A stretch of 64,000 bases of DNA. It comes from an uncultured virus (IMG/VR IMGVR_UViG_3300031182_000003). Taxonomy: Duplodnaviria > Heunggongvirae > Uroviricota > Caudoviricetes. Each line of letters opens with the position of its first letter. The first letter of the stretch is position 1. The stretch lies in IMG/VR virus record IMGVR_UViG_3300031182_000003; one strand, 5' to 3'. The position numbers were made by a program, and so were the translations under genes. This document shows, piece after piece, positions 1 through 64,000 of this stretch. The notes under the pieces were generated by a model. The model ran no database searches. It saw nothing but the letters and a program-made list of their open reading frames with translations, and was not told the DNA's origin.

Positions 1-1
1 G

Positions 2-877
2 TACGAAACGTTCAAGAAGAACGGCAATCTGTATGTGAAAGTGAAGTCCCGCTCTATCTCGACGCTGAACAAGATCGACCGGCTGATCCCGGAAGACAAG
101 CACATCCCGTTCGACTTCTACGGTTTCAAAGCGAATGGATTCAGCGCGAAGGAAGTTCTGGCCGCCCTCAAGGCAAACGATGGTATCATCACGGTGCGCA
201 AACAGCATGACGGTGATGAAATCCGCGCGGCGGTGTACATCGGTAAGCACCGCATGGGTTCGGTCGCACGTCAGCACAAAGCCTTGCTGGCTCCGTATCT
301 GCCGTGCGAACTGAAGGTCGTGAATGTGGACAAGCTGGACGCGGTTGTGAGACGCCCGAATCAAGCGCCGAAGGAAGCGTCGTTCTACGCGCTGGATTGC
401 CAGTTCATCCGCACGCTGGATGAGGCAGAGGAGAAACCGCAACGCAAACGCGAGCGCATCAATGCAGACGAGTATATATCCTATGACGAAGTGCATCAAG
501 CGTCGCGCAAGCAGGCGAAAGAGGAAATGATCGACATCGAGTCGCTCGGCATTCCGAAGTTCAAAGTCGAGATCATGAATCGCCTGAATCGGAATGCCGA
601 CTACTGGAGCGTCAAGACGAATCCGACCAAGTATGGAATCGTCGGCGTGACGGTAGAGCAAACTGACAGTGTCGCTGTCGGTAATGTGTGCGCGAAAGTG
701 ACGCTCATCAACAAACGCGGCGAATCGAAAGATTTCGATGTCCGCGCGGTGGAAGGCAAGCAGTTCGCGCTTGTCAATGGCGCGAATGTTCCGGCAGAAA
801 TGCAGGCGTTCATTCTGCAAGTAGCACACTATGAGCTTTGCCGCATCCACGTTGAGCGTGTACGCGCCGCTCAGTAA
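2..877 (+). CDS. Hypothetical protein, 5'-truncated by window edge; possible HIRAN-like segment
   Basis: Frame open from window start; DGDEIRAAVYIGKHRMGSVARQHKALLAPYL loosely resembles a HIRAN motif. Confidence 0.6.
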   Translation, partial: YETFKKNGNLYVKVKSRSISTLNKIDRLIPEDKHIPFDFYGFKANGFSAKEVLAALKANDGIITVRKQHDGDEIRAAVYIGKHRMGSVARQHKALLAPYLPCELKVVNVDKLDAVVRRPNQAPKEASFYALDCQFIRTLDEAEEKPQRKRERINADEYISYDEVHQASRKQAKEEMIDIESLGIPKFKVEIMNRLNRNADYWSVKTNPTKYGIVGVTVEQTDSVAVGNVCAKVTLINKRGESKDFDVRAVEGKQFALVNGANVPAEMQAFILQVAHYELCRIHVERVRAAQ

Positions 878-988
878 TCGCAATTGGGGGCCGCCGAAGG
901 CGGCCCCTCATGTCTTTTCACGTCACTACAACACAAAACGCCCGGTGTCCCGGGCGGATGTGATGAGATACGAAAGGAGGATATTCCG

Positions 989-1189
989 ATGGCTATTGCA
1001 TTGCATGAACTGGATTACGAAACGATGGTTTCCCACCATATTCGTGACCACGATATCGTGCATATGGCTCACATCTTGTACGACCGTGCCCGATCCCGCC
1101 AACAGGAAATGGTGTCGTGGCGGCAGGCGTCCAAAGTTGTGAAGCGTGAGTTTATCGAAGCCGCGAAGCAAGAACTCGGGCTTCGCTAA
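989..1189 (+). CDS. Small hypothetical protein
   Basis: AAAGGAGG RBS before ATG 989 (MAIALHELDY...). Confidence 0.7.
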   Translation: MAIALHELDYETMVSHHIRDHDIVHMAHILYDRARSRQQEMVSWRQASKVVKREFIEAAKQELGLR

Positions 1190-1299
1190 ATGATCGACTC
1201 CGATCCGGGGCCGATCTCCTTCTCTTTTTTTGTTCATACGAGCAGGGCCAGCGAACAAGATGCGGCTCTAATCCAAATTTCACAAGGAGGCATATCGCC

Positions 1300-1689
1300 A
1301 TGAATTACAAGGTGAAAATCAACGGACTGACCATCAATGCACCGGAGTTGCCCGCAGAGTTCAAGCTGGATTCGCTTGAAGTTGAAGTCGAGAATCTCGA
1401 CCTGAAGGATTCCCTGCAAATCGCCCGGCAACTGCCGCACATCATACTGGATCTCCGCCGCATGATGGAACTGCCGCCCGAACAAGTCACGCGGAATCCG
1501 CAAACCATCGACGATGCAATCATGCCCGGCATGATTGTAGCCCTCCAATGCATGGATCGTTCCGGCAGAGGTGTCGTGGACAAGGTGACGCGCCATCACA
1601 TCTACCTCGAAGGCGTTGATGAACCGTTCCCGAAACATGAAGTTATCTTCTTCTCCGTTTTGGAAGCGGCTGACAATGATGAAGCATAA
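1300..1689 (+). CDS. Hypothetical protein
   Basis: AAGGAGG RBS; typical codon usage. Confidence 0.7.
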   Translation: MNYKVKINGLTINAPELPAEFKLDSLEVEVENLDLKDSLQIARQLPHIILDLRRMMELPPEQVTRNPQTIDDAIMPGMIVALQCMDRSGRGVVDKVTRHHIYLEGVDEPFPKHEVIFFSVLEAADNDEA

Positions 1690-2599
1690 GAAGACCCTTG
1701 AATGCAGTTCGGCAGGCGACACCCGCTTCTCTGCATATTATGCGCGTGTGCGCCTCTTTGGCAAGACGAAAACCATCGAAGAATGGTATCAGCTTTCCAA
1801 GCGTTTCGGAAAGATCAAACCGATGTCCGTGAGAGAAGCCAAAGGCAAAGCACCGACACACCTCATCATCAACGGTCAGCGGTATTCCGCACACTTCCTG
1901 AGCCAGTGGTATAAACTCCTCTGGCTCAAGTATCTTGACGATCATCCCGAACTGGTGAAGTTTGCTTCGCAATTTGAGGAGTTCACGGACAAGTTTCGTG
2001 GTCGGCGCACGCAGAACTGCCAAGCCGACATCATCAAACAATACGTAACGCGCGGGCGGCAATCGCTCATCGACGATTGCGAATATCTGCTCGACGCTAT
2101 GAAAGGATGGGACATGTTTATGGCAAAGAAGCCGGAAAGCGGATTGCCTGTGGTAAAGGCATGGACGGACGGCGCGTGCCAAGGCAACGGCAGAAGCAAC
2201 GCACGCGGCGGATGGGCATTCATTGCGCGGTACAAAGATGAGGAGCGCGTGAAGTTCGGCGGTGTGAAGACCAAAGGTGTCACCAACAACCAAATGGAGT
2301 TGCGTGCCGTCATCGAGGTGTTCAAGGTGCTGAAGGTTCCGTGCGAAGTTCATATCCACACGGACAGCGAATACGTTGCGCTGGCGTTCAGCGAAGGCCG
2401 CCTGAAGCGTTGGATGAAGAATGGCTGGAAGACCTCCGACAACAAACCGGTCGCCAACAAAGACATGTGGAAAGAGCTTGTCGAACTCATCAAGAACGGC
2501 GGCCACAAGGTCAAGGTCAAGCATGTGCAAGGCCACGCCAATGACGAGTTGAACAACCGGTGCGACGCGCTCGCCGTCAAAGCCGCACGATCTGCGTAA
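1676..2599 (+). CDS. rnhA: Phage-type N-terminal domain (LECSSAGDTRFSAYYA) fused to ribonuclease HI
   Basis: C-terminal half has WTDGAC, TNNQMEL, HTDSEY, VANKDMW and HVQGHANDELNNRCDALA RNase H motifs. Confidence 0.85.
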   Translation: MMKHKKTLECSSAGDTRFSAYYARVRLFGKTKTIEEWYQLSKRFGKIKPMSVREAKGKAPTHLIINGQRYSAHFLSQWYKLLWLKYLDDHPELVKFASQFEEFTDKFRGRRTQNCQADIIKQYVTRGRQSLIDDCEYLLDAMKGWDMFMAKKPESGLPVVKAWTDGACQGNGRSNARGGWAFIARYKDEERVKFGGVKTKGVTNNQMELRAVIEVFKVLKVPCEVHIHTDSEYVALAFSEGRLKRWMKNGWKTSDNKPVANKDMWKELVELIKNGGHKVKVKHVQGHANDELNNRCDALAVKAARSA

Positions 2600-2634
2600 G
2601 CCATCATTGACTGTCAACCGCAATCGGAAATCCT

Positions 2635-2717
2635 GCACCGATCATGCATTGTATGGTCTGATCGGTGCCTGTTTGGCAGGGTGAATCTCACCGATGACAT
2701 TCATCCTGCCAAACAGG
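2635..2717 (+). repeat. Two adjacent inverted repeats in a ~470-bp intergenic region
   Basis: GCACCGATCA/TGATCGGTGC (2635-2668) and CCTGTTTGGCAGGGTGAAT/ATTCATCCTGCCAAACAGG (2668-2717). Confidence 0.8.
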
Positions 2718-3071
2718 TGTGAACGTTGCATTTGAACATTGCCCACACCATTTGTTTGTGCCTGTCTGCCGCTGTCGCGGCAAGAATTGAGGCATTCCCG
2801 CCCCCTTGAATAGACCCCCGAGTCGAATTGGTACGCTGGTTATGTTCCAGTACGCTTTGTCTTACGCAATTATGCTTTTCAGCGAGGAGTCGTACCGCTG
2901 GTGCAACGTACCGTGTACCACCAGACCGGCTGTGGTGGTTTTGTTTTCTCCTGTGGGTTTGAGTCCTCGAACGACCCCTCCATAAATATATAACAGAATC
3001 GGCATTTTTCCGTATTTGTAACCCTTGTCACAGAATGTTCACAAATTTGTCACGAAAGGAGGTGAGAGACC

Positions 3072-3566
3072 ATGCCGAAGAAACGTGAGGAAGAAGATGT
3101 CGTCAACGTCAATGACGAAGACTTCGATATCGACGAGGACGAAGACATCGAAGTTGTCGATGGCGACGAATATGATGACGATGAGAACGAAGACGGCGAG
3201 TCCGGTGAACGGTTCGACCAAAGCGCCTTCATCCGGCAATGTGTTGCGGATGCGACCGCCGAGCAAAAGGCGTACGTCGATAAAGTGATGAAGTCCGTCA
3301 ACAAGCGGCTCGACGATCACGATCATCGCATCAAAAACCTCGAAAAAATGGTTCACAACCTCAGTGACGCTCCGGCCCCGGTTATGGCGAAAGCTCAGAG
3401 CCGCAAGCTCAAGCAAAACCATGATGAACAGACCGGTCTGGATCGCATTCTTGACGCGACGTTCGGCACGGCGGGCCGCGCTCTGCACGCTATTGTCGAT
3501 GCGACGGCGTACATCGCCGAATCGGTCATCGACCTTGCGACGCTCGGTCGTGCACGTCGTACGTGA
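3072..3566 (+). CDS. Hypothetical protein with acidic N-terminus
   Basis: AAAGGAGGTGA RBS; D/E-rich N-terminus. Confidence 0.75.
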   Translation: MPKKREEEDVVNVNDEDFDIDEDEDIEVVDGDEYDDDENEDGESGERFDQSAFIRQCVADATAEQKAYVDKVMKSVNKRLDDHDHRIKNLEKMVHNLSDAPAPVMAKAQSRKLKQNHDEQTGLDRILDATFGTAGRALHAIVDATAYIAESVIDLATLGRARRT

Positions 3567-3633
3567 CACGGACAGGGCGGCCCGGTGTCCCGGGCCGCCC
3601 TGATTTCGTATTTCGCACAAGGAGGCTGTAATT

Positions 3634-4041
3634 ATGTTTCAGCAATGGGTTCAAGCAATCAAGGCACGCATATTCAAGAAACCGCCGGTCGTTGTCGATC
3701 CATACCGCGCGAAATTGTTGGAAGACATGGCCCGCGCGATTGCACGCATCAGAACAGCGATGGAGAAGTATGAGGATGCATTGCGTCATACGGATGACGA
3801 CGGTGTGAACTACTCTCAAATGCTGTTCAATCAACTGGATGGCTATGTCACCGATTACATGAACCTGCGTTTGCAGTACGAGGCTATGTACGGTGACTTG
3901 GAAAACTACTACCAGAAGTTCACCAAACTGCGTATTTGGCAAGAGCGAGGTGAGTACCCATGCCTGTTTCTACACCGATTCAAAACGGCTACCATTCCGT
4001 TTACTTTGGACGGGGAGAAGGACTCAGCGGCTTCTGCATGA
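3634..4041 (+). CDS. Hypothetical protein
   Basis: AAGGAGG RBS. Confidence 0.65.
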   Translation: MFQQWVQAIKARIFKKPPVVVDPYRAKLLEDMARAIARIRTAMEKYEDALRHTDDDGVNYSQMLFNQLDGYVTDYMNLRLQYEAMYGDLENYYQKFTKLRIWQERGEYPCLFLHRFKTATIPFTLDGEKDSAASA

Positions 4042-4313
4042 GCAAAAACGAGTTCGAGGTTCTCGGTATGAAGATCCTCAACTCGAACCCCGGACTTGCG
4101 GACACCATCATCCCGTACGTCCATCGCCTGTTCACGCAAGGCCCGCAGACCTTCAACCACATCGACGCATTCGCGCTTCTTGAGGAACTGGAGCTTTTGA
4201 TTCCGGCTTCTGTTATGCTGAACAACATCGAGCGCAACCAACTGGTGCTGATCTACAACAACCTGAAGTATCAAACCTACCGTTATCTCTACTCCACCAT
4301 CGAGTTTGTATAA
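4038..4313 (+). CDS. Hypothetical protein
   Basis: ATGA overlap with upstream stop. Confidence 0.6.
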   Translation: MSKNEFEVLGMKILNSNPGLADTIIPYVHRLFTQGPQTFNHIDAFALLEELELLIPASVMLNNIERNQLVLIYNNLKYQTYRYLYSTIEFV

Positions 4314-4392
4314 CGGCCCCGCTGTCGCGGGAAGGCTTGATGATTCCATCATCAGCAATACCAATTCCAATATTTCAAGGAGGAATGTGCAA

Positions 4393-5061
4393 ATGAATCT
4401 CGTGGTGTTGAGCGGTCGTCTGTACAATGGTGCTGTCTATGGCTATGAGGACGACGACGAACAAGAACGTACCTGTTTCCGTGGTCGCCTGAATTTCCGG
4501 CTCCCGAACGGCAAGTACGACTGGATCGACGTGGTCTGCTTCCGGGACAATCCGAACACCGATGAAAACGGTCTGGTCGGCTGGCTGGAGCGGAACTATC
4601 TCGCGCCGGAAGACGAATCCGACGGTCACGGCGGCAAGGCAATCGAACTGTCCGGCTGGCTGAAGCCCACCGAGAAGCGCAAGACAATCACGGTGAAGAC
4701 CTCCAGCGGCAAGAGGGACATTCCGAACGTGCCGTACACGACGTTCGAGCTGGTCATCGACCAAGCAAACTTCCCGCCGCTGTCGCATGGCGAAGGCGGA
4801 AAGAACAACGGCGTAGAAGTGGATGACGACTTCGATATCGACGAAGACGTCGAAGTTGCAGAGGACGACGACGACGAAGAAGAAGTCGCACCGCGCCGTG
4901 GCAACAAGTCCTCTGGCAAGTCTGGCGGCTCCAGCCGCGCAAGCGGAGCGCGTAGCGACCGCCGTTCGGTTCCGTCGAAGTCCGGCAAAGCCGGAAAGGC
5001 CAACGGCAGGACGAGCAATCGCCGCCGTGACAAAGACGACAACTTCTTCGTTGAAGACTGA
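4393..5061 (+). CDS. ssb: Single-stranded DNA-binding protein (OB fold, acidic tail)
   Basis: MNLVVLSGRL start, DWIDVVCF, G/S-rich linker, acidic end DDNFFVED. Confidence 0.7.
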   Translation: MNLVVLSGRLYNGAVYGYEDDDEQERTCFRGRLNFRLPNGKYDWIDVVCFRDNPNTDENGLVGWLERNYLAPEDESDGHGGKAIELSGWLKPTEKRKTITVKTSSGKRDIPNVPYTTFELVIDQANFPPLSHGEGGKNNGVEVDDDFDIDEDVEVAEDDDDEEEVAPRRGNKSSGKSGGSSRASGARSDRRSVPSKSGKAGKANGRTSNRRRDKDDNFFVED

Positions 5062-5173
5062 TCGCTGTTACATTTTGACTCGTTGTCGTTGACAATGGCG
5101 ACATTGTCACAATATACTAGAGAGGACAGGACTCATCGTCCTCTCTAGTATTGACAACGGGGAGTGTAACACG

Positions 5174-5614
5174 ATGTCGGACAAGGCTGTCGCCTACGAA
5201 ACGCCTTTCACCGAGCAAGCCGTGTTGTCGCTGAGTGACCACATCAAGGCATCGTTGACCGAATATGCGAAGAACAATGGCAAGGATGGCAAGGTTGACT
5301 TCTTCGTCATGATGGCCGCACTCGGCCAAACGGCGTTTGAGATGGCAATGTCAACGTTGCCGAAATCGCAGGAAGACCGCAAGGCGATCCACGATGAAAT
5401 GCGGTTGCTGACGGACAACCTGCTGGCGAAGATCGACGCTGTTCGGGTCGAGTACAAGACGCGCGGCTCAACCGATCTCGTCGCCATTGCGCATTTGATG
5501 TCGTTGGTTGCGGAAATTTATTCCCGCAGGCGCGACGCGGCTGTTCTGAAAGTTCTGCAAGACCAAGCGGAAGCCGCCAGTCAAGACGCGGCTCAAGCAC
5601 AAGCGGAGTCGTAA
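5174..5614 (+). CDS. Hypothetical helical protein
   Basis: GGGGAG RBS; coding-like composition. Confidence 0.7.
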   Translation: MSDKAVAYETPFTEQAVLSLSDHIKASLTEYAKNNGKDGKVDFFVMMAALGQTAFEMAMSTLPKSQEDRKAIHDEMRLLTDNLLAKIDAVRVEYKTRGSTDLVAIAHLMSLVAEIYSRRRDAAVLKVLQDQAEAASQDAAQAQAES

Positions 5615-5874
5615 GACTCCTCACATGAGGGTATGATGTGCCGCTCAGGAATGTTTTCAACCCCTTACGTTCCCGGCGGAACACGGCTTCACATCGTACC
5701 TTCATGTGGGTAGTCTGCACCGCTATCCAGCCACCCTTTCGATTCCTGTTTGGACGGGGGGAACTCTTTGTTCTTCCCGTGAGGCATTCGTCGTATCCGA
5801 CGGGTGTCTCACAGGGGGGACAAAAACGGGCCTGCATTTTGCGGGCCCATCATTTTATCGCAGGAGTGATTGTC

Positions 5875-6402
5875 GTGAGCAAGGACAAAGTGGTTTCGAT
5901 AGACCAGTTGCGGCAAAGACGCGAGGAGCGCCAGATGCAACAAAGCCCCGAATCTGCTCAATTGCCCTCGCATATTGAGCAGGCTCTCGAAGCGGAAAAC
6001 CAAAAGGTGCTTGCTGTATTCAAGACGCTCGATGAGGCATTGTCGAAGTATTCCAAGAACAATGCGTTCGGATCCGTTTTGGTTCCCATCGAAGCTTTGG
6101 CCCGCATGATACTGAGTGCGGCAACATCCATCGACCGGCATCTGCCGGAACAAGATCAGATTGACCAGATAGACTTCCGCAACGAACTTTCGGAGGGCAT
6201 TCTGGATGTGATCAACATCGTTATTGAGGATCGTCAGCTTATGGGTCAAACCAAGATTTATAAGCATGACGTTTACATAGCCCTCATTATGGCATTATTG
6301 TCATCGCTCTTTGAGCATCGCATTGTGCAAATTCAACTGGAAAAGAAAGGGGTTGCCTCGCGTGTCGAGCCAAGTTTCACTGACGATTCAAACAAAGGAT
6401 AA
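5875..6402 (+). CDS. Hypothetical protein
   Basis: AGGAGTG RBS before GTG 5875. Confidence 0.65.
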   Translation: MSKDKVVSIDQLRQRREERQMQQSPESAQLPSHIEQALEAENQKVLAVFKTLDEALSKYSKNNAFGSVLVPIEALARMILSAATSIDRHLPEQDQIDQIDFRNELSEGILDVINIVIEDRQLMGQTKIYKHDVYIALIMALLSSLFEHRIVQIQLEKKGVASRVEPSFTDDSNKG

Positions 6403-7057
6403 GAATCTGATCTACAGTGCGACGGGGCTGAATGACGAACACGATCTGGCCGTCATCAAAGGCATGTTTGCCGCTTTCGGTTTGTGCGAAGGCGGCCCAC
6501 TCCCTGAATTGCCGCCCGCTGTTGTTGCAGGGACACAACAAGTCGCGGTTACAGCCATTGCGGAGCCTCCGGCTAAAACACAAATGCCTGAACCGGAAAA
6601 GCCCAAAGCACAACAAGAACAGTCGGCTTCTCGTCCGCGACAGCTTCCGTTCATCAATGCCGAGCGCGGCACAACCAAAATTGGTGATATTCCGGGCGTT
6701 GCCGACAAGCTGATCGAAGCAGGCTTCCAGATTGTGGAGAAGACCAATGCGCAGGTGCCCGACCATATTGCAACCGGCATCAAGCTGAAAGAAATCGGCG
6801 GCGAAATAAAGCGAACCTACCGGTGCAAAAACCACTGTCCGAAGTGCGGAGAGATCAGCAATTCCTATCTGTTGCCGCACAATGTATGGTCGAAGTGCTT
6901 CCATTGCGGCACGAAGCTTGCCGCTGTTCCGGCCATCCCCGGCGAACTGCTCGTACCCGACGAGCATATGAACTTCTTCTACGCGGAAGAAGAATATTAT
7001 GAGGTAGGCTATGATGACGACAGACAAGGATCCGAATCTGATCCAGCAGATGTTTGA
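6362..7057 (+). CDS. Hypothetical protein with C-terminal zinc ribbon
   Basis: CPKCG...CFHCG motifs. Confidence 0.65.
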   Translation: MSSQVSLTIQTKDKNLIYSATGLNDEHDLAVIKGMFAAFGLCEGGPLPELPPAVVAGTQQVAVTAIAEPPAKTQMPEPEKPKAQQEQSASRPRQLPFINAERGTTKIGDIPGVADKLIEAGFQIVEKTNAQVPDHIATGIKLKEIGGEIKRTYRCKNHCPKCGEISNSYLLPHNVWSKCFHCGTKLAAVPAIPGELLVPDEHMNFFYAEEEYYEVGYDDDRQGSESDPADV

Positions 7058-7388
7058 ACGGTTCAAATCCGTTCACCCCATCTTCAATGACTGTATGCAG
7101 AAGATCTACGAGAAGGAAGGGTTTGACCCAACCGAAATGGCGATCTATCTCAACATCATGACCGGCCAGTATATTCACAAGACTCTTATGGAGTACACCG
7201 GCATGACGACGGAGGAGATCGGCAATCTGGCGAATATGCAGGTTGAATCGTTCAGCCAGAGCGGCACCATGAACAAGCATACACTCACCGGGCAGATTAT
7301 CGGCCTCCAAGCCGCTCTCGGCGTCGCTCTTACCAAACTCGATCTTGTGATGAAGTCGTTGGCAGAAGGTAACAAGGATCCGTCGTGA
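7011..7388 (+). CDS. Hypothetical protein
   Basis: GAGG RBS; overlaps upstream ORF end. Confidence 0.6.
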   Translation: MMTTDKDPNLIQQMFERFKSVHPIFNDCMQKIYEKEGFDPTEMAIYLNIMTGQYIHKTLMEYTGMTTEEIGNLANMQVESFSQSGTMNKHTLTGQIIGLQAALGVALTKLDLVMKSLAEGNKDPS

Positions 7389-7446
7389 TATGGTACAATT
7401 GTCGTGAGCCAACCCGCTCTCATTCTTTGGTCAGCAGGTGATGCAT

Positions 7447-7620
7447 ATGGCACTCACGGCACCGCAACAAGCCGAAGTGAACAAGCTGAAAGCCCAAATT
7501 GCCGACCTCAAGCAAACGGTGATGAATACTAAGCATTGCACGATGGGTGGCTTCGGCAACTATCTGTTCGACGCCTTCAAGCAGATCGAAGATCAAGTCA
7601 AGAAGATCGAACAGACTTGA
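7447..7620 (+). CDS. Small helical protein, MALTAPQQ paralog 1
   Basis: AGGTGA RBS; N-terminus identical to the 8800 protein. Confidence 0.7.
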   Translation: MALTAPQQAEVNKLKAQIADLKQTVMNTKHCTMGGFGNYLFDAFKQIEDQVKKIEQT

Positions 7621-7684
7621 GCATGACGCCCCGGTGTCCCGGGGCGCATTGCTTACCAGCATATGTCGTGAGGAGGTGTCAACT

Positions 7685-7954
7685 GTGGTTCTCTACCATG
7701 TGACCACACCGAAGAAGGCCAAGAACTACAGTGCTTCCGGCTGTATTCACCGTCCGGTGAGAGGATTCACAACGCTCATGGCGGCAATGGCATGGGCGGT
7801 GAAGACTCAGCGCTCAGTCATATATGCTGTTGAAGGTGACAAAGCATACAAGCTTCCCGACCATCACAACAAATATGGCGAGGCGTGGTGGCTGGACGAA
7901 GATGTGCCGATGGAAAGAGCAACCTGTGTATTCAGCGCCGACAAAGATGCTTAG
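7685..7954 (+). CDS. Hypothetical protein (LYHVT motif)
   Basis: GAGGAGGTG RBS; VLYHVTTPKK start loosely resembles ART-fold/DUF952-type small proteins (weak). Confidence 0.65.
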   Translation: MVLYHVTTPKKAKNYSASGCIHRPVRGFTTLMAAMAWAVKTQRSVIYAVEGDKAYKLPDHHNKYGEAWWLDEDVPMERATCVFSADKDA

Positions 7955-7979
7955 GAGGTTCTGTAGAAGGAGGATATCC

Positions 7980-8225
7980 ATGTCTGATCGCCAAAACACG
8001 ATGGATCGCATCCTGCGTTGTCTGGAGTGGGCAGAAATCGACATCGAAGATGTCAAAGAAGGCACGATTCTTACCGATGACATTGGCATGAACAGTCTTG
8101 ATAGAATCCGTCTCGCCACGGAAATCGAGGACGAGTTCGATATCGAAGTTGAATATAAAACCATCATGAGTTGGGAGACCGTCGGTGACATTGTCCGGTA
8201 TGTCAACAAGAACATCCGTGACTAA
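7980..8225 (+). CDS. Acyl carrier protein-like
   Basis: 81 aa, acidic; DDIGMNSLDRIRL (DSL-like Ser site), IEDEFDIEV, TVGDIVRYV. Confidence 0.8.
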   Translation: MSDRQNTMDRILRCLEWAEIDIEDVKEGTILTDDIGMNSLDRIRLATEIEDEFDIEVEYKTIMSWETVGDIVRYVNKNIRD

Positions 8226-8232
8226 GCCCTTC

Positions 8233-8668
8233 GACGGGCTTCACATTCAGCACCTATGCAGGTGTCGCTAGTCTCTCAAAGGCCAAGAGAGACCTTGGAC
8301 ATACGACGAGGCGGGTCTTGCAAACCCGGTGGCAGTATGCAGGAGGAGAAAAGGTACGGCAAAGCGAGGAAATCGCACCAAGTCCGTCTCCGAAACGTAT
8401 CCTCATCCAGTAAACGACACCGTTCCGAAGTCCACTGATCGGTAATGGCCAGAATAACCGATAAAGGGCATGGGTGCTGAACCTTGAAGTCCGTCGCGCC
8501 CGCGACGCAATTTCCTGTTCTTTGCATCTTCGGTGATTGAGAACAATCTCGGGCTGGCTACGGCCTAGAAATGAAGTGGCACCATTACATGCTGACGCAT
8601 GGCCTGATTCTTCATGTACCACTAAACTCGCTGGCCGAGAACGGCCCGGGCTATGGAACACATAGCCC
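8233..8668 (+). ncRNA. Candidate large multi-branched structured RNA
   Basis: GACGGGCTTCA/TGAAGTCCGTC and TTCAGCACCTATGC/GCATGGGTGCTGAA close 8233-8495; internal helices GGTGTCG/CGACACC, GTCTCTC/GAGAGAC, CATAC/GTATG; no credible ORF. Confidence 0.55.
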
Positions 8669-8697
8669 GTATCATTCATTTTATGTATAATGTTCTT

Positions 8698-8741
8698 GGG
8701 GAAAGGGTACATATTGTCGGTTCGACTCCGACGTTCCCCCA
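8698..8741 (+). ncRNA. Minimal tRNA-like element (acceptor stem plus T arm only)
   Basis: GGGGAA...GTCGG-TTCGACT-CCGAC-GTTCCCC; TGTATAAT ends 6 nt upstream. Confidence 0.55.
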
Positions 8742-8799
8742 CTCTCCCTTTGGGCGGCAAACCCGCCCTGTTACTCCCTCCAGAAGTGGGTGATAAACT

Positions 8800-9021
8800 A
8801 TGGCATTGACGGCACCGCAACAAGAGAAGATGGATGAAGCCAAGGCTACGCTTGTGCAGATCAAGTCCGGCCTTGAGCAAATGCAGGAAGTGGTCTACAA
8901 CTCCCTGTCCATCCAGAACGTCGGCGGCTCGCACATCTACAACTTGGGCCAAGACCTGAAGCCCCTGTTCGCAAAGCTGGAGTCGCAACTCGAAGCGGTC
9001 GAAACGGTCGGAGATGAGTAA
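8800..9021 (+). CDS. Small helical protein, MALTAPQQ paralog 2
   Basis: GGGTGA RBS; paralog of the 7447 protein. Confidence 0.75.
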   Translation: MALTAPQQEKMDEAKATLVQIKSGLEQMQEVVYNSLSIQNVGGSHIYNLGQDLKPLFAKLESQLEAVETVGDE

Positions 9022-9258
9022 CGTTCGTTACTGCTTCGATTGTCAGCAATGGCTTCCCGCTTATAAAGTCTTTGCTGACCGTTTCGCCTACCATTGCTGT
9101 TGGTATTGCCATTGCACCGTGGCAATCGAACGGCGATCCAAAACGTTAACGTTATAGCCCCACGGAGGAAGTGACGGAAACCCGTCGCTTTCTTTGTTTT
9201 ATAGTCTGCTCCGTTGTCACGGAATGTTATGACTATGGAATGAAAGGATGCGACGGGT

Positions 9259-9912
9259 ATGGCAACAACAATCGTTAATAAGTATCACAAGCTTCCGTTT
9301 GATGAATACATTGGTCGTGGCTCGAAATGGGGCAATCCGTTTTCACACATGGAAGGCACCAAGGCGAAGTTCAAAGTCGCCACTCGCGAAGAAGCTATAC
9401 AGAATTATCGCCAGTGGATTCTCAGACAACCGGAGCTTTTACTGTCCCTTCATGAATTGAAGGACAAAACGCTTGCGTGCTTTTGCAAGCCTGCCGCATG
9501 TCATGGTGATGTGATTGTCGATCTGATTGAAAATACGTTCTTCCTAGTGATTGCGGGCTCCCGGGACTTCGATGATTACGAACTGCTGAAGATGAAGGCG
9601 GACAAGATTACACGCCGCATCAAGAAGCAGATCGTTGTTGTATCCGGCACCGCAAAAGGAGCCGACAGACTCGGCGAGCGTTATGCGAAGGAGCGCGGCT
9701 ATGATGTTGCGTACTTCCCGGCTGACTGGAATCGGTACGGCAAACGCGCCGGTATGTTACGCAATTGTGACATGGCGACGCTCGTGAAAAATCTTCGCGG
9801 CGGCGTCATTTGTTTTTGGGATGGATCATCTCCCGGCACGCGCGGTATGATTAACATCTGCGAAGAACTCGGGGTGCAACTCCGTGTCATCAAGTATCCA
9901 AACTACGCTTAG
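9259..9912 (+). CDS. DUF4326 domain fused to a SLOG (YspA/DUF2493-like) domain
   Basis: YIGRGSKWGNPF and LACFCKPAACHGDV, then IAGSRDF, VVSGTAKGADRLGE, ADWNRYGKRAGMLRN, WDGSSPGT. Confidence 0.8.
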   Translation: MATTIVNKYHKLPFDEYIGRGSKWGNPFSHMEGTKAKFKVATREEAIQNYRQWILRQPELLLSLHELKDKTLACFCKPAACHGDVIVDLIENTFFLVIAGSRDFDDYELLKMKADKITRRIKKQIVVVSGTAKGADRLGERYAKERGYDVAYFPADWNRYGKRAGMLRNCDMATLVKNLRGGVICFWDGSSPGTRGMINICEELGVQLRVIKYPNYA

Positions 9913-9923
9913 GAGGTGTACTC

Positions 9924-10001
9924 ATGCGCAGACGCATTGGGTTGCAGTGGATTTTGCTTGCTGTTGCAATCATTTCGTATGCACTCGTCGCTCTCATCTG
10001 A
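9924..10001 (+). CDS. 25-aa hydrophobic membrane peptide
   Basis: GGAGGTG RBS; MRRRIGLQWILLAVAIISYALVALI. Confidence 0.5.
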   Translation: MRRRIGLQWILLAVAIISYALVALI

Positions 10002-10104
10002 TAAAATGCCGCTGTTTTGGCTGGTAAATCCAGACGAAGTTGTGTATTATAAAGGGGGAGGGACGTTACATAAATCGCCTCTTTACGTGACATTGCAAGG
10101 GTAG

Positions 10105-11874
10105 GTGAAGCAAGTGGGCGCACAGACCATCTGGAGATGCAATGATGCTGTTATCAGCGGCGAGAATCCGGCAATCGAACTGCTTGAGATGCGCGGGATT
10201 GAAGATCCTGCCGACTTTCTCAAGATCACGAAGAAGAAGCTCCACAACCCGTACAAGATGAAGGACATGAAGAAGGCCGTACAACGTATCACACAAGCCA
10301 TCAAGAATGGCGAGAAGATTCGCATTTATGGCGACTATGATGCCGACGGCGTTTCTTCCACATCGCTATGGGTGATGATTCTCCGGGAACTCGGAGCAGA
10401 TGTGAGCTACTTCGTGCCCGACCGGTTCAAGGATGGTTACGGTGTCAATAACAAGGCGATCACTGACTGTCACAAGCAGGGCGTTCAGCTTATCATCACA
10501 TGCGATACCGGTATTACGGCTATTGAGCAAGTGCAGTTTGCCAAATCGCTTGGCATGGACATCATTGTGACCGATCATCATGAACCCCAACCGGTAGATG
10601 CATACGATGAAGCCTTGCAGAAGATTGGACAAGTCGTACACAACGCCACCAATGAGGCATATCTCATTCCTGACACTATCGTTGTCAATCCCAAGCGCCC
10701 GGATTGCAAGTATCCATTCAAATCACTTGCCGGTGTTGGCGTATCGTTCAAGATTCTTTGTGCGGTATGCGAGAAGATTCACCCCACCGGCAGAGCCGCC
10801 GCTTACGCTCATATGGACATCGTTGCGCTCGGCACGTTTGCTGACCAAATGGATGTCATTGATGAGAACCGTGTAATCGGCAAACTCGGGCTCAAGATGA
10901 TGAAGAAAACGAAGAATCGTGGCCTCTACCAGTTAATTAGGGCCAATGATCTCGCCGACAAGAAGCTGTCATCCAAGGATATCGGATGGACGATTGCCCC
11001 CTGCATCAACGCCGCCGGACGCATTGTATCGGCGACGGATGCGGTGGAGATGCTCATCTCCAACAACAAGCTTGATGCCTACCGATGCGCGAAGAAGCTT
11101 GTGGAAATCAACGAAGAACGAAAGAAACTCACCAAGAAGTACGTTCAATCCATCATTGAGGCCATTGAGTCTGAACAACAGGACGATCCAACTGCGATCA
11201 TTGTGCATTATCATCCCGGTGTGCCGGAAGGCATCATTGGGTTAATTGCAGGCAGGATCGCCAACCATTTCTACAAACCTGCCATCCTGCTGTCAGACAG
11301 CGAAGAACCAGATATCTATAAAGGGTCGGCACGTTCGATCAAAGGGTTCGACATGTTCGGAGCGCTGATGCATCAGACGAGCATCATGGAAGGTTTCGGC
11401 GGACATACAATGGCATGTGGCCTATCCGTCCATAAAGACAACTTCGAGCAATTACGGGCACGCCTTGAGCTTTACGCCGAAACGATTCTGTCGAACGAAG
11501 ACCTGCAACGCAAGGTGTACATTGACTGTATCATCGAAAACGGCAAAATTCTCGACATCGACTTCGTAAAGGATATCCGCAGGCTTGAACCCTTTGGCAA
11601 TGGAAATCAGCGGCCCACTTTTATGATGAGAAAATTAAAGGTGATCCGCGAGATGCCTGTCGGAGAGGAGAAGAATCATTTGTGGGCTTTGCTCAGCGAC
11701 GGCAAGACAACGTTCTCGACAATCGGCTTCTGGCTGTATGACAAATACGTCGCTCTGGGCAAACCGCAAAAGATCGACATCGCGTTCTTCCCCAACCTGA
11801 ACGAATATCCCAAAGGCTCGGGAAAAGTGTCTGTTCAGCTTGAACTGGAAGATATCCGAAAGGCCGCAAAGTGA
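10105..11874 (+). CDS. recJ: ssDNA-specific exonuclease RecJ
   Basis: GDYDADG, ITCDTG, TDHH, NAAGR, KGSARS, GGH, LEPFGNGN motifs. Confidence 0.95.
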   Translation: MKQVGAQTIWRCNDAVISGENPAIELLEMRGIEDPADFLKITKKKLHNPYKMKDMKKAVQRITQAIKNGEKIRIYGDYDADGVSSTSLWVMILRELGADVSYFVPDRFKDGYGVNNKAITDCHKQGVQLIITCDTGITAIEQVQFAKSLGMDIIVTDHHEPQPVDAYDEALQKIGQVVHNATNEAYLIPDTIVVNPKRPDCKYPFKSLAGVGVSFKILCAVCEKIHPTGRAAAYAHMDIVALGTFADQMDVIDENRVIGKLGLKMMKKTKNRGLYQLIRANDLADKKLSSKDIGWTIAPCINAAGRIVSATDAVEMLISNNKLDAYRCAKKLVEINEERKKLTKKYVQSIIEAIESEQQDDPTAIIVHYHPGVPEGIIGLIAGRIANHFYKPAILLSDSEEPDIYKGSARSIKGFDMFGALMHQTSIMEGFGGHTMACGLSVHKDNFEQLRARLELYAETILSNEDLQRKVYIDCIIENGKILDIDFVKDIRRLEPFGNGNQRPTFMMRKLKVIREMPVGEEKNHLWALLSDGKTTFSTIGFWLYDKYVALGKPQKIDIAFFPNLNEYPKGSGKVSVQLELEDIRKAAK

Positions 11875-11893
11875 TCACCGGAAAGGTGAAATC

Positions 11894-12463
11894 ATGTGGC
11901 TTATTATTCTGATCGTTGACAATCTTGTACTTCTGGCCCTGTTCTTGTGGTATCGCAGACAGTACCGCCGCAAGCTTGAGGAAGTGCGCAACTTGATTAC
12001 GCGCGACCCGCTGACAAAACTGTATAATCGGCGCGGTTTTGAAGACATGCTGATGCAAATCCGCAGAATGTCGAGTCATCGGGAGCCCTTTGCCGTTCTG
12101 ATGATCGACGTGGATCATTTCAAGTCAATCAATGACACGTATGGTCATTGCTTCGGCGATGCTGTTCTGCGAGTCATTGGTATGCTGATCGAAGATGAAT
12201 GTAAGGGCAACGGAATCGTTGCCCGATTCGGCGGCGAGGAGTTTGTTGTTATCCTCCCGCAAGTCACTCGGGAACAGGCCGTTCTTGTTGCTGAACACAT
12301 CCGAAATCGAGTTCGCACCCATGTCTTTGATTCGCATCCTGAACTGCGAATCACCGTCAGCATTGGCATTGGCTTGAGTCAGGAAAGCGGAGCGATTGTG
12401 GATAGTGCGGACAAGAAGCTTTACCTTGCCAAGAATGCGGGTCGGAACAAGATCATTGTATAA
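11894..12463 (+). CDS. Membrane-anchored diguanylate cyclase (GGDEF domain)
   Basis: N-terminal TM helix; DPLTKLYNRR, IDVDHFKSINDTYGH, RFGGEEF, ADKKLYLAKNAGRN. Confidence 0.93.
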   Translation: MWLIILIVDNLVLLALFLWYRRQYRRKLEEVRNLITRDPLTKLYNRRGFEDMLMQIRRMSSHREPFAVLMIDVDHFKSINDTYGHCFGDAVLRVIGMLIEDECKGNGIVARFGGEEFVVILPQVTREQAVLVAEHIRNRVRTHVFDSHPELRITVSIGIGLSQESGAIVDSADKKLYLAKNAGRNKIIV

Positions 12464-12487
12464 CCCAACCAATAGGAGGTAGACCAA

Positions 12488-13087
12488 ATGCCGAACTATC
12501 AACACATCTACTCTACGCTCCGGTCTGCGCTTGTGGATCGTGACCGTGATCCGTCGTTCATCGTGGACGACTGTGTCATTGTCGGATTCGGCAAAGATCA
12601 ATTTGCCCTGCGTAAATACGTTCCGTCCGGCGCACTTCTTGTTGCGTATTCGATGCTGTTCTACCCGGGGTTCCTTGACGTAACGGAACGCAATCCGTAC
12701 TGGATGTTGTATGCGAGGGTATGGCTCGGCGGCGAACAAAATCCGAAATATCCGCTTCTGCCGAACGAGATTATGGCAGGCATCGCCATTGCAGTCGGCG
12801 TGTATGCCGGATTCATCAAGGCCATTGGTATGACTGAAGGTGTCGCGATCCGGCCCAACTTCGATCATCCGATGGTGAAGAAGACCCACGAACTCATTCG
12901 CGAGAATGGTTTGGAGTTGAAAGACGCGAAGCAAACGTTCATCGAACTCATGCAACAGGAGGAGTACGCGAAAGATATTCTGGTCGCGGACGACTTCATC
13001 GCAAATCCGTTCATCGCGGAGTTCAACGTCGGCGTGAATACGGCCACCACGGTCGAAGAACTCAGGAAAGCGAGTGAACTTCTGTGA
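12488..13087 (+). CDS. Hypothetical protein
   Basis: AGGAGGT RBS. Confidence 0.7.
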   Translation: MPNYQHIYSTLRSALVDRDRDPSFIVDDCVIVGFGKDQFALRKYVPSGALLVAYSMLFYPGFLDVTERNPYWMLYARVWLGGEQNPKYPLLPNEIMAGIAIAVGVYAGFIKAIGMTEGVAIRPNFDHPMVKKTHELIRENGLELKDAKQTFIELMQQEEYAKDILVADDFIANPFIAEFNVGVNTATTVEELRKASELL

Positions 13088-13590
13088 AGAAACCCCGTCA
13101 CCGTATTTGGTGGTATCCCGTCTTCGAGGCCGAGGAGAAGGAACTGCGCGAGAAGCGTCTGCTGACGCAGGAGGGCGGCGAATGGCCGATCCTGTACGAC
13201 CGTGAGGATCAGGCTTACGCGCTGGCCTACGCCCATCGTCTGGAGCCTAAGCGCAACGAAGACGGCTCCATTATCACAAATGAGGAGGGCTATGCCCAAC
13301 TCATCAACCACGGTCGCATCACGCTCATCGGCATTCGCGGCTCCGCGATTGACTGGAAAAAGGTCAAGCACATCAAAGCCGAAGGTCTCAAGGGTCATGC
13401 GGTCGTGGTTCAGCATCCGATCCACCTGAACTCGCAAACGTACAAGAAGATCCTTCAGGAGTCGGACAAGGCGTATCACCAAGCCATTTCTACACCGCTT
13501 GCACGCGCGGGCGGTATTGAGCCGCCGCAAGCCGAAGCATCCGATGAGCAAAATCAAGACGCGGTTCAGGATCAGCCCGAAGCAGGTTGA
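13084..13590 (+). CDS. Hypothetical protein
   Basis: GTGA overlap with upstream stop. Confidence 0.6.
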   Translation: MKKPRHRIWWYPVFEAEEKELREKRLLTQEGGEWPILYDREDQAYALAYAHRLEPKRNEDGSIITNEEGYAQLINHGRITLIGIRGSAIDWKKVKHIKAEGLKGHAVVVQHPIHLNSQTYKKILQESDKAYHQAISTPLARAGGIEPPQAEASDEQNQDAVQDQPEAG

Positions 13591-14371
13591 TCGCGCTTTT
13601 GCATTTGCGGAGGAGATCTGCAAAGGCCGGGCGCAAAGTCACCGCGATTTTGGAAGCAAACGCGGTCGTAAGACCGTCGATTTCATCGCCGATACCGTTG
13701 AAGGAAAGCTCGCAGAAGAAGGCTTTGCTAAATTTCTGCGAGCTAATTTCGGCATTGATGTCGAGGTTGATTATGACATATATCCTGATCGCAATGAGAC
13801 GGATTATGGCAATGATCTGCAAGGCATCGAGATCGACGGATCGCCGATGGTCGGCGTTTTCAAAGTAGATATCAAATCGGCGCGGCATTATTCCAAATGG
13901 CTTCTTGTTGAAGACCACAAGTTTCGCGGAGCGAATCTGTATGTGCTTGTCACCATACATGGTCTTGATAAGGATTGGGAGGACAATCCGTACGCCTACC
14001 GGCGAAAACCCATCGACATTACCGTTGCAGGGTTTGCTTTCTATACGGACTTCATTCATCTTCCTTCCAAGAAACCGTGGTTTGTGTTCAAGCAAGGCGC
14101 ACCGCTTATCCGAACCAGCGATGCGCTGATGATCGTTCGTGGATTGAAAAAACGGCGCAAACTGAATCCGGTGTGGATCAAGAAAGTTGCCTCGCGTATG
14201 ATGAAGGCTGGAAGGATTACGCCGATGAAAGTGCGGCTCAAAGCCCCACTGAATTACGGCATCCCGAAAGACTGGCTCCGTAGCGGGGATCAATGGCTTC
14301 AAGTGGTCAAATTGCTGAAGCTTGGCACGCTGAAGCCGAAGAACCATATCGTTTATAGGCAGGTGAAATAG
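13544..14371 (+). CDS. Putative PD-(D/E)XK nuclease-like protein
   Basis: EGKLAEEGF...DYGND...KVDIKS spacing typical of restriction-fold nucleases. Confidence 0.55.
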   Translation: MSKIKTRFRISPKQVDRAFAFAEEICKGRAQSHRDFGSKRGRKTVDFIADTVEGKLAEEGFAKFLRANFGIDVEVDYDIYPDRNETDYGNDLQGIEIDGSPMVGVFKVDIKSARHYSKWLLVEDHKFRGANLYVLVTIHGLDKDWEDNPYAYRRKPIDITVAGFAFYTDFIHLPSKKPWFVFKQGAPLIRTSDALMIVRGLKKRRKLNPVWIKKVASRMMKAGRITPMKVRLKAPLNYGIPKDWLRSGDQWLQVVKLLKLGTLKPKNHIVYRQVK

Positions 14372-14372
14372 C

Positions 14373-14780
14373 GTGGCAAGAATGCTCGGCAAACGGCTGA
14401 CCCATTTGTCTCCCAAGCAGGCGATGATCCGGCTGACGGAACGACAGGTGCAGATGATTGCTGACGGTATTGTGGAGGGCCGCAAGATTGTTCCGCCGAC
14501 GGAGAAGGATTATGATGAGTACGACTCCGACGCGATGGATATCTTCGAGCAATTGGAGCGTTACGGATTCCACTTTCCCGACCTCGTTCTCGGCGGCGAA
14601 GATTTTCAGCAATGGGAACGTGAGAAACGGGAGCTTATGCAGACGCTCCGCGAAATCAAAAGCTGTTTCCGTTGCCTGCAAGCAGAATCGACAAGCTCCC
14701 GTGCGCAAAAGTTCTGCGAAATGGGAATGCAGTATGTGGACAAAGCCAACATGCTTTTGTTCGGCCAGACGGAAAAATGA
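14373..14780 (+). CDS. Hypothetical protein
   Basis: AGGTGA RBS before GTG. Confidence 0.65.
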   Translation: MARMLGKRLTHLSPKQAMIRLTERQVQMIADGIVEGRKIVPPTEKDYDEYDSDAMDIFEQLERYGFHFPDLVLGGEDFQQWEREKRELMQTLREIKSCFRCLQAESTSSRAQKFCEMGMQYVDKANMLLFGQTEK

Positions 14781-14816
14781 TGTATTCATTTCTCTCATTT
14801 GGTGTATAATGTGATT

Positions 14817-14905
14817 GAGGAACCCTTTCACATCGACCGTCAGTAATCGGGGAGCCACACGTTAGACCTCCTGCGTGCCCCGTCGCCATACTGACGGTCT
14901 TTTTT
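14817..14905 (+). ncRNA. Candidate small RNA with terminator-like end
   Basis: TATAAT at 14805-14810; GACCGTCAGTA/TACTGACGGTC stem followed by T6; ACCTCCT in apical region. Confidence 0.5.
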
Positions 14906-15042
14906 CGGCTATTCGGAAAATCATGTTGAAAAGGATGATTAATAAATCTTCAATTAATAAGGGGGAAGATAGCAATAGGATTGGACATGTACATTTATAA
15001 GGTAGATACAAGGATTGACTCGCAATGGGAGTGTTTGTTTTT

Positions 15043-15327
15043 ATGGTTGCAAAAAGTTATGATATGGGACACGAAATTATTTATTTAGGTGATAGATGGT
15101 GTTATGCAGACAATGAACAAGACACTTACCATCAAAGACCATGTAAAAAATGTGGACTATTTAAAACACCAGAAGGACACGATCCATGTATTGCTAATTT
15201 GGACGGTGTAAGAAATGCTTGCTGTGGTCATGGTGTAACAGAAGGATATGTGCAATTTGATAATGGATTAGTTATTCGCGGCTATTTCGATCATTTGAAA
15301 GATAAGCAAGGAGAGTTCAATGGATAA
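15043..15327 (+). CDS. Cys/His-rich hypothetical protein in an AT-rich insertion
   Basis: CKKCG, HDPC, ACCGHG; GC clearly lower than the flanks. Confidence 0.7.
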   Translation: MVAKSYDMGHEIIYLGDRWCYADNEQDTYHQRPCKKCGLFKTPEGHDPCIANLDGVRNACCGHGVTEGYVQFDNGLVIRGYFDHLKDKQGEFNG

Positions 15328-15522
15328 TATATGTGAAAAATTTGATTTGATGAAGATGTTAGAGAAAATCAAAGTAGCATTTCCAAATGCGTTTATTAAT
15401 CGGAACATCATATTTCAATATGATATTCCGAATAGCCTTTTTCTTCTTCAGGAGGTTTGTTTTCTATTCACCCCGTTTCTGTTACAATAGAGCTAATGAC
15501 AATTGTGAACGGGGTGACAATT

Positions 15523-15900
15523 GTGTTGGAACCGGAAATCAAAGATGTTCTAAGCCGGAAACAACGGCAGAAAAACGCAAACGATATTCTGAACCGCCTT
15601 GATCCTGATAAACACAATTTCAACGTCATCATTCTCGGATTTGCGGATATCATTCAATCATCGTTCTACAAATTCGTGGAGTCGCAATGCCGGAGCCAGA
15701 GCGAGCTTCGCAAGAAGCAGGATCGCATGAACAAGACCATATCCGACGTACTGACGCTTCTCAATGAAAGCGGACTTGACAACGCCGAAGATATGGTGGT
15801 TTTGTCAACCTGTATGGTTGAAGCGATCAATCGCGCTTTGGTGCGACAACAAGAAAATGGGGTAAGCATCCGCCCCGGTCTGAAAGAGAAGGGCGAATAG
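15523..15900 (+). CDS. Hypothetical protein
   Basis: GGGGTGA RBS before GTG. Confidence 0.6.
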   Translation: MLEPEIKDVLSRKQRQKNANDILNRLDPDKHNFNVIILGFADIIQSSFYKFVESQCRSQSELRKKQDRMNKTISDVLTLLNESGLDNAEDMVVLSTCMVEAINRALVRQQENGVSIRPGLKEKGE

Positions 15901-16005
15901 CCCGTTGTCACGGGCAGAATTGTATATCTGCCGTTACACGGTGAAATACTGATACTAATACGACCGGGGCCAAGGCGGCCCCTATCTTATTGAGGAGGAT
16001 GTGAT

Positions 16006-16893
16006 ATGCCGAGGCTACCGGGATACACAAAGCGGTTAAGCCCGAGCAAGCTCATAGGCCGCGTGGATTTGCATTATCAAAGCGGCAACAGTGACAAGGT
16101 GTATATCCTTGAGATTGCTCAGGATCCGACCACGAATGACTTTTACCTCATGGCTTTTCACGGTCGGAACGGTTCTACATTGCGCGGAACCCATTACGGC
16201 ACCTTTAGCAATTTCGATGCGGCCAAAGCAAAGCTTCGTACCATTGAAAGATCGAAGTTGCAGAAAGGCTATCAGTTGATAAACGACGAAGGACTGAATG
16301 GGAACAATCCGGCTTCATCATTCCAGACCAGTCAAGGCAACTCCAACCTTAGCACGAGTGCTTTCCTTCGTAGCCGGATGAAAACCATCAATTTCACCCA
16401 TCTGAATGATTCGGAGTTTAGGTCACGATTTGTGGTGAGCGACGATTTCATCCTTCACCGGATTCCGCATATGCGTTTGGTATATGCGGCGGCAAACAGC
16501 GCCGGATGGACGATCTTCGACGCTTATAACTCCAGAAATATGTTCAGACATTGGAACCACATGGTGGGCCGGATCCCGAAGGATCATGATGGTCTCATAT
16601 GGTTTGGCATGTTCAACGATCAGGATACGCAGTTCATTATCCTTGACGTTGTTTATCATCCGCAGATTCAAAACATCTACAAGTCCGAATGGAAAGACCG
16701 CAGAAGGCTGATGAATGTCATCTACGACCAATTGTTTCCCGGTGTCGATCCCTACGACACTTCAAATACAATGTACTTCGCCGAATACTACTACGACGAT
16801 AAAATCGTGGAGTTCACAGTGTCGCGTGGTATATGGATAGCGAGAAACATAAAGCATCCATTCAAGGCGGAGTTCTTCGTCACAACCAAATAG
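16006..16893 (+). CDS. WGR-domain protein with uncharacterised C-terminal region
   Basis: SDKVYILEI...HGRNGS...SKLQKGY WGR-like N-terminus. Confidence 0.7.
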   Translation: MPRLPGYTKRLSPSKLIGRVDLHYQSGNSDKVYILEIAQDPTTNDFYLMAFHGRNGSTLRGTHYGTFSNFDAAKAKLRTIERSKLQKGYQLINDEGLNGNNPASSFQTSQGNSNLSTSAFLRSRMKTINFTHLNDSEFRSRFVVSDDFILHRIPHMRLVYAAANSAGWTIFDAYNSRNMFRHWNHMVGRIPKDHDGLIWFGMFNDQDTQFIILDVVYHPQIQNIYKSEWKDRRRLMNVIYDQLFPGVDPYDTSNTMYFAEYYYDDKIVEFTVSRGIWIARNIKHPFKAEFFVTTK

Positions 16894-16904
16894 AAAAGGA
16901 GGCG

Positions 16905-17594
16905 ATGTCCGTGGGCATCTTCTCAAGGATTCGCGACGTGTTCCGGGGAAGGGTAAACGACATCATCGACCGCGCGGAAAATCCGACGGTCATGTTGAAC
17001 CAATATCTCCGGGACTTGGGCCGTGACATCCAAAAGGCTCACGACGCGCTCGCTTTGCAGATGGCGGTGGAAAACCAGCTCCTGAAGGAGTATCGGGACG
17101 CCGAAGCATTGGCAAAGCAACGCGATGAACAGGCCATACAAGCCCTGAAACTGGGCGACGAAGGCTTGGCAGAACGCTGTCTGCTGGATAAGCACCATTT
17201 GCTTCAGAAGGCAGAGGCGTTCAAACAGCAGTACGAGACGGCGCGGGCCAATACGCTCGCATTCCGTCAGCAGTACGACCAACTTCGCGCCGACTACGAA
17301 AAGGCGAAGAACGACCATCGTATTCTGGTCTCGCGCCACGAGTCGGCCAAAGCGCTTGAGCAACTCCATCGCACGATGGGCAAGATCAACATATCCAGCG
17401 TGATGAACAACTTCGAGCGGATGGCTCGGCGTGTTTCCACGATGGAAGCTCGGGTGCAAGCGTCGATGGAACTGTATCGTTCGGAGCGTCAACTTCAGAC
17501 GGATCTGAACAAGCTTACCGGCAGACAGGCCGTCGATGCGGAGATTGCGGCATTGCGCCAGCGTTTGGGCTTGCCGACAGCCGCAACTCAATAA
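16905..17594 (+). CDS. pspA: PspA/IM30 family protein
   Basis: GIFSRIRDVF...NDIIDRAENPTVMLNQYLRD, GDEGLA, FERM; coiled coil. Confidence 0.88.
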   Translation: MSVGIFSRIRDVFRGRVNDIIDRAENPTVMLNQYLRDLGRDIQKAHDALALQMAVENQLLKEYRDAEALAKQRDEQAIQALKLGDEGLAERCLLDKHHLLQKAEAFKQQYETARANTLAFRQQYDQLRADYEKAKNDHRILVSRHESAKALEQLHRTMGKINISSVMNNFERMARRVSTMEARVQASMELYRSERQLQTDLNKLTGRQAVDAEIAALRQRLGLPTAATQ

Positions 17595-17624
17595 TCGTTG
17601 TAGGCGACACCGGGAGGTTTTTCT

Positions 17625-19845
17625 ATGCCGGGAATCTTTGTGGATAGACGGGACGATGATCTTCTGGAGGTCAAAGTCCCGTACTATCTCCCCTACCAGA
17701 AACGAATACGCAAAATCGACGGAGCCCGGTGGGGCGGCGACGATGATCCGTACTGGATTCTCCCGATTGAATCCGCAGAGGATCTCGACGAGGAGTTCTA
17801 CGGCGAACTGATTTACAAGACACCAAGACACGAAATCCTTGGCATTGATCCGCCGAAGCCACCGAAGGTCTTCAAGAAAATTAAGCCGGTGCCCATTGAA
17901 GGGTTAAAACTCCCTCCGTACGACTTCCAGTTGTTCGGTGCTAATTTCATGTGTTACAGCATGAAGAAGCGCCGTATCGTCATCCTCGGAGACCTCATGG
18001 GTTAAACTCATGTAGCCCATGTAAAACCGTGCTAACTGCGGGAACACCCTTAGAGCCCACTCTGCTACAACGGAACCGAAAGGTAAACGTGAATGCGGCT
18101 TAACCATAAAAAATGAGTGGGATTGGGCAACCACGCATCCAAGCCCCTAAGTCCGAATGGATATGGGGAAGGTTCAACGACTATCCCATCGGGCTGGAAA
18201 CAGCCAATAGGAGTAGGGCCTGCCGATAGGCAGGTGGGTGAAAACCCCTTAAATCGAAACGCACGGCCCGCCTTACGGCGGTGATGATATAGTCTACTCC
18301 GACCGCTTCGAGCGGTGTTAAAGTATCCCGAAAGGGACGGTATCTAGGACAGGAAAAACTTTTCAATGCATTATGGCCGCCAAACAGCTTCAGCAGGAAG
18401 GGCTCGTGAAGAAAGTCCTCTGCATCGTGTTGGCACCGCTTCGCACACAATGGCGCGACGAGGTGCATAAGTTCACCTACGAGAAAGCCGTCGTCTTTTC
18501 CGACTTCCGTGCAAAATACAAAACCGTGCGCGGCAAGCGGAAAGTATCGGTAACGGTCGATCAACAGAAGCGCCAGTTCATCGAGAACTTCAGGAACTCC
18601 GATGCGATGTTCATGATCGCCAGCTATCAGGCGCTTCAGCAAAATGAAACCCTTTTTGAAAAAGTCGGATTCGACATGATTATCTTCGACGAGGCACATT
18701 TCATCAACAACAAGCTCTCGAAGACAAACAAGGCGGCTACGATGCTCATTAAGCCCCGCACCAAGCGGCACAAGAAAGGCTACAACAAAGGCATCCAGTA
18801 CATCATTTATGCATCCGGCACGCCGATTACGAATTACCCGGATCAAATCTTTGGTATTGTGCGCACCGGCAACGAAGAAATCTTCGGCAACTGGCGTGAT
18901 TTCCGCGACATGTTCTGTGTGATGAACGATTACAAGGATATTGTCGGGTACAAGAATCTCGACAAACTCCGGCGGCGCACGCAGAACTTCTTTATCCGGC
19001 GCACCGACAAGGAGATCGAGATGTCCCTTCCGAAGATCGTGGAAGACGACATTTACATTGATCCGCATCCGAAGCAATTGAAGGCTGACAAGGAACTTCT
19101 GAAGTATCAGAAGGAACTGATCGACGCCCGTAACAAGTTGCTTCAGTCCGGCAAGAAGATGGAGGCGAAGATGATCGGCGACCGGCTGAAGTCTGTCTTG
19201 AGCCAGCGCCGCATCGCCAGCAACCATCCGAACCTATGGAAGATGTCTCCGAACGAAGCGACACGCGAGCGATACCGGGATTTCATGGTCAAGGACGAAA
19301 TGAGTATCCCGAAGTTCGAGCGTTGCATTGAACTCGTGCAGGAGATCGTAGATAGCGGCCACAAGGTCGTCATCTTCACAGAAAGCCGCCGGATGACGGT
19401 GCTGTTGCACCGTGCGGTCAGCGAGTTCACCAAGGCGGTGCGTTACGTCGGCGGCCTCAGTGACAAAGTACGAGACCGCCGCAAACGCAAATTCAATGAA
19501 GACCCGCGATGTCGTGTGATGATTGCAAACCAAGCCGGATCCACTGGTCTCAATCTGCAAGCGGGCCGGTATCTCATCAATTATGACTTGCCGGACACGC
19601 CTGCTATTTGGGAACAGCGAAAATACCGGATTCGTCGTCTGGATTCCAAACACGACAGAGTTTATATCATCAACCTCATCAATCGTGGTATGGTCGATGA
19701 GCAGATTCTCACCAAGCTGAAGGACAAGCAGGCCGCATTCGACTTTGTCATTGAAAACGATGAGGCATCGTCACAAGTTCATCGCGAGATCGCCAAGAAG
19801 TCGAAGAAAAAGCGGAAGGAGGAGAAGGCAGTTGAATGGAACTAA
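17625..19845 (+). CDS. SNF2/SF2 helicase split by a group I intron (exons 17625-18002 and 18349-19845; 624 aa spliced)
   Basis: Splicing restores motif I GDLMG|TGKT; DEAH, ASGTP, AGSTGLNLQ and QRKYRIRR are in exon 2. Confidence 0.9.
18003..18348 (+). mobile_element. Group I intron without ORF (346 nt)
   Basis: P1 CATGGGT/GCCCATG with U-G pair at the splice site; AACTGCGGGAA, GTTCAACGACTA, GATATAGTCT core elements; terminal G. Confidence 0.92.
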
Positions 19846-20176
19846 GATATTTATCCTGACCCGCAGGGATGAGCATGTTGTCCATGTGGATCTCCTGCGG
19901 GCCAAGGAGAATATGAGCGCCGAACAAATTGAGAAGGCCATGCGGGCGGCGGTTGCTGAATATCTCAGCACCGACGAAGGCAAACAGGTTGCCAAGAGCA
20001 TCGACAACTGGTTCAATTGGGGCGATGCGATGATACACGTTCCGAGCGAGATCTGGAAGAAGCATGGCATCTTCATTGATTGGCCGCCGACCGAAACGAT
20101 CCAAATTGATCTGAACCATAACGAAATTCTCAGCAACGACGATGAACTCGATGACGACGATGAACCTGACGAGTAG
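19832..20176 (+). CDS. Hypothetical protein
   Basis: TTG start after GGAG; acidic C-terminus. Confidence 0.65.
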   Translation: MNGTKIFILTRRDEHVVHVDLLRAKENMSAEQIEKAMRAAVAEYLSTDEGKQVAKSIDNWFNWGDAMIHVPSEIWKKHGIFIDWPPTETIQIDLNHNEILSNDDELDDDDEPDE

Positions 20177-20227
20177 GCGACCATATCTCGCTGTCGCGAG
20201 ATGATGTGTCGAAAGGAGGGAGATATC

Positions 20228-20548
20228 GTGAAGGAGAGCGAGCAGATCGAACAAAAGCGTCAGCAGATCATCGACCAACTCCTCGCACACGGCTGGAGAC
20301 CGAACGTCAAGTTCTTTACCAGCGGACGCGGTGAAGGGAAAATGGTAGACGAACGTGGCAAAGGCGGCTACTATGGATACCACTACTTGATCTCTGCCGA
20401 TGGAAAAATGGCGCTGACGATCAAGCCGCTTGTGATTCTGGCGTACAATGTATCCACCGAATATAGCATCGACGTGTCGATGATGATTCAGGAGGCGGAG
20501 GTTGACGACATCGGACTCCGCGCTGGAAAGCTGATGATTTTTCACTGA
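20228..20548 (+). CDS. Hypothetical protein
   Basis: AGGAGGG RBS before GTG. Confidence 0.65.
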   Translation: MKESEQIEQKRQQIIDQLLAHGWRPNVKFFTSGRGEGKMVDERGKGGYYGYHYLISADGKMALTIKPLVILAYNVSTEYSIDVSMMIQEAEVDDIGLRAGKLMIFH

Positions 20549-20552
20549 CGAT

Positions 20553-20589
20553 GCATAACCCCATTACATTTGGTAACACTATGAGTAAC
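20553..20589 (+). promoter_or_regulatory. Recurrent promoter/operator motif copy
   Basis: GCATAA...ATTAC-N17-GTAAC with internal GGTAACACTA. Confidence 0.65.
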
Positions 20590-20603
20590 GGGAGGGAAGC
20601 AAC

Positions 20604-21035
20604 ATGCCATACCTCAGAACCGCTAAACAGCGGGCCAATATTGACAAACTTATTGCCGACATCGAAAGTGGCGCGGTGACGCTCATCGCCAACCGATACT
20701 TCGGCGATAAAGAAGATCCTGATGGATTCGGCATTGTCCCGGATTTTACGCAATGTTGTGTCGTCGGTCTTATCTGCAAACACCTCGATTATACGGATAT
20801 TCCTTGGAGATACAATGACGAGGAAGTCAGCAGTATATTCACGGAAGACAAACCCATCATGGAGAAGATGAAGCGGATGTACGGCTTTGATGTTCACGCC
20901 CTCGCACAGCTTCAGTCGATCAACGACAACCACAACTTCGACAATGAGGAGCGAAAGCGGCGCGTTATCAAAGAACTTCGCAAATTTCGCGATACCACGG
21001 TAGAGGGGGTGCAAGAGCATGTCGCAGAACATTGA
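20604..21035 (+). CDS. Hypothetical protein
   Basis: GGGAGG RBS. Confidence 0.7.
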   Translation: MPYLRTAKQRANIDKLIADIESGAVTLIANRYFGDKEDPDGFGIVPDFTQCCVVGLICKHLDYTDIPWRYNDEEVSSIFTEDKPIMEKMKRMYGFDVHALAQLQSINDNHNFDNEERKRRVIKELRKFRDTTVEGVQEHVAEH

Positions 21036-21561
21036 CATCGCCAAGAAGCAACTGATGAAGCTCGACAATTTCATCGCCGGGCTTCAGCAGGAGTTGGTGA
21101 CGCTGGCGCAGTACACGGATGTCGGCCCGTCCCGGGCGCTGTATGCACATATCCGCGAACTCATCAAGGATTTGCTGAACACGAAAAACGCGCAGGAGTT
21201 TCACCAGAAATTCGCTGGGCTCAATCAGGCCGTCGCAGGCATCCTGATCGTTATCGTGCCGACGGTCAGCAAAAGTGTCGCACGCAACATGCAGAAGGCA
21301 CACGGCACGGATTTCGACCCGCAGAAATTTGCGGATCTGGTCAAAAGCATGAACGAAAACGTCAACACGAACATTTCGGCAAATCCCGAAGATCCGATTG
21401 ATCCGAGCCAACCTGTTCAATGGGACGATGAGCCCGACAACGTGGAAAACTCCGCTGAAGAAGCGGTGAAGATGCTCGATCTTCAGGACTACGTCAGAAA
21501 GCCGAAAGTACAACCGGACAGCCCGGACACGCTTGGCGGCGTGTGGGAGAAATACAAGTAA
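21019..21561 (+). CDS. Hypothetical protein
   Basis: GGGGGTG RBS. Confidence 0.7.
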   Translation: MSQNIDIAKKQLMKLDNFIAGLQQELVTLAQYTDVGPSRALYAHIRELIKDLLNTKNAQEFHQKFAGLNQAVAGILIVIVPTVSKSVARNMQKAHGTDFDPQKFADLVKSMNENVNTNISANPEDPIDPSQPVQWDDEPDNVENSAEEAVKMLDLQDYVRKPKVQPDSPDTLGGVWEKYK

Positions 21562-21582
21562 TCTCAGGGAGGTTTTACAATC

Positions 21583-22926
21583 ATGGCAAAATCCGTACTG
21601 GCGCAAGAAGAAGAACTCGACTTCAACGACGGCGACTTCGTTATCGGAGACGATGAGCAGGAGGAACAGGACGAAGTGCCCGAGCGCCGCGCCAAGAAGA
21701 AGAAAAAGAAGAAGGTCAACTATCAGGCGTTGGAACAACTCGCGCTCGATGCGGTCGATAAACTGAAGGATTTGGGTTCTGAAATCTGCGACCGCGTGTT
21801 CGAGCGGGAAGCTGTCGTGAAGGACATCATGCTGGCGCTCATCGCCAAGGAGAACATTCTTCTCATCGGCCCGCCGGGAACGGCAAAGACGTTACTGGCG
21901 GAACTCGTGGTACAAGGCATCGAAGACGGCGTTGCCTTCAAGTGGATGATGAACCGGACGACCGATCCGTCCGATATCGTCGGCCCGTATTCGATCAAGG
22001 CGATGGAAAATGACCAGTTCCTCCGCATCACGACCGGTCGCTCACCGGAAGCGCACGTTCTGTTCTATGATGAAATCTTCAAGTCGAACGAACCGGCGCT
22101 GAACTACCTGCTGTCGATCCTGAACGAAGGCTACTTCTACAACGACGGCAAGCAAGTGAAGGTCGCACGCCGTCTGGCGATTGCGGCATCGAACGAACTG
22201 CCGGACACCGAAGATCTCAATGCGTTCTTCGACCGGTTTATCTTCCGGCATTGGGTGGACTACGTGAAGGATCCGCAAAACCGGATTCTCATGGGCCGCG
22301 CCGCGCGGGAGGAGAAGAACCCGACCATCAAGAAGAAGACGATCAAAACGAAACTCACGCTCGAAGAAATCGACGCGATGCAGAAGGTCGTCCATATGGT
22401 CGAGTTTCCGGCGATGATCGAAGCCAATTACGACCGGCTGATCCGTGACCTGAATCAGAATTACGGCATCAGCGTCTCCGACCGGAGGTATTACAAAGGC
22501 CAAGTCGCCATGATGGCGCACGCCCTGCTGAACGGTCGGATGCGTGTCAACAACGACGACTTCCAAGCCGTGACGTATATTCTCGGCAATACCAAGGCCG
22601 ACATCGAACATGTCGAGAAGGAAGTCGGCAAGTACAAGAATCCGCATGAAAACACGCTGAAGGAATACGTCAAGAAGGCGCAGGAAGTTCACGACAAGGT
22701 CTTCTCGATGGCAGACAACCGCACAGCAATGGCTGGCGAAGCCGTCACCGCAAATGCGACGCTTCAGGAAATCCTCGTAAAAATGGAGGACGAAATCAAA
22801 GAAGCACGCAAGGCGGGTGTAGATACACGACCGCTGGAGAAGATGATCCAGCAAGTCGAAGACATGATGGCGAAGATCAACGAGGAGTGCCTGCGCAAGA
22901 CTCAGCGGGCTCAGCGCAAATGGTAA
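21583..22926 (+). CDS. MoxR/RavA-type AAA+ ATPase
   Basis: GPPGTAKT, FYDEIFKS, ASNELP, FFDRF, VSDRR. Confidence 0.9.
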   Translation: MAKSVLAQEEELDFNDGDFVIGDDEQEEQDEVPERRAKKKKKKKVNYQALEQLALDAVDKLKDLGSEICDRVFEREAVVKDIMLALIAKENILLIGPPGTAKTLLAELVVQGIEDGVAFKWMMNRTTDPSDIVGPYSIKAMENDQFLRITTGRSPEAHVLFYDEIFKSNEPALNYLLSILNEGYFYNDGKQVKVARRLAIAASNELPDTEDLNAFFDRFIFRHWVDYVKDPQNRILMGRAAREEKNPTIKKKTIKTKLTLEEIDAMQKVVHMVEFPAMIEANYDRLIRDLNQNYGISVSDRRYYKGQVAMMAHALLNGRMRVNNDDFQAVTYILGNTKADIEHVEKEVGKYKNPHENTLKEYVKKAQEVHDKVFSMADNRTAMAGEAVTANATLQEILVKMEDEIKEARKAGVDTRPLEKMIQQVEDMMAKINEECLRKTQRAQRKW

Positions 22927-22946
22927 TTTCATGACACGGGGCCATA

Positions 22947-23162
22947 ATGGCCCCGATTTCGTTTGCGAGAGAGGTGAATTACGTCGATCATGTCATTAAG
23001 ACGCCCGGCGGCGTTACGTTGCGCGGTTGGCGGCTTGGTGAGAGCGACCAAATGGCGCGTGGCAAGTACAAAGATCGGCGCATCATTCAGCCCGATCAAT
23101 ATACATTCATCGCGCGGCGCGGCGTAAGCAGGGAGGAAGTGGGCCTCGACCAATTTGTATAA
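22947..23162 (+). CDS. Small hypothetical protein
   Basis: Fills gap between ATPase and VWA genes; start uncertain. Confidence 0.4.
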   Translation: MAPISFAREVNYVDHVIKTPGGVTLRGWRLGESDQMARGKYKDRRIIQPDQYTFIARRGVSREEVGLDQFV

Positions 23163-23194
23163 GACGTGTTACCATTGGGGATACTAATGGTAAC
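23157..23194 (+). promoter_or_regulatory. Recurrent promoter/operator motif copy
   Basis: GTATAA...GTTAC-N17-GTAAC with internal GGGGATACTA. Confidence 0.7.
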
Positions 23195-23202
23195 GAAGGG
23201 AA

Positions 23203-24987
23203 GTGAACGTAATGGACAAGGATTTTGAACTCGAAGACAGCGAGGAGATCGTCGAGAAAGCGCCCGCCAGAGGCAAGAAGATCCATGAGATTCTCGGGCT
23301 CAAGGAAGACCCGACGACGAAACTCTCGCCGAACTCCATTGACCTCAATGAAATTGACCGTGAAATCTATCACGATTGCGTACAGCGATATCCGGCAATG
23401 GCCGACAATCTGGAAGCGGGCCTTCAGGAGTACGCTCCGTTCGACCATTTGTCGGAGGATATCTTCAACAGCCTGTTCAAGTACAACGTCAACCTGAAAG
23501 ACGAAGACGAAGTGATGGCAAAATCGCAACTTAACCACAAGCTGATGGGCCAACTGCTGGAGACGGAGGAGTATCAAAATCTCCGCAAGCACACGCAATT
23601 TGATCTGCTGGCCTCCGCCATCGGGACGGAAGTTCTCCAGACTTCTGCGATGGAGAAGATCATGCAGTACAAGCAAGCATATCTCCAGAAGTTGCAGACC
23701 GGCCAGCATGTGGACGGCGCGGACGCTGGTGAACTGATTGAGATGCTCAACAAGATGTCGCAAATTCAATCGCAAATCGACGCGCTGGAGGCGCTCAATG
23801 GCCCCGGCGGCCCGGGCTTGACCAAGAAGCAGGCAATGGAGCTTGCGAAGCTCAAGCAGGACTGGAACGATATTGTGGAAGCGTACGAGCAGAACTATAT
23901 CGGCCAGCAACAGCTTCAGCAGGGTATGCAACAGGCCGTTCAGCAGGCTACCAAATCGGCGGCGGTGCAGGTTGGCGAAGTGAAAGACATCATTGAGGCG
24001 TGGGGGTTCGGCGAAGGCTCGCACGACCGCAAGATCAGCCTCGATCAGCGGAAGAAGGCTATCGAACGGGTGCGGCGTTCCAGACGGCTCAGAGACCTCA
24101 CGGACTTGATCGGGCGTTTCAAAGCACTGGCGATGCGCAAGAAGAAAAAGCGGATCCCGGATGGTCACGAGATCAAGACGGTTGAACTCGGAAACAAGCT
24201 GGAGAACATCATGCCGAGCGAACTTGCCAAGCTCACACATCCGGTGATGAAGAAGGACTTCATGCGGCGGTATCATCAAAAGCAACTGATGGTTTACAAG
24301 AAGGAAGACAACAAGACCGTCGGACGCGGGCCGATCATTGTCTGTCATGACAAGTCCGGCTCCATGCGGGGCATCAAGGATGACTGGTCAACCGCACTTA
24401 CGCTTGCGACGCTGGAAATCGCACAGAAGGAGAAGCGAAATTTCGCTTATATCCCGTATGAAGACAAGGTGCTTCAGACCAAGGACATCCGTGCTGGTGA
24501 ACTCGATCCGCAGGACGTTCTCGACATCGCCGAGATGAATGCTGATGGCGGCACGAACTTCATGATGCCGCTGGAACGGGCGTTGAAGTGTCTGGAAGAC
24601 TCGTTGTACAAGAAGGGCGACATTCTGTTTATCACCGATGGTCAGGCGGCGGTCAGTCCAGAGTTCCTTAATCACTTTAAGAAGGTGAAAGAGGAGAAGC
24701 AGTTTTTCGTCACCACAGTCCTGATCAACATCGACGGATGGGCGTCCCGTGGAGGCGTTGAGCCGTTCAGTGATAGTATCACGACAATCTCGTCCGTAGC
24801 GGATCTGGACGAAGCTAACGCCGAGAAAATCTTCAACATCATCAAAGACAAAGACAAATTTGATCCGCAACCTCAACCGAAAAGCAATAATGGCTCGGCG
24901 GTTGCGCAGGTTGTTCAGAACGCCCAAAGTGCCGCCATGATCGACCCCGGAGACGATCTGTGGGAAGATGAAGATGACGGCTATTAA
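23203..24987 (+). CDS. ViaA-like VWA-domain protein
   Basis: GPIIVCHDKSGSM MIDAS, GGTNF, ILFITDG; paired with the RavA-like ATPase. Confidence 0.88.
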   Translation: MNVMDKDFELEDSEEIVEKAPARGKKIHEILGLKEDPTTKLSPNSIDLNEIDREIYHDCVQRYPAMADNLEAGLQEYAPFDHLSEDIFNSLFKYNVNLKDEDEVMAKSQLNHKLMGQLLETEEYQNLRKHTQFDLLASAIGTEVLQTSAMEKIMQYKQAYLQKLQTGQHVDGADAGELIEMLNKMSQIQSQIDALEALNGPGGPGLTKKQAMELAKLKQDWNDIVEAYEQNYIGQQQLQQGMQQAVQQATKSAAVQVGEVKDIIEAWGFGEGSHDRKISLDQRKKAIERVRRSRRLRDLTDLIGRFKALAMRKKKKRIPDGHEIKTVELGNKLENIMPSELAKLTHPVMKKDFMRRYHQKQLMVYKKEDNKTVGRGPIIVCHDKSGSMRGIKDDWSTALTLATLEIAQKEKRNFAYIPYEDKVLQTKDIRAGELDPQDVLDIAEMNADGGTNFMMPLERALKCLEDSLYKKGDILFITDGQAAVSPEFLNHFKKVKEEKQFFVTTVLINIDGWASRGGVEPFSDSITTISSVADLDEANAEKIFNIIKDKDKFDPQPQPKSNNGSAVAQVVQNAQSAAMIDPGDDLWEDEDDGY

Positions 24988-25113
24988 ACCGGGCGACTTG
25001 ACAGCTTGTGGTATAATGGCGATACAGCAGTAGTGATGTCCTTATTGAGCCAAATCCCCGGCTTGTCCATAACAGCAGGCCGGGAAATTTGACCCAAGAA
25101 AGGAATAAACGAA

Positions 25114-25770
25114 ATGCAGAGAATCTACACTAGGAAGCCGTGGTACAAAAGGCTTGTCAAGCCTGTACCGATCATGATCCTCGTGATCATGGCATTGACT
25201 TGGCTGAACTGGTATATGTACCAGTACGCCGAGGAATTGGGAGTGATGGTCGATACGGCCCAAGACGCCGCCCTGACACTTGCTTCCAATGTGGAGGATT
25301 TGAAAGGCCACATCCGCAAGCTTGAGGACGATATCAGCGACCTCGAACGCGAAATCGAAATCAAGGATGCGCTGATCGCCGAACAGGCGGTCGAAATCGA
25401 ATCGTTGGAGAAGAAGGCAGAATCCTATCGGATAAAAGCCCTTGCTATCGAAGAAGCCAAACGCACATACAACGTCATCGCAACAGCATACACCAAGGAT
25501 TGTAAGGGCTGTTCCGGCATCACCGCGACAGGGCTCGATATCCGAAGTTCTACGCCGAAGATTATTGCCGTCGATCCAAAGATCATTCCGTTACATAGCA
25601 AAGTGGAATTGTTCGTGGACGGCGAAAGTTGGGGTATCTATACTGCTGAAGATACGGGCGGAGCCATCAAAGGCCACCGTATTGATATCCTGATGGACAG
25701 TAAATCGAAGGCGCTGGATTTCGGTGTCAAACGTGTCACTGTCAAAGTTATACCGCCGGAGGCGGTCTGA
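25114..25770 (+). CDS. Membrane-anchored coiled-coil plus 3D-domain protein (putative lytic transglycosylase)
   Basis: ATAYT, ITATG, IAVDPKIIPL, AEDTGGAIKGHRIDI. Confidence 0.88.
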   Translation: MQRIYTRKPWYKRLVKPVPIMILVIMALTWLNWYMYQYAEELGVMVDTAQDAALTLASNVEDLKGHIRKLEDDISDLEREIEIKDALIAEQAVEIESLEKKAESYRIKALAIEEAKRTYNVIATAYTKDCKGCSGITATGLDIRSSTPKIIAVDPKIIPLHSKVELFVDGESWGIYTAEDTGGAIKGHRIDILMDSKSKALDFGVKRVTVKVIPPEAV

Positions 25771-25819
25771 ACTCATCCAAGGACATCACGCTCGGCGGGC
25801 TCAGGCCCGCCTCTTTTAT

Positions 25820-25907
25820 GGGATTCTAATGGACTAATCAAGGGATGGGTTTCCCTGAAGGTGGTCGCTCCACCGGAGTCCGGCGGTTCGAGTCCGCGGT
25901 TTCCCCA
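25820..25907 (+). ncRNA. Non-canonical tRNA-like RNA with branched arm
   Basis: GCGG-TTCGAGT-CCGC T arm; imperfect GGGATTC/GTTTCCC acceptor; GGACT/AGTCC encloses two hairpins. Confidence 0.5.
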
Positions 25908-25911
25908 ATAT

Positions 25912-25987
25912 GCGCTCGTAGTTCAGTTGGTCAGAACGTCGATCTCTAAAATCGGAGGCGCAGGTTCGAGTCCTGCCGGGCGCACCA
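25912..25987 (+). tRNA. tRNA with anticodon CUA (amber suppressor)
   Basis: 76-nt cloverleaf: GCGCTCG/CGGGCGC, GTTC/GAAC, TCGAT-CTCTAAA-ATCGG, GCAGG-TTCGAGT-CCTGC, ACCA end; CTA at 25946-25948. Confidence 0.9.
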
Positions 25988-26000
25988 TTTATCCTCTGCC

Positions 26001-26045
26001 ATCTAAAATCGCGTGTCCCGGGTTCGATCCCCAGCGAGGCCACCA
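26001..26045 (+). pseudogene. 3' half of a tRNA (Phe-like body, TCTAAAA loop remnant)
   Basis: CCGGG-TTCGATC-CCCAG-CGAGGCC-ACCA with no matching 5' half. Confidence 0.6.
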
Positions 26046-26066
26046 TGATTTTGAAGGTGATTGCAC

Positions 26067-26735
26067 ATGAAGAAACTTGACATTCAAAAAGGGCAGAAAT
26101 ACAATGATTGGACTGTATTGCATCGAGTATATGATCATAACTTGAAGACAAACAGACCAGTATGGGCATGTCGATGCAAATGCGGGACAATTAGAAATAT
26201 TATACAAAAGGATATACCTAAAGCGACCAGATGTAGAAAATGCGAAGGTGCAATCAAATCCATCAAGTACACAAAGCATGGACAATCGAAGAACGGTCGA
26301 TTACAAAAAGGAACACGATTGTATCGTATTTGGCAAGGCATGAGAACAAGATGCAATAATCCAAACAGTAAAGATTACAAATGGTATGGTGCCAAAGGTG
26401 TTTCTGTTTGTCCTGAATGGGATGATTTTAATGAATTTTACAAATGGGCAATTCAAAATGGCTATGATGACAGTAAGACCATTGATCGAATAGAGAGTGA
26501 TGGCCCATATAGTCCGTCTAATTGTAAATGGTCTACAACTAAGGAGCAATTAAGGAACAGAGAATGTACACGCTATATTACGATTAACGGCGTAACCAAA
26601 ACAATGAGTGAATGGTCTGAATGTAGTGGTATAAATTATCAGACTCTCAGGACTAGAGTAGACAAAAATTGGCCCGAAGAACGTCTACTTGATCCTCCAA
26701 TTCAATCACATATCCCCATTGAATGGCCCGACTAA
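26067..26735 (+). CDS. Freestanding HNH-like (phage homing-type) endonuclease, AT-rich
   Basis: WACRCKCG, RLYRIWQGMRTRCNNPN, YGAKGVSVCPEW, TIDRIESDGPYSPSNCKW. Confidence 0.8.
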   Translation: MKKLDIQKGQKYNDWTVLHRVYDHNLKTNRPVWACRCKCGTIRNIIQKDIPKATRCRKCEGAIKSIKYTKHGQSKNGRLQKGTRLYRIWQGMRTRCNNPNSKDYKWYGAKGVSVCPEWDDFNEFYKWAIQNGYDDSKTIDRIESDGPYSPSNCKWSTTKEQLRNRECTRYITINGVTKTMSEWSECSGINYQTLRTRVDKNWPEERLLDPPIQSHIPIEWPD

Positions 26736-26787
26736 GGGTACTCCGCCGCAAGGCGTTTACCAAATACATTTCAAGGAGTGATGTCAG

Positions 26788-27357
26788 ATGAAGGAGAAGC
26801 TGGACTTTCGTTAGGTGCCCGGCTCGCCCGCCAAGGTCGTTTTCTCGTATCAGCCTATCACCTTCTGTCGCGTCAATCCGCATCCGTGGGTTGTTCTCTA
26901 CAAAGGAGAACATTACTTTGCAGATGGCGTGAAGGTGGTTCCGGGGTGCGGAATGCGTGCGAAAGTTCGACCCAAAGCCCGATCACCGGCCTGTTTCATT
27001 GTTCCGAAAGCGTACGTGTCGTTTATGACAACTGACGAAGGAAGAACAATCGTAGTTATCCACAAACAGGAGGTATCGGACATGGAACAAGTATTGGTGA
27101 AGGTGGACAAGAAGACGCGAGTGGTGGTGCACTTCAACAAAAAACATAATGAGGATCCGTACAACATCCCGCCGTGGGTGATCAAATGTAACGGACAAAC
27201 CCATTATGTGCATCACTTCGAGGTTGACCCCGGTATCGGCTTCTCCAGCAAGGAAACGCCGGATAACGAGGCAACACGCGCTTCACTACTATTCCGCAAT
27301 TGTGTATTGACGATTGTGGAGAAGGATGGTAGTATAGAAGCGAGGATTGGCAGGTAA
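26788..27357 (+). CDS. Tandem-domain hypothetical protein with in-frame TAG at codon 9 (26812-26814); second domain has its own start at 27082
   Basis: AAGGAGTG RBS 7 nt before ATG 26788; MKEKLDFR*VPGS...; duplicated NPHPWVV/NIPPWVI domain; AGGAGGT before ATG 27082. Confidence 0.6.
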
Positions 27358-27420
27358 AACTGCCAATATTGTAACGGCGTGCTAAGGGGGCGGTTGCCTC
27401 TCGGTGCGTCGTTACACTCT

Positions 27421-27510
27421 GCGGGAGTAGCGAAGTCGGATAAACGCAAGAGTCCTGCAAGACTCTGCTCCAGAGGAGCTTCGGTGGTTCAAATCCACCC
27501 TCCCGCTCCA
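27421..27510 (+). tRNA. Atypical tRNA: Leu-like long-variable-arm body, GCA in an 8-nt anticodon loop, U73 (Cys-like)
   Basis: GCGGGAG/CTCCCGC-T-CCA; AGAGT-CCTGCAAG-ACTCT; GCTCC/GGAGC variable arm; GGTGG-TTCAAAT-CCACC. Confidence 0.75.
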
Positions 27511-27511
27511 T

Positions 27512-27588
27512 TCTCACTCATCTGGTGGATGGCGCGTCGCAGTCTGCGCAGACGCCGCGCGGGGTGTTCGATTCCCTCAGTGAGAGCC
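27512..27588 (+). ncRNA. tRNA-like RNA lacking an anticodon loop
   Basis: TCTCACT/AGTGAGA acceptor, CATC/GATG D-like stem, extended GCGCG/CGCGC arm, TTCGATT loop. Confidence 0.55.
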
Positions 27589-27592
27589 CCTA

Positions 27593-27681
27593 TGGGATGT
27601 AGGCAATGGTAAAGCCACCCCGAAGTGATCGGGGACAACTGAAAGGTGCTGGAGGTGTTCAAGTCCCTCCCGTCCCTACCA
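27593..27681 (+). ncRNA. tRNA-like RNA (loop AAGTGAT, no U33, bulged T stem, ACCA end)
   Basis: GGGATG/CGTCCC, GGC/GCC D stem, CCCCG/CGGGG stem, GGAGG-T-G-TTCAAGT-C-CCTCC. Confidence 0.6.
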
Positions 27682-27682
27682 T

Positions 27683-27782
27683 GCGGTGGCCGCCCGGCAG
27701 GCGGCGTCGCCAACAAATCTGACGCGGCGTGCGTTGAAACATTGTGGGCGTCGATGAAGGTTCAACTCCTTACCCACCGCCA
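27683..27782 (+). ncRNA. tRNA-like RNA with large insertion replacing the anticodon loop
   Basis: GCGGTGG/CCACCGC, CCGCC/GGCGG, AAGG-TTCAACT-CCTT; ends ...CCGCCA. Confidence 0.55.
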
Positions 27783-27792
27783 GTCTCCTTCT

Positions 27793-27827
27793 GAACCCCC
27801 TGCGGAACAAATCCCCGTAGGGGGTTC
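27793..27827 (+). terminator. Hairpin ending the tRNA cluster
   Basis: GAACCCCCTGCGG/CCGTAGGGGGTTC followed by T-rich sequence. Confidence 0.55.
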
Positions 27828-27838
27828 GCTGTTTGTAT

Positions 27839-27876
27839 GTATAATCGTCGTTACAACCGGTAATCCTATGGGTAAC
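27839..27876 (+). promoter_or_regulatory. Recurrent promoter/operator motif copy
   Basis: GTATAA...GTTAC-N17-GTAAC with internal GGTAATCCTA. Confidence 0.7.
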
Positions 27877-27898
27877 ACGACAAAGGAGGCCGGTTTCC

Positions 27899-28153
27899 AT
27901 GATTACGAAGGAGCAACATGAAATCATCATTACGCTGGCCGAGGCTGGGCTCAACAATCGGCTGGTGAAAGTGGAATACGAATATCTAACTCCCGGACGC
28001 GGTGGCCGACAAGTCATCTTGAAGCCAATACACTTTGTTCGCGGCGTGCGCGGTGGGGCTGACAAACTTCATGTCGTCGGATATGACCCGGAATCTGAAG
28101 GTATCCGGCAACTGGCCGTAAGCAACATTCACCGAATTGAAGTTATTGCGTAA
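27899..28153 (+). CDS. Small WYL-like domain protein
   Basis: VKVEYEY...RQVILKP...VVGYD...IRQLAVSNI pattern. Confidence 0.55.
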   Translation: MITKEQHEIIITLAEAGLNNRLVKVEYEYLTPGRGGRQVILKPIHFVRGVRGGADKLHVVGYDPESEGIRQLAVSNIHRIEVIA

Positions 28154-28195
28154 AGGGCCCAAGTGGCCCCGATTATTTTTGAAGGAGGGATTCTT

Positions 28196-28408
28196 ATGGC
28201 AGAGCAACAAATTCCGATCACAGCGTTCTACAGCTTGCTTCGTCATGAAGCCTATGTATTCGACCGGCAGGGCAAGATGCTGTTCAGTCTCCAAGACGAA
28301 CAGGCCGACGACATCCCGGAAGAATGCCGGGCAGACGACAATAAGTTGGCGGAATGGGTCTACGAAAACTACCGGACAGAGATCTATGATCTGATCGGAG
28401 GCGTATAA
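28196..28408 (+). CDS. Hypothetical protein
   Basis: AAGGAGG RBS. Confidence 0.65.
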   Translation: MAEQQIPITAFYSLLRHEAYVFDRQGKMLFSLQDEQADDIPEECRADDNKLAEWVYENYRTEIYDLIGGV

Positions 28409-28411
28409 CTC

Positions 28412-28693
28412 ATGATGACACAACTCCGATCCAATCGAGCCCGTATCTATGTTGTCAAAGACGGCGAGGATTTTGTCTGTCCGAAATGCGGCGGCAAACA
28501 TCAAAAGTTGTGGACGATTCAGCGCAGGGTACATCCGCTGACGAACTATGCCGGAGCGTATATCAACGGTTATTTCCGTGCCATTGACCCGACTTTGCCG
28601 ACAGATGTGGGCCGGATTCCGCGCGGCGCGGAGCCGGTTGAAGACAGCGTTGCCGCAGAACTGTGGCACAAGGAGGGGCATTACTTTGGCTGA
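28412..28693 (+). CDS. Hypothetical protein (CPKCG)
   Basis: GGAGG RBS. Confidence 0.6.
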   Translation: MMTQLRSNRARIYVVKDGEDFVCPKCGGKHQKLWTIQRRVHPLTNYAGAYINGYFRAIDPTLPTDVGRIPRGAEPVEDSVAAELWHKEGHYFG

Positions 28694-29372
28694 AACCAAC
28701 AAACGTCTGCTTGCGCTCGGCCTCAAGCCGGATGTTGTCCGGCTGGCCCATGTCGCCGCGATGCAGAGTGTACGCATGAGAAACGAAATCGAACGCGATG
28801 TGCTTGTCTGCTCAAAGTGTTCGCTCAGCGAAACCTGTAACGCGCCGGTGCCGGGATTTGGATCCTTTTCATCTGGCATCATGTTTGTCGGCGAAGCACC
28901 CGGCGTGGACGAAGATAAGAAAGGCGTTCCATTTGTCGGTGACACCGGACAGTTGCTTACGCTCATGCTGAACAAACTTGAGGTGGAGCGGAAGGATATC
29001 TACATCACGAACGCCGTCAAGTGCAGGCCGGAGAAGAACCGAACGCCAACGAAAGAAGAAATCAAGAAATGTCAGCGGCATCTGCTCAGTGAGATCCAGT
29101 GGATCAAACCGAAGGTGATCGTCACGCTCGGCAATCCGGCGATGCACAGTGTCATGAATGACTACGATCTGAAGATCACCCGGGAACGCGGCAGATGGAG
29201 GAAGATCGAAGACTTCGCGTGGCCCATCTATGTCATTCACACCTTCCACCCGAGCTATGTTATTCGGCAGAAGGGTGAAGATTTCAAGACCGCGTTCAAG
29301 CAGATGATGGGTGACATCCGCAAAGCCGTTACAAAATGGCGTCAATTGTCTGGTATAATGGAGGAGAGGTGA
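28686..29372 (+). CDS. Uracil-DNA glycosylase, family 4
   Basis: CSKCSL, FVGEAPGVDED, PFVG, ITNAVKCRP, TFHPSY. Confidence 0.9.
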   Translation: MAETNKRLLALGLKPDVVRLAHVAAMQSVRMRNEIERDVLVCSKCSLSETCNAPVPGFGSFSSGIMFVGEAPGVDEDKKGVPFVGDTGQLLTLMLNKLEVERKDIYITNAVKCRPEKNRTPTKEEIKKCQRHLLSEIQWIKPKVIVTLGNPAMHSVMNDYDLKITRERGRWRKIEDFAWPIYVIHTFHPSYVIRQKGEDFKTAFKQMMGDIRKAVTKWRQLSGIMEER

Positions 29373-29377
29373 TTTCG

Positions 29378-29788
29378 ATGGCTGATATTCATCTGGTCGT
29401 GGGCCACGAGAATGGCGATACGGAAGATGTCATTCAAACCGCGTGGCTCGATATCAACAGCGCCAATCAGCAGGCCGACCAGTCCAACAAAGAACAAGAC
29501 ATGATTCACCATCGTGTCGTATCTGTGGCTATTCAGGACTCCACAGTCCTTCCATACGTTGCAGTTTACCAGTGGGGCGGCATCGTCTCCAGAGTATCGC
29601 TCAGTGTCGATTTGCAACAGCTTATCGACGAGATGAACAAGGAGTTGTTTGATAACTTCGATCCCGATACCGACGATGCTCGCATATTTGATTCGCAGGG
29701 CAACGAGGTGTACTCCTTCGACCACGAGGCGATGTATGCCAAGCTCAACGAATTGGACGCAACGCCCGATGGAGACGAGGAGGGATAA
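29378..29788 (+). CDS. Hypothetical protein
   Basis: GAGGTGA RBS. Confidence 0.65.
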   Translation: MADIHLVVGHENGDTEDVIQTAWLDINSANQQADQSNKEQDMIHHRVVSVAIQDSTVLPYVAVYQWGGIVSRVSLSVDLQQLIDEMNKELFDNFDPDTDDARIFDSQGNEVYSFDHEAMYAKLNELDATPDGDEEG

Positions 29789-29812
29789 ATTCAGCCACAA
29801 GGAGCAGGTGTA

Positions 29813-30196
29813 ATGCGGTACGAGTACGGTTACTACACTCCGACATATCATTTGCTTAACCGCTATCGCCAGCGAATGTGCGAGCGGGTCGGATGCAAGA
29901 AGACGGCCCGCCGCATAAAACAGGCGACGATGAAAGAACTCGCCCGCCGGGCAAATTACATGTTGTTGTTTTCCATACACGGCAGACCGGGCAAAGGCGA
30001 GGACATCGAAGTTAGGTATTATTTCGATTGGAACATTGTCATTGACAACAGGAAGCGTACTATTATCACGATGTATATCGACCACAAACGACCGGTTCCT
30101 TCGGCTGATCTATTTGGCAATCGTCGATTACGCAAAGTTATATACGACATGTTCTTCAAGCCGAATAGCAAGGTTTATCGTGAAGTGTACGCATAA
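29813..30196 (+). CDS. Hypothetical basic protein
   Basis: AAGGAG RBS. Confidence 0.65.
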   Translation: MRYEYGYYTPTYHLLNRYRQRMCERVGCKKTARRIKQATMKELARRANYMLLFSIHGRPGKGEDIEVRYYFDWNIVIDNRKRTIITMYIDHKRPVPSADLFGNRRLRKVIYDMFFKPNSKVYREVYA

Positions 30197-30294
30197 TCTG
30201 TATTTCATTCGGTAATACTGCAAGTAACAGGGCGTGGCAAACCTGAATAGCAAATGTTGGGCGGCTCCTCGGTGTCCCGAGGAGCTTTGCTCTG

Positions 30295-30331
30295 CATAAT
30301 CACCGTTACATGTGGAGATACTATCAGTAAC
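30295..30331 (+). promoter_or_regulatory. Recurrent promoter/operator motif copy
   Basis: GCATAA-N18-ATACTA; GTTAC-N17-GTAAC. Confidence 0.7.
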
Positions 30332-30348
30332 GAAAGGAGTGAGCCTAC

Positions 30349-31125
30349 GTGTCGTTAAACAAATGGGTTACACCAATCAAAGATCACGTTGTTTATGAAG
30401 GCAACGTTATCAAATCCGGCACGCCGGGATTCATTCATGAGGTCGAAGACGACGGGCGCATTTACGTCTGCTTTCCGCAGGCGCATGTCCACTTCAAGCT
30501 GAGTGAACTTCGACCCGCTCCCAAGCTGACAGTGGAGGAAGCGCTCGAAATCATCAAAGAACATCAAGGTCATCATTGCGACGAAGGCCAGTTCCAATTC
30601 AACATCAAGTTTTACTGCTGGGACTTTCCGCCGGAGGTCGAAGCGTTCGAGAAGAAAAGCTCGCGCAACGCGGAATTGGTCTACAACGAATACCACAGTA
30701 TTCTTGAACAGGAGCTTTGCTGTCTGGTCGGTGCCGAAGCCGACTACGGCTACATGCAACTCTTTGACTGGGTCAAAACGTGGCATACGGCGGGGCGCTT
30801 AGGCGGCTGGCTGGTTCTGACCCACCATCGGAAAATTTGGCATGAGGACTACCGCGCTGACATTGAGGAACTCAGGCACCGCATTGCCAATTACGACGAG
30901 GAATCGGAAACGGAATACCTTTGGGTTCTGGAAGACCAGCTTGCCGAACTTGAAGATGAAGTCGTTGCGCTTGCGATGGATCTTCAATACATTGATATAG
31001 ATATTGAGCGAGCCAAGAAATCGCTCGAAGAATACATCGCAACCAACGAACCGTGGGAAGGTTTCATCGACCGGCACTTGAACACAGACGAGGAGGAGAC
31101 CGATGTCGAAGAAGAAGACGATTAA
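30349..31125 (+). CDS. Hypothetical acidic protein
   Basis: AAAGGAG RBS. Confidence 0.7.
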   Translation: MSLNKWVTPIKDHVVYEGNVIKSGTPGFIHEVEDDGRIYVCFPQAHVHFKLSELRPAPKLTVEEALEIIKEHQGHHCDEGQFQFNIKFYCWDFPPEVEAFEKKSSRNAELVYNEYHSILEQELCCLVGAEADYGYMQLFDWVKTWHTAGRLGGWLVLTHHRKIWHEDYRADIEELRHRIANYDEESETEYLWVLEDQLAELEDEVVALAMDLQYIDIDIERAKKSLEEYIATNEPWEGFIDRHLNTDEEETDVEEEDD

Positions 31126-31321
31126 AGAATCTGGACATTACTACGGGACGAAATTCCCTGTTGGCGTCGGAGCGTGATCTTGCAGACGGCGGAAAACCGA
31201 AACAAACGCTGTTCATCTCTTTGCTCAACGGCACAGAGGAAGATATGGAGACGCTGTACAATGCTTTCACCAGCGTCCCCGATCTGGAACGAAGGCGAAG
31301 AATGGTAAGGAGGGATTCCAA

Positions 31322-31822
31322 ATGCGACTGGTAGCTGATACCGAAGAAGATTATCAAATGCTGGCTCGTTTGCAACATCAAGTGACGCAACTGCTGAAGC
31401 AGGAGCAGGCCGATGGCGGCTCCGAGGTGCTGATCAGCACATTCAAACGCTTCATCAACACGCCGATTGAGAAATCGTACATGCGGCCCGGCCAGTCGGT
31501 GCAGGCGGCGAACACGTCGGCCATCATGGATACGGAAGATCGCGATCTCATTATTCCGTATATTGTTCACGCCGCCATCAATCGCAAGAAGATCGCTATC
31601 GAGTATTATTCCGACAAGAAGGGCATCTCGAAGCGTGTTGTTGAACCGTTCAATTGGAATGGCAACAACCTTGTCGCGTTCTGTCACGAAGCAGGGGCGT
31701 GGCGGCACTTCAAACCATCCAATATCCGGCGCATTGCTGTACTGGATGAGGACTTTGACCGCCCGGACGAAGTGCTGATTGTGGCATCGGACGCCAAGGA
31801 CAAAGCGGGGCTTGTGAAATGA
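31322..31822 (+). CDS. WYL-domain protein
   Basis: AINRKKIAIEYYSDKKGISKRVVEP...LVAFCH...WRHFKPSNI. Confidence 0.8.
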   Translation: MRLVADTEEDYQMLARLQHQVTQLLKQEQADGGSEVLISTFKRFINTPIEKSYMRPGQSVQAANTSAIMDTEDRDLIIPYIVHAAINRKKIAIEYYSDKKGISKRVVEPFNWNGNNLVAFCHEAGAWRHFKPSNIRRIAVLDEDFDRPDEVLIVASDAKDKAGLVK

Positions 31823-32289
31823 ACATCCCGATTCTGAACCGGGAGGAATACCTTCCTCCTGAACCCGTCTGTCTGGAGCATATGTTTGCTTTCTACGACA
31901 GTGAGAACGCCCATAGCAAACGTGCGCCGATGGTTGGTGATCCGAACGGCGAACCGTATATCGTTCAAATCCACGAACCCGGTTATTTTCGGTTGTCAAT
32001 TCTGATCTTCGCGGCCAGCGAGGAGGATGCCTACAACCGGGTGAAGTACGGATGCGAAGTCTTGCTGGCGAATGCTGAGAAACGGCTGAACGAATTTCTT
32101 TCGACGGCAGAGCCGAGTGTGCGTGCGCCGCACCATTATGAAGACCGGAAGTACCATCACGAGATTCATATATCCCGTGTGGCCGGTATTCTTCGGGAAC
32201 TCGAAAGCCGCAAACACCTCGTCATCGCGCCGTTCGATAAGCGGTTCGTCGCCAAAGTCCCGTGGGCACTTAACGATACAATCGGATAG
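31819..32289 (+). CDS. Hypothetical protein
   Basis: ATGA overlap with upstream stop. Confidence 0.65.
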   Translation: MNIPILNREEYLPPEPVCLEHMFAFYDSENAHSKRAPMVGDPNGEPYIVQIHEPGYFRLSILIFAASEEDAYNRVKYGCEVLLANAEKRLNEFLSTAEPSVRAPHHYEDRKYHHEIHISRVAGILRELESRKHLVIAPFDKRFVAKVPWALNDTIG

Positions 32290-32414
32290 TGCCCGATGTC
32301 GATCAATTGTATGACGCTGTCGCGTCAAGATTTGCAATGTACGATGCGAGATGAGGATGTGGTTATAAAGATTACCACACCCGATTACCACCCGCTGAAA
32401 GGAGATGAATCCTC

Positions 32415-33011
32415 ATGTCTGACAACAAGGTCTGTCCGTACTGCGGCAATGACTGGTTTCGTGTGTACCAGTGTATGCCGGTGCTCGTGAATCTGACGAC
32501 GAATGAGTGGCGCCCGCAGGTAGATCCGAACGCTCCGATACAATATCCGTCCTGCGCAAACTGCGAACGTCGCATCGAAGCATTCGTCACAGAGCAGTTT
32601 TTCCATGAAGTCATCTGTGACCCGAACTTCGACGATACGGCGGTAATTGTGATCCAGCAAGACAAAGCCAAGGACATCATCGGATTCTTGCGAGGCACAA
32701 AGCCGCTGAAGGATTATACCCTGCCCAACATGGTGGGCTTCTACGAAGAAGAACTGCTTGGCGGCGAATACAGAACCTCTATTGAAGTGCTCCAAACCGG
32801 CAAGCAGTATATCATCGTTGCGGTGTATTGGAAATCGTCCGAAGGCAAATGGGAAACCGTCAACACAAGAGCGACCCGTCTGCTTGGCAAACATGAGATC
32901 GAAGCGGACGGAAAGAAGTTTCAAATTATCGTCATCACATCCGAAGGCTACATCAGCGACGACGAATGTATAACCAACGTTACATCGGGAAATACTGATG
33001 GTAACGAATAA
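32415..33011 (+). CDS. Hypothetical protein with N-terminal zinc ribbon
   Basis: CPYCG...CANC; AAAGGAG RBS. Confidence 0.7.
   Translation: MSDNKVCPYCGNDWFRVYQCMPVLVNLTTNEWRPQVDPNAPIQYPSCANCERRIEAFVTEQFFHEVICDPNFDDTAVIVIQQDKAKDIIGFLRGTKPLKDYTLPNMVGFYEEELLGGEYRTSIEVLQTGKQYIIVAVYWKSSEGKWETVNTRATRLLGKHEIEADGKKFQIIVITSEGYISDDECITNVTSGNTDGNE
32968..33005 (+). promoter_or_regulatory. Recurrent promoter/operator motif copy (inside the end of a CDS)
   Basis: GTATAA...GTTAC-N17-GTAAC with internal GGAAATACTG. Confidence 0.65.
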
Positions 33012-33082
33012 AACAAACGCGGGCTTTTGCCGCCAGCGGCCTGCGTATGACATAGATATCTTTCATTAAGGAGGTCTGAAGC

Positions 33083-34051
33083 ATGACAACGACAGCACCA
33101 GCAGTCATCCGCAGTAATGCGGACATCCCGACATCCGAATTGCTCGGGTTCCTCGAATTCCATTCCATCCGCGACTTGCGGATTCACAAAGATGACCTGG
33201 CCCGGATTTTCGCCGACAACGGACTGGATACAAAGAAATTCCTCCCGGACAAAATCTATGCGCATGATGCTTTCCGCCGCGCATCCAAGGAGGTCGAATC
33301 TTCGATTCAAATCAACTACGGCGGCAGGAAGGATCAAAAGGCAAGGCTGTTGGTTCGTGAAGTGAAGTCCGACGAAAATCTCGTCATCCGGCATCTGGTG
33401 CGGGAGGTCGTCAATGACAAGGACGAGCGCCTTGATTATAATACAATTGGGAGGATCATCCTCGACCGCAAGACCGAGAAGGTCTCGACGGATTTCCAAC
33501 ACGGATTCCTGTCGGAATATCCGTATGACAAGGTGCTGGAGACCGCCCGCGACCTGTACAACGAGTGGATCAACTACCACACGCGGGAAACGATCAACAA
33601 CATCACCCGTCGCGTTATCAACGCGATGAATCACGTCAGCATCATGCCCAACGGGAAAGCAACCTTCCTTCCGCGCACGCAACGCGCTACGCTCGACGCG
33701 CTGGCCGGAGTGATTCGGGATCTGGCTCCGTACCATATGGACAAGAGCCAAACGTCCATCATCGAAATCATCCCTGTCATCGACACCGTCGAACAGCGGG
33801 ATATGATCGCCCGCCGGGCCGAAGCCGACATTCAGGAATCCGCAAACGAACTGATCGCGGACTTTGCCGACCTGCTGAGCCAAGAAAAGGTCAGCGTCAA
33901 GGCCGTCAAGGGCTACGCGGAGCGGTTCGTCCAGCTTCAAATGAAGCTGGAGGAGTACGAAGACATCGTCCACAAGAAAATGGACGCGCTTCAACAACAA
34001 CTGAATCAAGCGATGGAACGCATTCGGTTGGAACTGAAGCAAAGATCGTAA
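33083..34051 (+). CDS. DUF6744-like protein
   Basis: LLGFLEFHSI, DAFRRA, NGKATFLP pattern and C-terminal coiled coil (family recalled from memory). Confidence 0.55.
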   Translation: MTTTAPAVIRSNADIPTSELLGFLEFHSIRDLRIHKDDLARIFADNGLDTKKFLPDKIYAHDAFRRASKEVESSIQINYGGRKDQKARLLVREVKSDENLVIRHLVREVVNDKDERLDYNTIGRIILDRKTEKVSTDFQHGFLSEYPYDKVLETARDLYNEWINYHTRETINNITRRVINAMNHVSIMPNGKATFLPRTQRATLDALAGVIRDLAPYHMDKSQTSIIEIIPVIDTVEQRDMIARRAEADIQESANELIADFADLLSQEKVSVKAVKGYAERFVQLQMKLEEYEDIVHKKMDALQQQLNQAMERIRLELKQRS

Positions 34052-34071
34052 CCCTTCAGGGGGTGCATCTT

Positions 34072-34212
34072 ATGACCTTTGTGCTGGCGGCAATCTGTGC
34101 TATCTGCCTTATGCTGATCGACACGGCTAAACTGAAACATCGGTGGCATGAGGATCAACCGTTGAGTCATCTCAACGATGATTATATCCGCGCTTTCCAG
34201 AAAGAAAAATGA
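34072..34212 (+). CDS. Small membrane peptide
   Basis: GGGGTG RBS; MTFVLAAICAICLMLI. Confidence 0.45.
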   Translation: MTFVLAAICAICLMLIDTAKLKHRWHEDQPLSHLNDDYIRAFQKEK

Positions 34213-34239
34213 CATCTACCAAGGAGGCAATGAATCCAT

Positions 34240-35324
<1,085 letters not shown>

Positions 35325-35325
<1 letters not shown>

Positions 35326-35981
35326 TGGCAATTGCCATTGCTGATCACCTGATCGACAGCGGGTTGAAGCAAGAGGACGTGTCCAAGGTTGTCGAGGGCA
35401 TGTCCTCTTATTACAACCGTCTGAACATGATTGGGAACAAGATCACGAGTTGCTCGGCTTGTTCCCTTCGTGACGGTTGTCATGTCCCGATAGCCGGGAT
35501 CGGGCCGCTTCGTCCTGAAATCGTCGTCGTCAGCGACTATCCGCCGCTCGGTAAAGACGATCTATCCATCATCGAAGTTCAGGTCGTGATGATGATGCTC
35601 CTTTCGCGCATTCCGCTGAATGTCGAAGACATCTACTGGACACACGCCGTCAAATGTCGGGCCGACCGCGTCACGATGGGCCACATTAAGGAATGCTACG
35701 TGCATCTTGTCAATGAGATTGCGATACTCCAGCCAGCCGCTATTGTGGCGCTCGGAAGTGTTGCGATTAGTTCGCTCGCCACTGAACACATCTCAATCAA
35801 TGATGCGATTGACGGCGAGTTCCACTTCGAGATGGGAAATCCGCAAAACGGTTCTGAACGCCGGATTCCCGTTATTCCGGTCTATCATCCCCGCACTCTG
35901 ATGGGGATCGACAAGGCGGAGTTCAAGGACAAGATGAATCGGATGTGGAAAAATATCCGCGTCATCTCCGATTACCTGTAA
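35325..35981 (+). CDS. Degenerate family-4 UDG-like protein
   Basis: CSACSL, HAVKC and YHP kept; GEAPG replaced by SDYPP. Confidence 0.7.
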
Positions 35982-35995
35982 AGGAGGGAGACTCC

Positions 35996-36514
35996 ATGCT
36001 GTTTAAGGCTCAGTACGAAAAAGTCGTTGACGAGGCGAATGGCGAAAGGTTATTCTTTCTCGGGACGACCCGCAAGCCGCTGGAAGGCGGCGAGAAATTT
36101 ATTCGCGTGACCGGCGTGAAGCTTACCAACGGTAACATCCGTACTGAAGTCGTGTATTCGTTTCCGTTGTATGACGGCATCGTAACGAAGAACGTCTTCA
36201 GCAAAGAGCTTGATCCGGTAACATTCGAGCGGTTCCTCAATGATACCGCCATGACCATTGCCAAAGCCGAGCCGGGCAACAAGCTGGTGGAATTGCCGCT
36301 CGCCTATTTATCCATGCCGGATATCAACATGCTCAACGAGGAGCAGGCATACCTGCTGGATCTTCTTTTCCTTGCAACCAGCGGGTATCACGAGCAGACC
36401 CGCACCGGGTATGTCGTCGTCAAAGACATCGTGGAAGAACTCAACGAAGGCAAACGCAAGCCTTCTGAGATCAAAAATACCATCATCGCGACTATTCAAG
36501 AGGTCGCCAGCTAA
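35996..36514 (+). CDS. Hypothetical protein
   Basis: AAGGAGG RBS. Confidence 0.7.
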   Translation: MLFKAQYEKVVDEANGERLFFLGTTRKPLEGGEKFIRVTGVKLTNGNIRTEVVYSFPLYDGIVTKNVFSKELDPVTFERFLNDTAMTIAKAEPGNKLVELPLAYLSMPDINMLNEEQAYLLDLLFLATSGYHEQTRTGYVVVKDIVEELNEGKRKPSEIKNTIIATIQEVAS

Positions 36515-36532
36515 TTCAGGAGGGAATACAGC

Positions 36533-36862
36533 ATGAGTCAATGCAAACATCTGCCCGGATACGAGAACCTTACGGTGCTTGGCGCACGTCTGATCGTCAA
36601 GCCGACGCCGCCGGAAGAAGTCACCAAATCCGGCATCATCATCGCGCACAATGCGCAGGAGCCGAAGTATGAAGGCACCGTCGTTGTCACAGGCCCCGGC
36701 GCACGGCTGGACAATGGTGTCAAAATGCCGATGGAAGTCGAGGTCGGCCAGAAGGTTATCTACTCGCGGCTCGCGGGCGTGCCGATTAACGTAGAAATCG
36801 GCGGCAAGAAGGAAGATTTGCTCGTGATCAACGAACGCGACATCATCGCCATCATTGAATAA
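36533..36862 (+). CDS. groES: Co-chaperonin GroES
   Basis: EEVTKSGIII, GTVVVTGPG, MEVEVGQKVIY, ERDIIAII. Confidence 0.92.
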   Translation: MSQCKHLPGYENLTVLGARLIVKPTPPEEVTKSGIIIAHNAQEPKYEGTVVVTGPGARLDNGVKMPMEVEVGQKVIYSRLAGVPINVEIGGKKEDLLVINERDIIAIIE

Positions 36863-36921
36863 AGCGCTATCCGCTCCCCGTTGTCACGGGGAGCTTTGCT
36901 TTTCAAGAAAGGAGGGATGTC

Positions 36922-37512
36922 ATGAATCTGCCGGATATCAGCCAGCAGAAACCCGTCGGCAAAGGCTCCAGCCGGACGGTGTACCTGATGGGCAACCGTG
37001 TTGCGAAAGTTGCCAGAGGCCGGTACAAGCGACTTATGCGCGGCCTTGCACAGAATCGTGCGGAATACGAGATCTGGAAGTATGCGACTAGCGAACGCGG
37101 TGTAACGCATTTGTGCCCGATCATCGACATTACGCCGGATGATGAGATTCTCGTTATGGCAAAGGCAACGCCCATCAGCAATCTGAAGGAAATGCCGGAG
37201 AGCGCACGCGAAAACTTGCGGGTGTTCAAAAGGCGTCTTCGGTACATTTACATTGCGATGTGCGGCAAACACCGGCATCAGATCAACACCGAGAGGGTGA
37301 TTGAATACAACTCCAATCCGAAGACCCAGCAAGAGATGCGGAAGACATTCAAAAGCAAGCTGTGGTACGACATCCAGACGCTGGTGTATGACTACGGACT
37401 TGTTCTCGGCGATATCGTCCGCCCCTCGTCATGGGGGTACTACAAAGGCAGATTCGTTTTGATCGACTACGGTCTGACCAAAACCGTTCTTGATGAATGG
37501 TATAAAGTATAG
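36922..37512 (+). CDS. Protein-kinase-like fold protein
   Basis: GKGSSRTVY, VAKVA, QNRAE, VLIDYG. Confidence 0.6.
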   Translation: MNLPDISQQKPVGKGSSRTVYLMGNRVAKVARGRYKRLMRGLAQNRAEYEIWKYATSERGVTHLCPIIDITPDDEILVMAKATPISNLKEMPESARENLRVFKRRLRYIYIAMCGKHRHQINTERVIEYNSNPKTQQEMRKTFKSKLWYDIQTLVYDYGLVLGDIVRPSSWGYYKGRFVLIDYGLTKTVLDEWYKV

Positions 37513-37532
37513 CCAGCAAGGGAGGGACAGCA

Positions 37533-38618
37533 TTGCAATTCACATGCTTGCTACAGGAACTTCAGTATGCGCTCTCCGTCATCGCGCCGACGGTCGGGAC
37601 GGAAACCAGCGGTCATCCCGGCATCCGCATCAAATGTCACAAGAAGAAAAACCGGGTGAAGCTGATGTCCACGGAAGGTGCGCACTCCACGGAAATCTGG
37701 ATTGATGCAACCGTCAAGAAACCGTTCGATACCGTCATTGAAGGCGACCGATTCATTGGCTACATTTCCAAGCTGGATGTGAAGGAAGTCACCGTCAAGC
37801 TGGACGACGAACGGGTAACGGTCGAAAGTAGCCGGGGCAAGCCGAAATTCGGCATATTGGAGCCCGAGAAGTTTCCCGATCTGCCGAAAATCGAAGAAGA
37901 ACTTCGCATTGACCTCGCGGGCAAAGTCTTCAAGCGGCTTGTACTCGGTGTGGCGTTTGCCACAAAGCCGGAACGCAGAGGCGCGGAAGCGCCGCTTCTT
38001 GAAGGCATCAATATTGTCAGTGATGGCAAGCGGCTGAAGTTCATGTCGATGAACGGATACATTATCGCGCATTGCAAGAAATCCATCGAGGCCAAGGAAA
38101 TGAATATGACCGTGGCGAAGAAGTCGCTGGTTAATGCGGCCAAAACGGTGCGCGATGATGACAAAGTGACGATCCAGTCGGATCGCAATACGCGGCTCAT
38201 CGTCAAACACAACGATATCACGTATTACATTCCGGTGTATTCCGGCTCATATCCGGCCATCAAAATGCCGAAGAAGGACTTCATGACGAGCTTTACGCTC
38301 GACAAACATGAATTGCTCGGCGTGCTGGAGCGCGGCACTTCCATTCTGGAAGATGCCGGTCAAGCCAAAGGCATATTACAGGTTGAAAAGGGAAAGGTAA
38401 TACTGGAAGGACGAACGCAGAAAACGGATTTCCACGAGGCCATTCCGACGGATGTGAAGGGCAAGAAAACCAATGTCAAAATCGACATTCGGCGTATGAC
38501 GGATGTTGTGAAGGCGATAGATGCAGATCAGATTACCATCGGCATCAATGAGCAACAGCCGATTGCGATCCAGCCCGAAGGGCGTTCCGATCAAACCTGT
38601 CTGCTTGCGGTTGGGTGA
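37533..38618 (+). CDS. dnaN: DNA polymerase III beta sliding clamp
   Basis: 361 aa; FPDLP, VAFA, LEGINI, GSYP clamp pattern. Confidence 0.8.
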   Translation: MQFTCLLQELQYALSVIAPTVGTETSGHPGIRIKCHKKKNRVKLMSTEGAHSTEIWIDATVKKPFDTVIEGDRFIGYISKLDVKEVTVKLDDERVTVESSRGKPKFGILEPEKFPDLPKIEEELRIDLAGKVFKRLVLGVAFATKPERRGAEAPLLEGINIVSDGKRLKFMSMNGYIIAHCKKSIEAKEMNMTVAKKSLVNAAKTVRDDDKVTIQSDRNTRLIVKHNDITYYIPVYSGSYPAIKMPKKDFMTSFTLDKHELLGVLERGTSILEDAGQAKGILQVEKGKVILEGRTQKTDFHEAIPTDVKGKKTNVKIDIRRMTDVVKAIDADQITIGINEQQPIAIQPEGRSDQTCLLAVG

Positions 38619-38714
38619 TGCGTATGCGTGATTTGTTAAAGTTGCTGATCCGAATCGCGGCGGTGGAGCTTACCAAGTCCATAACCCGCGAAGCATTCCG
38701 AAGGAGGAGATACC

Positions 38715-39440
38715 GTGGGCAAGAAGAAAGACAAAAAGCCATCCAAGAAGTCCGTACGCGCCGACGTGAAGAAAGCCAAGGCCGAGTCGGCGGCTACCGC
38801 CGAGAAGCTGGATACCGCCCCCAAGAAAAAGGCCAAGGCTATCGAAATCAAGACCCACAAGCCCGCAGAGGAAAAGCGGGTCAACACGGCGGGCTTGCCG
38901 GAGAGCGTTCTCAAACACAAGCTCATCGGCAAAAGCACCATCAGTGATGGCACACAGAAGATCACGCTTGCGGAAGTGACCGGCACCTCCCGGTCGATCT
39001 ATGTCAATGATATCCACAGCGCGAATCCGGTTGTTTTGGCGGAGCATTTTTGGATCGGATGTATCGGCCAGCGGTGGCCCGTTGTCCGTGTCGAGAAGGA
39101 CGAATATGAGTTTGTCCTGAAACACACACAGGGCCGCCTGCCAAAGAACTCGCATATCATCTGTGTTGTGGATTGCTCCATTGACCCGACGCTGTCGTAC
39201 GGATTTTATCTCGACGAACTGCCGCACGGCTTCCCGACGCTGGATCAAATCAAGCAGAAGGACGCCGAGTTCAGAAAGAACCCGACGACGGTTCATAATC
39301 AAAGCGTGAAGCTTGTCATCGAGGAAAAACAACAAACCAAAGTCGCACAACAGGAAGAAGAACTGTTGGAGTTCTCCGATGATGAAGGGTCAAATGAAGA
39401 ACCGGGCGGCGAAGAAGAAGACTTCGTCTTCGACGATTAA
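38715..39440 (+). CDS. Hypothetical protein (basic N-terminus, acidic C-terminus)
   Basis: AAGGAGG RBS before GTG. Confidence 0.7.
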   Translation: MGKKKDKKPSKKSVRADVKKAKAESAATAEKLDTAPKKKAKAIEIKTHKPAEEKRVNTAGLPESVLKHKLIGKSTISDGTQKITLAEVTGTSRSIYVNDIHSANPVVLAEHFWIGCIGQRWPVVRVEKDEYEFVLKHTQGRLPKNSHIICVVDCSIDPTLSYGFYLDELPHGFPTLDQIKQKDAEFRKNPTTVHNQSVKLVIEEKQQTKVAQQEEELLEFSDDEGSNEEPGGEEEDFVFDD

Positions 39441-39927
39441 GGTTCTGAACAAGAATGGCGTCCTCGACAGCTATACCACGCTCCCGAAGGCGAAGTCATT
39501 CGTGCGACAACATCGCTGTGTGTGGGTGTCTGAGGATACCATTCAATTGCAAATCGACAGCAAAGACGAGAAGCGCATGAAAGAGGAAGTGTGGGCCGAG
39601 GCTAATTACGTGTGCTATATCTGCGGAAGGCAAATGCACAGAGGGCATGAACTCTTGACCATCGACCACATGACTCCGAAGCGTCTCGGCGGTTCCCTGC
39701 TCAAGTTCAATTTGGCTTGTTGTTGCAAGCCTTGCAATGAAGAAAAGGGATGCCGGACTGTCGAAAGCTACACCGCCTACTTGCTTGCCCGCATATACGC
39801 TATGCTAATATGGTATGGGGTGATAAGAAGGAGGGATGTAAGTGGCGAAAGAATGTTGCGAACATCAAGAATCGACACCCAAGAAGGCCAAAAAACTGAA
39901 TACGAAAAAGCGCAAACGACCGGATAA
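39313..39927 (+). CDS. HNH endonuclease (start uncertain)
   Basis: CYICG, LTIDHMTPKRLGG, NLACCCKPCNEEKG. Confidence 0.8.
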   Translation: MSSRKNNKPKSHNRKKNCWSSPMMKGQMKNRAAKKKTSSSTIKVLNKNGVLDSYTTLPKAKSFVRQHRCVWVSEDTIQLQIDSKDEKRMKEEVWAEANYVCYICGRQMHRGHELLTIDHMTPKRLGGSLLKFNLACCCKPCNEEKGCRTVESYTAYLLARIYAMLIWYGVIRRRDVSGERMLRTSRIDTQEGQKTEYEKAQTTG

Positions 39928-42900
39928 ACTGCGGGTTGTGCATATCCACAACCACAGTATTTATTCGATCAGCGACGCATCGGCGAAACCCGAGGAGCTT
40001 GCAAAACGTGCGGCTGAAATCGGGATTGATACGCTGGTGCTGACGGATCACGGCAACATATCTGGCGTGATTCAGATGAAGAAGGCGTGCAAAAAGCATG
40101 GCCTCAAGTTCATACCGGCCTGTGAAATGTATGAATCCCCCGACCGGACAGTGAAGGACGCTTTCAAGAAAAGCAAGACGAAGCAAAGTGAGGATGAGGA
40201 AGTCCAAGACGGCATCTATCACATCACGATGCTTCCGGTCAACAACGAAGGTTGGGCCGCCTTGCAAGCGCTCATCGCCGACGCCAATACGGTAGGGTTC
40301 TACAAAAAGCCCCGGACGGATATGAAATTTATCGAGGAAAACGGCTACGGCAAGAACATCATCGCGACCAGCGGATGTCTGGCCGGATACATCCCGCGCC
40401 TGCTCCTCGCCGGGGAATATGAGAAGGCCAAGAAGGAAGCGATTCGCCGGAGCAAACTGTTCTACGGCTACTATCTGGAAATTCAGGATAATGGTAGCCG
40501 GGAGCAGGATATGGTCAACATGCAACTCATTCAGATGAGCGAGGAGACGGGAATCCCGCTGGTCTATGCCAAGGACGTGCATTACGTCCGGCCTGAAGAC
40601 AAGGATGCTCATCATACGCTCGTTGCGATGGGGCGTAGACAGACCATTTACGAATGCGCTCCTTATCTCGGCACCAATACCTACCATCTAGCGTCGGCGG
40701 AGGAAGTGTATGATTGGGCCGATGAGAACAACATCCCGTACGAGGCGATTGAGAACGCCTGCAAAATCGCCGACATGTGTAATGTCGATCTGGAACTCGG
40801 CAAAAACCTGATGCCGGAGTATCCATACTGCGAGGAAGGTCATACTCCGACAACGTACCTGCGGAAACTCATGTATGACAATCTCCTCGAATACGTCCAG
40901 AAGATGCGTAAAAAGAAGAAACGCATCAACATCAAGACGTACATCAAGCGCATCGAATCTGAACTGGACGTTATCGTCATGAAGGGGTTCCCTTCCTACT
41001 TCCTGATCCTGTGGGACATCATTCTTTGGGCAACCAACCGGAAGAAGTGGAAATCCTACGCACCGAACGCCGCGTGGCTAAAAGCCGACCCGGAAAACGC
41101 CAAATACGAGTTCTATCCGCAATATTATGTCGGCCCGGGCCGGGGCTCGGCGGCGGGCGCGATTACCGCGTTCCTGCTCGGCATCACCAAGCTCGATCCT
41201 ATCGAGTACGACTTCATGTTCGAGCGGTTCCTGAATCCGTATCGGAACAGTCCGCCGGACATTGATTGGAAGATAATGCTTGTAGCGTGATAATTGCAAT
41301 TTGGAGCCATAGATGATTTGATTACTGCCGGAGAATATATGTATCGCGATGCGACTATATACCTTGAACGCAAGTATGAACGCTACTGCATTATCAAACA
41401 GTCCCACGCTTCCGAGAGGTGGCGTGCGTACCCCGAATATGCTGGGAAGCCCTAAAGCCTCCATGCCAAAGCAATACTCGAAAGGGTATTGTGACGGAGC
41501 GAGAGCAGAAATAAGTTGGAGGATGATCCTGAACGTACAACCGAGCAGGATCGTGACAATGGGCAATCAGCAGGGATAGCCCTAAGTCCCAATTTGGGAT
41601 ATGGGAAGCCCCCAACGACTACCAAGGGGCGTGACCATACAAACAAGCCCTGTTTGGCGGAGCAGGGTGTATGGAGACGATGGTATAGTCTAGGCCGTCC
41701 ACGCAGTGACGTGGAGTTAAAGTACCCCGAAAGGGGCGGTGTAACCGACCGACTTCGACGGGACGAATCATGAAATGCTTCTCGACTTTGTGGCGCAACG
41801 CTACGGCAGAGACAGGGTGGCGCAGATTCTTACCTTTACGAAGTACAAGCTTCGCTCTGCCGTCAACGGCATCTGTAAGGCGCTGGAGAAGAAGGACAAG
41901 AGCGGTAAGGTGGTTGCCTACGGATATAAAGTCGCCGACGAGATCGGCGCGGTGCTGGAAATCGCGGGCGACCAAGGCAAGATGCCTGACCAGTCGGATT
42001 GTACTTACCAGAAGATGATGGAGATTGCCGAAAGGCCGGAAAAATACGAGGAGTATGGATCCGAGTTGCCGAAGTTCATCGAGGCATCCAAGGAGTTCCG
42101 TCGCCTCATGTTGAAGTATCCCGAGCTTAACGAACGGCTTGCCAAAATCGAAGGGTGTATCCAAACGTCCGGCATTCATGCGGGCGGTGTCATCATCTCG
42201 CGGCGACCGCTTGCGCTCGATTGCCCGACGATCATGCCGCGTGAAGATTCCAAGGCCGTACTGCCGATTACGATGTGGGATTATCCCGACTGTGAAGAAG
42301 TTGGCCTGCTGAAGATGGACTTGCTCCGTACGTCTACGCTTCGCATCATTTCGTTGACGTTGGAGTTGATTCGCTCCAGTACCGGCGAAGAAGTCGATCT
42401 GTACGAAATCGGACGTGACGACCCGGAAACGTTCAAATTCATTGCAGAGGGCAACACACATGGGTTGTTCCAAATCAACGGTGGCGGCATTACGAAGTAC
42501 ACCATGCAGGTTAAGCCCAAAACACAGGATGAGATCATCGACATTCTGGCGCTTTACCGTCCGGGGCCGCTCGATGCCGTGCTGGAGAATGGTAATACTA
42601 TCGCTCAACAGTACGTCATCAACGGTAGCCGGAAGCCGCAGGAGTACATGAAGGAGGTTCGCCCGGAAATCCGCGAGTTCCTGCGGAAGTCTCGGGGGCA
42701 GATGATCTATCAGGAACAGGTCATGAGCATCGTCCAGCGCGTGGCCGGATACAATCTCGGCCACGCGGACAGCTTCCGGCGCGTCATCGGCAAGAAGAAG
42801 ATCGCCGATGTAAAGAAGCTGTATGACGAGTTCATGTATGGGCACAAGTATGTCGTCAAGAAGTGGGAAAAACTGCTTGCCGAATACGACAGCCTGCCCA

Positions 42901-44258
42901 AGTTCAAAGATAAGGATGGCAACGAAGTCATCCGCGTGAAATCCAAGTATGACGGGAACGACATCGAACTGACTAAGCCGGAAATTCAGGCCGAACTGGA
43001 GGCAACCAAGAAGGCGATGGCGGCACACGTCATCCCGGGCGCACTCAAGATGGGGTACGACAAGAAGTTTGCCCGCAATCTGTTCAAGCAGATGGTGAAG
43101 TTCGCCGGGTACGCCTTCAACAAGCCGCATTCCGGGTGTTATGCGGACGAAACATTCCAGACCGCATACCTCAAGTGCCACTATCCGGTGCAGTTCATGA
43201 CCGCCCTTCTCAGCGTGCGCGGCGACAAGGCCGACAAGACGCTCGACAACCTGAAGGAAGCCAAGCGGCTCGGCATCAAGATTCTGCCGCCAGATGTAAA
43301 TCGTTCGTTCTCGGAGTTCGCACCGGAGAAAGACGGCATCCGATACGGCCTGCTGTCGATTGCCGGAATCGGTCAAGCGACGGTCAACCAAATCGTCAAC
43401 GAGCGAGAGAAGAATGGCCCGTACCAATCCTTCGACGACTTCGTACAGCGTCATACGTTCAAGGGAAGCCAAGTCAAACGCAACCACTACCAAACGCTGA
43501 TCTCCGCCGGATGTTTCGACCGGTTTGAAAAGAACCGGTACAAGCTCCTGAACTATTACAATTTCACCATCCGCAAGGACAAAGTGTGGACGGGTACGCC
43601 GGAGACTTTGGAGAAGGACAAAGCGAAAGCAACCCATTCGGTGAAGTGGAACGAGAAGGAGTTCAACGACAAGAAGGCGTTGGAGATGGAGCGTGAATTG
43701 ATCGGTGTGTATGTGTCCGGCTCCCCGTATGAAGACCTTCCGTTTACGCCGCTTCAAGATATGAAACTCTCCCGGCGGCGGGATAAAGTCTTCTACGATA
43801 TCGGAGGCCGTATTATATCGGCCAAGATCATCAAGACCAAGAAGGGCAAACCGATGGCCTTCCTCACACTGGAGACGCAGTTGGAGCCCATCGAGGTAAC
43901 GGTCTTCCCGGATGTTTACGATGAATACGCTCAGCACTTGTACAAGGACAATATTGTGGTTGTGCGCGGCTACAAGGAGGAAACCTACTACAAGGGCGAG
44001 CGGCAAGAAAAGTTCATTGCAAGCAAGATTCTCGTGCAGAAGACCAAAAAGCTGAAGCGTGAACTCGGCATCAACGATGAGCCCAAGCCGCAGACTCAAG
44101 AGGAGCCGGAACTGCCCGTCGTAGAGCAGATGAAGCCGAAGAAGCGCAAGGATCCGATGGCAGAACTGATGGAAGACAAACTGAAGGGTAAGAAGAAGCG
44201 GAAGGACGATCTGTCGAAGTATTTCGAGGACGACGATGAGGAGGAAGAAGCATTATGA
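39842..44258 (+). CDS. dnaE: DNA polymerase III alpha subunit split by a group I intron (exons 39842-41266 and 41748-44258; 1311 aa spliced)
   Basis: PHP motifs HNHS and TDHG, GRGSAAG, FERFLNP; splicing restores PDID|TDF; HAGG, KMDLL, YAFNKPH, C-terminal OB fold. Confidence 0.95.
41267..41747 (+). mobile_element. Group I intron without ORF (481 nt), extended P1 loop
   Basis: GAT|TG pairs with CAGTC (41399-41403); ATGCTGGGAA, AATCAGCAG, CAACGACTA, GGTATAGTCT core; terminal G. Confidence 0.9.
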
Positions 44259-44569
44259 AACACATCATCAAGGTGCTGATTTCGTTCGGCCACGGTGTAT
44301 TGGTCGAGTTCTACACGGCGGCGGACAAGTATCTGGTCATCCGCAATCAGATCGCGAAGAAACAACGTCGCATCAATGAGGACGAATTTGTGACTCTCGC
44401 GATCAACGGCGTCGAGTATGATGTCAACCCCGACTTTGTTCAACTGCAACGAGTGGAGCCGGTGACGATCATTCCCGACAGGCATTTTCAAGAGATCGAG
44501 AAATACGGCTCCTCTCTCATTCGCTTCGTCGAAGGAGGTGGTATCTATGTCAAACAATCAGAAGCTTGA
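44255..44569 (+). CDS. Hypothetical protein
   Basis: ATGA overlap with the dnaE stop. Confidence 0.65.
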   Translation: MKHIIKVLISFGHGVLVEFYTAADKYLVIRNQIAKKQRRINEDEFVTLAINGVEYDVNPDFVQLQRVEPVTIIPDRHFQEIEKYGSSLIRFVEGGGIYVKQSEA

Positions 44570-44825
44570 AGTCTTCTGTGTGAACGATCCGGGCAAGGAG
44601 TGCTATGTATCGCACTACCACCTGCCGGATGGTCGTACGGTGCATCGCTCCGAAGACGGCAAAACCATCGACTTCGAGCCTTTGAGACCGTACATCGGAC
44701 AGACGTTCACGATGTTCACGAACGGCGCTCCCGATTATGAAGCGAAGCTGTCGGATGTGACGATCACGGACGAAGGCGTTCCGACGATCCTGTTCCAGCC
44801 GTTACTCCCGATGAGCGAGCAGTAA
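44547..44825 (+). CDS. Hypothetical protein
   Basis: AAGGAGGTG RBS. Confidence 0.65.
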   Translation: MSNNQKLEVFCVNDPGKECYVSHYHLPDGRTVHRSEDGKTIDFEPLRPYIGQTFTMFTNGAPDYEAKLSDVTITDEGVPTILFQPLLPMSEQ

Positions 44826-44863
44826 CGGCTGTTACAGAAACCTACAAAAATTGCAACATCCCC

Positions 44864-44891
44864 TTGTAAAATAAGGGCAATGTGGTATAAT
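44864..44891 (+). promoter_or_regulatory. sigmaA-like promoter upstream of HU
   Basis: TTGTAA-N16-TATAAT with TG extended -10. Confidence 0.6.
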
Positions 44892-44938
44892 AGCCACAGA
44901 AATCACAATTGACAATGTCATTAAGGAGGAACATCTCA

Positions 44939-45217
44939 ATGAAAAAAGCAGAGATCATTCAACGTCTGGTGAGCGAACACGGCGCTCCGTCGAAAGCCGC
45001 CGCTGAACGGCAACTGGAGCAAGTGCTGGAGTGCATCACGCACGGCCTGCAATCCGACGAGAAGGTCGAAATCCACGGTTTCGGCACCTTCGGCGTCAGA
45101 GAACGCGCCGCCCGCCGGGGCCGCAACCCGCAAACCGGCGAACAAATCACGATCCCGGCATCCCGGAAGGCTTCGTTCAAGGCCGCCAAGAAGCTGAACG
45201 ACGCCATCGCGCGATGA
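44939..45217 (+). CDS. hup: Histone-like DNA-binding protein HU
   Basis: GFGTF, RAARRGRNPQTGE, FKAAKKL. Confidence 0.93.
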   Translation: MKKAEIIQRLVSEHGAPSKAAAERQLEQVLECITHGLQSDEKVEIHGFGTFGVRERAARRGRNPQTGEQITIPASRKASFKAAKKLNDAIAR

Positions 45218-45288
45218 TTTCCGGCTCGATCCGGCAGAAGGAGCAACCCCTTGAACGGTGTCCCGTTCAGGGGTGTTGTTTCTTTAGT

Positions 45289-45325
45289 GCATAACTTCGT
45301 TACAACTGGTAATACTAAGGGTAAC
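45289..45325 (+). promoter_or_regulatory. Recurrent promoter/operator motif copy
   Basis: GCATAA...GTTAC-N17-GTAAC with internal GGTAATACTA. Confidence 0.7.
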
Positions 45326-45362
45326 AACGATCACAAACCAATCCAAGGAGGTTGAACAGAAT

Positions 45363-46001
45363 ATGTTCAGCGCAACAATTTCGGGTACGATCAAACGCAT
45401 CCTTTTCGACAACGAGAAGGATGGCGAAAAGGCATTCCTCAAAGTCGTCGTGGAATGCAAGAAGCAATTCGTCAAGGAAGACGACATGCCGTACAACTAT
45501 CCGGTTGTCGCGATCTTCGGCCACGATGCGGCCTATGTACGCGAGTACGCAGGCAAGGGCCACTGGATCGAGTGCATGAACTGCGATCTGGATGTGTATC
45601 GCGGCGAGGACGGCGACGAAGAAGAACGGATCAGCTTCAAGTGCGGCCGCGTCAACCTGTTGCCGAAAGCCCTCTCGGAAGCTGTCGCCTCGACCATCGA
45701 CGAGGATGATGACGAGGACGACAAGAAGAAAAAGAAGAAGGGCAAAGGCAAGGACGACAAGAAAGGCAAGTCCCGTTCTGAACGGCGCGGCAAGTCCCGC
45801 GACGATGACGAGGACGATGATGAGGATGAGGACGAAGACGACAGCAAGTCGAAGAAGTCCAAATCCAAGTCGAAGTCCAAGGACAAAGGAAAAGACAAAG
45901 GCAAGTCCAAGTCCAAAGCCAAGTCCCGCGACGATGATGAGGATGACGATGAGGACTACGACGATGATGACGATGACTTCTACGACGATGATGAAGACTG
46001 A
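45363..46001 (+). CDS. Second SSB-like OB-fold protein with alternating basic/acidic tail
   Basis: ATISGTI...VVAIFGHDAAYVREYAGKG OB-like pattern; K/S-rich and D/E-rich blocks. Confidence 0.6.
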   Translation: MFSATISGTIKRILFDNEKDGEKAFLKVVVECKKQFVKEDDMPYNYPVVAIFGHDAAYVREYAGKGHWIECMNCDLDVYRGEDGDEEERISFKCGRVNLLPKALSEAVASTIDEDDDEDDKKKKKKGKGKDDKKGKSRSERRGKSRDDDEDDDEDEDEDDSKSKKSKSKSKSKDKGKDKGKSKSKAKSRDDDEDDDEDYDDDDDDFYDDDED

Positions 46002-46067
46002 TCGTCTCGCGGCGTAAACGGGGGCGGAAACCCCGCCCCCTTATTCCTCCAAAACAAGGAGGTCGCT

Positions 46068-46376
46068 ATGGCAAAGAATCGCAAGCGCGAAGGCGCAAAG
46101 GCAATGTTCGAGCAGTCGATTATTTATCTGCTGGATGCTTATCGTTCTGAAGGTAAATCGCCGGAACAGGCAAAACATCTGGTATTGCAGGACATCGAAG
46201 ATGCTCGGCAAAAGTATATGGAGGCTGACATCCTGCCGAAATCAGCCATCAGCGTATCCGATCCCAAACGGCTTTTGGAGGACATCCTCAAGGATGTGCA
46301 AAATCTTGGCATCAATCCCGTGGCAAAGAAAGCACTCCTGAATAAAGTCATCCATCTCCAAAAGATCTTGCAGTAG
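46068..46376 (+). CDS. Hypothetical protein
   Basis: AAGGAGGT RBS. Confidence 0.7.
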   Translation: MAKNRKREGAKAMFEQSIIYLLDAYRSEGKSPEQAKHLVLQDIEDARQKYMEADILPKSAISVSDPKRLLEDILKDVQNLGINPVAKKALLNKVIHLQKILQ

Positions 46377-46388
46377 GAGGTTTCACTC

Positions 46389-47639
46389 ATGGGTTCTACA
46401 TTGGCTGAGAAGAAGGCGCGTCTCCAGAAAATCATGGACGCACAAAACAAAAGTGCTGGTTCTATTGTCGTCGGCTACGGCAAAGACATCGCAAAGCCGC
46501 TGGAGTTTTTGCCGACGCCGTCGCAGGAGTTCAACCTCATCACCGGCGGCGGCTTTCCGAAGGGCCGCATTACCGAAATCTTCGGGCCGCAATCGAGCGG
46601 CAAAACCTCTCTTGTGGAAGAAACCATCGGCGAGGATATGGCTCGTGACCCGGATGCCATTTGGGTTTGGGGCGAGACCGAGGAGCCGTTCGACATGGAC
46701 TACGCCAGCTTGATACATGGTATCGACCCGGATCGTCTGATCCTTGTCGAACAGGACGAGTCCGGCGGCGAGACGCTCATCGACCGGATGGAACCATATC
46801 TGCGTTCCGGCGACATCAAGGGATTCGCCATCAACTCTGTTGCTGGTCTGACTCCGAAGAAGGAGCTTTCCGAGTCAATGGAAAAGCAGGACATCGCGCT
46901 TCAAGCGCGGATGATGTCCAAGCTGATGCGCAAATGGACGGCTATCATCGCCAAGCGCGGCTTGTATGCTATCTTTATCAACCAGCTTCGCACGAACGTC
47001 GGCGTGATGTTTGGTGATCCGAACGTTACGACCGGTGGCCGGGCGCTCGCCTACTATTCATCACTTCGCGTCGGCCTGAACAAACTCGTCTTCGATGATG
47101 CGGAGAAGAAGATCTACCCCGATGACGAGTTCATGAAGATCGGCGTACGGATTGCGAAGAACCGTTGTGTCTATGACAATCCGTACAAGAAGGGGCAATA
47201 CGTCATCAAGTACGGCGAAGGCGTAGATAAGGTCTCCGAAATCATCAGCAAGGCTCCCGAAGCGGGCATTCTCCGTAACTCCGGCGCGTGGTATTACTAC
47301 GAGAAAGAAGACGGAGAACTGATTGTGGCGAAGAAGGCCGTTGTAGACGGCAAGCCGAAACTCAACGTGCCGCTCAAGTGGAACGGACGCGCAGAACTGC
47401 GCAAGTTCCTGATCGAAAACGACTGGTTCGTCACACAGCTTCGCGAAGAATTGGCCGGTGCCGTTTCGCGGGGACAACTCCTTCCGACCTACCAGTCCGA
47501 GGAGGAGATGGAGGAAATCCGCAAGCTGGAGGCTATCGAAGCCGAAATCGCCGCTGAAGAAGAAAAGATGGCGAAGGACGACAACAAATCGAAAAGCAAA
47601 TCCAAGGGCAAATCCAAAAAGAAAAAAGCCGAGGATTAA
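46389..47639 (+). CDS. recA: RecA recombinase
   Basis: GGFPKGRITEIFGPQSSGKT, NSVAGL, QARMMSK, FINQLR, TTGGRAL, KNR. Confidence 0.95.
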   Translation: MGSTLAEKKARLQKIMDAQNKSAGSIVVGYGKDIAKPLEFLPTPSQEFNLITGGGFPKGRITEIFGPQSSGKTSLVEETIGEDMARDPDAIWVWGETEEPFDMDYASLIHGIDPDRLILVEQDESGGETLIDRMEPYLRSGDIKGFAINSVAGLTPKKELSESMEKQDIALQARMMSKLMRKWTAIIAKRGLYAIFINQLRTNVGVMFGDPNVTTGGRALAYYSSLRVGLNKLVFDDAEKKIYPDDEFMKIGVRIAKNRCVYDNPYKKGQYVIKYGEGVDKVSEIISKAPEAGILRNSGAWYYYEKEDGELIVAKKAVVDGKPKLNVPLKWNGRAELRKFLIENDWFVTQLREELAGAVSRGQLLPTYQSEEEMEEIRKLEAIEAEIAAEEEKMAKDDNKSKSKSKGKSKKKKAED

Positions 47640-47691
47640 GAGGAGGGGCGCAGATCGCCCCTCTTTTTGCGGACTGGAGAAGGGACGATTC

Positions 47692-48045
47692 ATGGGGGAG
47701 GATTTTCGCAAGCAGTGGCCGCCAGTGGATGTGGACTTTCTCAAGACGCTGGTTCGCATCCACAACTTCGGCAAGGATGAAGACTTTGCTCGCTTCGTGA
47801 TGAAGCACCGGGAGAAAATCAACAACCCGGATTACCTGCAAGTCTTCATTGAACATTGTACAATTCTGCCGGATTACTTCGAGGAGTATTTCGACATGTG
47901 CAAGTTGTTCTATGACTTCATCAAAGCCAACCCGGATCTGTACAGGCTTCCGTTCAGCCTGCGCACGGTGATTCGACTTGGCGTTTTTGAGGAGCAATTT
48001 GCCAATTTCCTTAAAGAAAGAGGTGAAACCGGTGCAGTTTCATGA
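47692..48045 (+). CDS. Hypothetical protein
   Basis: GGAGAAGGG RBS. Confidence 0.65.
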   Translation: MGEDFRKQWPPVDVDFLKTLVRIHNFGKDEDFARFVMKHREKINNPDYLQVFIEHCTILPDYFEEYFDMCKLFYDFIKANPDLYRLPFSLRTVIRLGVFEEQFANFLKERGETGAVS

Positions 48046-48451
48046 AACGGGATATGGGCGGCGCTTTTTCGATCAACAGCTTCCAATGCTGATTGATGTC
48101 ATTCGTGAACTGGCCGCGCAAGTGGGGCGACAAAGCATCCTGCTGGAGCGGCACATCGAGCTTCTGGAAGCACAACAGCCCAAGCAAGCTTCGATTCATC
48201 GGCAGGCGGCCTATCAGTTGCTCAAGGAAGAAGCATTCGATGAGAAGACCAAACTGAAGCAAGGCGATCCCGTTCTTGTGTTGTCAAAGCCGATTACGGG
48301 ATACGAAGTGGTTGAGGCGACGGTGCTGGACAATGATCCTGCCGCCGCCCGCGTTTATGTACGTTTCCCGGATGAATTGATGCTCAAGGATGCATGGATT
48401 GTCTACGAGAATATCAGGCGGGATCCCTTCGGAGAGAGACAAAACATATGA
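48032..48451 (+). CDS. Hypothetical protein (QFHETGYGRRFF)
   Basis: GAGGTGA RBS before GTG. Confidence 0.65.
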   Translation: MQFHETGYGRRFFDQQLPMLIDVIRELAAQVGRQSILLERHIELLEAQQPKQASIHRQAAYQLLKEEAFDEKTKLKQGDPVLVLSKPITGYEVVEATVLDNDPAAARVYVRFPDELMLKDAWIVYENIRRDPFGERQNI

Positions 48452-48466
48452 AGGGGATGAGTAACA

Positions 48467-49414
48467 TTGGCGAAACTGACAAAGGAAGAAGTATTGGCAA
48501 GACGCATCTATAAAATTCTGGTCAGCCGTGGGCGACCGATGCACATCCAAGAAATCTACAAGGAGATCCCGGATAAGCCGGAGACGACAATCCGGGGGCG
48601 TATCTATACGAATCTGGCGAAGCTGTTTAAGCGTGTCGCCAAAGGCGTATATTGTGCGCTCGACCCGGAGACCGGCGGCGGTGTCATTGTCCTTCGCGGC
48701 AACGGCAGGGATCTTTCGTTCTTTGCGGACGGTTCAGTGGATGCCATTGTCACCGATCATCCGTGGCAAGATGAGAAGTCGCATCGCGGCGGTAATCGCG
48801 GATTCGTATCCACATACGAGGATAATTGTTTCCGCTATACACTGGACGACTTCAAAGAGAAGGCCCGGGTATTGCGGCCCGGAGGTTTTCTGGTGGAAGT
48901 CCTGCCCGCAGAGAACGAAAACAATTACGAATACCTGTACCAGATCAAGAAAATGGCCGAGGAGTGCGGACTCTACTACTACGCTAAGGTGCCGTGGAAG
49001 AAAGGCACCTTTGTTGCCAACACAGGCCGCAAGGCGAAGAATACAGAGGACATCATGTTCTTCACCAAGGGCAAAGCCCGCGCTCTCCGGCCCGATGTCA
49101 AGAAGACGAAGGCGACCGGCGAGCCGCATTATATGAGCGGCACCGCCTATATGCTTCCGACGGAGTTCGATTGCCAGCCGCCGGGGCGCAATGAGCGCAT
49201 CCATCAGGCGGAAAAGCCTGTATCGCTCTATGAGCAAATTCTCGAAGCTGTAACGCTCCCGGGCGAAATCGTCGTCGATCAGTTCGCGGGGAGCGGCAAT
49301 CTTGGCAAGGCCGCTATCAAGAAAGGCCGCATTGCGGTTTTGTTTGAAAACATGAAGGAACACATCAAGACGATCAAGAAGAATTTGGGGGCCAAGAAAT
49401 TGTCCTTTGAATAG
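48467..49414 (+). CDS. N4/N6 DNA methyltransferase with N-terminal winged-helix-like domain
   Basis: AIVTDHPW (DPPY-like), HQAEKP, VVDQFAGSG (beta-class motif order). Confidence 0.8.
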   Translation: MAKLTKEEVLARRIYKILVSRGRPMHIQEIYKEIPDKPETTIRGRIYTNLAKLFKRVAKGVYCALDPETGGGVIVLRGNGRDLSFFADGSVDAIVTDHPWQDEKSHRGGNRGFVSTYEDNCFRYTLDDFKEKARVLRPGGFLVEVLPAENENNYEYLYQIKKMAEECGLYYYAKVPWKKGTFVANTGRKAKNTEDIMFFTKGKARALRPDVKKTKATGEPHYMSGTAYMLPTEFDCQPPGRNERIHQAEKPVSLYEQILEAVTLPGEIVVDQFAGSGNLGKAAIKKGRIAVLFENMKEHIKTIKKNLGAKKLSFE

Positions 49415-49425
49415 GAGGCACACCG

Positions 49426-51387
49426 ATGACAACGACCATCGAGCAGAGAAAGCAGTTGCTCAAAGGATTGAACCCCCAACAGCGCGTTGCTGTGAAAGAT
49501 ACGCTCAAGGAGCCCACGCTCGTCATTGCAGGCGCGGGCTCTGGGAAAACCCTTGTATTGACCACACGCATTGCGTATTTGATCGCGAAGGGTGTTGATC
49601 CTCGACATATCATGGCGGTCACGTTTACCAACAAGGCCGCCAATGAGATGAAGGAGCGAATCGGAAAACTGGTCGGCCCGGATAGTACCAAGAAGCTGAC
49701 CATCGGAACATTCCATAGCCTGTGTGTGCGCTGGCTTCACAGGTTCTATGCGGAGGCCGGTCTGAAGAAGAATTGGACGATCTATGACGAAGATGACCAA
49801 AACAAGGTCATCCGTAGCGTACTGAAAGACTTCAATCTGGAGAGCAACGCGACCGCCGTGCGCATCTACAAAGACCGCATCTCGAATTGCAAGAATGAGA
49901 TGATGACGCCGGAGGACGCCCGGAATCACATCCTGTATGACAAAGATCATACGTTCTACAAGGTCTACAAGGAATACCAAGACAGGCTTCAACGCCTGAA
50001 CGCGATGGACTTTGACGACCTGCTGATGCGCATGGTTCATGTACTGGAGATGTACCCGGACGTGCGTCGCAAGTTCCAGAAGAAATTCAAGTACGTCATG
50101 GTGGACGAGTATCAGGATACAAACGAATGCCAGTACCGCATCGTTAAACAAATTGTCGGGAAGGCGAACAATATCTTCATCGTCGGCGATGACTACCAGT
50201 CGATCTATGGCTGGCGTGGCGCAGACGTTCAGAAGATCCTGAACTTCCAGCAGGATTATCCCGGCGCAAAGATCGTCAAGCTGGAGCAGAATTATCGTTC
50301 CACGCAGACCATTGTCGAAGCGGGCAACAAGCTGATGGAGAACGCGCAGAACCAGATGAAGAAAACCTGCTTCTCGAACAATTCGGTCGGCGACAAAATC
50401 CGCAAGTTCTCCGCTCGCACCGATATGGAGGAGGCCGAGTTCGTCGCGCAGGAGATCAATAACCTTGTGCGATTCGAGGGCTACTCCTACGGCGATTTCG
50501 CAATTCTTTACCGTACCAATGTTCAGTCGCGGCTGTTCGAGGAAAAGCTGATGATCCACCAGATCCCCTACAATATGGTGTCCGGTTTCAGCTTCTATGA
50601 GCGCAAGGAGATCAAAGACATCCTTGCATGGCTTCAGCTTGCGATCAACCCTGACAACGATATTGCGTGCGAGCGCGTGCTTGGAATGCTTCCCGGCATC
50701 GGCAAGACAACCATCGAAGCCATCGTCAGCAAACAACGCAAGGAAAACTCCAGCTTGTATGAAGCGGTGGAGTATTTCAAACCGAAAACGGTCAAGGCGC
50801 AGGCGGCTATCGCCGGGCTTACGCAGATCGTTGTCCGGCTCAATACGATTTATGAGGCCGGAAAGCATGTCACGGACACTCCGATCAGCGATATGCTTGA
50901 TCTTGTGTTCAAGCACACCGGGTATGTTGACAAACTGAAGGAGGAAGGCTCCGAGGAATCCGAGCGGCGTGTGGACAACATTATGGAGCTTGTGAAGATC
51001 GCCAAAGGTTACGAGGAGGAGAACAATCATCCAACGGTTCAGGACTTCCTCGATCAAATAGCGCTTACCGCACAGGCTGACAAGGTATCCGCTAAGCAGG
51101 ATGCCGACAAGGTGCAGATGATGACCTTGCATACGGCAAAAGGGTTGGAATTTCCCGTGGTCTTTCTCGTCGGATTCGAGGAGGGATTGCTTCCGCACGC
51201 CAGCGCTGTTGAAGAAGGCGATATCGCGGAAGAACGCCGCCTTGCTTACGTCGGTATTACCCGAGCGGAGAAGCTATTGTATATCACGATGGCACGGCAA
51301 CGGATGAATTATCAACGGCTTTGGGAAACCAAAAGCCCATCGCGCTTCCTGTACACGATCCCGGATTCGCTGATCGAGGAAGTATAA
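49426..51387 (+). CDS. pcrA: PcrA/UvrD SF1 helicase
   Basis: AGAGSGKT, TFTNKAA, VDEYQD, GDDYQSIY, QNYRS, TLHTAKGLEF, EERRLAYVGITRA. Confidence 0.95.
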   Translation: MTTTIEQRKQLLKGLNPQQRVAVKDTLKEPTLVIAGAGSGKTLVLTTRIAYLIAKGVDPRHIMAVTFTNKAANEMKERIGKLVGPDSTKKLTIGTFHSLCVRWLHRFYAEAGLKKNWTIYDEDDQNKVIRSVLKDFNLESNATAVRIYKDRISNCKNEMMTPEDARNHILYDKDHTFYKVYKEYQDRLQRLNAMDFDDLLMRMVHVLEMYPDVRRKFQKKFKYVMVDEYQDTNECQYRIVKQIVGKANNIFIVGDDYQSIYGWRGADVQKILNFQQDYPGAKIVKLEQNYRSTQTIVEAGNKLMENAQNQMKKTCFSNNSVGDKIRKFSARTDMEEAEFVAQEINNLVRFEGYSYGDFAILYRTNVQSRLFEEKLMIHQIPYNMVSGFSFYERKEIKDILAWLQLAINPDNDIACERVLGMLPGIGKTTIEAIVSKQRKENSSLYEAVEYFKPKTVKAQAAIAGLTQIVVRLNTIYEAGKHVTDTPISDMLDLVFKHTGYVDKLKEEGSEESERRVDNIMELVKIAKGYEEENNHPTVQDFLDQIALTAQADKVSAKQDADKVQMMTLHTAKGLEFPVVFLVGFEEGLLPHASAVEEGDIAEERRLAYVGITRAEKLLYITMARQRMNYQRLWETKSPSRFLYTIPDSLIEEV

Positions 51388-51401
51388 AGTTGTGCCAGAG
51401 T

Positions 51402-51428
51402 GTTACAATATGTTATATAATAAGTAAC
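51402..51428 (+). promoter_or_regulatory. GTTAC-N17-GTAAC inverted repeat enclosing TATAAT
   Basis: Exact spacing match to the other copies. Confidence 0.6.
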
Positions 51429-51436
51429 AGAAGGGA

Positions 51437-52054
51437 ATGAAATCAATGGCCGAGAAGAAGCGCCCCGAGCTTACGGATGAGTTCCGTAAGAAGTACATCA
51501 AGAACCTCAAGGGCAAGGAATTTGTGGAGTATCCCGGCCTGCTGGCGCTGGCGCATCAGCAACCCGACTTCGGCCACATCCGGGCCTATATTACGCAGTA
51601 TCCCTGCGCGGAAAACAAGTGGACAACCTTTGCCCGCGCGGAGATCTACGATAAGAACGGCCAGATTGTCGGCATGGAAGAAGCGGACGCCAGCGAACGC
51701 AACTGCAACAAAATGGTCGGCCCGCACGCGCCGCGCATGGCTCTCACCCGGGCCAAAGGCCGCGCCCTTCGTGACTATCTCAACATTGACATGGTTACGA
51801 AGGAGGAACTGCTCATTTACGAGCCGGATCTGGCAGACCCGAAAATCATCGGCAAGATCAAGCGGATGGCAAAGGCCGCGAAGATATCCGACGCCAAGTT
51901 GTACACTTGGATGGAAAAGCAAACCGGGGCAGAGGAGTTCAACGAACTTCTGCAAACGCAGGCTGAAGAATTTCTGGATTGGCTGGAGAAGAAAATCCAG
52001 CGTATCGAAGCCAAGCGCAAAGAGAAGGAAAACGAGGACGACCCTGCCGCGTAA
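51437..52054 (+). CDS. Putative Rad52/Sak-like single-strand annealing protein
   Basis: KNLKGKEFVEYPGLL, RMALTRAKGRALR pattern; recombination context. Confidence 0.5.
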   Translation: MKSMAEKKRPELTDEFRKKYIKNLKGKEFVEYPGLLALAHQQPDFGHIRAYITQYPCAENKWTTFARAEIYDKNGQIVGMEEADASERNCNKMVGPHAPRMALTRAKGRALRDYLNIDMVTKEELLIYEPDLADPKIIGKIKRMAKAAKISDAKLYTWMEKQTGAEEFNELLQTQAEEFLDWLEKKIQRIEAKRKEKENEDDPAA

Positions 52055-52116
52055 ATGCTATAATGACAGGGGAGCCAACCCGCTCCCCCTAATTCCTGCA
52101 TAGGATGTGAGACCAT

Positions 52117-52419
52117 ATGCCAAGCGAACAAGTTACTGTGGATACGCTCATCCGCATTGCCAACCATGTGCGCAAGGGTGAAATCCGAACGCTGAGGATC
52201 AAGAAACGCGCCAGCGGCAAAAACAAGGGATTGCTGTTTGCGGATTATACCCTGCAAAATGCGACTCCCGCCGACGCAGAACTCACCGCTTATCGTCAGC
52301 GCGTGGCCGGTGTCATCGAGAAGGCCGCGCAAATTCTTGCCAACATGGAACTGCGGGAGTTCAATATCGCCCTCAAAGACCCCGTGGATGAGCGTTACGT
52401 CTACATTCTGGAGAAGTAA
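52117..52419 (+). CDS. Hypothetical protein
   Basis: Follows TATAAT at 52059-52064. Confidence 0.65.
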   Translation: MPSEQVTVDTLIRIANHVRKGEIRTLRIKKRASGKNKGLLFADYTLQNATPADAELTAYRQRVAGVIEKAAQILANMELREFNIALKDPVDERYVYILEK

Positions 52420-52431
52420 CAGGAGGTCATC

Positions 52432-52893
52432 ATGCAGTTCAAGACGTACATGTACCGTCTCAAAAAAGACATACCGGGATACATGAACAAACGCCCGGGC
52501 AAAGACGCGGGATATGACCTGTTTGCCGCTGAGACCAAATGGTTTCTGCCATTCCAGACCCGCAAAGTCTTGTCCAACGCCTGCGTACATATCCCCGCAG
52601 GACATTTGGGCCGCATCAAAGGACGTAGCGGCGAAAGCCTGAACGGTTGGCTTGTTCATTCCGGTACGGTCGATCACGGCTATCACGGCGACATCGGCAT
52701 CATTGTCACGAATCTTTCGTTCCTGCCGCGTCGGATCAAAGCGGGCACTCGCCCTGCACAATTGATCTTTATGCCGTTTTCCGAGGCGACGGAAATCGAA
52801 GAACTGGACAATCGGGAGGATTACAACGCCATCGTCAAGCGTTTGAGCAACTCAGATCGAGGCGACGGAGGCTTCGGAGAATCCGGCAAGTAA
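52432..52893 (+). CDS. dut: Trimeric dUTPase
   Basis: AGYDL, GRSG, GTVDHGYHG, AQLI, RGDGGFGESG. Confidence 0.93.
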   Translation: MQFKTYMYRLKKDIPGYMNKRPGKDAGYDLFAAETKWFLPFQTRKVLSNACVHIPAGHLGRIKGRSGESLNGWLVHSGTVDHGYHGDIGIIVTNLSFLPRRIKAGTRPAQLIFMPFSEATEIEELDNREDYNAIVKRLSNSDRGDGGFGESGK

Positions 52894-52940
52894 GACCCCG
52901 CTAATTGGCGGGGTCTCGCCAATTAGAGGAGGGTAGCATA

Positions 52941-53690
52941 ATGGAAATCAGATGGGCAATCTCGGACATCCACGGCAACGGACGCCAGTTCGTTGAACTT
53001 CTGGATTACGTTGACCCGGATCCCGAGCAGATGATTATCTGCGGCGATCTGGTCAATCGTGGACTGGATTCGTGGGGTGTGTTTGAAGAATGCGCCCAAT
53101 TGATCGAAGAAGGATGCAAGATCGTCGGCGGCAACCATGATATCTGGTACATGAAGTATCGGACAAGTCAGTTGCCGCATCATTTCTTTGTATCGCCGGA
53201 TGTCGGCGGAATCACGACGCTCAAATCCATCGAACTTGCCGTGCAAAGACATGGAGTCGATCATGTCAACGAGACGATCAATACGGTGCTGGATGCGATC
53301 ATTCCGTATTATGAAACCGAAGATTTCATCTTCGTTCATGCCGGGATCGACCCGCGCATTCCGACGATGGGCCGCCAGCTTCATGAGTATCTGTACAACG
53401 GATGCGATGCTTGGCGGAATCCGAATATGTATCATACCTTCGATCAGGTGATTGTGTTCGGGCACACCCCTACATTCCAAATCCATCGCAACATTTCGTC
53501 GGATGAAGCGACCGTGTGGTTTTCGCGTCAGCGGAGAAAAATGGGCATTGATACCGGAGCCGGGTTCGGTTGTCGTCTGACGATGGTTGATCTGCAAAAA
53601 GGCATCGCTTATGCCTACGACTTTAAGACCCGGGAGATTATCAAGTATCAGTTCATGAATCCCAAGGGGTTCAAAAGGAGGTATTATTGA
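52941..53690 (+). CDS. Metallophosphoesterase (Ser/Thr protein phosphatase-like)
   Basis: SDIHG, GDLVNRG, GNHD, FVHAG, FGHTP, IDTGA. Confidence 0.9.
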   Translation: MEIRWAISDIHGNGRQFVELLDYVDPDPEQMIICGDLVNRGLDSWGVFEECAQLIEEGCKIVGGNHDIWYMKYRTSQLPHHFFVSPDVGGITTLKSIELAVQRHGVDHVNETINTVLDAIIPYYETEDFIFVHAGIDPRIPTMGRQLHEYLYNGCDAWRNPNMYHTFDQVIVFGHTPTFQIHRNISSDEATVWFSRQRRKMGIDTGAGFGCRLTMVDLQKGIAYAYDFKTREIIKYQFMNPKGFKRRYY

Positions 53691-53857
53691 TGCCTCACTG
53701 GCTGTCAACGCTGATTTTCAGCTTTCTCGGCACCGCGCTCGCCTTCATCGTATTCACGAGGCCGATCACCAACATCACGGCGCACAAGGTTTACCATAAA
53801 CTGATGCGCAAAGTGAAAGCCGATGAGGATCGCTTCGCCAAACGGAAGCAGGTGTAA
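53690..53857 (+). CDS. Small membrane protein
   Basis: AGGAGG RBS; hydrophobic N-terminus, basic C-terminus. Confidence 0.55.
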   Translation: MPHWLSTLIFSFLGTALAFIVFTRPITNITAHKVYHKLMRKVKADEDRFAKRKQV

Positions 53858-54369
53858 TGATGAAGCGCAAACGCGGTCATTATTATGTCGGCGACCGGGT
53901 GATGGATCGGGTATGGCGGCGCAAAGGAGTCGTGACCGGCGTGCCGAAGATCTTTTCTCCGTTGTCACGGGTAGATGTAGAGTGGGAGGATGGAACCAAA
54001 ACCGAAGCGTGGACACCATCCATCATGCTCGATCCTGATTTTGTCGGAGAGTTGGTGAAGCAGATGAGCAGAAGGTATTTCGTACCGAAAGTCGGCGACC
54101 GCGTGAAGGTTTTGTCGCTCGGCATCAAGGGAACGGTCGAATACATTTCGATCAACGACTTGCCGTTTTCGTTCTTGTACCCGATCCAGTTAAAGTTGGA
54201 CAAGCCCTATGACGAAACCGGCCATCGGATGTACCGCGTCGGTCTGGACGACATCAAACTGCTGAAGAAGAAGGAAAAAGCCAAGTCCATCAAGAAGAAA
54301 AAGAAGCGCGTCATTCCCGATGATGAACCCATCATTTGGGACGACGACGAACCGATTGAGTGGGACTGA
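53857..54369 (+). CDS. Hypothetical protein with two SH3/KOW-like repeats
   Basis: VGDRV occurs twice. Confidence 0.6.
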   Translation: MMKRKRGHYYVGDRVMDRVWRRKGVVTGVPKIFSPLSRVDVEWEDGTKTEAWTPSIMLDPDFVGELVKQMSRRYFVPKVGDRVKVLSLGIKGTVEYISINDLPFSFLYPIQLKLDKPYDETGHRMYRVGLDDIKLLKKKEKAKSIKKKKKRVIPDDEPIIWDDDEPIEWD

Positions 54370-54371
54370 GG

Positions 54372-54406
54372 CATAATGCATTACCTCTTGGTACACATTA
54401 TGTAAC
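54372..54406 (+). promoter_or_regulatory. Recurrent promoter/operator motif copy
   Basis: GCATAA...ATTAC-N17-GTAAC. Confidence 0.6.
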
Positions 54407-54418
54407 GAAGGTGGTCTC

Positions 54419-54721
54419 GTGGGTTATGAAGAATTGGGCGAGAAGCTGACGGAGTTCATCGAATACTACTACGATGCGGGGTACGATGTCGAGGCTGATG
54501 ATAGCGAACTGGAGACCGACCAAGTATTCAGAATCGCTGTGAGCAACGGCAAACAAGCCGTGCTGATTGTTTTTACCATCGAGGGCGTCAGCGCAGACAC
54601 CGATTCGGCTGGCATTCATATCAGCTTCCATAGGCCCAAGGAGGACAACGATCACTTCGTGAACGAGGTGATGGATACTTTTGCCCGCATCACAGGTATT
54701 CCACTGTATCACGTTCATTAA
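54419..54721 (+). CDS. Hypothetical acidic protein
   Basis: AAGGTGG RBS. Confidence 0.65.
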   Translation: MGYEELGEKLTEFIEYYYDAGYDVEADDSELETDQVFRIAVSNGKQAVLIVFTIEGVSADTDSAGIHISFHRPKEDNDHFVNEVMDTFARITGIPLYHVH

Positions 54722-54732
54722 GGAGGACTCAT

Positions 54733-55176
54733 ATGCCAAAAATCCAGTATCCGATTGAAATTCATGGTATTGATTGGGGTCAGGGCCGTGCCATCGAATC
54801 CCGGGAATACGGTTGTAAAGTCGGCGATTTGGTTCGCGTGCGTCCGGCAGGCGGGGAATACGGCAACAAGACATACCTTGGCGTCTACATCGGTGATGTT
54901 GCGCAATCTATCCGTGCGGTTTACAATCAGGAAACCAAGAAGCTGGAGATCGACTTTGCGTTGCACAACCCCGCCATGTTCGTGCCCGACCTCAACAAAA
55001 TCATTTATGGTTGCGAAAGCTGGTGGAGCCGCATCGAAAGTCAGGATCAACTCAAGGACATCACCGATGAAGAAATCAGCAACGTGTGGTATGTTAAGGC
55101 GCTAAAACAAATCGCAGAAGCGGAAAAGGAATGCGCCGCCGAAGAAGGAGGTCTGGACGATGCTTCAGAAGTATGA
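54733..55176 (+). CDS. Conserved phage hypothetical protein (KTYLGVYIGD)
   Basis: AAGGAGG RBS. Confidence 0.7.
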   Translation: MPKIQYPIEIHGIDWGQGRAIESREYGCKVGDLVRVRPAGGEYGNKTYLGVYIGDVAQSIRAVYNQETKKLEIDFALHNPAMFVPDLNKIIYGCESWWSRIESQDQLKDITDEEISNVWYVKALKQIAEAEKECAAEEGGLDDASEV

Positions 55177-55525
55177 TGCGCCGGACATTGAGGCCGACAT
55201 CGTCAAACACACCGTACTGCTCAAGTTCCTTTGCGGGGAACATCGCGCAGAAGTCATCAGCGAACTCGGCGGCGACTGCTACGGTGGCGACATTCTCGGC
55301 AACTTCACCGATTTGTCCACCGGTCTTGTCGTGTGTATGGAACGCGGCAAGAATGCCGCGCATTGCATCCCATATGAAGACGAAGAAGGGAAGTACGTCG
55401 AGGTCGAATATATCCGGTTGACTCACCCGACCAAAAGCCCAATCGAACTTGATTTGGAGGAAGCGCAAAGCTATTTGGTTGGCATCGAGATTATCGGGTA
55501 TGAGGAGTGCGACGGCGAACAGTAA
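55160..55525 (+). CDS. Hypothetical protein
   Basis: AAGGAGG RBS. Confidence 0.65.
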   Translation: MLQKYDAPDIEADIVKHTVLLKFLCGEHRAEVISELGGDCYGGDILGNFTDLSTGLVVCMERGKNAAHCIPYEDEEGKYVEVEYIRLTHPTKSPIELDLEEAQSYLVGIEIIGYEECDGEQ

Positions 55526-55544
55526 ACAATAAGGAGGCGAAGTC

Positions 55545-57863
55545 ATGAAGATCCTGTACGCTACAGACCACCACATCAAAGGCCGAAACCCCGGATCCCG
55601 GATCGACGATTATCCGTTGGCGCTGTACAAGAAGATGCTGGAGTTCGAGCAAGCGTGCATCTACGAGAAGCCGGACGCGGTTGTCTTCGGCGGCGACTTG
55701 TTTGATACGCCGCGCGTCGCGTTTTCGATCATCGTACAATACGCGAAGATCTTCCGGCGCATCCGTGAGCTTGGCATTCCGATCTATCTTGTGCCCGGCA
55801 ATCACGACCTATTCGGGTATTCGATGGACACCATCGACCAAACGGCCATTGGTGTCCTGTCGGAGTCTGGCCTTGTCAAACTGCTGACGCGCAAACGCAG
55901 TTACCTTCTGACCGACGCCAAAGGCGTGACGGTCGAAATCTTTGGCCGGGAATACGACAAAGACATTGATACGAGCCCGGCTGATTACCAAGTGGATCCG
56001 TCATACAATGCCAGATGGAACGTGCTGTTTTCGCACGGCATGTTGCTCCAGAAACCGTTCCACCCGGATGTGCGCCACACGCTGACGAAGGATGTGCGCA
56101 CCAAAGCGCATGTCGTTCTGAATGGTCATTATCATCCGGGTATGGAAATCCACGAGGAGAACGGCACGATTTTCGGAAACCCCGGTTCCACCGGGCGTGA
56201 CGAAGGCTCTAAAGGCAACATCGACCGGATTCCGCAGTACGCGATCATCGAGGCTACGAAGAAGAAGATCGACGTGACGTTCGTGGAATACGCAACGGCG
56301 ATGCCGGGCGATGAGGTATTTGACCGCACGCCCATCGACGAAGCAAAGGTGCATGAGCGTTATCTGGAAGCGTTCGAGCAAACGATTGCGGATGCTATGA
56401 CGTTCGATGCCTTCGATCCGAAAGACGTGCTGGCTGAACTGTCCAAGAGCAACAACATCGAGCAGGATGTTCTGGATGCGGCGTTCGAGGCCATTGTTGA
56501 AGCCGAAAAGGCTATTCAAGACAATAAGCTCGACGGCTACATCGAGAAACGCCGCTCGATTGCAATCACCGAGATCGAGATCGAAAATTTCCAAAGCCAC
56601 AAGCATACGAAGATCGAGTTCTCACCGAAGGGACTCAATGCAATTACGGGGGCGAGTGATAGTGGAAAATCGGCCATTATTCGGGCTCTCCGTTGGGCGC
56701 TTTACAACGAGCCCAAGGGATCGGATTTTATCCGGCATGGCGAGTCCAGAGCTACGGTCACTGTTCGTTTCAGCGATGGTTCTTTTATTACAAGAACGCG
56801 CACTAACTCCGACGCAGGAAGCTACATTGTGGGTGACGCTCACGGGAAGACGCAGGAGTTCAAGGGTTTCTCTAACAATATTCCAATTGATGTGGCAAAT
56901 ACACACCAGATGCCAAGAGTTGAACTCGCTCCGGGAATTGAGCGTTCTCTCAACTTTGCGTATCAATTGGATGGACATTTCCTGCTCTCGGAGCCGCCTT
57001 CAGTTAGAGCGGCTGTTATTGGACGACTTACAGGCGTGCATTTTGTCGATAGTGCAATCAAAGAAAAGCGCAAAGATCTCCTGAACCTGACCAAAGACAT
57101 CAATGCCGCAGAAAAGCGGATTGAAGAACTCAACGAAAAGCTCAAGGAATACGACGACCTTCCGCAACTCAAACAGCAAATTGATCTTGCGACGCTTCTG
57201 ATTCAAAAGCTGGAGCGGCAGGAGAAAGAACTCGACGAACTGCGCGACATGCAGGCCGAGATCGCTAGCGCGGACAATGACATCGTCACCTACAAGAAAC
57301 AACTCAAGGAGTTCGCCGATCTGCCAAAAGCCGAGAAGCGGCTGGAGAAGGCGGAACGCATGGCGGAAGAACTCCGGGATCTGGAGATCATGGCTGACGA
57401 TTTGGCGGAGGCCAGCCGCGATGTGAAGGTGTATACGGAGCGCCTGCGGGCTTTTGACCGTCTGGATGAAGCGGAGCAAAACTTCCAGAAGGCAGAGGAG
57501 CTTACGCGGGAGCTAAATGAGCTTGAGGAGATGTACGCCGATCTGGTTGAAGCGGAAGACGCCGTCTCCACATACGAGAAGCAGTTATCCCGCTTCGGCG
57601 ATTTGTCGCAGGCGCAGACTCTTGTCGAGCAAGCCGAAGCCCTCATGGATGGACTCTATGAACTCCGACAGCTTCATGACGAGTTGAATTCGGCGGATGC
57701 GGATATTCGCACCTTCAATGAATCGCTGGATTATTGGAGGGACATTGAAACGTCGCTTCAAACAAAGGTCAAAGATATCTTTGCGCGGCTCGGCAACAAA
57801 TGTCCGATGTGTCGGCAAGATTTGGATGCCGAGCATATGGAGCATGTGATTGATGCTGTATGA
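55545..57863 (+). CDS. SbcD/Mre11 nuclease fused to the N-terminal half of SbcC/Rad50
   Basis: TDHH, GGDLFD, GNHD, GHYH, NPGS; then IENFQSH, GASDSGKS Walker A, coiled coil, CPMC zinc hook at the end. Confidence 0.9.
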   Translation: MKILYATDHHIKGRNPGSRIDDYPLALYKKMLEFEQACIYEKPDAVVFGGDLFDTPRVAFSIIVQYAKIFRRIRELGIPIYLVPGNHDLFGYSMDTIDQTAIGVLSESGLVKLLTRKRSYLLTDAKGVTVEIFGREYDKDIDTSPADYQVDPSYNARWNVLFSHGMLLQKPFHPDVRHTLTKDVRTKAHVVLNGHYHPGMEIHEENGTIFGNPGSTGRDEGSKGNIDRIPQYAIIEATKKKIDVTFVEYATAMPGDEVFDRTPIDEAKVHERYLEAFEQTIADAMTFDAFDPKDVLAELSKSNNIEQDVLDAAFEAIVEAEKAIQDNKLDGYIEKRRSIAITEIEIENFQSHKHTKIEFSPKGLNAITGASDSGKSAIIRALRWALYNEPKGSDFIRHGESRATVTVRFSDGSFITRTRTNSDAGSYIVGDAHGKTQEFKGFSNNIPIDVANTHQMPRVELAPGIERSLNFAYQLDGHFLLSEPPSVRAAVIGRLTGVHFVDSAIKEKRKDLLNLTKDINAAEKRIEELNEKLKEYDDLPQLKQQIDLATLLIQKLERQEKELDELRDMQAEIASADNDIVTYKKQLKEFADLPKAEKRLEKAERMAEELRDLEIMADDLAEASRDVKVYTERLRAFDRLDEAEQNFQKAEELTRELNELEEMYADLVEAEDAVSTYEKQLSRFGDLSQAQTLVEQAEALMDGLYELRQLHDELNSADADIRTFNESLDYWRDIETSLQTKVKDIFARLGNKCPMCRQDLDAEHMEHVIDAV

Positions 57864-58089
57864 TGTTGATGATGTCATCCGCATCCGGCATCCCTTTCTC
57901 GAAAACAGGGGGTGGAGGGTGTTGCGCACCTTTCCATCCCTCAATCCCAACGTTACCTTGCTACGCATTCAACTGCTGAATGACGATGGCACAGAAGCCA
58001 AACAACCGCCGATTACCATCGGCGACAATCTTGTAGTGAAGAAAATAGGGAGGTATCCAGCATGGCAAAAACGTGGGAACAAGAACTGA
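57859..58089 (+). CDS. Small hypothetical protein (start uncertain)
   Basis: Fills gap within the operon. Confidence 0.45.
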   Translation, partial: YDVDDVIRIRHPFLENRGWRVLRTFPSLNPNVTLLRIQLLNDDGTEAKQPPITIGDNLVVKKIGRYPAWQKRGNKN

Positions 58090-58325
58090 AGGAAGTCAAG
58101 CGCGAACTTCAATCGGCGCAAACGGAGCAAACCAAGATCAGCACCCGACTGGAGGAAGCGAAGAAGCGCCGTCAGGCGGCCATCGACCGGCTGAAGGCGA
58201 AGGGAATTGACCCCAAGGATCTGAAGAAGGCCATCGAGGAGAAGGAAAGGGAACTCGAACAAACCATCGAGTCCATCCGTGAATGCCTGCCGGGTGATGA
58301 CGATGAAGACGACGAGGACGAATGA
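58062..58325 (+). CDS. Small coiled-coil protein
   Basis: GGGAGGT RBS; heptad pattern. Confidence 0.7.
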   Translation: MAKTWEQELKEVKRELQSAQTEQTKISTRLEEAKKRRQAAIDRLKAKGIDPKDLKKAIEEKERELEQTIESIRECLPGDDDEDDEDE

Positions 58326-59001
58326 GCCGCCAGAGAAATCAAACAGCAACAGTGGCGGTACAGAATTTCTTCAGTCCCTTAACGTAAACGTGGACGATCT
58401 GTTCAAGAACATCAAGCAACAGGTGTTCGATTCATTGGATGGATTTGTCCAAACCAATGGCGGAATGTACCACGTAACTACCAAGCCTAATTCGGGTAAG
58501 CCGTTCTTCGAGGATTACAACGCATATTATGCCGATGGACAATTGGCGTACATCAACAACCGGAAGTTGCTCCAGCAGGTTATCCGAAACATGATAAGGC
58601 ACACCTCATCGCCGCTCGGCGAGCATTTTGAACTCAGCGAAGATGATTACCAGTTCCTCATGGATGTCATCTACGAACAGTTCCTAAAGGTTGTTGAGCG
58701 GCGGGCAAGCCAAACACAGGAAGAAGAACAGCCGATTGAGCATAACGTCGTCAATGTCAGTTTCATGGATACACTGGTTCATGCGCTGACTTCCATCGAA
58801 GGCATTGCGTCGGTGCAGACGCTATTCATGGATTATCCACGGCAGGTGTCGATCCTGCTTCGGGTGGATCCAGAATTTGAACTTCGCGATCCTTCGCACG
58901 CCGAACAATGGGAGCAACGTATCGCAAATGCTATTCGTTTCAACAAGCCGAAGGCACTTGATAAGCTGGAGGTCGTCTTTCACAGAATGGAGGTGTTCTG
59001 A
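58279..59001 (+). CDS. Hypothetical protein (start uncertain)
   Basis: 240-aa open frame abutting the next gene. Confidence 0.6.
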   Translation: MNACRVMTMKTTRTNEPPEKSNSNSGGTEFLQSLNVNVDDLFKNIKQQVFDSLDGFVQTNGGMYHVTTKPNSGKPFFEDYNAYYADGQLAYINNRKLLQQVIRNMIRHTSSPLGEHFELSEDDYQFLMDVIYEQFLKVVERRASQTQEEEQPIEHNVVNVSFMDTLVHALTSIEGIASVQTLFMDYPRQVSILLRVDPEFELRDPSHAEQWEQRIANAIRFNKPKALDKLEVVFHRMEVF

Positions 59002-59714
59002 TGGCGAGCCATTACACGGAGTTGTTTAAAACGCGGCTCCACGAATTGGAGAAGCATTACGCTCAGCGGCAGGCGGCCCATGATCTGCTTGTGGAGGAAC
59101 GCGATGCGGAGCAGGACAAAATCGACAAGCGGGCTCAAACCAAACTCCATCTGGAGAAGGTGGTTTCGACGCTGATCGCAACCGCCGATGCCGCCCGGGA
59201 ATCCGGCAGGCAACGGATGGAGAAGGTTGTTACGAAGGCATTACAATCCGTATTCGGGCCGTCCTTCACCTTCGAGATCGAACTGGCCGAATCCGGCGGA
59301 AAACCGGTTGCCAACTTCTATGTTGTCAGTGAGAATCCGAATGGCGAGAAGATCAAGAACGAGCCGCAGGATTCGCGCGGCGGTGGCGTAAATGACATTG
59401 TCGCAACGGCACTCCAAGTGGCAACGATGGTGGTATATAATAATCCTAAGATACAAGGCCCGATCTTGCTCGATGAGCCGGGCAAGCACGTATCAGAGGA
59501 TTACATCGTGAAGTTTGGCGAGTTCGTTGACTTCATCGGCAAGACATTTGATCGCCAAATTATCATGGTGACGCACCAGCCGCATCTGGCGCAAACTGCC
59601 GACAAGACGTTTATTAGCCAACTTGTCAGCGGGAAAACGGTGCTGAGGGAGCAAGACCTTCAGCCTGACGATGGGATTGTTGACGATGAGACCGAAATTG
59701 AATGGGAGTCTTGA
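59001..59714 (+). CDS. C-terminal half of SbcC/Rad50 ABC ATPase
   Basis: Short coiled coil, SRGGG signature, ILLDEP Walker B, MVTHQ H-loop. Confidence 0.85.
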   Translation: MASHYTELFKTRLHELEKHYAQRQAAHDLLVEERDAEQDKIDKRAQTKLHLEKVVSTLIATADAARESGRQRMEKVVTKALQSVFGPSFTFEIELAESGGKPVANFYVVSENPNGEKIKNEPQDSRGGGVNDIVATALQVATMVVYNNPKIQGPILLDEPGKHVSEDYIVKFGEFVDFIGKTFDRQIIMVTHQPHLAQTADKTFISQLVSGKTVLREQDLQPDDGIVDDETEIEWES

Positions 59715-60192
59715 TCGCACACGCGGCTACACCACCCCAACGGAAGCTGATAATCAATGCGACTACTTCAAAAATCGGTTCTTTGAACACGGGCTCAAGA
59801 ATGAACGGCGGGCCGTCTGCGAACTGAAACCAAGTGAAGGTATCCATTGCGATTACCAATTGATTCAGGAAGACGGCACGCCCATCTGTGCCCGGTATGT
59901 GTATTGGCCTCACTTTGAAATCATCAAAGATGCACCGGTTATCCCGGATCTGGATCCTATCCCGTATCGAGAAAACACCAAAGTCGAGGTACAGAAAAAA
60001 GATGCGGATGGGAATCCGCTCTTTTGGGATACAACAGTGGATCCGCCCGTTGAAACGACGGAAGATACGGGGGAACCGATTATGGTGGAGGAGTACACGA
60101 AAGCCGAGTGGTTCTCCACACAATGGGTTGATACGCACGAGAAGCAGTTACGCATTCGCAATCATGTACTTGGCTGGTATCATGAAGTATAA
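59671..60192 (+). CDS. Hypothetical protein
   Basis: Open frame; start uncertain. Confidence 0.6.
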   Translation: MGLLTMRPKLNGSLDRTRGYTTPTEADNQCDYFKNRFFEHGLKNERRAVCELKPSEGIHCDYQLIQEDGTPICARYVYWPHFEIIKDAPVIPDLDPIPYRENTKVEVQKKDADGNPLFWDTTVDPPVETTEDTGEPIMVEEYTKAEWFSTQWVDTHEKQLRIRNHVLGWYHEV

Positions 60193-60205
60193 GGAGGCAT
60201 TCATT

Positions 60206-60535
60206 GTGAAAATCGTCGAAAAACTGCTTGGCTTTTGGAGCCATTTCGGCGTCAAGACGGTAACGACTGTCGAGGGGGATAAGGTTCCGCAGATTGTCCC
60301 GGGAAAAACGCACCAATGTCCGCCGAGCTTGCTGGACAAAATGCGGAAGATTGAAGCGAAACGCGAAGGAGTCCAAGGAATGCTGTCCATGATGACGCAA
60401 GAACTTGGAACTATCTTTTTGGAAGAACGAGCGGTTTGGGATGAGATCCGTGCGGAACTCGGCATCCCAAGAAATATCGGGCTTGTTCTGAATCGGGAAA
60501 CCGGAGTGATCAGAGAAGCCCGTATCAAGGAGTGA
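60206..60535 (+). CDS. Hypothetical protein
   Basis: AAGGAGG RBS before GTG. Confidence 0.65.
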   Translation: MKIVEKLLGFWSHFGVKTVTTVEGDKVPQIVPGKTHQCPPSLLDKMRKIEAKREGVQGMLSMMTQELGTIFLEERAVWDEIRAELGIPRNIGLVLNRETGVIREARIKE

Positions 60536-60541
60536 TACCTG

Positions 60542-61186
60542 ATGTTGAACTGGTTGAAGGGGCTTTGGAATAAACTGCCGTTCAAACACAAGTTCCAGAT
60601 CCGTTATTATCACGAGCAGTTTCTTGAAAACAACGAAGTATCGGAACAGGAACGCCGTCGTCAACGGATCAAGAACATGTCGCATGTTGTTCCGCCCCGG
60701 GATCTACACTTCAGGTGTCCTTATTGCGGACAAGCGCACAAGATGATTTGTTCGCCGAATATTCAGATCGGACAGGATCATGCACAGGGATATCTGCTTC
60801 AGATGTCAGTAGACGGCGTTGCTGTCGGATTCCCGTCGTCGGAGTGGAACGATGTGCAATATGATTTGATCGACCGGCCCGAATGCGAAGTTGTCTGCGA
60901 GGAGTGCGGCGAGAAAGACGCCTTCTGGAAGTGGAATTTCGCTTACCATAAACCGCTCGTCTTCTTCGAGATGGATCAAGAACATCTGTGCCATTGCGGC
61001 GGTGAAATGTATATGGAGCATCTGCCGGGCACGGATCAGTACGCGCTCCGTTGTGAGCGTCAATCCTGCCGTTGGGTCAAACCCGACAGCAAAGTAAGCG
61101 GAGCCCCCGGCCAAACACAAGTCGGGGCGGAAGAAGGAGAATTGAAGTATGAACTTCGCACTCACAGGGAACGAAGTGCAGATTGA
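60542..61186 (+). CDS. Cys-rich (zinc-binding) hypothetical protein
   Basis: CPYCG, CEECG, CHCGG, CERQSC. Confidence 0.7.
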   Translation: MLNWLKGLWNKLPFKHKFQIRYYHEQFLENNEVSEQERRRQRIKNMSHVVPPRDLHFRCPYCGQAHKMICSPNIQIGQDHAQGYLLQMSVDGVAVGFPSSEWNDVQYDLIDRPECEVVCEECGEKDAFWKWNFAYHKPLVFFEMDQEHLCHCGGEMYMEHLPGTDQYALRCERQSCRWVKPDSKVSGAPGQTQVGAEEGELKYELRTHRERSAD

Positions 61187-61490
61187 AGGATTTGCGTGGG
61201 TGATTCACCACGATTTCGATATCGACGAAGAAGTTCCGAAAATCGAGGCGAAGCTGAGGAAATGCTTCGAGGGCGAGACGGCGCACAAGATCACGCGCGT
61301 CTACATCGGAAGCAACAGCTTCAAGTCGTTCTATACGCAGGCCGGATTCGAGGACATCCACATTCCCGGCATTCTGGAGTACATACGGGAACTTTACCAA
61401 AAGGGGCGCTTCCCGCTTGATCTCCGGTTTATGAATTACGTTACCTATACGCCACTTACGCTTGTCGAAAATAAAGAGGGCACTCCGTAA
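61149..61490 (+). CDS. Hypothetical protein
   Basis: AAGGAG RBS. Confidence 0.65.
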   Translation: MNFALTGNEVQIEGFAWVIHHDFDIDEEVPKIEAKLRKCFEGETAHKITRVYIGSNSFKSFYTQAGFEDIHIPGILEYIRELYQKGRFPLDLRFMNYVTYTPLTLVENKEGTP

Positions 61491-61551
61491 AGGGGTGCTC
61501 TCTTTGCGTTGTCACGCAAAGAGTGAAGTTTGCAGAGAGGGAGGTTGGGCC

Positions 61552-62823
61552 GTGAAGGTTGGGACGATCACTGACGAACTGCTAGATCGCATCCTTGAGG
61601 AGAATGATCTCAGGGAAGTCGCGGAGGAATACGGTGTCGTTTTCGGCGCGAACAACAAAGCGATCTGCCCTTTTCATAAGGAATCGACACCGAGCCTGCA
61701 TCTTCATACGGAAAACAACACCTATCATTGTTACGCTTGCCGGGCAGGCACTCGATGGGAGAACAAGGAGAAACGCATCCCTCACATGCTTCACCTGCCT
61801 GACGGCGTAACCATTGAAGATGGCGGCCCGAGTGTCATCGGTTTTGTGATGAACATGGAACGTTGTTCGTATATCGAAGCCTGCGTCATCCTGATGGAGC
61901 GGGCGGGTATCCCGATTCCCAAAGCCAAGGTGGACGCAAAGCTCGAAAAGATGAAGCAAAAGATGACGGAAGACAACAAGCTGTTCTGCAAAACGCTCCT
62001 GAAAAGCGAGAAGATGCTCGCTTATCTGGACAGCCGTGGCATTCATCGGGACGCCATTAAGAAATGGCGGATTGGGCTCGTGCCAAAAGGATACCGTCAT
62101 CCCTATTTTGGCACGCTGTTGGAAGGCCGCCTTGTCTTTGGAATTACGGAGCCCTGCTGGAATCCGAAAAAGGCCAAGACGATTGCGATGGCATATCGTG
62201 ACATGAATTATGAGAAAGGCTCCAAGGATCATTCGGCCAAGTACATCAACGATAAAGAGTCGGAGATCTACAAGAAGGGTCAGATTCTCTACGGATTGAA
62301 CGAAGCACGCAAGGCGATCCGAGAAGCCGGTTACGCACTCGTTGTTGAGGGTTATACCGATGTCATTATTGCACATCAATGCGGTATCGAGAACACCATC
62401 GCAACGTGCGGTACGTCGTTTACCGATGAACAGATGGACATTCTGGAGAAGCTCACGAAGAACATCTACTTCTGGTACGACGGTGACGAAGCGGGCCGGG
62501 AGGCGATGGAGCGCACTATTGGCCGCCTGCTTGCTCGCGGCTTCAAGGTGTACGTCATTATCTCCACGCCGCGTGATCCGGCAGAGCAGATGAATTATAT
62601 GGGCCAAAAGGGTAAAGCGATTCGGCGATACATCGCCGACAAAGCCATCCCGGCCCGGATGTTTCTGGCTTCGTCGATCTTTGAGGAGTACGACAAGAAA
62701 CTGCAACGCCTCAAAGCCGACATGCTCGACGAATTGATGCCGATTTACCGGCTCATTACCGATGACACTGAAAAGGTGTTGTTCAAATCCATGATCCAAG
62801 AACGATTGGGCGTTCAAATCTAA
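61552..62823 (+). CDS. dnaG: DNA primase (CHC2 zinc finger plus Toprim)
   Basis: CPFHKESTPS, CYAC, KYIN, VEGYTDV, YDGDEAG. Confidence 0.93.
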   Translation: MKVGTITDELLDRILEENDLREVAEEYGVVFGANNKAICPFHKESTPSLHLHTENNTYHCYACRAGTRWENKEKRIPHMLHLPDGVTIEDGGPSVIGFVMNMERCSYIEACVILMERAGIPIPKAKVDAKLEKMKQKMTEDNKLFCKTLLKSEKMLAYLDSRGIHRDAIKKWRIGLVPKGYRHPYFGTLLEGRLVFGITEPCWNPKKAKTIAMAYRDMNYEKGSKDHSAKYINDKESEIYKKGQILYGLNEARKAIREAGYALVVEGYTDVIIAHQCGIENTIATCGTSFTDEQMDILEKLTKNIYFWYDGDEAGREAMERTIGRLLARGFKVYVIISTPRDPAEQMNYMGQKGKAIRRYIADKAIPARMFLASSIFEEYDKKLQRLKADMLDELMPIYRLITDDTEKVLFKSMIQERLGVQI

Positions 62824-62843
62824 AACGAGGAGGACAATAACAT

Positions 62844-63386
62844 ATGGCGACGACGGTAACGAAGAAGTTGGCGAAGACGGCGATTGAGCAAACCGCTTCG
62901 GCGGCGACCATGCATTCTCAGCGCAAAATCAAGTCTGTACAGGTTACGTCCGCTGTGGTGAAGGCGTACAGCCCGGAACACGCAAAGCGCGTCGCGGCGG
63001 CCCTGTACGGCGTTGCTTATGAGGCGGTACAGAGCGTGGTTCCGTTGCGCCCGAAGAAAGTGTCGGCACCAAGCAAGTGCCAGTCGGCAGATTTCCCGCA
63101 ACAGGGCGCTCGGAAGTGGGAAACGGAATACCAGATCTATACTTACGCACAGCGCGTGCCGATCGGCCTCAACAAATGGTCGTACATCGGGCTGGAGTTT
63201 GTCAAAGGCGGCTTTGCGAGCAAAACGGAAGCCGTCAAGGAGATGAAGGCGTTGACACTCAAGCATTGTGTACCGATGATGGTGCAAATCCACAAGACGC
63301 TGAAGAAGGACAGCAACGTCACGGCCATTGCCGAACCGCAAATGAAGATGCAGGATTATCAGGTGGAATTTGTGGACGGCGTATAA
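62844..63386 (+). CDS. Hypothetical protein
   Basis: GAGGAGG RBS. Confidence 0.7.
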   Translation: MATTVTKKLAKTAIEQTASAATMHSQRKIKSVQVTSAVVKAYSPEHAKRVAAALYGVAYEAVQSVVPLRPKKVSAPSKCQSADFPQQGARKWETEYQIYTYAQRVPIGLNKWSYIGLEFVKGGFASKTEAVKEMKALTLKHCVPMMVQIHKTLKKDSNVTAIAEPQMKMQDYQVEFVDGV

Positions 63387-63418
63387 TCTGCATTACATCC
63401 GCCCATACTAGGTGTAAC
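63381..63418 (+). promoter_or_regulatory. Recurrent promoter/operator motif copy (sigmaG-like CATACTA)
   Basis: GTATAA...ATTAC-N17-GTAAC with internal CATACTA. Confidence 0.65.
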
Positions 63419-63439
63419 GACCAAGTAAGGGGCGGTGTG

Positions 63440-63886
63440 ATGACAGGGAGAACGCATTTTGTGTCCGGCTTTATTCTTGGGGCCGCCGTTTGTGCGAAAT
63501 ACGACCTCGCGGCTCCGTATATGGCGTCCTGTGTTGTAGGAACGATGCTACCGGACACCGATCATTCCAAGTCCATGCTCGGTAAGTTTTTTCCGCTGTG
63601 GCTCATCTTTAAGCCGCACCGGAAGAACGTGACGCATTCTCTGATCGGCATGAGCATCGCCAGCCTCATTTGGCTGTTTATTACAGCATCATGGCTTCAC
63701 GCCGCGTTTTTTGCCGCAGGGTATATTGTTCACCTGATGCTGGATACGTTCACTGAAATGGGCGTACCGTGGCTATGGCCGAAACAGACAATGTTCTCGT
63801 TGGCAAACGCGGGATCCGGTGTGCGGGAATTGATTGTTCTTTCCGCGTTCTATACCATAGTGATAGCCACGATGTCAGTCTTGTAA
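63440..63886 (+). CDS. YdjM-family membrane metal-dependent hydrolase
   Basis: GRTH, LPDTDH, HRKNVTHSL, HLMLDTFT, GVPWLWP. Confidence 0.85.
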   Translation: MTGRTHFVSGFILGAAVCAKYDLAAPYMASCVVGTMLPDTDHSKSMLGKFFPLWLIFKPHRKNVTHSLIGMSIASLIWLFITASWLHAAFFAAGYIVHLMLDTFTEMGVPWLWPKQTMFSLANAGSGVRELIVLSAFYTIVIATMSVL

Positions 63887-64000
63887 GGAGGGGTGATATG
63901 TATCGTGCCCAAAATCAGGCATGGCTGGACGAAGTAAGCGAGTCCATCGTTAAAGTAACCAAGGGATTCGAGAAACCGGATCGCAAATATGCCTATGCGT

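What the first reader, a model, noticed from the sequence alone, without database searches (positions are those of the whole stretch)
939..61523. At least 14 dispersed hairpins with an invariant TGTC loop and covarying stems
Seen: consensus stem-CGN-TGTC-N'CG-stem at 939-956, 2767-2782, 3573-3602, 4318-4331, 7627-7646, 9210-9223, 15900-15915, 20185-20202, 30264-30285, 32312-32327, 36873-36894, 45248-45273, 61500-61523 and 53959-53970 (in a CDS). The closing pair varies (G-C, T-A, C-G) and stems differ but always pair. The loop reads TGTC on the coding strand in every copy I found. Nearly all lie between a stop codon and the next RBS, and most lack a U-tract, so they are not ordinary terminators. 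Inference: a sequence- and structure-specific site for a phage protein, such as a boxB-like antitermination signal, RNA processing or stabilising site, or ssDNA hairpin signal.
Basis: partly seen in the sequence, partly recalled or inferred. Interest (0 to 1): 0.8.

Follow-up and report, generated by a model that had tools for sequence, protein, structure and literature searches.

The report
Jumbo-phage hairpin transcription signal family
A large phage carries about a dozen copies of one short hairpin-plus-sequence signal between its early genes, and a distant relative has the same signal with a different loop, so it is probably a start (or stop) signal read by the phage's own unusual RNA polymerase.

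Summary
14 copies of CGN-TGTC-N'CG lie on the + (coding) strand and 0 on the - strand. Shuffled sequence gives 0.97 for both strands together. Stems covary strongly.

The element is more than a hairpin. It is a fixed-register motif of about 22 nt. Counting the loop T as 1, G12 is present in 14 of 14 copies and T16-G17 in 12 of 14, whatever the stem length of 4-13 bp.

The window is the non-structural arm of a relative of Bacillus phage 0305phi8-36. It begins inside the gene for that lineage's YonO-like single-subunit RNA polymerase. 0305phi8-36 has the same architecture with loop TCGC: 21 copies on the coding strand, 0 on the other, and none in the structural arm. Six of these sit at orthologous gene junctions.

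The loops therefore changed in concert, which implies a co-evolving trans-acting reader.

Best reading (about 0.4): N4-like hairpin promoters for the phage polymerase, with initiation near G17. Main rival (about 0.28): a phage-specific terminator or attenuator.

Canonical intrinsic termination by the host polymerase is unlikely. Only 3 of 13 intergenic copies have a U-tract, and separate terminator-like hairpins directly precede three copies. No transcript-end data exist.

The parts
1..877 (+). 3' end of the gene for the YonO-like single-subunit RNA polymerase (ortholog of 0305phi8-36 gp99); candidate reader of the signal
   Evidence: tblastn of 35-877 hits ORF099 at 208062-208928: 29.7% identity over 293 aa, E 5.6e-30.
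886..908 (+). Strong terminator-like hairpin with a GAA loop, directly after the polymerase gene and 30 nt before the first TGTC copy
   Evidence: dG -20.3; flagged as terminator-like; fold.
939..962 (+). Signal copy 1: 7-bp stem at 939-956, loop T at 946, G12, TG at 961-962; next start codon at 989
2767..2789 (+). Signal copy 2: 6-bp stem, loop T at 2773; lies in a 470-nt non-coding gap
3573..3602 (+). Signal copy 3: 13-bp stem, loop T at 3586; the TG box (3601-3602) lies inside the stem. Orthologous junction to 0305phi8-36 copy 205126. One strain variant changes this loop.
4318..4339 (+). Signal copy 4: 5-bp stem, loop T at 4323. Sits at the ORF092-like | ORF091-like junction, as does 0305phi8-36 copy 204699.
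7627..7651 (+). Signal copy 5: 8-bp stem, loop T at 7635
9162..9197 (+). Terminator-like 16-pair hairpin with a T-rich tail, 12 nt before signal copy 6
9210..9231 (+). Signal copy 6: 5-bp stem, loop T at 9215
15900..15922 (+). Signal copy 7: 6-bp stem that overlaps the upstream stop codon, loop T at 15906; followed by the second promoter-like motif at 15934. 0305phi8-36 has the same arrangement at 193197.
20185..20208 (+). Signal copy 8: 7-bp stem, loop T at 20192; start codon 25 nt after the stem
30264..30289 (+). Signal copy 9: 9-bp stem, loop T at 30273; followed by the second motif at 30306
32312..32334 (+). Signal copy 10: 6-bp stem, loop T at 32318; upstream of the ORF050-like gene, as is 0305phi8-36 copy 178078
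36873..36898 (+). Signal copy 11: 9-bp stem, loop T at 36882; after the GroES-like gene
45248..45275 (+). Signal copy 12: 11 pairs including one T-G pair at G12, loop T at 45259; followed by the second motif at 45300
53959..53970 (+). Doubtful copy: 4-bp stem inside a CDS; has G12 but no TG at positions 16-17; possibly chance
   Evidence: chance expectation is about 0.5 per strand
61500..61525 (+). Signal copy 13: 10-bp stem, loop T at 61510, TG shifted by one base. It lies 28 nt before the primase start, as does 0305phi8-36 copy 144270.

Best explanation
The TGTC hairpins are copies of one strand-specific transcription signal of about 22 nt in a 0305phi8-36-like jumbo phage.

Its anatomy is as follows. 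A 10-nt core (C-G, G-C and N-N' pairs closing the loop TGTC) is extended by a stem of free sequence and length. At fixed distances from the loop follow G12 and T16-G17.

I propose that they are promoters for the phage's own YonO-like single-subunit RNA polymerase, whose gene ends at base 877. They would be recognised in the manner of N4 virion-polymerase promoters. A small DNA hairpin is extruded. On the template strand its loop reads 5'-GACA-3' (5'-GCGA-3' in 0305phi8-36), so G and A sit at the two ends as in N4. The polymerase reads the loop and clamp bases and starts a fixed distance downstream, near G17. This would give short leaders that run straight into the strong ribosome-binding sites.

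Shown: the motif, its register, its strand and arm restriction, the stem covariation, the presence of the polymerase gene, and the concerted loop difference between the two phages.

For: 1. Conserved bases keep register with the loop, not with the stem base. In the window G12 is found in 14/14 copies, T16 in 13/14 and G17 in 12/14, with stems of 4-13 bp. In 0305phi8-36 T13 is found in 18/20, T16 in 18/20, G17 in 20/20, T18 in 17/20 and A19 in 18/20. There are 14 exact copies of the 22-nt pattern there. A terminator's tract should follow the stem base instead.

2. Both phages share the architecture, but the two middle loop bases differ (GT versus CG), including at 6 orthologous junctions. This implies a co-evolving reader. 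The polymerase is among the more diverged shared proteins (29.7% identity, against 50-66% for replication proteins).

3. Separate terminator-like hairpins directly precede copies at 886-908/939 and 9162-9197/9210, and an 8-bp hairpin abuts the copy at 61500. In 0305phi8-36 a canonical terminator after the endolysin gene is followed by the signal and then the primase RBS. The order is always terminator, then signal, then gene.

4. The window has canonical terminators with other loops and good T-tracts at 22937, 25794, 46020 and 47643. Only 3 of the 13 signal copies have such a tract.

5. Copies begin right after the polymerase gene and are densest in the next roughly 9 kb: 6 of 13 in the window, and 7 between 203 and 208 kb in 0305phi8-36. 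None lies in the structural arm of 0305phi8-36: 0 forward copies, and no reverse copy below 144 kb apart from the terminal-repeat duplicate at 71-80.

6. The features of N4 promoters match. As read in passages of PMC4496689, these are: a conserved GC-rich core centred on the loop, variable stem bases that need only pair, a 5'G:A3' sheared pair across the template-strand loop, melting of the base of longer stems, and a ruler-like distance to +1.

7. A perfect-consensus copy lies inside annotated ORF047 of 0305phi8-36. A promoter would be harmless there; a terminator would not.
Against: 1. There are no transcript 5' or 3' ends. The one RNA run found gave only short, low-depth contigs.

2. In 0305phi8-36 the hairpins start 1-11 nt after the upstream stop codon in most of the junctions printed, as terminators do. 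7 of the 10 copies in the scanned 20 kb are flagged as terminator-like. Hardies et al. 2007 called the hairpin after orf81 a terminator (PMC2147016, passages).

3. Where the signal is adjacent to the second promoter-like motif, the signal is upstream in 5 of 5 cases.

4. Some extended stems contain G-T pairs that would be A-C mismatches on the other strand. Examples are the 0305phi8-36 copy after the polymerase gene (16 pairs, 4 of them G-T, then a T-tract) and window copy 45259. This suggests RNA-level pairing.

5. In copy 3586 the proposed start lies inside a 13-bp GC-rich stem.

6. One natural strain variant changes the loop of copy 3586.

7. Hardies et al. proposed a different-looking, middle-distributed 21-bp motif as the gp99 promoter. 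I could not see their logo.

8. The loop has 4 nt, not 3, and the polymerase is not T7-like, so the N4 parallel is by analogy only.
Confidence: 0.4

Rival explanations
1. The signal is a phage-specific terminator, attenuator or pause site that acts as an RNA hairpin. The hairpin ends or slows transcription units of the early arm. The invariant loop and clamp would be read by the phage polymerase or by a phage termination/antitermination factor, giving temporal control of read-through.
For: - The hairpins sit immediately after stop codons.
- 7 of 10 scanned 0305phi8-36 copies and 3 of 13 window copies have T-rich tails.
- The signal is always upstream of the second promoter-like motif (5 of 5).
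- G-T-containing extended stems favour pairing on the coding strand.
- G7, T16 and G17 happen to fit the spacing of the bacterial elemental pause consensus (G at -10, pyrimidine at -1, G at +1). This consensus is recalled, not from a call.
- Hardies et al. read one copy as a terminator.
Against: - The conserved bases are in register with the loop and not with the stem base.
- 10 of the 13 window copies lack a U-tract, although canonical terminators in the same window have one.
- Three copies directly follow separate terminator-like hairpins.
- Many downstream genes would then have no visible promoter.
- A perfect copy lies inside a 0305phi8-36 ORF.
Confidence: 0.28
2. The signal is an RNA hairpin bound by a phage RNA-binding protein. 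Possible roles are a boxB-like antitermination loading site, an endonuclease processing or 3'-stabilising site, or a translational operator for the adjacent RBS.
For: - The loop and three closing pairs are invariant while the outer stem is free.
- All copies are on the coding strand.
- The stem ends 25-38 nt before the next start codon in 7 of 13 copies.
- The loop changed in concert between the phages.
Against: - No RNA-binding, N-like or RNase family was found among 94 ORFs. There were only two WYL-domain proteins, an HU-like protein and a sub-threshold Rho_N hit.
- The RNA loops UGUC and UCGC belong to no known stable or protein-binding tetraloop class (recalled).
- Stems as short as 5 bp exclude RNase III.
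- In 5 cases a promoter-like motif lies between the hairpin and the gene, so that gene's own transcript would lack the hairpin.
- Copies behind terminators would rarely be transcribed.
Confidence: 0.17
3. The signal is a single-stranded DNA hairpin on the lagging-strand template. It would serve as a priming site for the phage DnaG-type primase (hairpin plus start triplet, as at the G4 complementary-strand origin; recalled), or as a strand-specific nick site.
For: - The hairpin is followed by a conserved T-G at a fixed distance.
- The signal is strand-specific.
- The phage encodes its own primase at 61552-62823.
Against: - The signal is absent from the whole structural arm of 0305phi8-36, which must also be replicated.
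- It is placed tightly between a stop codon and an RBS.
- It is densest in the small-gene early region.
Confidence: 0.05
4. The signal is a selfish or REP-like dispersed repeat with no role in phage gene expression.
For: It is dispersed, intergenic and palindromic.
Against: - Only 10 core bases plus three downstream positions are conserved, and the stems are unrelated in sequence.
- There is a single orientation.
- Almost no degenerate copies exist: 3 on + against 3 on - at 1-2 mismatches.
- Six junctions are conserved between phages whose proteins are only 30-65% identical.
- No transposase is present in the window.
Confidence: 0.03

Closest known systems
Hairpin promoters of the coliphage N4 virion RNA polymerase (read in passages of PMC4496689, and PMC13434306)
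   Same: - A conserved GC-rich core centred on a small loop.
- Flanking inverted repeats whose non-conserved bases need only pair.
- G and A at the two ends of the template-strand loop.
- Conserved register from the loop to the start site regardless of stem length.
- Use by a phage-encoded single-subunit polymerase.
   Different: - The loop has 4 nt, not 3, and stems reach 13 bp rather than 5-7 bp.
- There are 13-20 copies spread over about 65 kb, instead of 3 at one genome end.
- The polymerase here is YonO-like (two-barrel), not T7-like, and is not known to be packaged in the virion.
- Neither hairpin extrusion nor initiation has been shown.
Promoter sets of T7-type phage RNA polymerases (recalled)
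   Same: - Many copies of one roughly 20-nt motif, all on the coding strand.
- Copies start just after the polymerase gene and are densest in the following region.
- Related phages differ at a few specificity positions.
   Different: T7-type promoters are read as duplex DNA and contain no inverted repeat. The polymerase family is different.
Intrinsic (Rho-independent) terminators
   Same: GC-rich hairpin just after a stop codon. Many 0305phi8-36 copies have a T-rich tail.
   Different: The loop and clamp are invariant, conserved bases keep register with the loop, and 10 of the 13 window copies have no U-tract. Ordinary terminators with other loops coexist in the window and sometimes directly precede the signal.
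The '14 phage-specific promoter candidates, 21 bp' of 0305phi8-36 (Hardies, Thomas and Serwer 2007; PMC2147016, section 18 read, figure not available)
   Same: Same phage lineage and the same idea of a motif read by gp99. The 22-nt pattern CGTTCGCACG-N8-TGTA has exactly 14 perfect copies.
   Different: The text gives no sequence. Their 'middle' distribution fits better the second motif (the TTACA-N7-ATACTA type). The same paper treats the hairpin after orf81 as a terminator. So the hairpin signal was probably not described there, but this is unverified.
lambda boxB/nut sites and T7 RNase III sites
   Same: Small conserved intergenic RNA hairpins that serve phage gene expression.
   Different: boxB sites are few per genome, lie downstream of a promoter, and have a GNRA-like loop. 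RNase III sites need long irregular stems. Neither has downstream bases in register with the loop.

Membership tests
N4-type DNA-hairpin promoter | Conserved GC-rich core centred on the loop, flanked by inverted repeats whose other bases need only pair | tested here: met
   The core C-2, G-1, loop, C6 and G7 are invariant in 34 of 34 copies. Outer pairs covary: 82.9% of cells are paired against 56.9% in shuffles.
N4-type DNA-hairpin promoter | Stem of 5-7 bp with a 3-nt loop | tested here: not met
   The loop is 4 nt and perfect stems are 4-13 bp.
N4-type DNA-hairpin promoter | Template-strand loop with 5'G and 3'A able to form a sheared pair | tested here: inconclusive
   The template-strand loops read GACA and GCGA, so the letters fit. 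No structure was tested.
N4-type DNA-hairpin promoter | Conserved register from the loop to the start site, independent of stem length | tested here: met
   G12 in 14/14 copies and T16-G17 in 12/14; T16-A19 in 0305phi8-36. That this position is the start site is not shown.
N4-type DNA-hairpin promoter | Read by a T7-like virion-packaged polymerase; transcripts start there | tested here: not met
   The only phage polymerase seen is YonO-like. Initiation cannot be tested with these tools.
Intrinsic terminator | GC-rich hairpin followed at once by a U-tract | tested here: not met
   3 of the 13 intergenic window copies have >=5 T in 8 nt. 1 of 7 copies is flagged in bases 1-20000. In 0305phi8-36, 7 of 10 are flagged.
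Intrinsic terminator | RNA 3' ends 7-9 nt after the stem | not testable with these tools
   No read-level RNA data. The contigs of run X13 were uninformative.
lambda-type boxB/nut | GNRA-like loop on the RNA; few sites, each downstream of a promoter; an N-like protein | tested here: not met
   The RNA loop is UGUC. There are 13-20 sites, placed after stop codons. No N-like family was found among 94 ORFs, although small proteins escape Pfam.
RNase III processing site (T7 type) | Long (about 20 bp) irregular duplex | tested here: not met
   Stems are as short as 5 bp.
REP/RAYT-type repeats | Both orientations or clusters; an associated HUH transposase | tested here: not met
   14 copies on one strand against 0 on the other. 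No transposase family in the window. The rest of the contig was not seen.
Stem-loop plus sigma-70 early promoter cassettes (PeSL of T4-type phages; recalled) | Recognisable -35 and -10 hexamers after the stem-loop | tested here: not met
   In 7 copies only 25-38 nt separate the stem from the start codon, and most of this is RBS. No hexamer pair is conserved.

The most novel reading that the evidence does not exclude
A second, independent kind of DNA-hairpin promoter. The YonO-like two-barrel RNA polymerases of 0305phi8-36-type jumbo phages would recognise a clamped tetraloop hairpin and start about 15 nt downstream. The loop's two middle bases (GT versus CG) would set the specificity. This would be the first promoter consensus for this polymerase family, and it would provide two natural orthogonal polymerase-promoter pairs.
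Probability: 0.4. Interest if true: 0.85.

Novelty: new variant of a known kind. Interest (0 to 1): 0.7.

Why it matters
YonO-type single-chain relatives of the cellular RNA polymerases are established enzymes. Forrest et al. 2017 (PMC5467207, passages read) state that the sequence YonO recognises still had to be determined. My searches of the held library found no later definition.

If this reading is right, a family of 13-20 near-identical signals in each of two phages gives a directly testable candidate. The signals begin right after the polymerase gene and differ between the phages at two loop bases. 0305phi8-36 is a cultured Bacillus thuringiensis phage, so transcript-end mapping and in vitro transcription are straightforward.

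If the signal proves to be a terminator instead, it would be an unusual sequence-specific one. Either way it organises the early and middle transcription of a poorly understood jumbo-phage lineage.

Tried and rejected
- **Source genome.** It could not be searched. The window's own 208-kb metagenome contig was identified, but it is not held for pattern search. The distribution outside the window is therefore unknown.
- **Closer relatives.** A DnaE-based scan of viral, metagenome and genome contigs found only 0305phi8-36 and the window's own contig above about 34% identity. A census of hairpin loops in the loci numbered L023 and above found nothing comparable. A collection scan with the second motif gave 34 single, chance-level hits.
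- **Sequencing runs.** One metatranscriptome run held 8 listed short, low-depth contigs that do not bear on transcript ends. The DNA runs are roughly 99%-identical strains and showed few listed changes at the hairpins (937 differences were not shown).
- **SPbeta.** The region downstream of YonO was inspected for a comparable hairpin and none was evident. Without the mapped start site in that record this is uninformative.
- **Sigma-A promoter reading.** Rejected. The loop region resembles a -35 hexamer only when N is T, and no -10 hexamer follows at the right spacing (inspection).
- **Wobble-pair asymmetry as a test of strand.** Inconclusive. G-T and A-C occur 4 times each next to the perfect stems in the window. 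The G-T excess in 0305phi8-36 is confounded by the T-rich 3' flank.
- **Hairpin-less copy at 3048.** It matches the linear motif, but the match is produced by the RBS and is probably chance.
- **Earlier notes of this scan.** None were found.
- **Papers not available.** Gleghorn et al. 2008 is not held. The primary genome paper, Thomas et al. 2007 (Virology), was not looked up and was not read. Supplements were not consulted.

Full report
**What the window is.** All long ORFs lie on the + strand and have strong AAAGGAGG-type ribosome-binding sites. PHROG and Pfam hits describe a replication and nucleotide-metabolism module: RecJ, SNF2 and UvrD helicases, a split DnaE polymerase, a sliding clamp, RecA, SbcCD and a DnaG primase. 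The only close relative in the phage collection is Bacillus phage 0305phi8-36, a 218,948-bp genome; the DnaE part is 64% identical. The window is collinear with that phage's leftward-transcribed non-structural 'right arm'. The window's first ORF (to base 877) is the C-terminus of the ortholog of gp99, the YonO-like single-subunit RNA polymerase (29.7% identity over 293 aa, E 5.6e-30). The window is bases 128,922-192,921 of a 208-kb metagenome contig, which I could not search further.

Every listed hairpin is present. With the CGN...N'CG frame there are 14 TGTC hairpins on + and 0 on -. 300 dinucleotide shuffles give a mean of 0.97 and a maximum of 4 for both strands together, and the next commonest loop in that frame occurs 4 times. 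Two further TGTC hairpins without the CG clamp (5184-5195 and 33505-33518, both in coding sequence) were set aside as chance. On an alignment of 34 copies (14 from the window, 20 from 0305phi8-36), 82.9% of cells pair against 56.9% in shuffles (0 of 500). The two pairs beyond the clamp are paired in 34 of 34 copies using all four Watson-Crick types. Degenerate copies are essentially absent: 3 on + and 3 on - at 1-2 core mismatches. The copy at 53959 has a 4-bp stem, lies in a CDS and has no TG box; it may be chance.

**It is a linear motif with a hairpin inside it.** I aligned the copies on the loop, counting the loop T as position 1. In the window, G12 is invariant (14/14), whether it falls inside or outside the stem. 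T16 is found in 13/14 copies and G17 in 12/14, with stems of 4 to 13 bp. In copy 45259 the only non-Watson-Crick pair of an 11-pair stem is a T-G pair at G12. This suggests that the base is kept for its own sake.

**The same signal with another loop in 0305phi8-36.** The pattern CGN-TCGC-N'CG occurs 21 times on the coding (reverse) strand and 0 times on the other. One of the 21 is a terminal-repeat duplicate. All unique copies lie between 144 and 213 kb, and none is in the 144-kb structural arm. The register is the same: T13 in 18/20 copies, T16 in 18/20, G17 in 20/20, T18 in 17/20 and A19 in 18/20. The pattern CGTTCGCACG-N8-TGTA has 14 perfect copies.

Six window copies sit at junctions that also carry a copy in 0305phi8-36:
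- after the polymerase gene (946 / 207991)
- after the ORF093-like gene (3586 / 205126)
- between the ORF092-like and ORF091-like genes (4323 / 204699)
- overlapping the stop codon of the ORF073-like gene (15906 / 193197)
- before the ORF050-like gene (32318 / 178078)
- about 28 nt before the primase start (61510 / 144270)

The stems at these junctions are unrelated, and the loops differ uniformly. The first and last loop bases (T and C) are shared, while the middle two differ. Uniform change of this kind across many sites calls for a trans-acting reader that changed specificity.

**Not ordinary terminators.** Only 3 of the 13 intergenic window copies have >=5 T in the 8 nt after the stem, and only 1 of the 7 copies in bases 1-20000 is flagged as terminator-like. 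Yet the window has conventional terminators with other loops and good T-tracts at 22937, 25794, 46020 and 47643. Separate terminator-like hairpins directly precede the copies at 939 (886-908, dG -20) and at 9210 (9162-9197), and an 8-bp hairpin abuts the copy at 61500. In 0305phi8-36 a canonical terminator after the endolysin gene is followed by the signal and then the primase RBS. The endolysin insertion lies upstream of the signal, so the signal stayed with the primase gene.

**Best reading: a promoter.** N4 virion-polymerase promoters are described in passages of PMC4496689 as follows. They have a conserved GC-rich core centred on the loop. Their inverted repeats contain non-conserved bases that need only pair. 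A sheared G:A pair spans the template-strand loop. The base of longer stems is melted. A ruler-like distance separates the hairpin from +1. The present signal parallels each point at the level of sequence. On the template strand the loops read GACA and GCGA, so the two loop bases shared between the phages are the G and the A. The T-rich run before G17 would be the easily melted initiation region. G17 is a plausible initiating purine.

The distribution also fits a phage-polymerase promoter set. Copies begin just after the polymerase gene and are densest in the following small-gene region: 6 of 13 in the first 9.2 kb of the window, and 7 between 203 and 208 kb in 0305phi8-36. They thin out over the replication genes. 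This resembles T7, which I cite from memory. A strong terminator right after the polymerase gene (886-908) would end host-polymerase early transcription. Forrest et al. 2017 say the promoter recognised by YonO remained to be determined (PMC5467207, passages). My later searches found no definition.

**Evidence against, and the main rival.**
- In 0305phi8-36 the stems begin 1-11 nt after the stop codon at most junctions.
- 7 of the 10 copies in the scanned 20 kb are flagged as terminator-like.
- Hardies et al. 2007 read the hairpin after orf81 as a terminator (PMC2147016).
- Where the signal adjoins the second promoter-like motif it is always upstream (5 of 5).
- Some extended stems rely on G-T pairs. 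The copy after gp99 has 16 pairs, 4 of them G-T, followed by a T-tract. This favours RNA pairing, although the T-rich flank confounds the argument.
- In copy 3586 the proposed start lies inside a 13-bp stem.
- One strain variant alters that copy's loop.
- G7, T16 and G17 also fit the spacing of the bacterial elemental pause consensus (recalled).

I therefore keep a phage-specific terminator or attenuator at about 0.28, and an RNA protein-binding site at about 0.17. The two main readings are not exclusive. The DNA element could be a promoter while its RNA copy on read-through transcripts attenuates transcription or stabilises 3' ends.

**Prior description.** Hardies et al. report '14 candidates for 0305phi8-36-specific promoters' of 21 bp, proposed as gp99 targets and 'distributed to be a middle expression promoter' (section 18 read). 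The text gives no sequence and the figure is not held. The count of 14 equals my count of perfect 22-nt copies. However, the stated distribution fits better a second motif that I found in both phages: GCATAA-N5-CGTTACA-N7-ATACTA-N3-GTAAC. It occurs in the window at 15934, 20564, 30306, 32980, 45300 and 63393, on the + strand only, and in 0305phi8-36 in about 8 reverse-strand matches at <=2 mismatches. This second motif is nearly identical in the two phages, whereas the hairpin signal is not. That is why I assign the fast-diverging polymerase to the hairpin signal. Whether the hairpin signal is already in print is therefore unsettled. The primary genome paper was not read.

**Verdict.** The feature is real, strongly non-random and conserved. 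The mechanism is inferred, not shown.

Noticed in passing
window 15934, 20564, 30306, 32980, 45300, 63393 (+ strand): A second phage-specific promoter-like motif of about 35 nt: G(C/T)ATAA-N5-C(G/A)TTACA-N7-ATACT-N4-GTAAC. It has 6 copies on + and 0 on -. It is nearly identical in 0305phi8-36 (for example at 189478 and 141046). It is probably the '21 bp promoter candidate' of Hardies et al. 2007. Three copies lie 20-40 nt after a TGTC hairpin.
   Followed up: partly
window 17933-18318: A group I intron (Rfam, 54.4 bits) splits the SNF2/RecQ-like helicase gene (17625-18005 and 18373-19845). Contigs of two DNA runs join 18001 to 18349, so intron-less strains exist.
   Followed up: partly
window 41290-41775: The DnaE polymerase gene is split (39842-41290 and 41775-44258) by about 480 nt. 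This insert has a weak group I intron match (25.6 bits, E 2e-4) and a 53-aa ORF similar to the intron endonuclease region of 0305phi8-36. It looks like a reduced version of that phage's mobile intron.
   Followed up: partly
window 25912-25987 and 27421-27510: A tRNA with anticodon CUA (an amber-suppressor type, labelled Pyl by ARAGORN; Rfam 71.6 bits), and a second tRNA-like gene with an irregular anticodon loop.
   Followed up: no
window 14905-15468: In three DNA runs a 562-bp stretch carrying two small ORFs is replaced by 20 other bases. This is a strain-level cassette polymorphism.
   Followed up: no
window 5089-5118: A near-consensus sigma-A-type promoter (TTGACA-18-TATACT) lies before the ORF090-like gene. 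0305phi8-36 has TTGACA-17-TATACT before ORF090. A conserved host-type early promoter therefore sits among the hairpin signals.
   Followed up: no
L264 about 25100-25300 (0305phi8-36, 212.1-212.3 kb, - strand): About five tandem repeats of roughly 24 nt (of the AGTATCGCACACGTTATGTC type) lie upstream of orf100. They share the loop-plus-3'-arm letters and a GTTATGT box with the hairpin signal, but they lack the 5' arm and have 3 nt less spacing. Their role is unexplained.
   Followed up: no
window 3586-3589: In one soil-metagenome strain (run X7) the loop of this copy reads GTCA instead of TGTC, while the 13-bp stem is kept.
   Followed up: no
window 57808: A near-copy inside the end of the SbcCD-like gene: CGA-TGTG-TCG with a 4-bp stem and with G12, T16 and G17 all present. 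It may be a functional variant or chance.
   Followed up: no
window 1616-2599, 7980-8225, 11840-12463, 16905-17594: Unusual cargo for a phage: a NADAR-RNase H fusion, an acyl-carrier-like PP-binding protein, a GGDEF diguanylate cyclase and a PspA/IM30 protein.
   Followed up: no

Follow-up and report, generated by a model that had tools for sequence, protein, structure and literature searches.

Double-stranded RNA segments that are processed by RNase III are known from several settings: the intergenic sites of phage T7, the long-range stems that flank 16S and 23S rRNA, and the intervening sequences of rRNA. Bacterial operons also yield stable RNA fragments derived from their 3' UTRs, and the phages and prophages of the Bacillota carry large ornate RNAs, among them GOLLD and ROOL. 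To our knowledge, transcription in the jumbo phages that resemble Bacillus phage 0305phi8-36 has hitherto been inferred from sequence only.

The DNA considered here, called the window, is a 64-kb stretch (64,000 nucleotides) of an uncultured phage whose nearest named relative is 0305phi8-36. Between its acyl carrier protein (ACP) gene and a gene termed MALTAPQQ paralog 2 lies a gene-free spacer of 574 bases (8226-8799), for which an earlier note had proposed a large structured non-coding RNA (ncRNA). The explanation that we prefer, with a probability of about 0.4, is that the spacer is the structured non-coding tail of the ACP transcription unit. This tail would contain a duplex of the RNase III type, end at 8647-8669, and leave a stable fragment, and the next gene would be transcribed separately. 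The features of the locus are collected in Table 1.

Table 1. Features of the spacer and of its two neighbouring genes (positions in the window)
Feature	Positions	Strand	Remarks
ACP gene	7980-8225	+	Pfam PP-binding, E 4e-10; upstream neighbour of the spacer
Clamp 5' arm	8232-8259	+	12 bp, CA bulge, 14 bp
Enclosed domain	8260-8467	+	208 nt; predicted multi-branch fold at chance level
Clamp 3' arm	8468-8496	+	14 bp, CCU bulge, 12 bp
3' hairpin domain	8497-8646	+	z -3.37 for 8497-8672
9-bp hairpin CGGGCUAUG/CAUAGCCCG	8647-8669 (8647-8655/8661-8669)	+	U-rich tail UAUCAUUCAUUUUAU; MFE fold
TGTATAAT extended -10-like box	8684-8691	+	read from sequence; aligns with boxes at five sites of the window
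tRNA-like minihelix	8698-8742	+	6-bp acceptor-like stem 8698-8703/8734-8739; T arm 8716-8720/8728-8732, loop UUCGACU
GC hairpin GGGCGG-CAAAC-CCGCCC	8752-8768	+	leader of downstream gene
MALTAPQQ paralog 2	8800-9021	+	73 aa; gp81 homolog, 34% identity, pairwise E 4e-8; synteny with RecJ/gp79

All sizeable ORFs of the window lie on the + strand, and the spacer appears to close a transcription unit whose final gene encodes the ACP. The earlier note had described about 435 nt (8233-8668) without a credible ORF. This is confirmed, and the gene-free stretch is the whole of 8226-8799, whether it is read with table 11, with TAG=Q, or with TGA=W. Nine six-frame pieces of the spacer gave no match to PHROGs, and tblastn on 6900-9400 found no remnants of gp80-gp88 of 0305phi8-36 in the spacer (best E 0.06-0.4). 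On these two null results, a pseudogene was rejected. Two other candidate signals were rejected. The spacer is rich in GGCC (6 sites versus 1.7 expected), as are 4 other loci of the window, and a weak antisense match between 8483-8555 and 37861-37934 (67% over 77 nt, E 0.04) was obtained with lax scoring.

In the MFE fold, 8232-8496 is closed by a long-range helix, the clamp, in which 8232-8243 pairs with 8485-8496 (12 bp) and 8246-8259 with 8468-8481 (14 bp). The resulting 26 bp comprise 24 Watson-Crick and 2 G-U pairs, are interrupted by a 2x3-nt internal loop, and enclose 208 nt. These are the two stacked long helices that the earlier note had seen closing 8233-8495, with an outer helix of 12 bp where 11 had been counted and an inner helix of 14 bp. 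The clamp ranks first among the 442 composite long-range helices of the window, and its 24 Watson-Crick pairs exceed the maximum of every one of 20 dinucleotide-shuffled windows (16-19 Watson-Crick pairs). It also has the size of an RNase III substrate, for which a duplex of at least about 20 bp, mostly Watson-Crick, is the yardstick.

The two imperfections of the clamp, G8238-U8490 and U8255-G8472, are G-U pairs on the + strand and C.A mismatches on the - strand, so that the bias toward the + strand described previously is indeed present. A natural variant, 8469 C>T in the RNA run X15, preserves the pairing as G8258-U, a third G-U on the + strand. The imperfections and the variant provide modest evidence for selection of the pairing in the + strand RNA. 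Folding of 8232-8496 gives z -5.39 and -104.1 kcal/mol for the + strand, and z -4.38 and -102.7 kcal/mol for the - strand. That the - strand also folds well speaks against the preferred reading. The nearly equal energies of the strands, and arms that are near-perfect complements as DNA, would suit a site that acts as DNA, such as a replication origin or a packaging or recombination site, with the inverted repeat serving as a protein-binding site or forming a cruciform. However, the cumulative GC skew of the window rises steadily with no turn near 8 kb, the spacer contains no iterons and, apart from two 9-mers, no direct repeats, the region gives rise to RNA that accumulates (see below), and the G-U bias favours RNA. 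We therefore regard a DNA-level site as very improbable.

The MFE fold reproduces all of the inner and terminal hairpins of the earlier note: GGUGUCG/CGACACC, GUCUCUC/GAGAGAC, CAUAC/GUAUG, CGGGU/ACCCG, GCGA-GGAAA-UCGC, and the 3'-terminal CGGGCUAUG/CAUAGCCCG. The list of inner hairpins is nevertheless what random sequence of the same composition yields. The enclosed 8260-8467 has a z of -1.05, and 34 of 200 shuffles fold equally well. In a GC-corrected scan with 200-nt sliding windows, the region is no outlier within the window (z +1.2 to -1.4). With the interior and the sliding windows both unremarkable, the fold signal of 8232-8496 is therefore that of the clamp. The segment 8497-8672 is moderately above chance (1 of 200 shuffles as good), and for 8260-8672, the RNA as covered by the contigs described below, z is -2.74 with none of 100 shuffles as good. 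Thus, the expectation of a fold better than dinucleotide shuffles is borne out for the clamp and for the 3' part, but not for the interior. Alternative pairings, involving a AAGUCCGUC repeat at 8380 and 8487 and AGGAAAUCGC/GCAAUUUCCU, were discarded because they occur at the frequency expected by chance in 600 nt. What remains of the proposed large structured ncRNA is a non-coding RNA that has a real closing helix and is found in RNA libraries; its ornate interior does not survive the comparison with shuffles. An interior of no special character, in a region that is no local outlier, fits a spacer with one functional duplex, whereas an ornate RNA should be conspicuous in its interior as well.

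Another spacer of the window, at 5600-5900, is far more structured than 8226-8799. It lies between a gp90-like gene (5174-5614) and a gp89-like gene whose real start is near 5875-5890. Its MFE is -148.1 kcal/mol (z -10.4) on the + strand and -115.3 kcal/mol (z -5.0) on the - strand, and it contains long, G-U-rich hairpins that belong to no Rfam family. In 0305phi8-36, gp90 and gp89 are separated by a syntenic gap of 1.1 kb with only two tiny ORFs; it has no sequence similarity to 5600-5900, and a 640-nt part of it is structured (z -4.4, 20 shuffles). By these predicted folds, 5600-5900 has a stronger claim to being a structured phage RNA than the spacer at 8226-8799.

The earlier note had suggested a member of a class such as GOLLD or ROOL, or a new class. 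Neither GOLLD nor ROOL was detected by cmscan of the whole window (gathering score and E<=1) or of 8100-8900 (E<=10), and membership in any other Rfam family likewise finds no support, with no match for the spacer at the gathering score and none relevant at E<=10 in 8100-8900. The only Rfam matches in the whole window at the gathering score, two tRNAs and one group I intron, all lie outside the spacer. The intron (17933-18318, 54 bits) interrupts a helicase gene within 17625-19845, and the two halves of this gene (17625-18002 and 18373-19842) are 67% and 61% identical to the uninterrupted gp70 'RecQ helicase' of 0305phi8-36.

Rfam matches to RNase P RNA, SRP RNA, 6S RNA, and Y RNA/YrlA are absent from the window and from 8100-8900, and ARAGORN finds no tmRNA, in line with the earlier failure to see hallmarks of RNase P, SRP, tmRNA or 6S. 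A tmRNA was considered separately. There is no Rfam tmRNA match in 8100-8900 and no frame that ends in a tag-like peptide. By eye, the sole GGGGAA able to pair with the GUUCCCC of the tRNA-like part is at 8698, 30 nt upstream, and this part is therefore a local minihelix rather than the end-to-end tRNA-like domain of a tmRNA; that reading was rejected. A Y RNA was rejected on the Rfam result and the absence of a Ro (TROVE) domain among the 63 proteins of the window scanned with Pfam. A retron msr-msd was also rejected; inverted repeats are present, but the neighbouring genes encode no reverse-transcriptase domain. A search of literature listings on phage structured RNAs found nothing specific.

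Public sequencing data indicate that the spacer is transcribed. Words sampled from 8000-9000 match 23 listed runs; 6 of these are RNA libraries, which contain 13-24% of the words. Contigs from three of these RNA runs (X15, X16 and X17) and from one DNA run (X13) were mapped onto the stretch; the mapped runs are assemblies, which show presence and not ends, strand or level. For three further RNA runs (X18-X20), which contain 13-15% of the words, the word counts do not give the position within that stretch. Two of the mapped RNA runs have only a single contig within 7700-9300, at 8260-8525 in X16 and at 8261-8469 in X17. The third, X15, comes from another habitat and has three contigs: 7763-8011 at a depth of 3.1, 8411-8645 at 39.5, and 8799-9161 at 6.0, each depth being one figure for a whole contig and so giving no strict ranking of parts. 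Thus, all three mapped RNA runs contain spacer contigs, with a combined coverage of 8260-8645, and the lack of expression that the earlier note had named as grounds for dismissal is not observed. The stretches without RNA contigs, 8012-8259 and 8646-8798, are no evidence of absence.

DNA carry-over would be expected to give roughly even depth, so the excess of the spacer contig over its flanks within the one X15 library argues against it and for a stable RNA. X16 and X17 share a start at 8260/8261, which hints only weakly at a 5' end. These starts sit at the top of the clamp, just 3' of its 5' arm and not inside the helix, and among the contig ends at 8260/8261, 8469 and 8525 no cut inside the clamp stem is apparent. 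Indeed, the X15 and X16 contigs cross the 3' arm uncut, and efficient double-strand cleavage is therefore not what the contigs show.

A dedicated RNA gene would also account for the 7- to 13-fold excess over the flanks, and this, together with contigs that carry no strand information, counts against the reading of the spacer as an operon tail. Such a gene would produce a trans-acting phage ncRNA of about 0.4 kb (8260-~8670), a new class restricted to this lineage, either from its own unrecognised promoter or by cutting of the operon transcript, and the RNA might sequester a protein or base-pair with a host or phage target. The recurrence of spacer contigs in every mapped RNA run, their isolation in X16 and X17 with nearly the same start, the depth contrast in X15, the share of RNA libraries among the listed runs, and the folding of 8260-8672 all agree with this possibility. 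So does an RdRP-like RNA polymerase of the phage that has no recognised promoters; ORF 35-874 matches gp99, and the polymerase is discussed in PMC2147016. On the other side, the RNA matches no Rfam family, its interior is at chance level, and neither a sigma-70-type promoter nor the phage motif is found upstream of 8260. Furthermore, homologs occur only in near-identical strains (among GenBank phages, plasmids, IMG/VR, JGI contigs and GTDB genomes), the element is missing from 0305phi8-36, and a 99%-identical strain has freely swapped 8582-8658. We consider a dedicated trans-acting RNA possible, though somewhat doubtful. A broader version of the idea, in which a new lineage-restricted ncRNA (8260-~8670) is released from the ACP operon transcript at the 26-bp clamp, acts in trans during infection, and joins the spacer at 5600-5900 in a group of abundant small RNAs from the early region of this little-studied kind of phage, seems to us unlikely.

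Comparison with relatives is limited to a few close ones. The ACP protein falls in 4 clusters among 5.8 billion proteins (100, 98, 93 and 67% identity), and the MALTAPQQ-2 protein in five (99 to 50% identity). The BLASTN homologs to which the earlier note had looked were not found, either for 8200-8800 in GenBank phages or for 8226-8800 in plasmids, and the DNA relatives that could be compared are near-identical strains. Scans of IMG/VR found no relative, whether the queries were the proteins ACP, MALTAPQQ-2 and RecJ, alignments of ACP and of MALTAPQQ, or a tRNA-like pattern of 26 nt. The ACP alignment retrieved only the window's own contig from JGI metagenomes. GTDB genomes gave no match to the ACP alignment, RecA, the tRNA-like 3' part or the 5' arm of the clamp, and the MALTAPQQ alignment gave one 19-residue match there, in a MAG.

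The strain in DNA run X13 is 98.8% identical over 7700-8581 (11 differences) and about 80% identical over 8659-8943. Between these two parts (joint 8581/8659), 8582-8658 is replaced by 79 unrelated letters, and such a swap in a 99%-identical strain indicates that this part is dispensable or modular. The three differences that fall within the RNA, at 8382, 8396 and 8498, affect an unpaired base, change a G-U to an A-U, and break a marginal pair, one each; they neither test nor refute the predicted fold.

The relationship to 0305phi8-36 is evident from the DnaE protein (64% identical), from RecJ, the counterpart of gp79 (66% identity), from the gp90 counterpart at 5174-5611, and from a conserved gene order. 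In the window, the DnaE-type polymerase is divided between two ORFs. The first, 39842-41290, encodes the PHP domain and the beginning of the NTPase domain, and the second, 41775-44258, encodes the remainder; the two are separated by about 480 nt with small ORFs only. Genes for a GGDEF diguanylate cyclase-like protein, PspA/IM30, and a MoxR-type ATPase with a vWA partner lie within 11840-12463, 16833-17594 and 21583-24987, a set that also includes two UDG-superfamily and two WYL-domain genes. At the position of the ACP gene and spacer, 0305phi8-36 has gp82-84 instead, and its genome contains no DNA similarity to the spacer or to 5600-5900. With no counterpart there and gp82-84 in its place, the element is therefore specific to its lineage, in a slot whose content varies. 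Upstream of gp81, 0305phi8-36 has just 45 nt with a GATATAAT box, which indicates that a long spacer is not needed for the gp81 gene.

The variable slot would also suit an insertion. In this reading, 8232-8496 would be a small DNA element of the MITE or rRNA-intervening-sequence kind, passive in the transcript and merely removed or tolerated. It does have terminal inverted repeats (28-nt arms), and only one other long-range inverted repeat of the window is likewise an outlier. That second repeat (14907-14931/15413-15437) surrounds an AT-rich, insertion-like cassette with a 100-aa ORF. However, comparison of 8222-8231 with 8497-8506 reveals no target-site duplication, no second copy exists in the window, GenBank phages or plasmids, GTDB genomes contain no exact copy of the 5' arm, and the GC content of 8232-8496 is that of the genome. 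In addition, the two arm imperfections and the one variant all form G-U pairs on the coding strand, a pattern that suggests selection for pairing in the RNA. An inserted element thus seems improbable. The cassette at 14907-15437 itself looks like a small insertion. Its 25-nt inverted repeats (92% complementary) surround 481 nt that are AT-rich in a genome of 52% GC; it lies directly 3' of a terminator-like hairpin with a T run, and its Cys-rich ORF (15025-15327) has no Pfam match and a weak PHROG match.

Signals at the 3' end of the spacer bear on how the ACP unit might end and the next gene begin. The 9-bp hairpin, with its U-rich tail, is the probable terminator of the ACP unit; this tail is not a clean tract, and a consensus terminator scan makes no call. 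The TGTATAAT box that follows is, from its resemblance to other boxes, a probable promoter of the downstream gene, and it is likewise not called by a consensus promoter scan. Similar TGTATAAT/TGCATAAT boxes are present at 15921, 23156, 27838, 30293 and 32967. The layout repeated at these five sites consists of a GC hairpin, about 15 nt, the TGTATAAT box, and then a CGTTAC...GTAACG hairpin, and the terminal hairpin with its box fits the first half of this layout. As a promoter-like module, the arrangement can be written as TGTATAAT/TGCATAAT, 4 nt, and a CGTTAC...GTAACGAA hairpin; in many cases a GC hairpin resembling GCCCGGTGTCCCGGGC lies ahead of the module. For 0305phi8-36, PMC2147016 reports a 21-bp phage-specific promoter motif, of which the repeated module is probably the counterpart. 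A different promoter-like region, of the TTGACA type and overlapping the palindrome TGACAATG-GCGA-CATTGTCA, was seen by eye at 5085-5150, directly 5' of the gp90-like gene. A 14-bp hairpin, ACTAGAGAGGAC...GTCCTCTCTAGT, follows, and the region may be an operator.

About 7 nt after the TGTATAAT box, a tRNA-like minihelix opens the leader of the downstream gene. It is not a tRNA: it consists of an acceptor-like stem and T arm only, lacks a D arm, an anticodon arm and an encoded CCA (the phage's tRNA genes, as judged by eye, do end in CCA), and is not called by ARAGORN. The Rfam tRNA-Sec model matches 8698-8740 weakly (14.3 bits, E 9.9), through the acceptor and T arm only. In the X13 strain, here 80% identical, pair 8717/8731 is changed from U-A to C-G and loop base 8724 from G to A. 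An exact copy of the T arm and 3' strand is absent from GTDB genomes, which indicates that the minihelix was not copied recently from the end of a host tRNA. In the GC hairpin that follows, the listed X13 differences lie in the loop (8759, 8761) and the flanks, none in the stems. The gene itself encodes the homolog of gp81, which is annotated in 0305phi8-36 as a 'major virion structural protein', and a consensus scan finds a terminator-like site at 9162-9197, 3' of the gene. PMC2147016 describes gp81 of 0305phi8-36 as a moron gene that carries a promoter and a terminator of its own.

Other tRNA-like pieces of the window lie elsewhere. An amber-suppressor-type tRNA with anticodon CUA, designated tRNA-Pyl by ARAGORN, is at 25912-25987, and an odd tRNA is at 27421-27510. 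Extra T-arm motifs at 25885, 26021, 27565, 27656 and 27759, several of them followed by CCA, are not called as tRNAs by ARAGORN or Rfam, and 27683-27780 gives a weak match to the tRNA-Sec model. These two regions, 25800-26060 and 27400-27800, are syntenic with annotated 'tRNA-like elements' of 0305phi8-36.

The preferred reading, that of a structured operon tail, can be put together as follows. The phage, with a genome that we take to be roughly 208 kb and related to that of 0305phi8-36, would carry the spacer as the long tail of its ACP unit. In RNA that reads through from the ACP gene, the two arms of the clamp would pair, forming the 26-bp duplex around 208 nt. It is established that a duplex of this length is a substrate for the double-strand RNase of the host, RNase III; the clamp may thus be cleaved and serve as a processing or insulating site that parts the ACP message from what follows. 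The unit would stop at the putative terminator at 8647-8669. A fragment of about 0.4 kb, seen from 8260 to at least 8645 and presumably structured at both ends, would then accumulate above the flanking messages, and this abundant RNA may be no more than a stable by-product that lacks a separate function. The gp81-like virion protein gene would be transcribed from its own candidate TGTATAAT promoter, with a leader that opens with the tRNA-like minihelix.

If this reading is correct, the locus displays an ordinary phage transcript architecture, from processing clamp to terminator to the promoter of the next gene, and its interest lies in the lineage, that of the 0305phi8-36-like jumbo phages. 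The negative results are useful in themselves, as they show the supposedly ornate interior to be no better than chance and the RNA to fit no known family. Two leads also emerge: an RNA that accumulates in metatranscriptomes, and the nearby spacer at 5600-5900, where the case for a structured RNA is much stronger. Were the RNA instead to act in trans, a phage-specific RNA would be added to a group with none known.

Compared with the large RNAs GOLLD and ROOL, the spacer RNA is similarly phage-borne, non-coding, several hundred nt long, and found in a Bacillota-type phage lineage, but it has no Rfam match even at E<=10 and an interior no better than shuffles. The window shares tRNA-like pieces with 0305phi8-36, with T-arm motif clusters at 25885-26031 and 27486-27769 that are syntenic with the tRNA-like elements of that phage; the minihelix of the spacer, in contrast, is located elsewhere, in the leader of the gp81-like gene, and has only an acceptor-like stem and T arm. 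The resemblance to RNase III processing stems is closer in form. As in those stems, distant arms of a polycistronic transcript form a duplex that exceeds 20 bp and contains a small internal loop; it sits between genes of an operon-like unit and encloses RNA that accumulates. It differs in that the contig ends lie at the top of the helix rather than inside it, and there is no conserved cleavage-site sequence to compare. Finally, when set beside the 3'-UTR-derived fragments of bacterial operons, the spacer is unusually long (about 440 nt), has a 26-bp long-range clamp, and shows no known target or chaperone site. Yet like those fragments, the RNA follows the last stop codon of its unit, ends in a terminator-like hairpin, and has a contig depth above that of the coding part.

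Follow-up and report, generated by a model that had tools for sequence, protein, structure and literature searches.

The 64,000 nt of phage DNA analysed here (the window) contains a gene for a tRNA with the anticodon CUA upstream of a gene with an in-frame TAG, and this observation, first made in an initial annotation of the same sequence, is confirmed. Comparison with related phages suggests that the window probably holds one copy of a conserved cassette, consisting of a suppressor tRNA(CUA) and an amber-gated gene, found in phages that use the standard code. The initial annotation had viewed the two genes as a self-contained readthrough pair; this is strongly favoured by their linkage, by the recurrence of an early TAG in two gene families, by the exclusive use of TAG and by the preservation of the reading frame across it. 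The proposed origin of the tRNA from tRNA-Trp is not supported. The pair belongs to a module that is widespread and in most relatives comprises a single-domain gene and a gene for a PTH2-type peptidyl-tRNA hydrolase.

Structure of the TAG-bearing gene

The features of the locus are listed in Table 1. The ribosome binding site, ATG, eight-codon leader, TAG and 180 further codons reported in the initial annotation can all be seen in the sequence. The core AAGGAG of the Shine-Dalgarno sequence (26773-26778) is unchanged in a variant with approximately 88% similarity (X7), and one relative (L001) shows the same layout, with AAGGAGG-N7-GTG likewise followed by a TAG at codon 9. Immediately after the TAG of the window lies a GTG (26815), from which the frame is open for 180 codons to a TAA (27355-27357), the whole gene consisting of 189 codons that encode a tandem two-domain protein. 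The tandem duplication described in the initial annotation is recovered when copy 1 is aligned to the profile of the domain family, the match extending over 79 columns. The separate ribosome binding site (AGGAGG, 27068-27073) and ATG ascribed to copy 2 are also both evident in the sequence, and the methionine at 27082 is conserved in P0005 and P0006.

Table 1. Features of the tRNA(CUA) locus, with positions in the window
Feature	Position	Strand	Evidence and remarks
tRNA(CUA), amber-suppressor type, A73	25912..25987	+	ARAGORN; Rfam tRNA (RF00005) 71.6 bits, gathering score 29, E 7e-15
HNH homing endonuclease gene, between tRNA(CUA) and TAG-bearing gene	26061..26735	+	phrog_374, E 4.6e-54
Shine-Dalgarno AAGGAG(TG)	26773..26780	+	9 nt before ATG 26788 (7 nt after AAGGAGTG); sequence
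Leader, codons 1-8, MKEKLDFR	26788..26811	+	sequence
In-frame TAG, codon 9, proposed gate	26812..26814	+	sequence; kept in L117, X3, X5 and X7
Domain copy 1, divergent motif-poor duplicate, starting with the GTG after the TAG	26815..27081	+	hhalign probability 88%, E 2.8e-6
Internal AGGAGG-N8-ATG (27082), candidate tRNA-independent start for copy 2 alone	27068..27084	+	sequence only
Domain copy 2, canonical domain VHFNKKHNEDP..PPW..SKETPDN, stop TAA	27082..27357	+	alignments; AlphaFold2 pLDDT 94.3
Aberrant tRNA-like gene with an anticodon loop of 6 or 8 nt and a long variable arm	27421..27510	+	ARAGORN 'tRNA-???'; Rfam 43.6 bits

The gene product consists of two tandem copies of an uncharacterised phage domain with the motif FHFNKKH..W..KETP. 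Copy 2 shares 38-68% identity with 40 family members, retains all of the invariant residues and gives a confident all-beta AlphaFold2 model. Copy 1 lacks the motifs and matches the family at the profile level only; its identity to P0005, likewise a two-domain protein, is 81%. When the full-length protein is modelled with glutamine at the TAG, the N-terminal domain and leader are of low confidence, residues 1-23 having a pLDDT below 50. No match to the domain was found in Pfam or PHROG, nor in the PDB using Foldseek at E ≤ 0.001; the VIA wide search yielded a best Z of 3.5, and a search of the ESM Atlas found one unnamed cluster at 0.75. These results do not prove a new fold.

The N-terminal residues are variable across the family. 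Approximately 26 of the 150 listed representatives begin at the methionine of a conserved PMW motif, a pattern in keeping with gene callers overlooking the true start because a TAG precedes the domain, and in P0005 the start was called at a point downstream of the TAG position. In two further proteins, P0009 and P0011, glutamine is found where relatives carry the TAG.

The tRNA(CUA) and its surroundings

ARAGORN and Rfam agree with the initial annotation that the tRNA is canonical, with the anticodon CTA (25946-25948) and an encoded CCA (25985-25987). It forms a canonical cloverleaf with a 7 nt anticodon loop, CTCTAAA, in which the cta is at position 35; this loop is common to almost all of 39 aligned phage tRNA(CUA) genes, and the anticodon is the same in contigs from four sequencing runs. 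A global comparison with 419 phage tRNAs identifies other phage tRNA(CUA) genes as its closest relatives, which argues against the derivation from tRNA-Trp; neither this comparison nor BLAST matches to tRNA-Trp, tRNA-Arg and tRNA-Asn at 82-86% settle the isotype. A pyrrolysine system was also considered. The pylT tRNA is marked by an atypical shape, and with a canonical cloverleaf here, and no pylS or pylBCD Pfam families among the 80 window ORFs scanned, this candidate was rejected. The label 'tRNA-Pyl' is given by ARAGORN to any tRNA with a CUA anticodon.

The GC content is 0.43 at 26-27 kb, compared with approximately 0.52 elsewhere, and the HNH gene is an AT-rich insert. The distance from the tRNA(CUA) to the TAG-bearing gene is 23-250 nt in relatives, as against approximately 0.8 kb in the window. 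The aberrant tRNA-like gene downstream belongs to a decayed tRNA array and is identical in L117 and L118.

Conservation of the TAG between assemblies

A 208-kb metagenome contig (L117), probably from the same assembly as the window, is identical at 701 of 701 bases, including the TAG. A soil sequence from another study (X5) differs at 16 positions over 1551 bases, none of them in the TAG, and the TAG is also retained in a manure sequence (X7 record 20) that is approximately 88% alike over 26733-26955. The four changes in the leader of the latter consist of K2M and three synonymous substitutions in the frame of ATG 26788, whereas the same four are all non-synonymous in the overlapping frame from 26781; downstream of the TAG, four of five changes are synonymous in the frame of the gene. 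The sequencing runs listed for this DNA include no RNA run.

A lone in-frame stop ordinarily signals a pseudogene, and a sequencing error or private nonsense mutation had been named in the initial annotation as grounds for giving up its interpretation. However, the TAG is kept both in independent assemblies and in the variant with approximately 88% similarity, with mostly synonymous changes on either side, and the same architecture is found in dozens of distant phages. That the gene is simply broken is therefore so improbable that it can be virtually discounted.

Use of TAG across the genome

As stated in the initial annotation, TAG continues to be the stop of ordinary genes in the window, where it terminates 16 of 109 crude ORFs on the plus strand, or 14 of 83 genes when both strands are called greedily. 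It also terminates 68 of 247, 13 of 175 and 17 of 200 crude genes in three related genomes (G001, G002 and G003 respectively), of which G001 and G003 are complete and G002 is 76% complete. No excess of TAG codons flanked by long open frames, relative to TAA, was detected in the window or in these three genomes. The signature of genome-wide recoding, namely numerous in-frame TAG codons in conserved genes together with a coding density that increases once TAG is treated as sense, was absent from these four sequences. A scan of the window for a Shine-Dalgarno sequence and start followed by up to 15 codons, a TAG and at least 70 open codons found three sites, of which only that at 26812 is on the coding strand. 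Three runs of ORFs split by TAG in the same frame (9259-11874, 46068-47639 and 31819-32490) were rejected as candidates for readthrough, being separate genes; among the TAG-split runs that were read, one consists of a DUF4326/SLOG gene followed by RecJ and another of a small ORF followed by RecA. Between 9 and 27 ORFs per genome are shared by the window and the three relatives, a number that leaves the comparison of in-frame TAG codons without power.

These data bear on the relationship to phages using genetic code 15 (crAss-like, Lak and others), which read TAG as glutamine with a suppressor tRNA of their own, according to Borges et al. (10.1101/2021.08.26.457843) and Peters et al. (PMC9523058). 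The common features are a phage tRNA(CUA), in-frame TAG codons, hosts with the standard code and the notion that expression is timed by suppression. In the code-15 phages, however, tens to hundreds of TAG codons are scattered through late genes and TAG no longer terminates genes, whereas here TAG is still a stop, and a single TAG is found at codons 2-10 of one or two small genes linked to the tRNA. It could nevertheless be proposed that TAG is a sense codon in late genes outside the window, and that the gene studied here is merely one of them. The window contains replication and repair genes only, approximately 144 kb of the 208-kb contig lying outside it, and recoded phages are described by Borges et al. 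(10.1101/2021.08.26.457843) as keeping the standard code in replication genes while recoding late ones. Yet neither of the complete genomes, G001 and G003, nor the 76% complete G002 shows any signal of recoding, TAG terminates 14-16 genes of the window, and the TAG codons of the module are confined to codons 2-10 of two linked families rather than being scattered along genes. The GC content of 52% is likewise not the low GC tied to recoding by Borges et al. (10.1101/2021.08.26.457843). Recoding of this type consequently seems improbable.

Distribution in related phages

Relatives were compared as 47 clusters, dereplicated from the best 80 of 348 IMG/VR matches. The initial annotation had suggested checking whether the TAG is conserved in homologues and co-occurs with tRNA(CUA). 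An early TAG, defined as a start, one to eight codons and then TAG, interrupts 19 of the 47 domain genes, and a tRNA(CUA) lies within 2.5 kb in 34 of the 47 clusters, on the same strand every time, although the clusters are related to each other and the counts do not represent independent events. The tRNA(CUA) was just upstream in all of the first five relatives, and at several loci it is the sole tRNA found; in G002, where the main array comprises 26 tRNAs, it is located 110 kb away from them, beside the domain gene. In two clusters (L065 and L071) the TAG falls inside the conserved domain, at positions that homologues at 48 loci extend across.

By blastp, 28 of 49 loci have a gene for a PTH2-type peptidyl-tRNA hydrolase directly upstream, and in 24 of the 28 this gene has an early TAG; the assignment is supported by matches to PF01981 in 24 of 26 aligned members. 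A tblastn search of the window for a PTH2-like gene found none, the best E being 0.66, and the product of the TAG-bearing gene of the window is without a Pfam match. At least one TAG-bearing gene of the module is present in 37 of the 47 clusters. The remaining ten have no TAG in either gene, and seven of these still have a tRNA(CUA); conversely, ten of the 37 TAG-bearing clusters have no tRNA(CUA) within 2.5 kb. These exceptions imply that the link is strong without being absolute, and that the tRNA may have other targets.

All 45 of the early stops are TAG, with no instance of TAA or TGA, though TAA dominates in these genomes. The following base is always a purine (A in 36 cases, G in 9), and the following codon is ATT, ATA or ATC in 34 of the 45 and GTA, GTT, GTC, AGA or AAC in 10. 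In L001 the next in-frame start is 34 codons beyond the TAG, inside the domain. An opal parallel was looked for at the tRNA(UCA) of G001, and the gene that follows it has no early TGA.

A tblastn search of GenBank phages with the domain identified only three phages (four records), all with Rhizobiales hosts. One of these, the cultured Rhizobium phage RHph_I1_18, has a Shine-Dalgarno sequence followed by ATG AGT GAG TTC ATG TAG AAC and then the domain; a tRNA(cta) is annotated 12 nt downstream of the domain gene, and the gene itself, at 2968-3216 of L115, is missing from the GenBank record.

Reinitiation and drift as alternative explanations

Stop-start coupling is common in phages, and the eight-codon ORF might simply deliver ribosomes that terminate and restart at GTG 26815 (AUU, AUA or GUN in relatives), the tRNA being irrelevant. 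As the GTG of the window abuts the TAG, an almost identical protein could arise from such coupling with no need for the tRNA; the codon after the TAG is ATT, ATA, ATC or GTG in 35 of 45 cases, AUU being known as a rare start, and the downstream start called for P0005 also fits. Nevertheless ATT, ATA and ATC are only weak starts, and in 10 of 45 genes, including that of the cultured RHph_I1_18, the next codon is not a start at all. Coupling should furthermore work with any stop, but TAG, used in all 45 cases, is the least frequent stop of these AT-rich genomes. The two genes in which the TAG lies within the conserved domain are difficult to reconcile with restarting, and the linkage to a tRNA(CUA) on the same strand, even 110 kb from a tRNA array, would be left unexplained. 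On balance, reinitiation seems an unlikely basis for the arrangement.

Alternatively, readthrough may be real and have no regulatory role, with TAG codons piling up neutrally at unconstrained N-termini and surviving only where tight linkage keeps gene and tRNA together, since mosaic recombination would separate the others. The variability of the N-terminal residues in the family, the existence of TAG-free members, such as the two proteins with glutamine, and the ten clusters without any TAG are as this would predict. However, eight of the nine single-base substitutions within TAG generate a sense codon, so an unselected TAG should decay quickly; instead, it persists in the same place in two families, in phages of 27-57% GC and at approximately 40-50% protein identity. 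The invariable purine after the TAG also suggests selection on the decoding context. Tolerated drift of this kind consequently appears rather improbable.

Proposed mechanism

According to the preferred reading, that of an amber-gated gene paired with its suppressor tRNA, ribosomes would start at the Shine-Dalgarno sequence and AUG 26788 and, in the absence of the tRNA, release factor 1 would terminate translation after an eight-residue peptide. After transcription and processing of the tRNA, and its charging by a synthetase of the host, the UAG would presumably be decoded and the full protein made. Copy 2 might also be made alone from ATG 27082. Throughout the rest of the genome TAG would serve as an ordinary stop, and the tRNA would be a key reserved for one or two genes linked to it, making the circuit an amber gate, or feed-forward AND gate, rather than a genome-wide change of code. 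A translation- or tRNA-related function for the protein, timed by or matched to suppressor activity, would be favoured because of the PTH2 partner.

A more specific proposal can be advanced tentatively, with the balance of probability somewhat against it: the module may be an undescribed natural circuit in which tRNA(CUA) is the obligatory key to a UAG-locked module of two genes, one for a PTH2 of archaeo-eukaryotic type and one for a partner without a detectable PDB fold match, the output being set by the capacity for UAG readthrough. Such a reading would extend to standard-code phages of soil, plant, freshwater and marine samples with the UAG at codons 2-10. Possible uses would include a timer, an AND gate or a dosage match of suppressor activity to a peptidyl-tRNA or ribosome-rescue function.

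Comparison with known systems

The A1 protein of Qbeta and retroviral gag-pol are produced through programmed readthrough by near-cognate tRNAs of the host, which occurs at a low rate and adds a C-terminal extension. The shared principle is control of a product by reading the stop of a defined gene as sense, but here a cognate tRNA encoded by the virus would act at the N-terminus, switching the gene on in an all-or-nothing manner. The bar minigenes of lambda are two-codon ORFs that cause peptidyl-tRNA drop-off, and are free-standing and toxic to pth-defective hosts. They resemble the ATG-NNN-stop mini-frames found beside the peptidyl-tRNA hydrolase gene in relatives of the window; unlike the bar minigenes, the mini-frame here runs on without a shift of frame into a conserved protein, and its stop is always TAG.

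Suppressor tRNAs are frequent in phages without recoding, and their targets are described as unknown in the reports on XacN1 (PMC5852040) and phiKp24. Xanthomonas phage XacN1 has two tRNA(CUA) genes and the standard code, and its report states that targets were not found by reading through annotated stops (PMC5852040). Both there and here a tRNA(CUA) occurs in a large phage using TAG as a stop; in contrast to XacN1, a candidate target can be named here, and since its TAG is near the 5' end of a gene that is unannotated or annotated from the wrong start, reading through 3' stops would miss it. XacN1 itself yielded no members of the domain family in the tblastn search of GenBank phages. In an engineered E. 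coli circuit, a synthetic suppressor-tRNA feed-forward loop, a target is reported to be translated only when the suppressor tRNA is co-expressed, which removes leak and adds delay (PMC7969014). The phage locus would share this logic, as a candidate natural and conserved counterpart.

A search of the full-text literature found no paper on this module, and the supplementary tables of Borges et al. and the XacN1 report might list such tRNAs. If the gate is real, some apparently 'orphan' phage suppressor tRNAs would gain a concrete target, and a testable class of targets would be defined, namely short genes beside the tRNA, usually unannotated or mis-started, that are locked by an early UAG. Confirmation would provide a natural counterpart of engineered amber-gated circuits and would connect a peptidyl-tRNA hydrolase of phages with the suppression of stop codons. 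There is also a consequence for annotation, in that gene callers miss or shorten these genes, as illustrated by RHph_I1_18 and by the family representatives starting at an internal methionine. A cultured, non-pathogenic experimental system already exists in RHph_I1_18, which grows on Rhizobium phaseoli.

Architecture of the TAG-bearing gene

The frame opened at 26788 continues past the TAG to a TAA at 27355, and 26812 is the sole coding-strand site in the window at which a Shine-Dalgarno sequence, a start, a short leader, a TAG and a long ORF follow one another. The initial annotation described the product as a tandem duplication whose second copy has its own ribosome binding site and ATG. Both signals are present, and the duplication is supported by a weak match of copy 1 to the profile of the copy 2 family (hhalign probability 88%, E 2.8e-6), with the motif residues absent. 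The same two-domain build is found in the family representative P0005, which is 81% identical.

No Pfam or PHROG match was found for the window protein. Copy 2 (27082-27354) is a member of a phage family whose consensus is xIVFHFNKKHxxDxxIPxWVxKxKGxTxYVxHxxxxxGFSTKETPDNxHTKGS; a whole-library profile search (E <= 0.001) recovered 153 representatives, and among cultured phages only ones infecting Rhizobiales have this domain. Its AlphaFold2 model (41 sequences) is all-beta with a pLDDT of 94.3, and Foldseek found no PDB match at E <= 0.001 (best Z 3.5 in a wide VIA search), a result that does not establish a new fold. Around 26 of the 150 representatives listed begin exactly at the Met of a conserved PMW motif (three checked: P0071, P0074 and P0085), the kind of truncation to be expected if the true start is hidden by a TAG.

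Features of the window and of one cultured relative
Feature	Coordinates	Details
GGDEF diguanylate cyclase	11840-12460	
PspA/IM30	16833-17591	
MoxR AAA ATPase and 594-aa protein	21583-24984	
Decayed tRNA array pieces	25855-25910, 25988-26045, 27511-27600, 27594-27677, 27683-27780	
tRNA(CUA)	25912-25987	76 nt, anticodon CTA, encoded CCA (ARAGORN)
HNH homing-endonuclease gene	26061-26735	between tRNA and TAG-bearing gene; phrog_374, E 4.6e-54
Shine-Dalgarno AAGGAG	26773-26778	sequence
Leader start ATG	26788	eight sense codons in all (MKEKLDFR), then TAG 26812 and GTG 26815; sequence
Internal AGGAGG and ATG	27068-27073, 27082	within the open frame; sequence
tRNA-like gene	27421-27510	long variable arm; anticodon loop of 6 nt, or 8 with one stem pair fewer
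Two small WYL-domain proteins	27899-28153, 31322-31822	just downstream of tRNA region
GroES-like Cpn10	36533-36859	
DnaE (DNA polymerase III alpha), two ORFs	39842-41287, 41775-44255	
RHph_I1_18 domain gene	L115 2968-3216 = MN988519.1 about 11003-11251	absent from GenBank annotation

Recurrence of the early TAG in related phages

The tRNA(CUA) lies just upstream in five of five IMG/VR loci found with the window protein. In L001, from a complete 164-kb genome of 40% GC, the domain follows AAGGAGG-N7-GTG AAA GTG GTT TTA AAT AAG CTA TAG ATT; the TAG is codon 9, the position it has in the window, and the leader MKVVLNKL resembles MKEKLDFR. In L002 the domain follows ATG AGC TAG ATA, 14 nt after the tRNA. 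In a cultured phage, Rhizobium phage RHph_I1_18, ATG AGT GAG TTC ATG TAG AAC precedes the domain, and an annotated tRNA(cta), labelled tRNA-Pyl(cta), lies 12 nt downstream; that the gene is unannotated is presumably due to the TAG at codon 6. The pairing of early TAG and tRNA(CUA), which the initial annotation proposed to look for in related phages, is recurrent.

A profile scan gave 348 relatives, of which the best 80 were dereplicated at 90% identity into 47 clusters. Within this set, 19 clusters have an early TAG in the domain gene; a rule identified 17 of them and visual inspection added L070 and L085, with L063 and L081 discarded. Two further clusters have a TAG inside the domain (L065 and L071, FHxNKAHxxDP-TAG-xIPPW, a stop spanned by homologues from 48 loci), and in 26 the domain gene has no TAG. 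The tRNA(CUA) falls inside the 2.5-kb flank in 34 of the 47, always on the strand of the gene. The gene immediately 5' of the domain gene repeatedly belongs to a second family, the PTH2-type peptidyl-tRNA hydrolases; of the 26 members aligned, 24 match PF01981. By blastp it is found in 28 of 49 loci (the 47 clusters plus the window region and the RHph locus), with an early TAG in 24, such as MK-TAG-INK, MTH-TAG-I and MKKH-TAG-V, and none in three; one hit (L094) lies outside both counts. In all, at least one TAG-bearing module gene is present in 37 of the 47 clusters from the best 80 relatives, and seven of the other ten still have the tRNA. Representatives P0007 and P0019 are PTH2-domain fusions, and locus L074 has two tandem PTH2-like paralogues (1350-2150 and 2155-2511), each starting MTH-TAG. 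No PTH2-like gene was found in the window, and in Sinorhizobium phage Phosso the domain lies two genes after a peptidyl-tRNA hydrolase and has no TAG.

Proposed readthrough and its alternatives

The reading favoured here, and a fairly probable one, is an amber gate, in which the tRNA(CUA) is needed for the two-domain protein. The phage tRNA would be made and charged by a host enzyme, and would then decode UAG at codon 9, the two-domain protein being made only in that case, while copy 2 by itself might still be produced from ATG 27082 whether or not the tRNA is there. The purpose of such a gate might be the timing of the module, or the adjustment of its dose to suppressor activity. Iyer et al. 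(PMC7824862) propose that phage PTH2 recycles peptidyl-tRNA in ribosome rescue.

All 45 early stops collected are TAG, with no TAA or TGA, although the majority of genes in these genomes end in TAA (161 of 200 in G003, one of three relatives' genomes read whole). The base 3' of the TAG is a purine in all 45 (A 36, G 9), against a background of 55%, the cases not being independent; in E. coli, amber suppression is more favourable when a purine follows the stop. Termination at the TAG with reinitiation at the next codon is plausible for the window, where GTG 26815 abuts the stop, but weak for the family, given the uniform TAG and a next codon (ATT 26, ATA 6, GTA 4, ATC 2, GTT 2, GTC 2, AGA 1, AAC 1 and, in the window, GTG 1) that is unusable as a start in at least 10 of 45; overall it is rated unlikely. 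All but one of the nine possible point mutations of TAG produce a sense codon, yet TAG persists at one place in two families, in phages of 27-57% GC, which argues for selection on the stop itself; tolerated drift in the linked genes is more doubtful still than reinitiation.

Recoding of late genes lying outside the window is as improbable as drift. There is no general TAG recoding in the window, in G001 and G003 (complete genomes bearing terminal repeats) or in G002 (76% complete). As previously noted, ordinary window genes still end in TAG; the counts here are 16 among 109 crude + strand ORFs or, by greedy calling, 14 of 83. Window ORFs gain little length when TAG is read as sense; other same-frame ORF pairs split by TAG were rejected as readthrough, being separate genes. 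Table-11 coding density is 0.85, 0.92 and 0.94 in the three relatives, with no specific gain when TAG is sense. TAG ends 68 of 247 crude genes in G001, 17 of 200 in G003 and 13 of 175 in G002, and TAGs lying between two open stretches of 80 codons or more total 9, 1 and 1 in the three genomes, versus 17, 7 and 13 for TAA.

A pseudogene or error is barely credible. The TAG is not private to this assembly: four public runs belonging to other studies supplied contigs for alignment to 25850-27400, and the stop is kept both in a 99.5-kb soil contig (X5) spanning the whole stretch, with 16 differences and none in the TAG or leader, and in a 506-nt manure contig (X7), about 88% alike over 26733-26955, in which AAGGAG, ATG, TAG and GTG all remain. 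The X7 differences, a list that may be incomplete as 23 weaker ones were left out, comprise 26792 A>T (K2M) and 26800, 26805 and 26808 (synonymous) in the leader, and 26818 (P>S) and 26838, 26841, 26850 and 26856 (synonymous) 3' of the TAG; in the overlapping 26781 frame the leader changes are all non-synonymous. In X10 and a second X7 contig, some 103 diverged letters stand in place of 26756-26859. The 208-kb metagenome contig L117 is identical at 701 of 701 bases and, being probably the same assembly, is not independent. A contig of X10 (208,809 bp) nearly matches the JGI contig (208,013 bp) in length. DNA nearly identical to 25850-27400 occurs in public runs X1-X20 (16 studies), labelled phyllosphere, soil, manure, bioreactor and anaerobic digester.

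The tRNA(CUA) and its surroundings

Within the 64 kb, ARAGORN reports two tRNA genes. The canonical tRNA(CUA) is confirmed by both ARAGORN and Rfam (71.6 bits against a threshold of 29). The anticodon loop CTCTAAA is common to almost all of 39 distinct, otherwise diverse tRNA(CUA) genes. The proposed derivation from tRNA-Trp is unsupported, the nearest relatives being other phage tRNA(CUA) genes (75% to that of G001), and 20 of the best 40 matches among 419 phage tRNAs are of the CUA type. A Q at the TAG-aligned place in the TAG-free homologues P0009 and P0011 is a weak hint that the amino acid might be Gln.

Decayed tRNA-like pieces surround the tRNA(CUA) and the HNH gene, which is AT-rich compared with its surroundings. 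They include 3' halves that have T-arm and CCA and lack the 5' half, a pseudogene resembling tRNA-His that ARAGORN reports only in pseudogene mode, and a weak hit resembling tRNA-Sec (23.5 bits, E 0.2). As the only intact tRNA of this decayed array, tRNA(CUA) alone seems to be under selection, as the pattern suggests. The tRNA-like gene downstream has a 2-base 'anticodon' (ARAGORN), scores 43.6 bits with Rfam, and is unchanged in L117 and L118.

Exactly one tRNA(CUA) is present in each of G001, G002 and G003; that of G002 adjoins the TAG gene, and the main array of 26 tRNAs is 110 kb away. The complete phage G001 also has a tRNA(UCA) of opal-suppressor type (9739-9812, L001 1770-1843); the following gene lacks an early TGA, and no target was identified. 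Full-text literature searches returned recoded phages and orphan suppressor tRNAs, and no description of the module. The authors on Xanthomonas phage XacN1 (PMC5852040) state that targets of its tRNA(CUA) genes could not be found; no domain-family member was found in XacN1.

Other genes of the window

No structural genes were found in the window, the identifiable genes being for replication, repair or nucleotide metabolism, among them a split DnaE, beta clamp, RecA, UvrD, primase, RecJ, an SbcCD-like protein and dUTPase. The gene for the 594-aa protein follows that for the MoxR AAA ATPase. The first DnaE ORF encodes PHP and the start of the NTPase domain, and the second the rest of the NTPase, finger, HHH and OB; they lie about 490 nt apart with two small ORFs in the gap, and DnaE may be a split gene or contain an intervening element.
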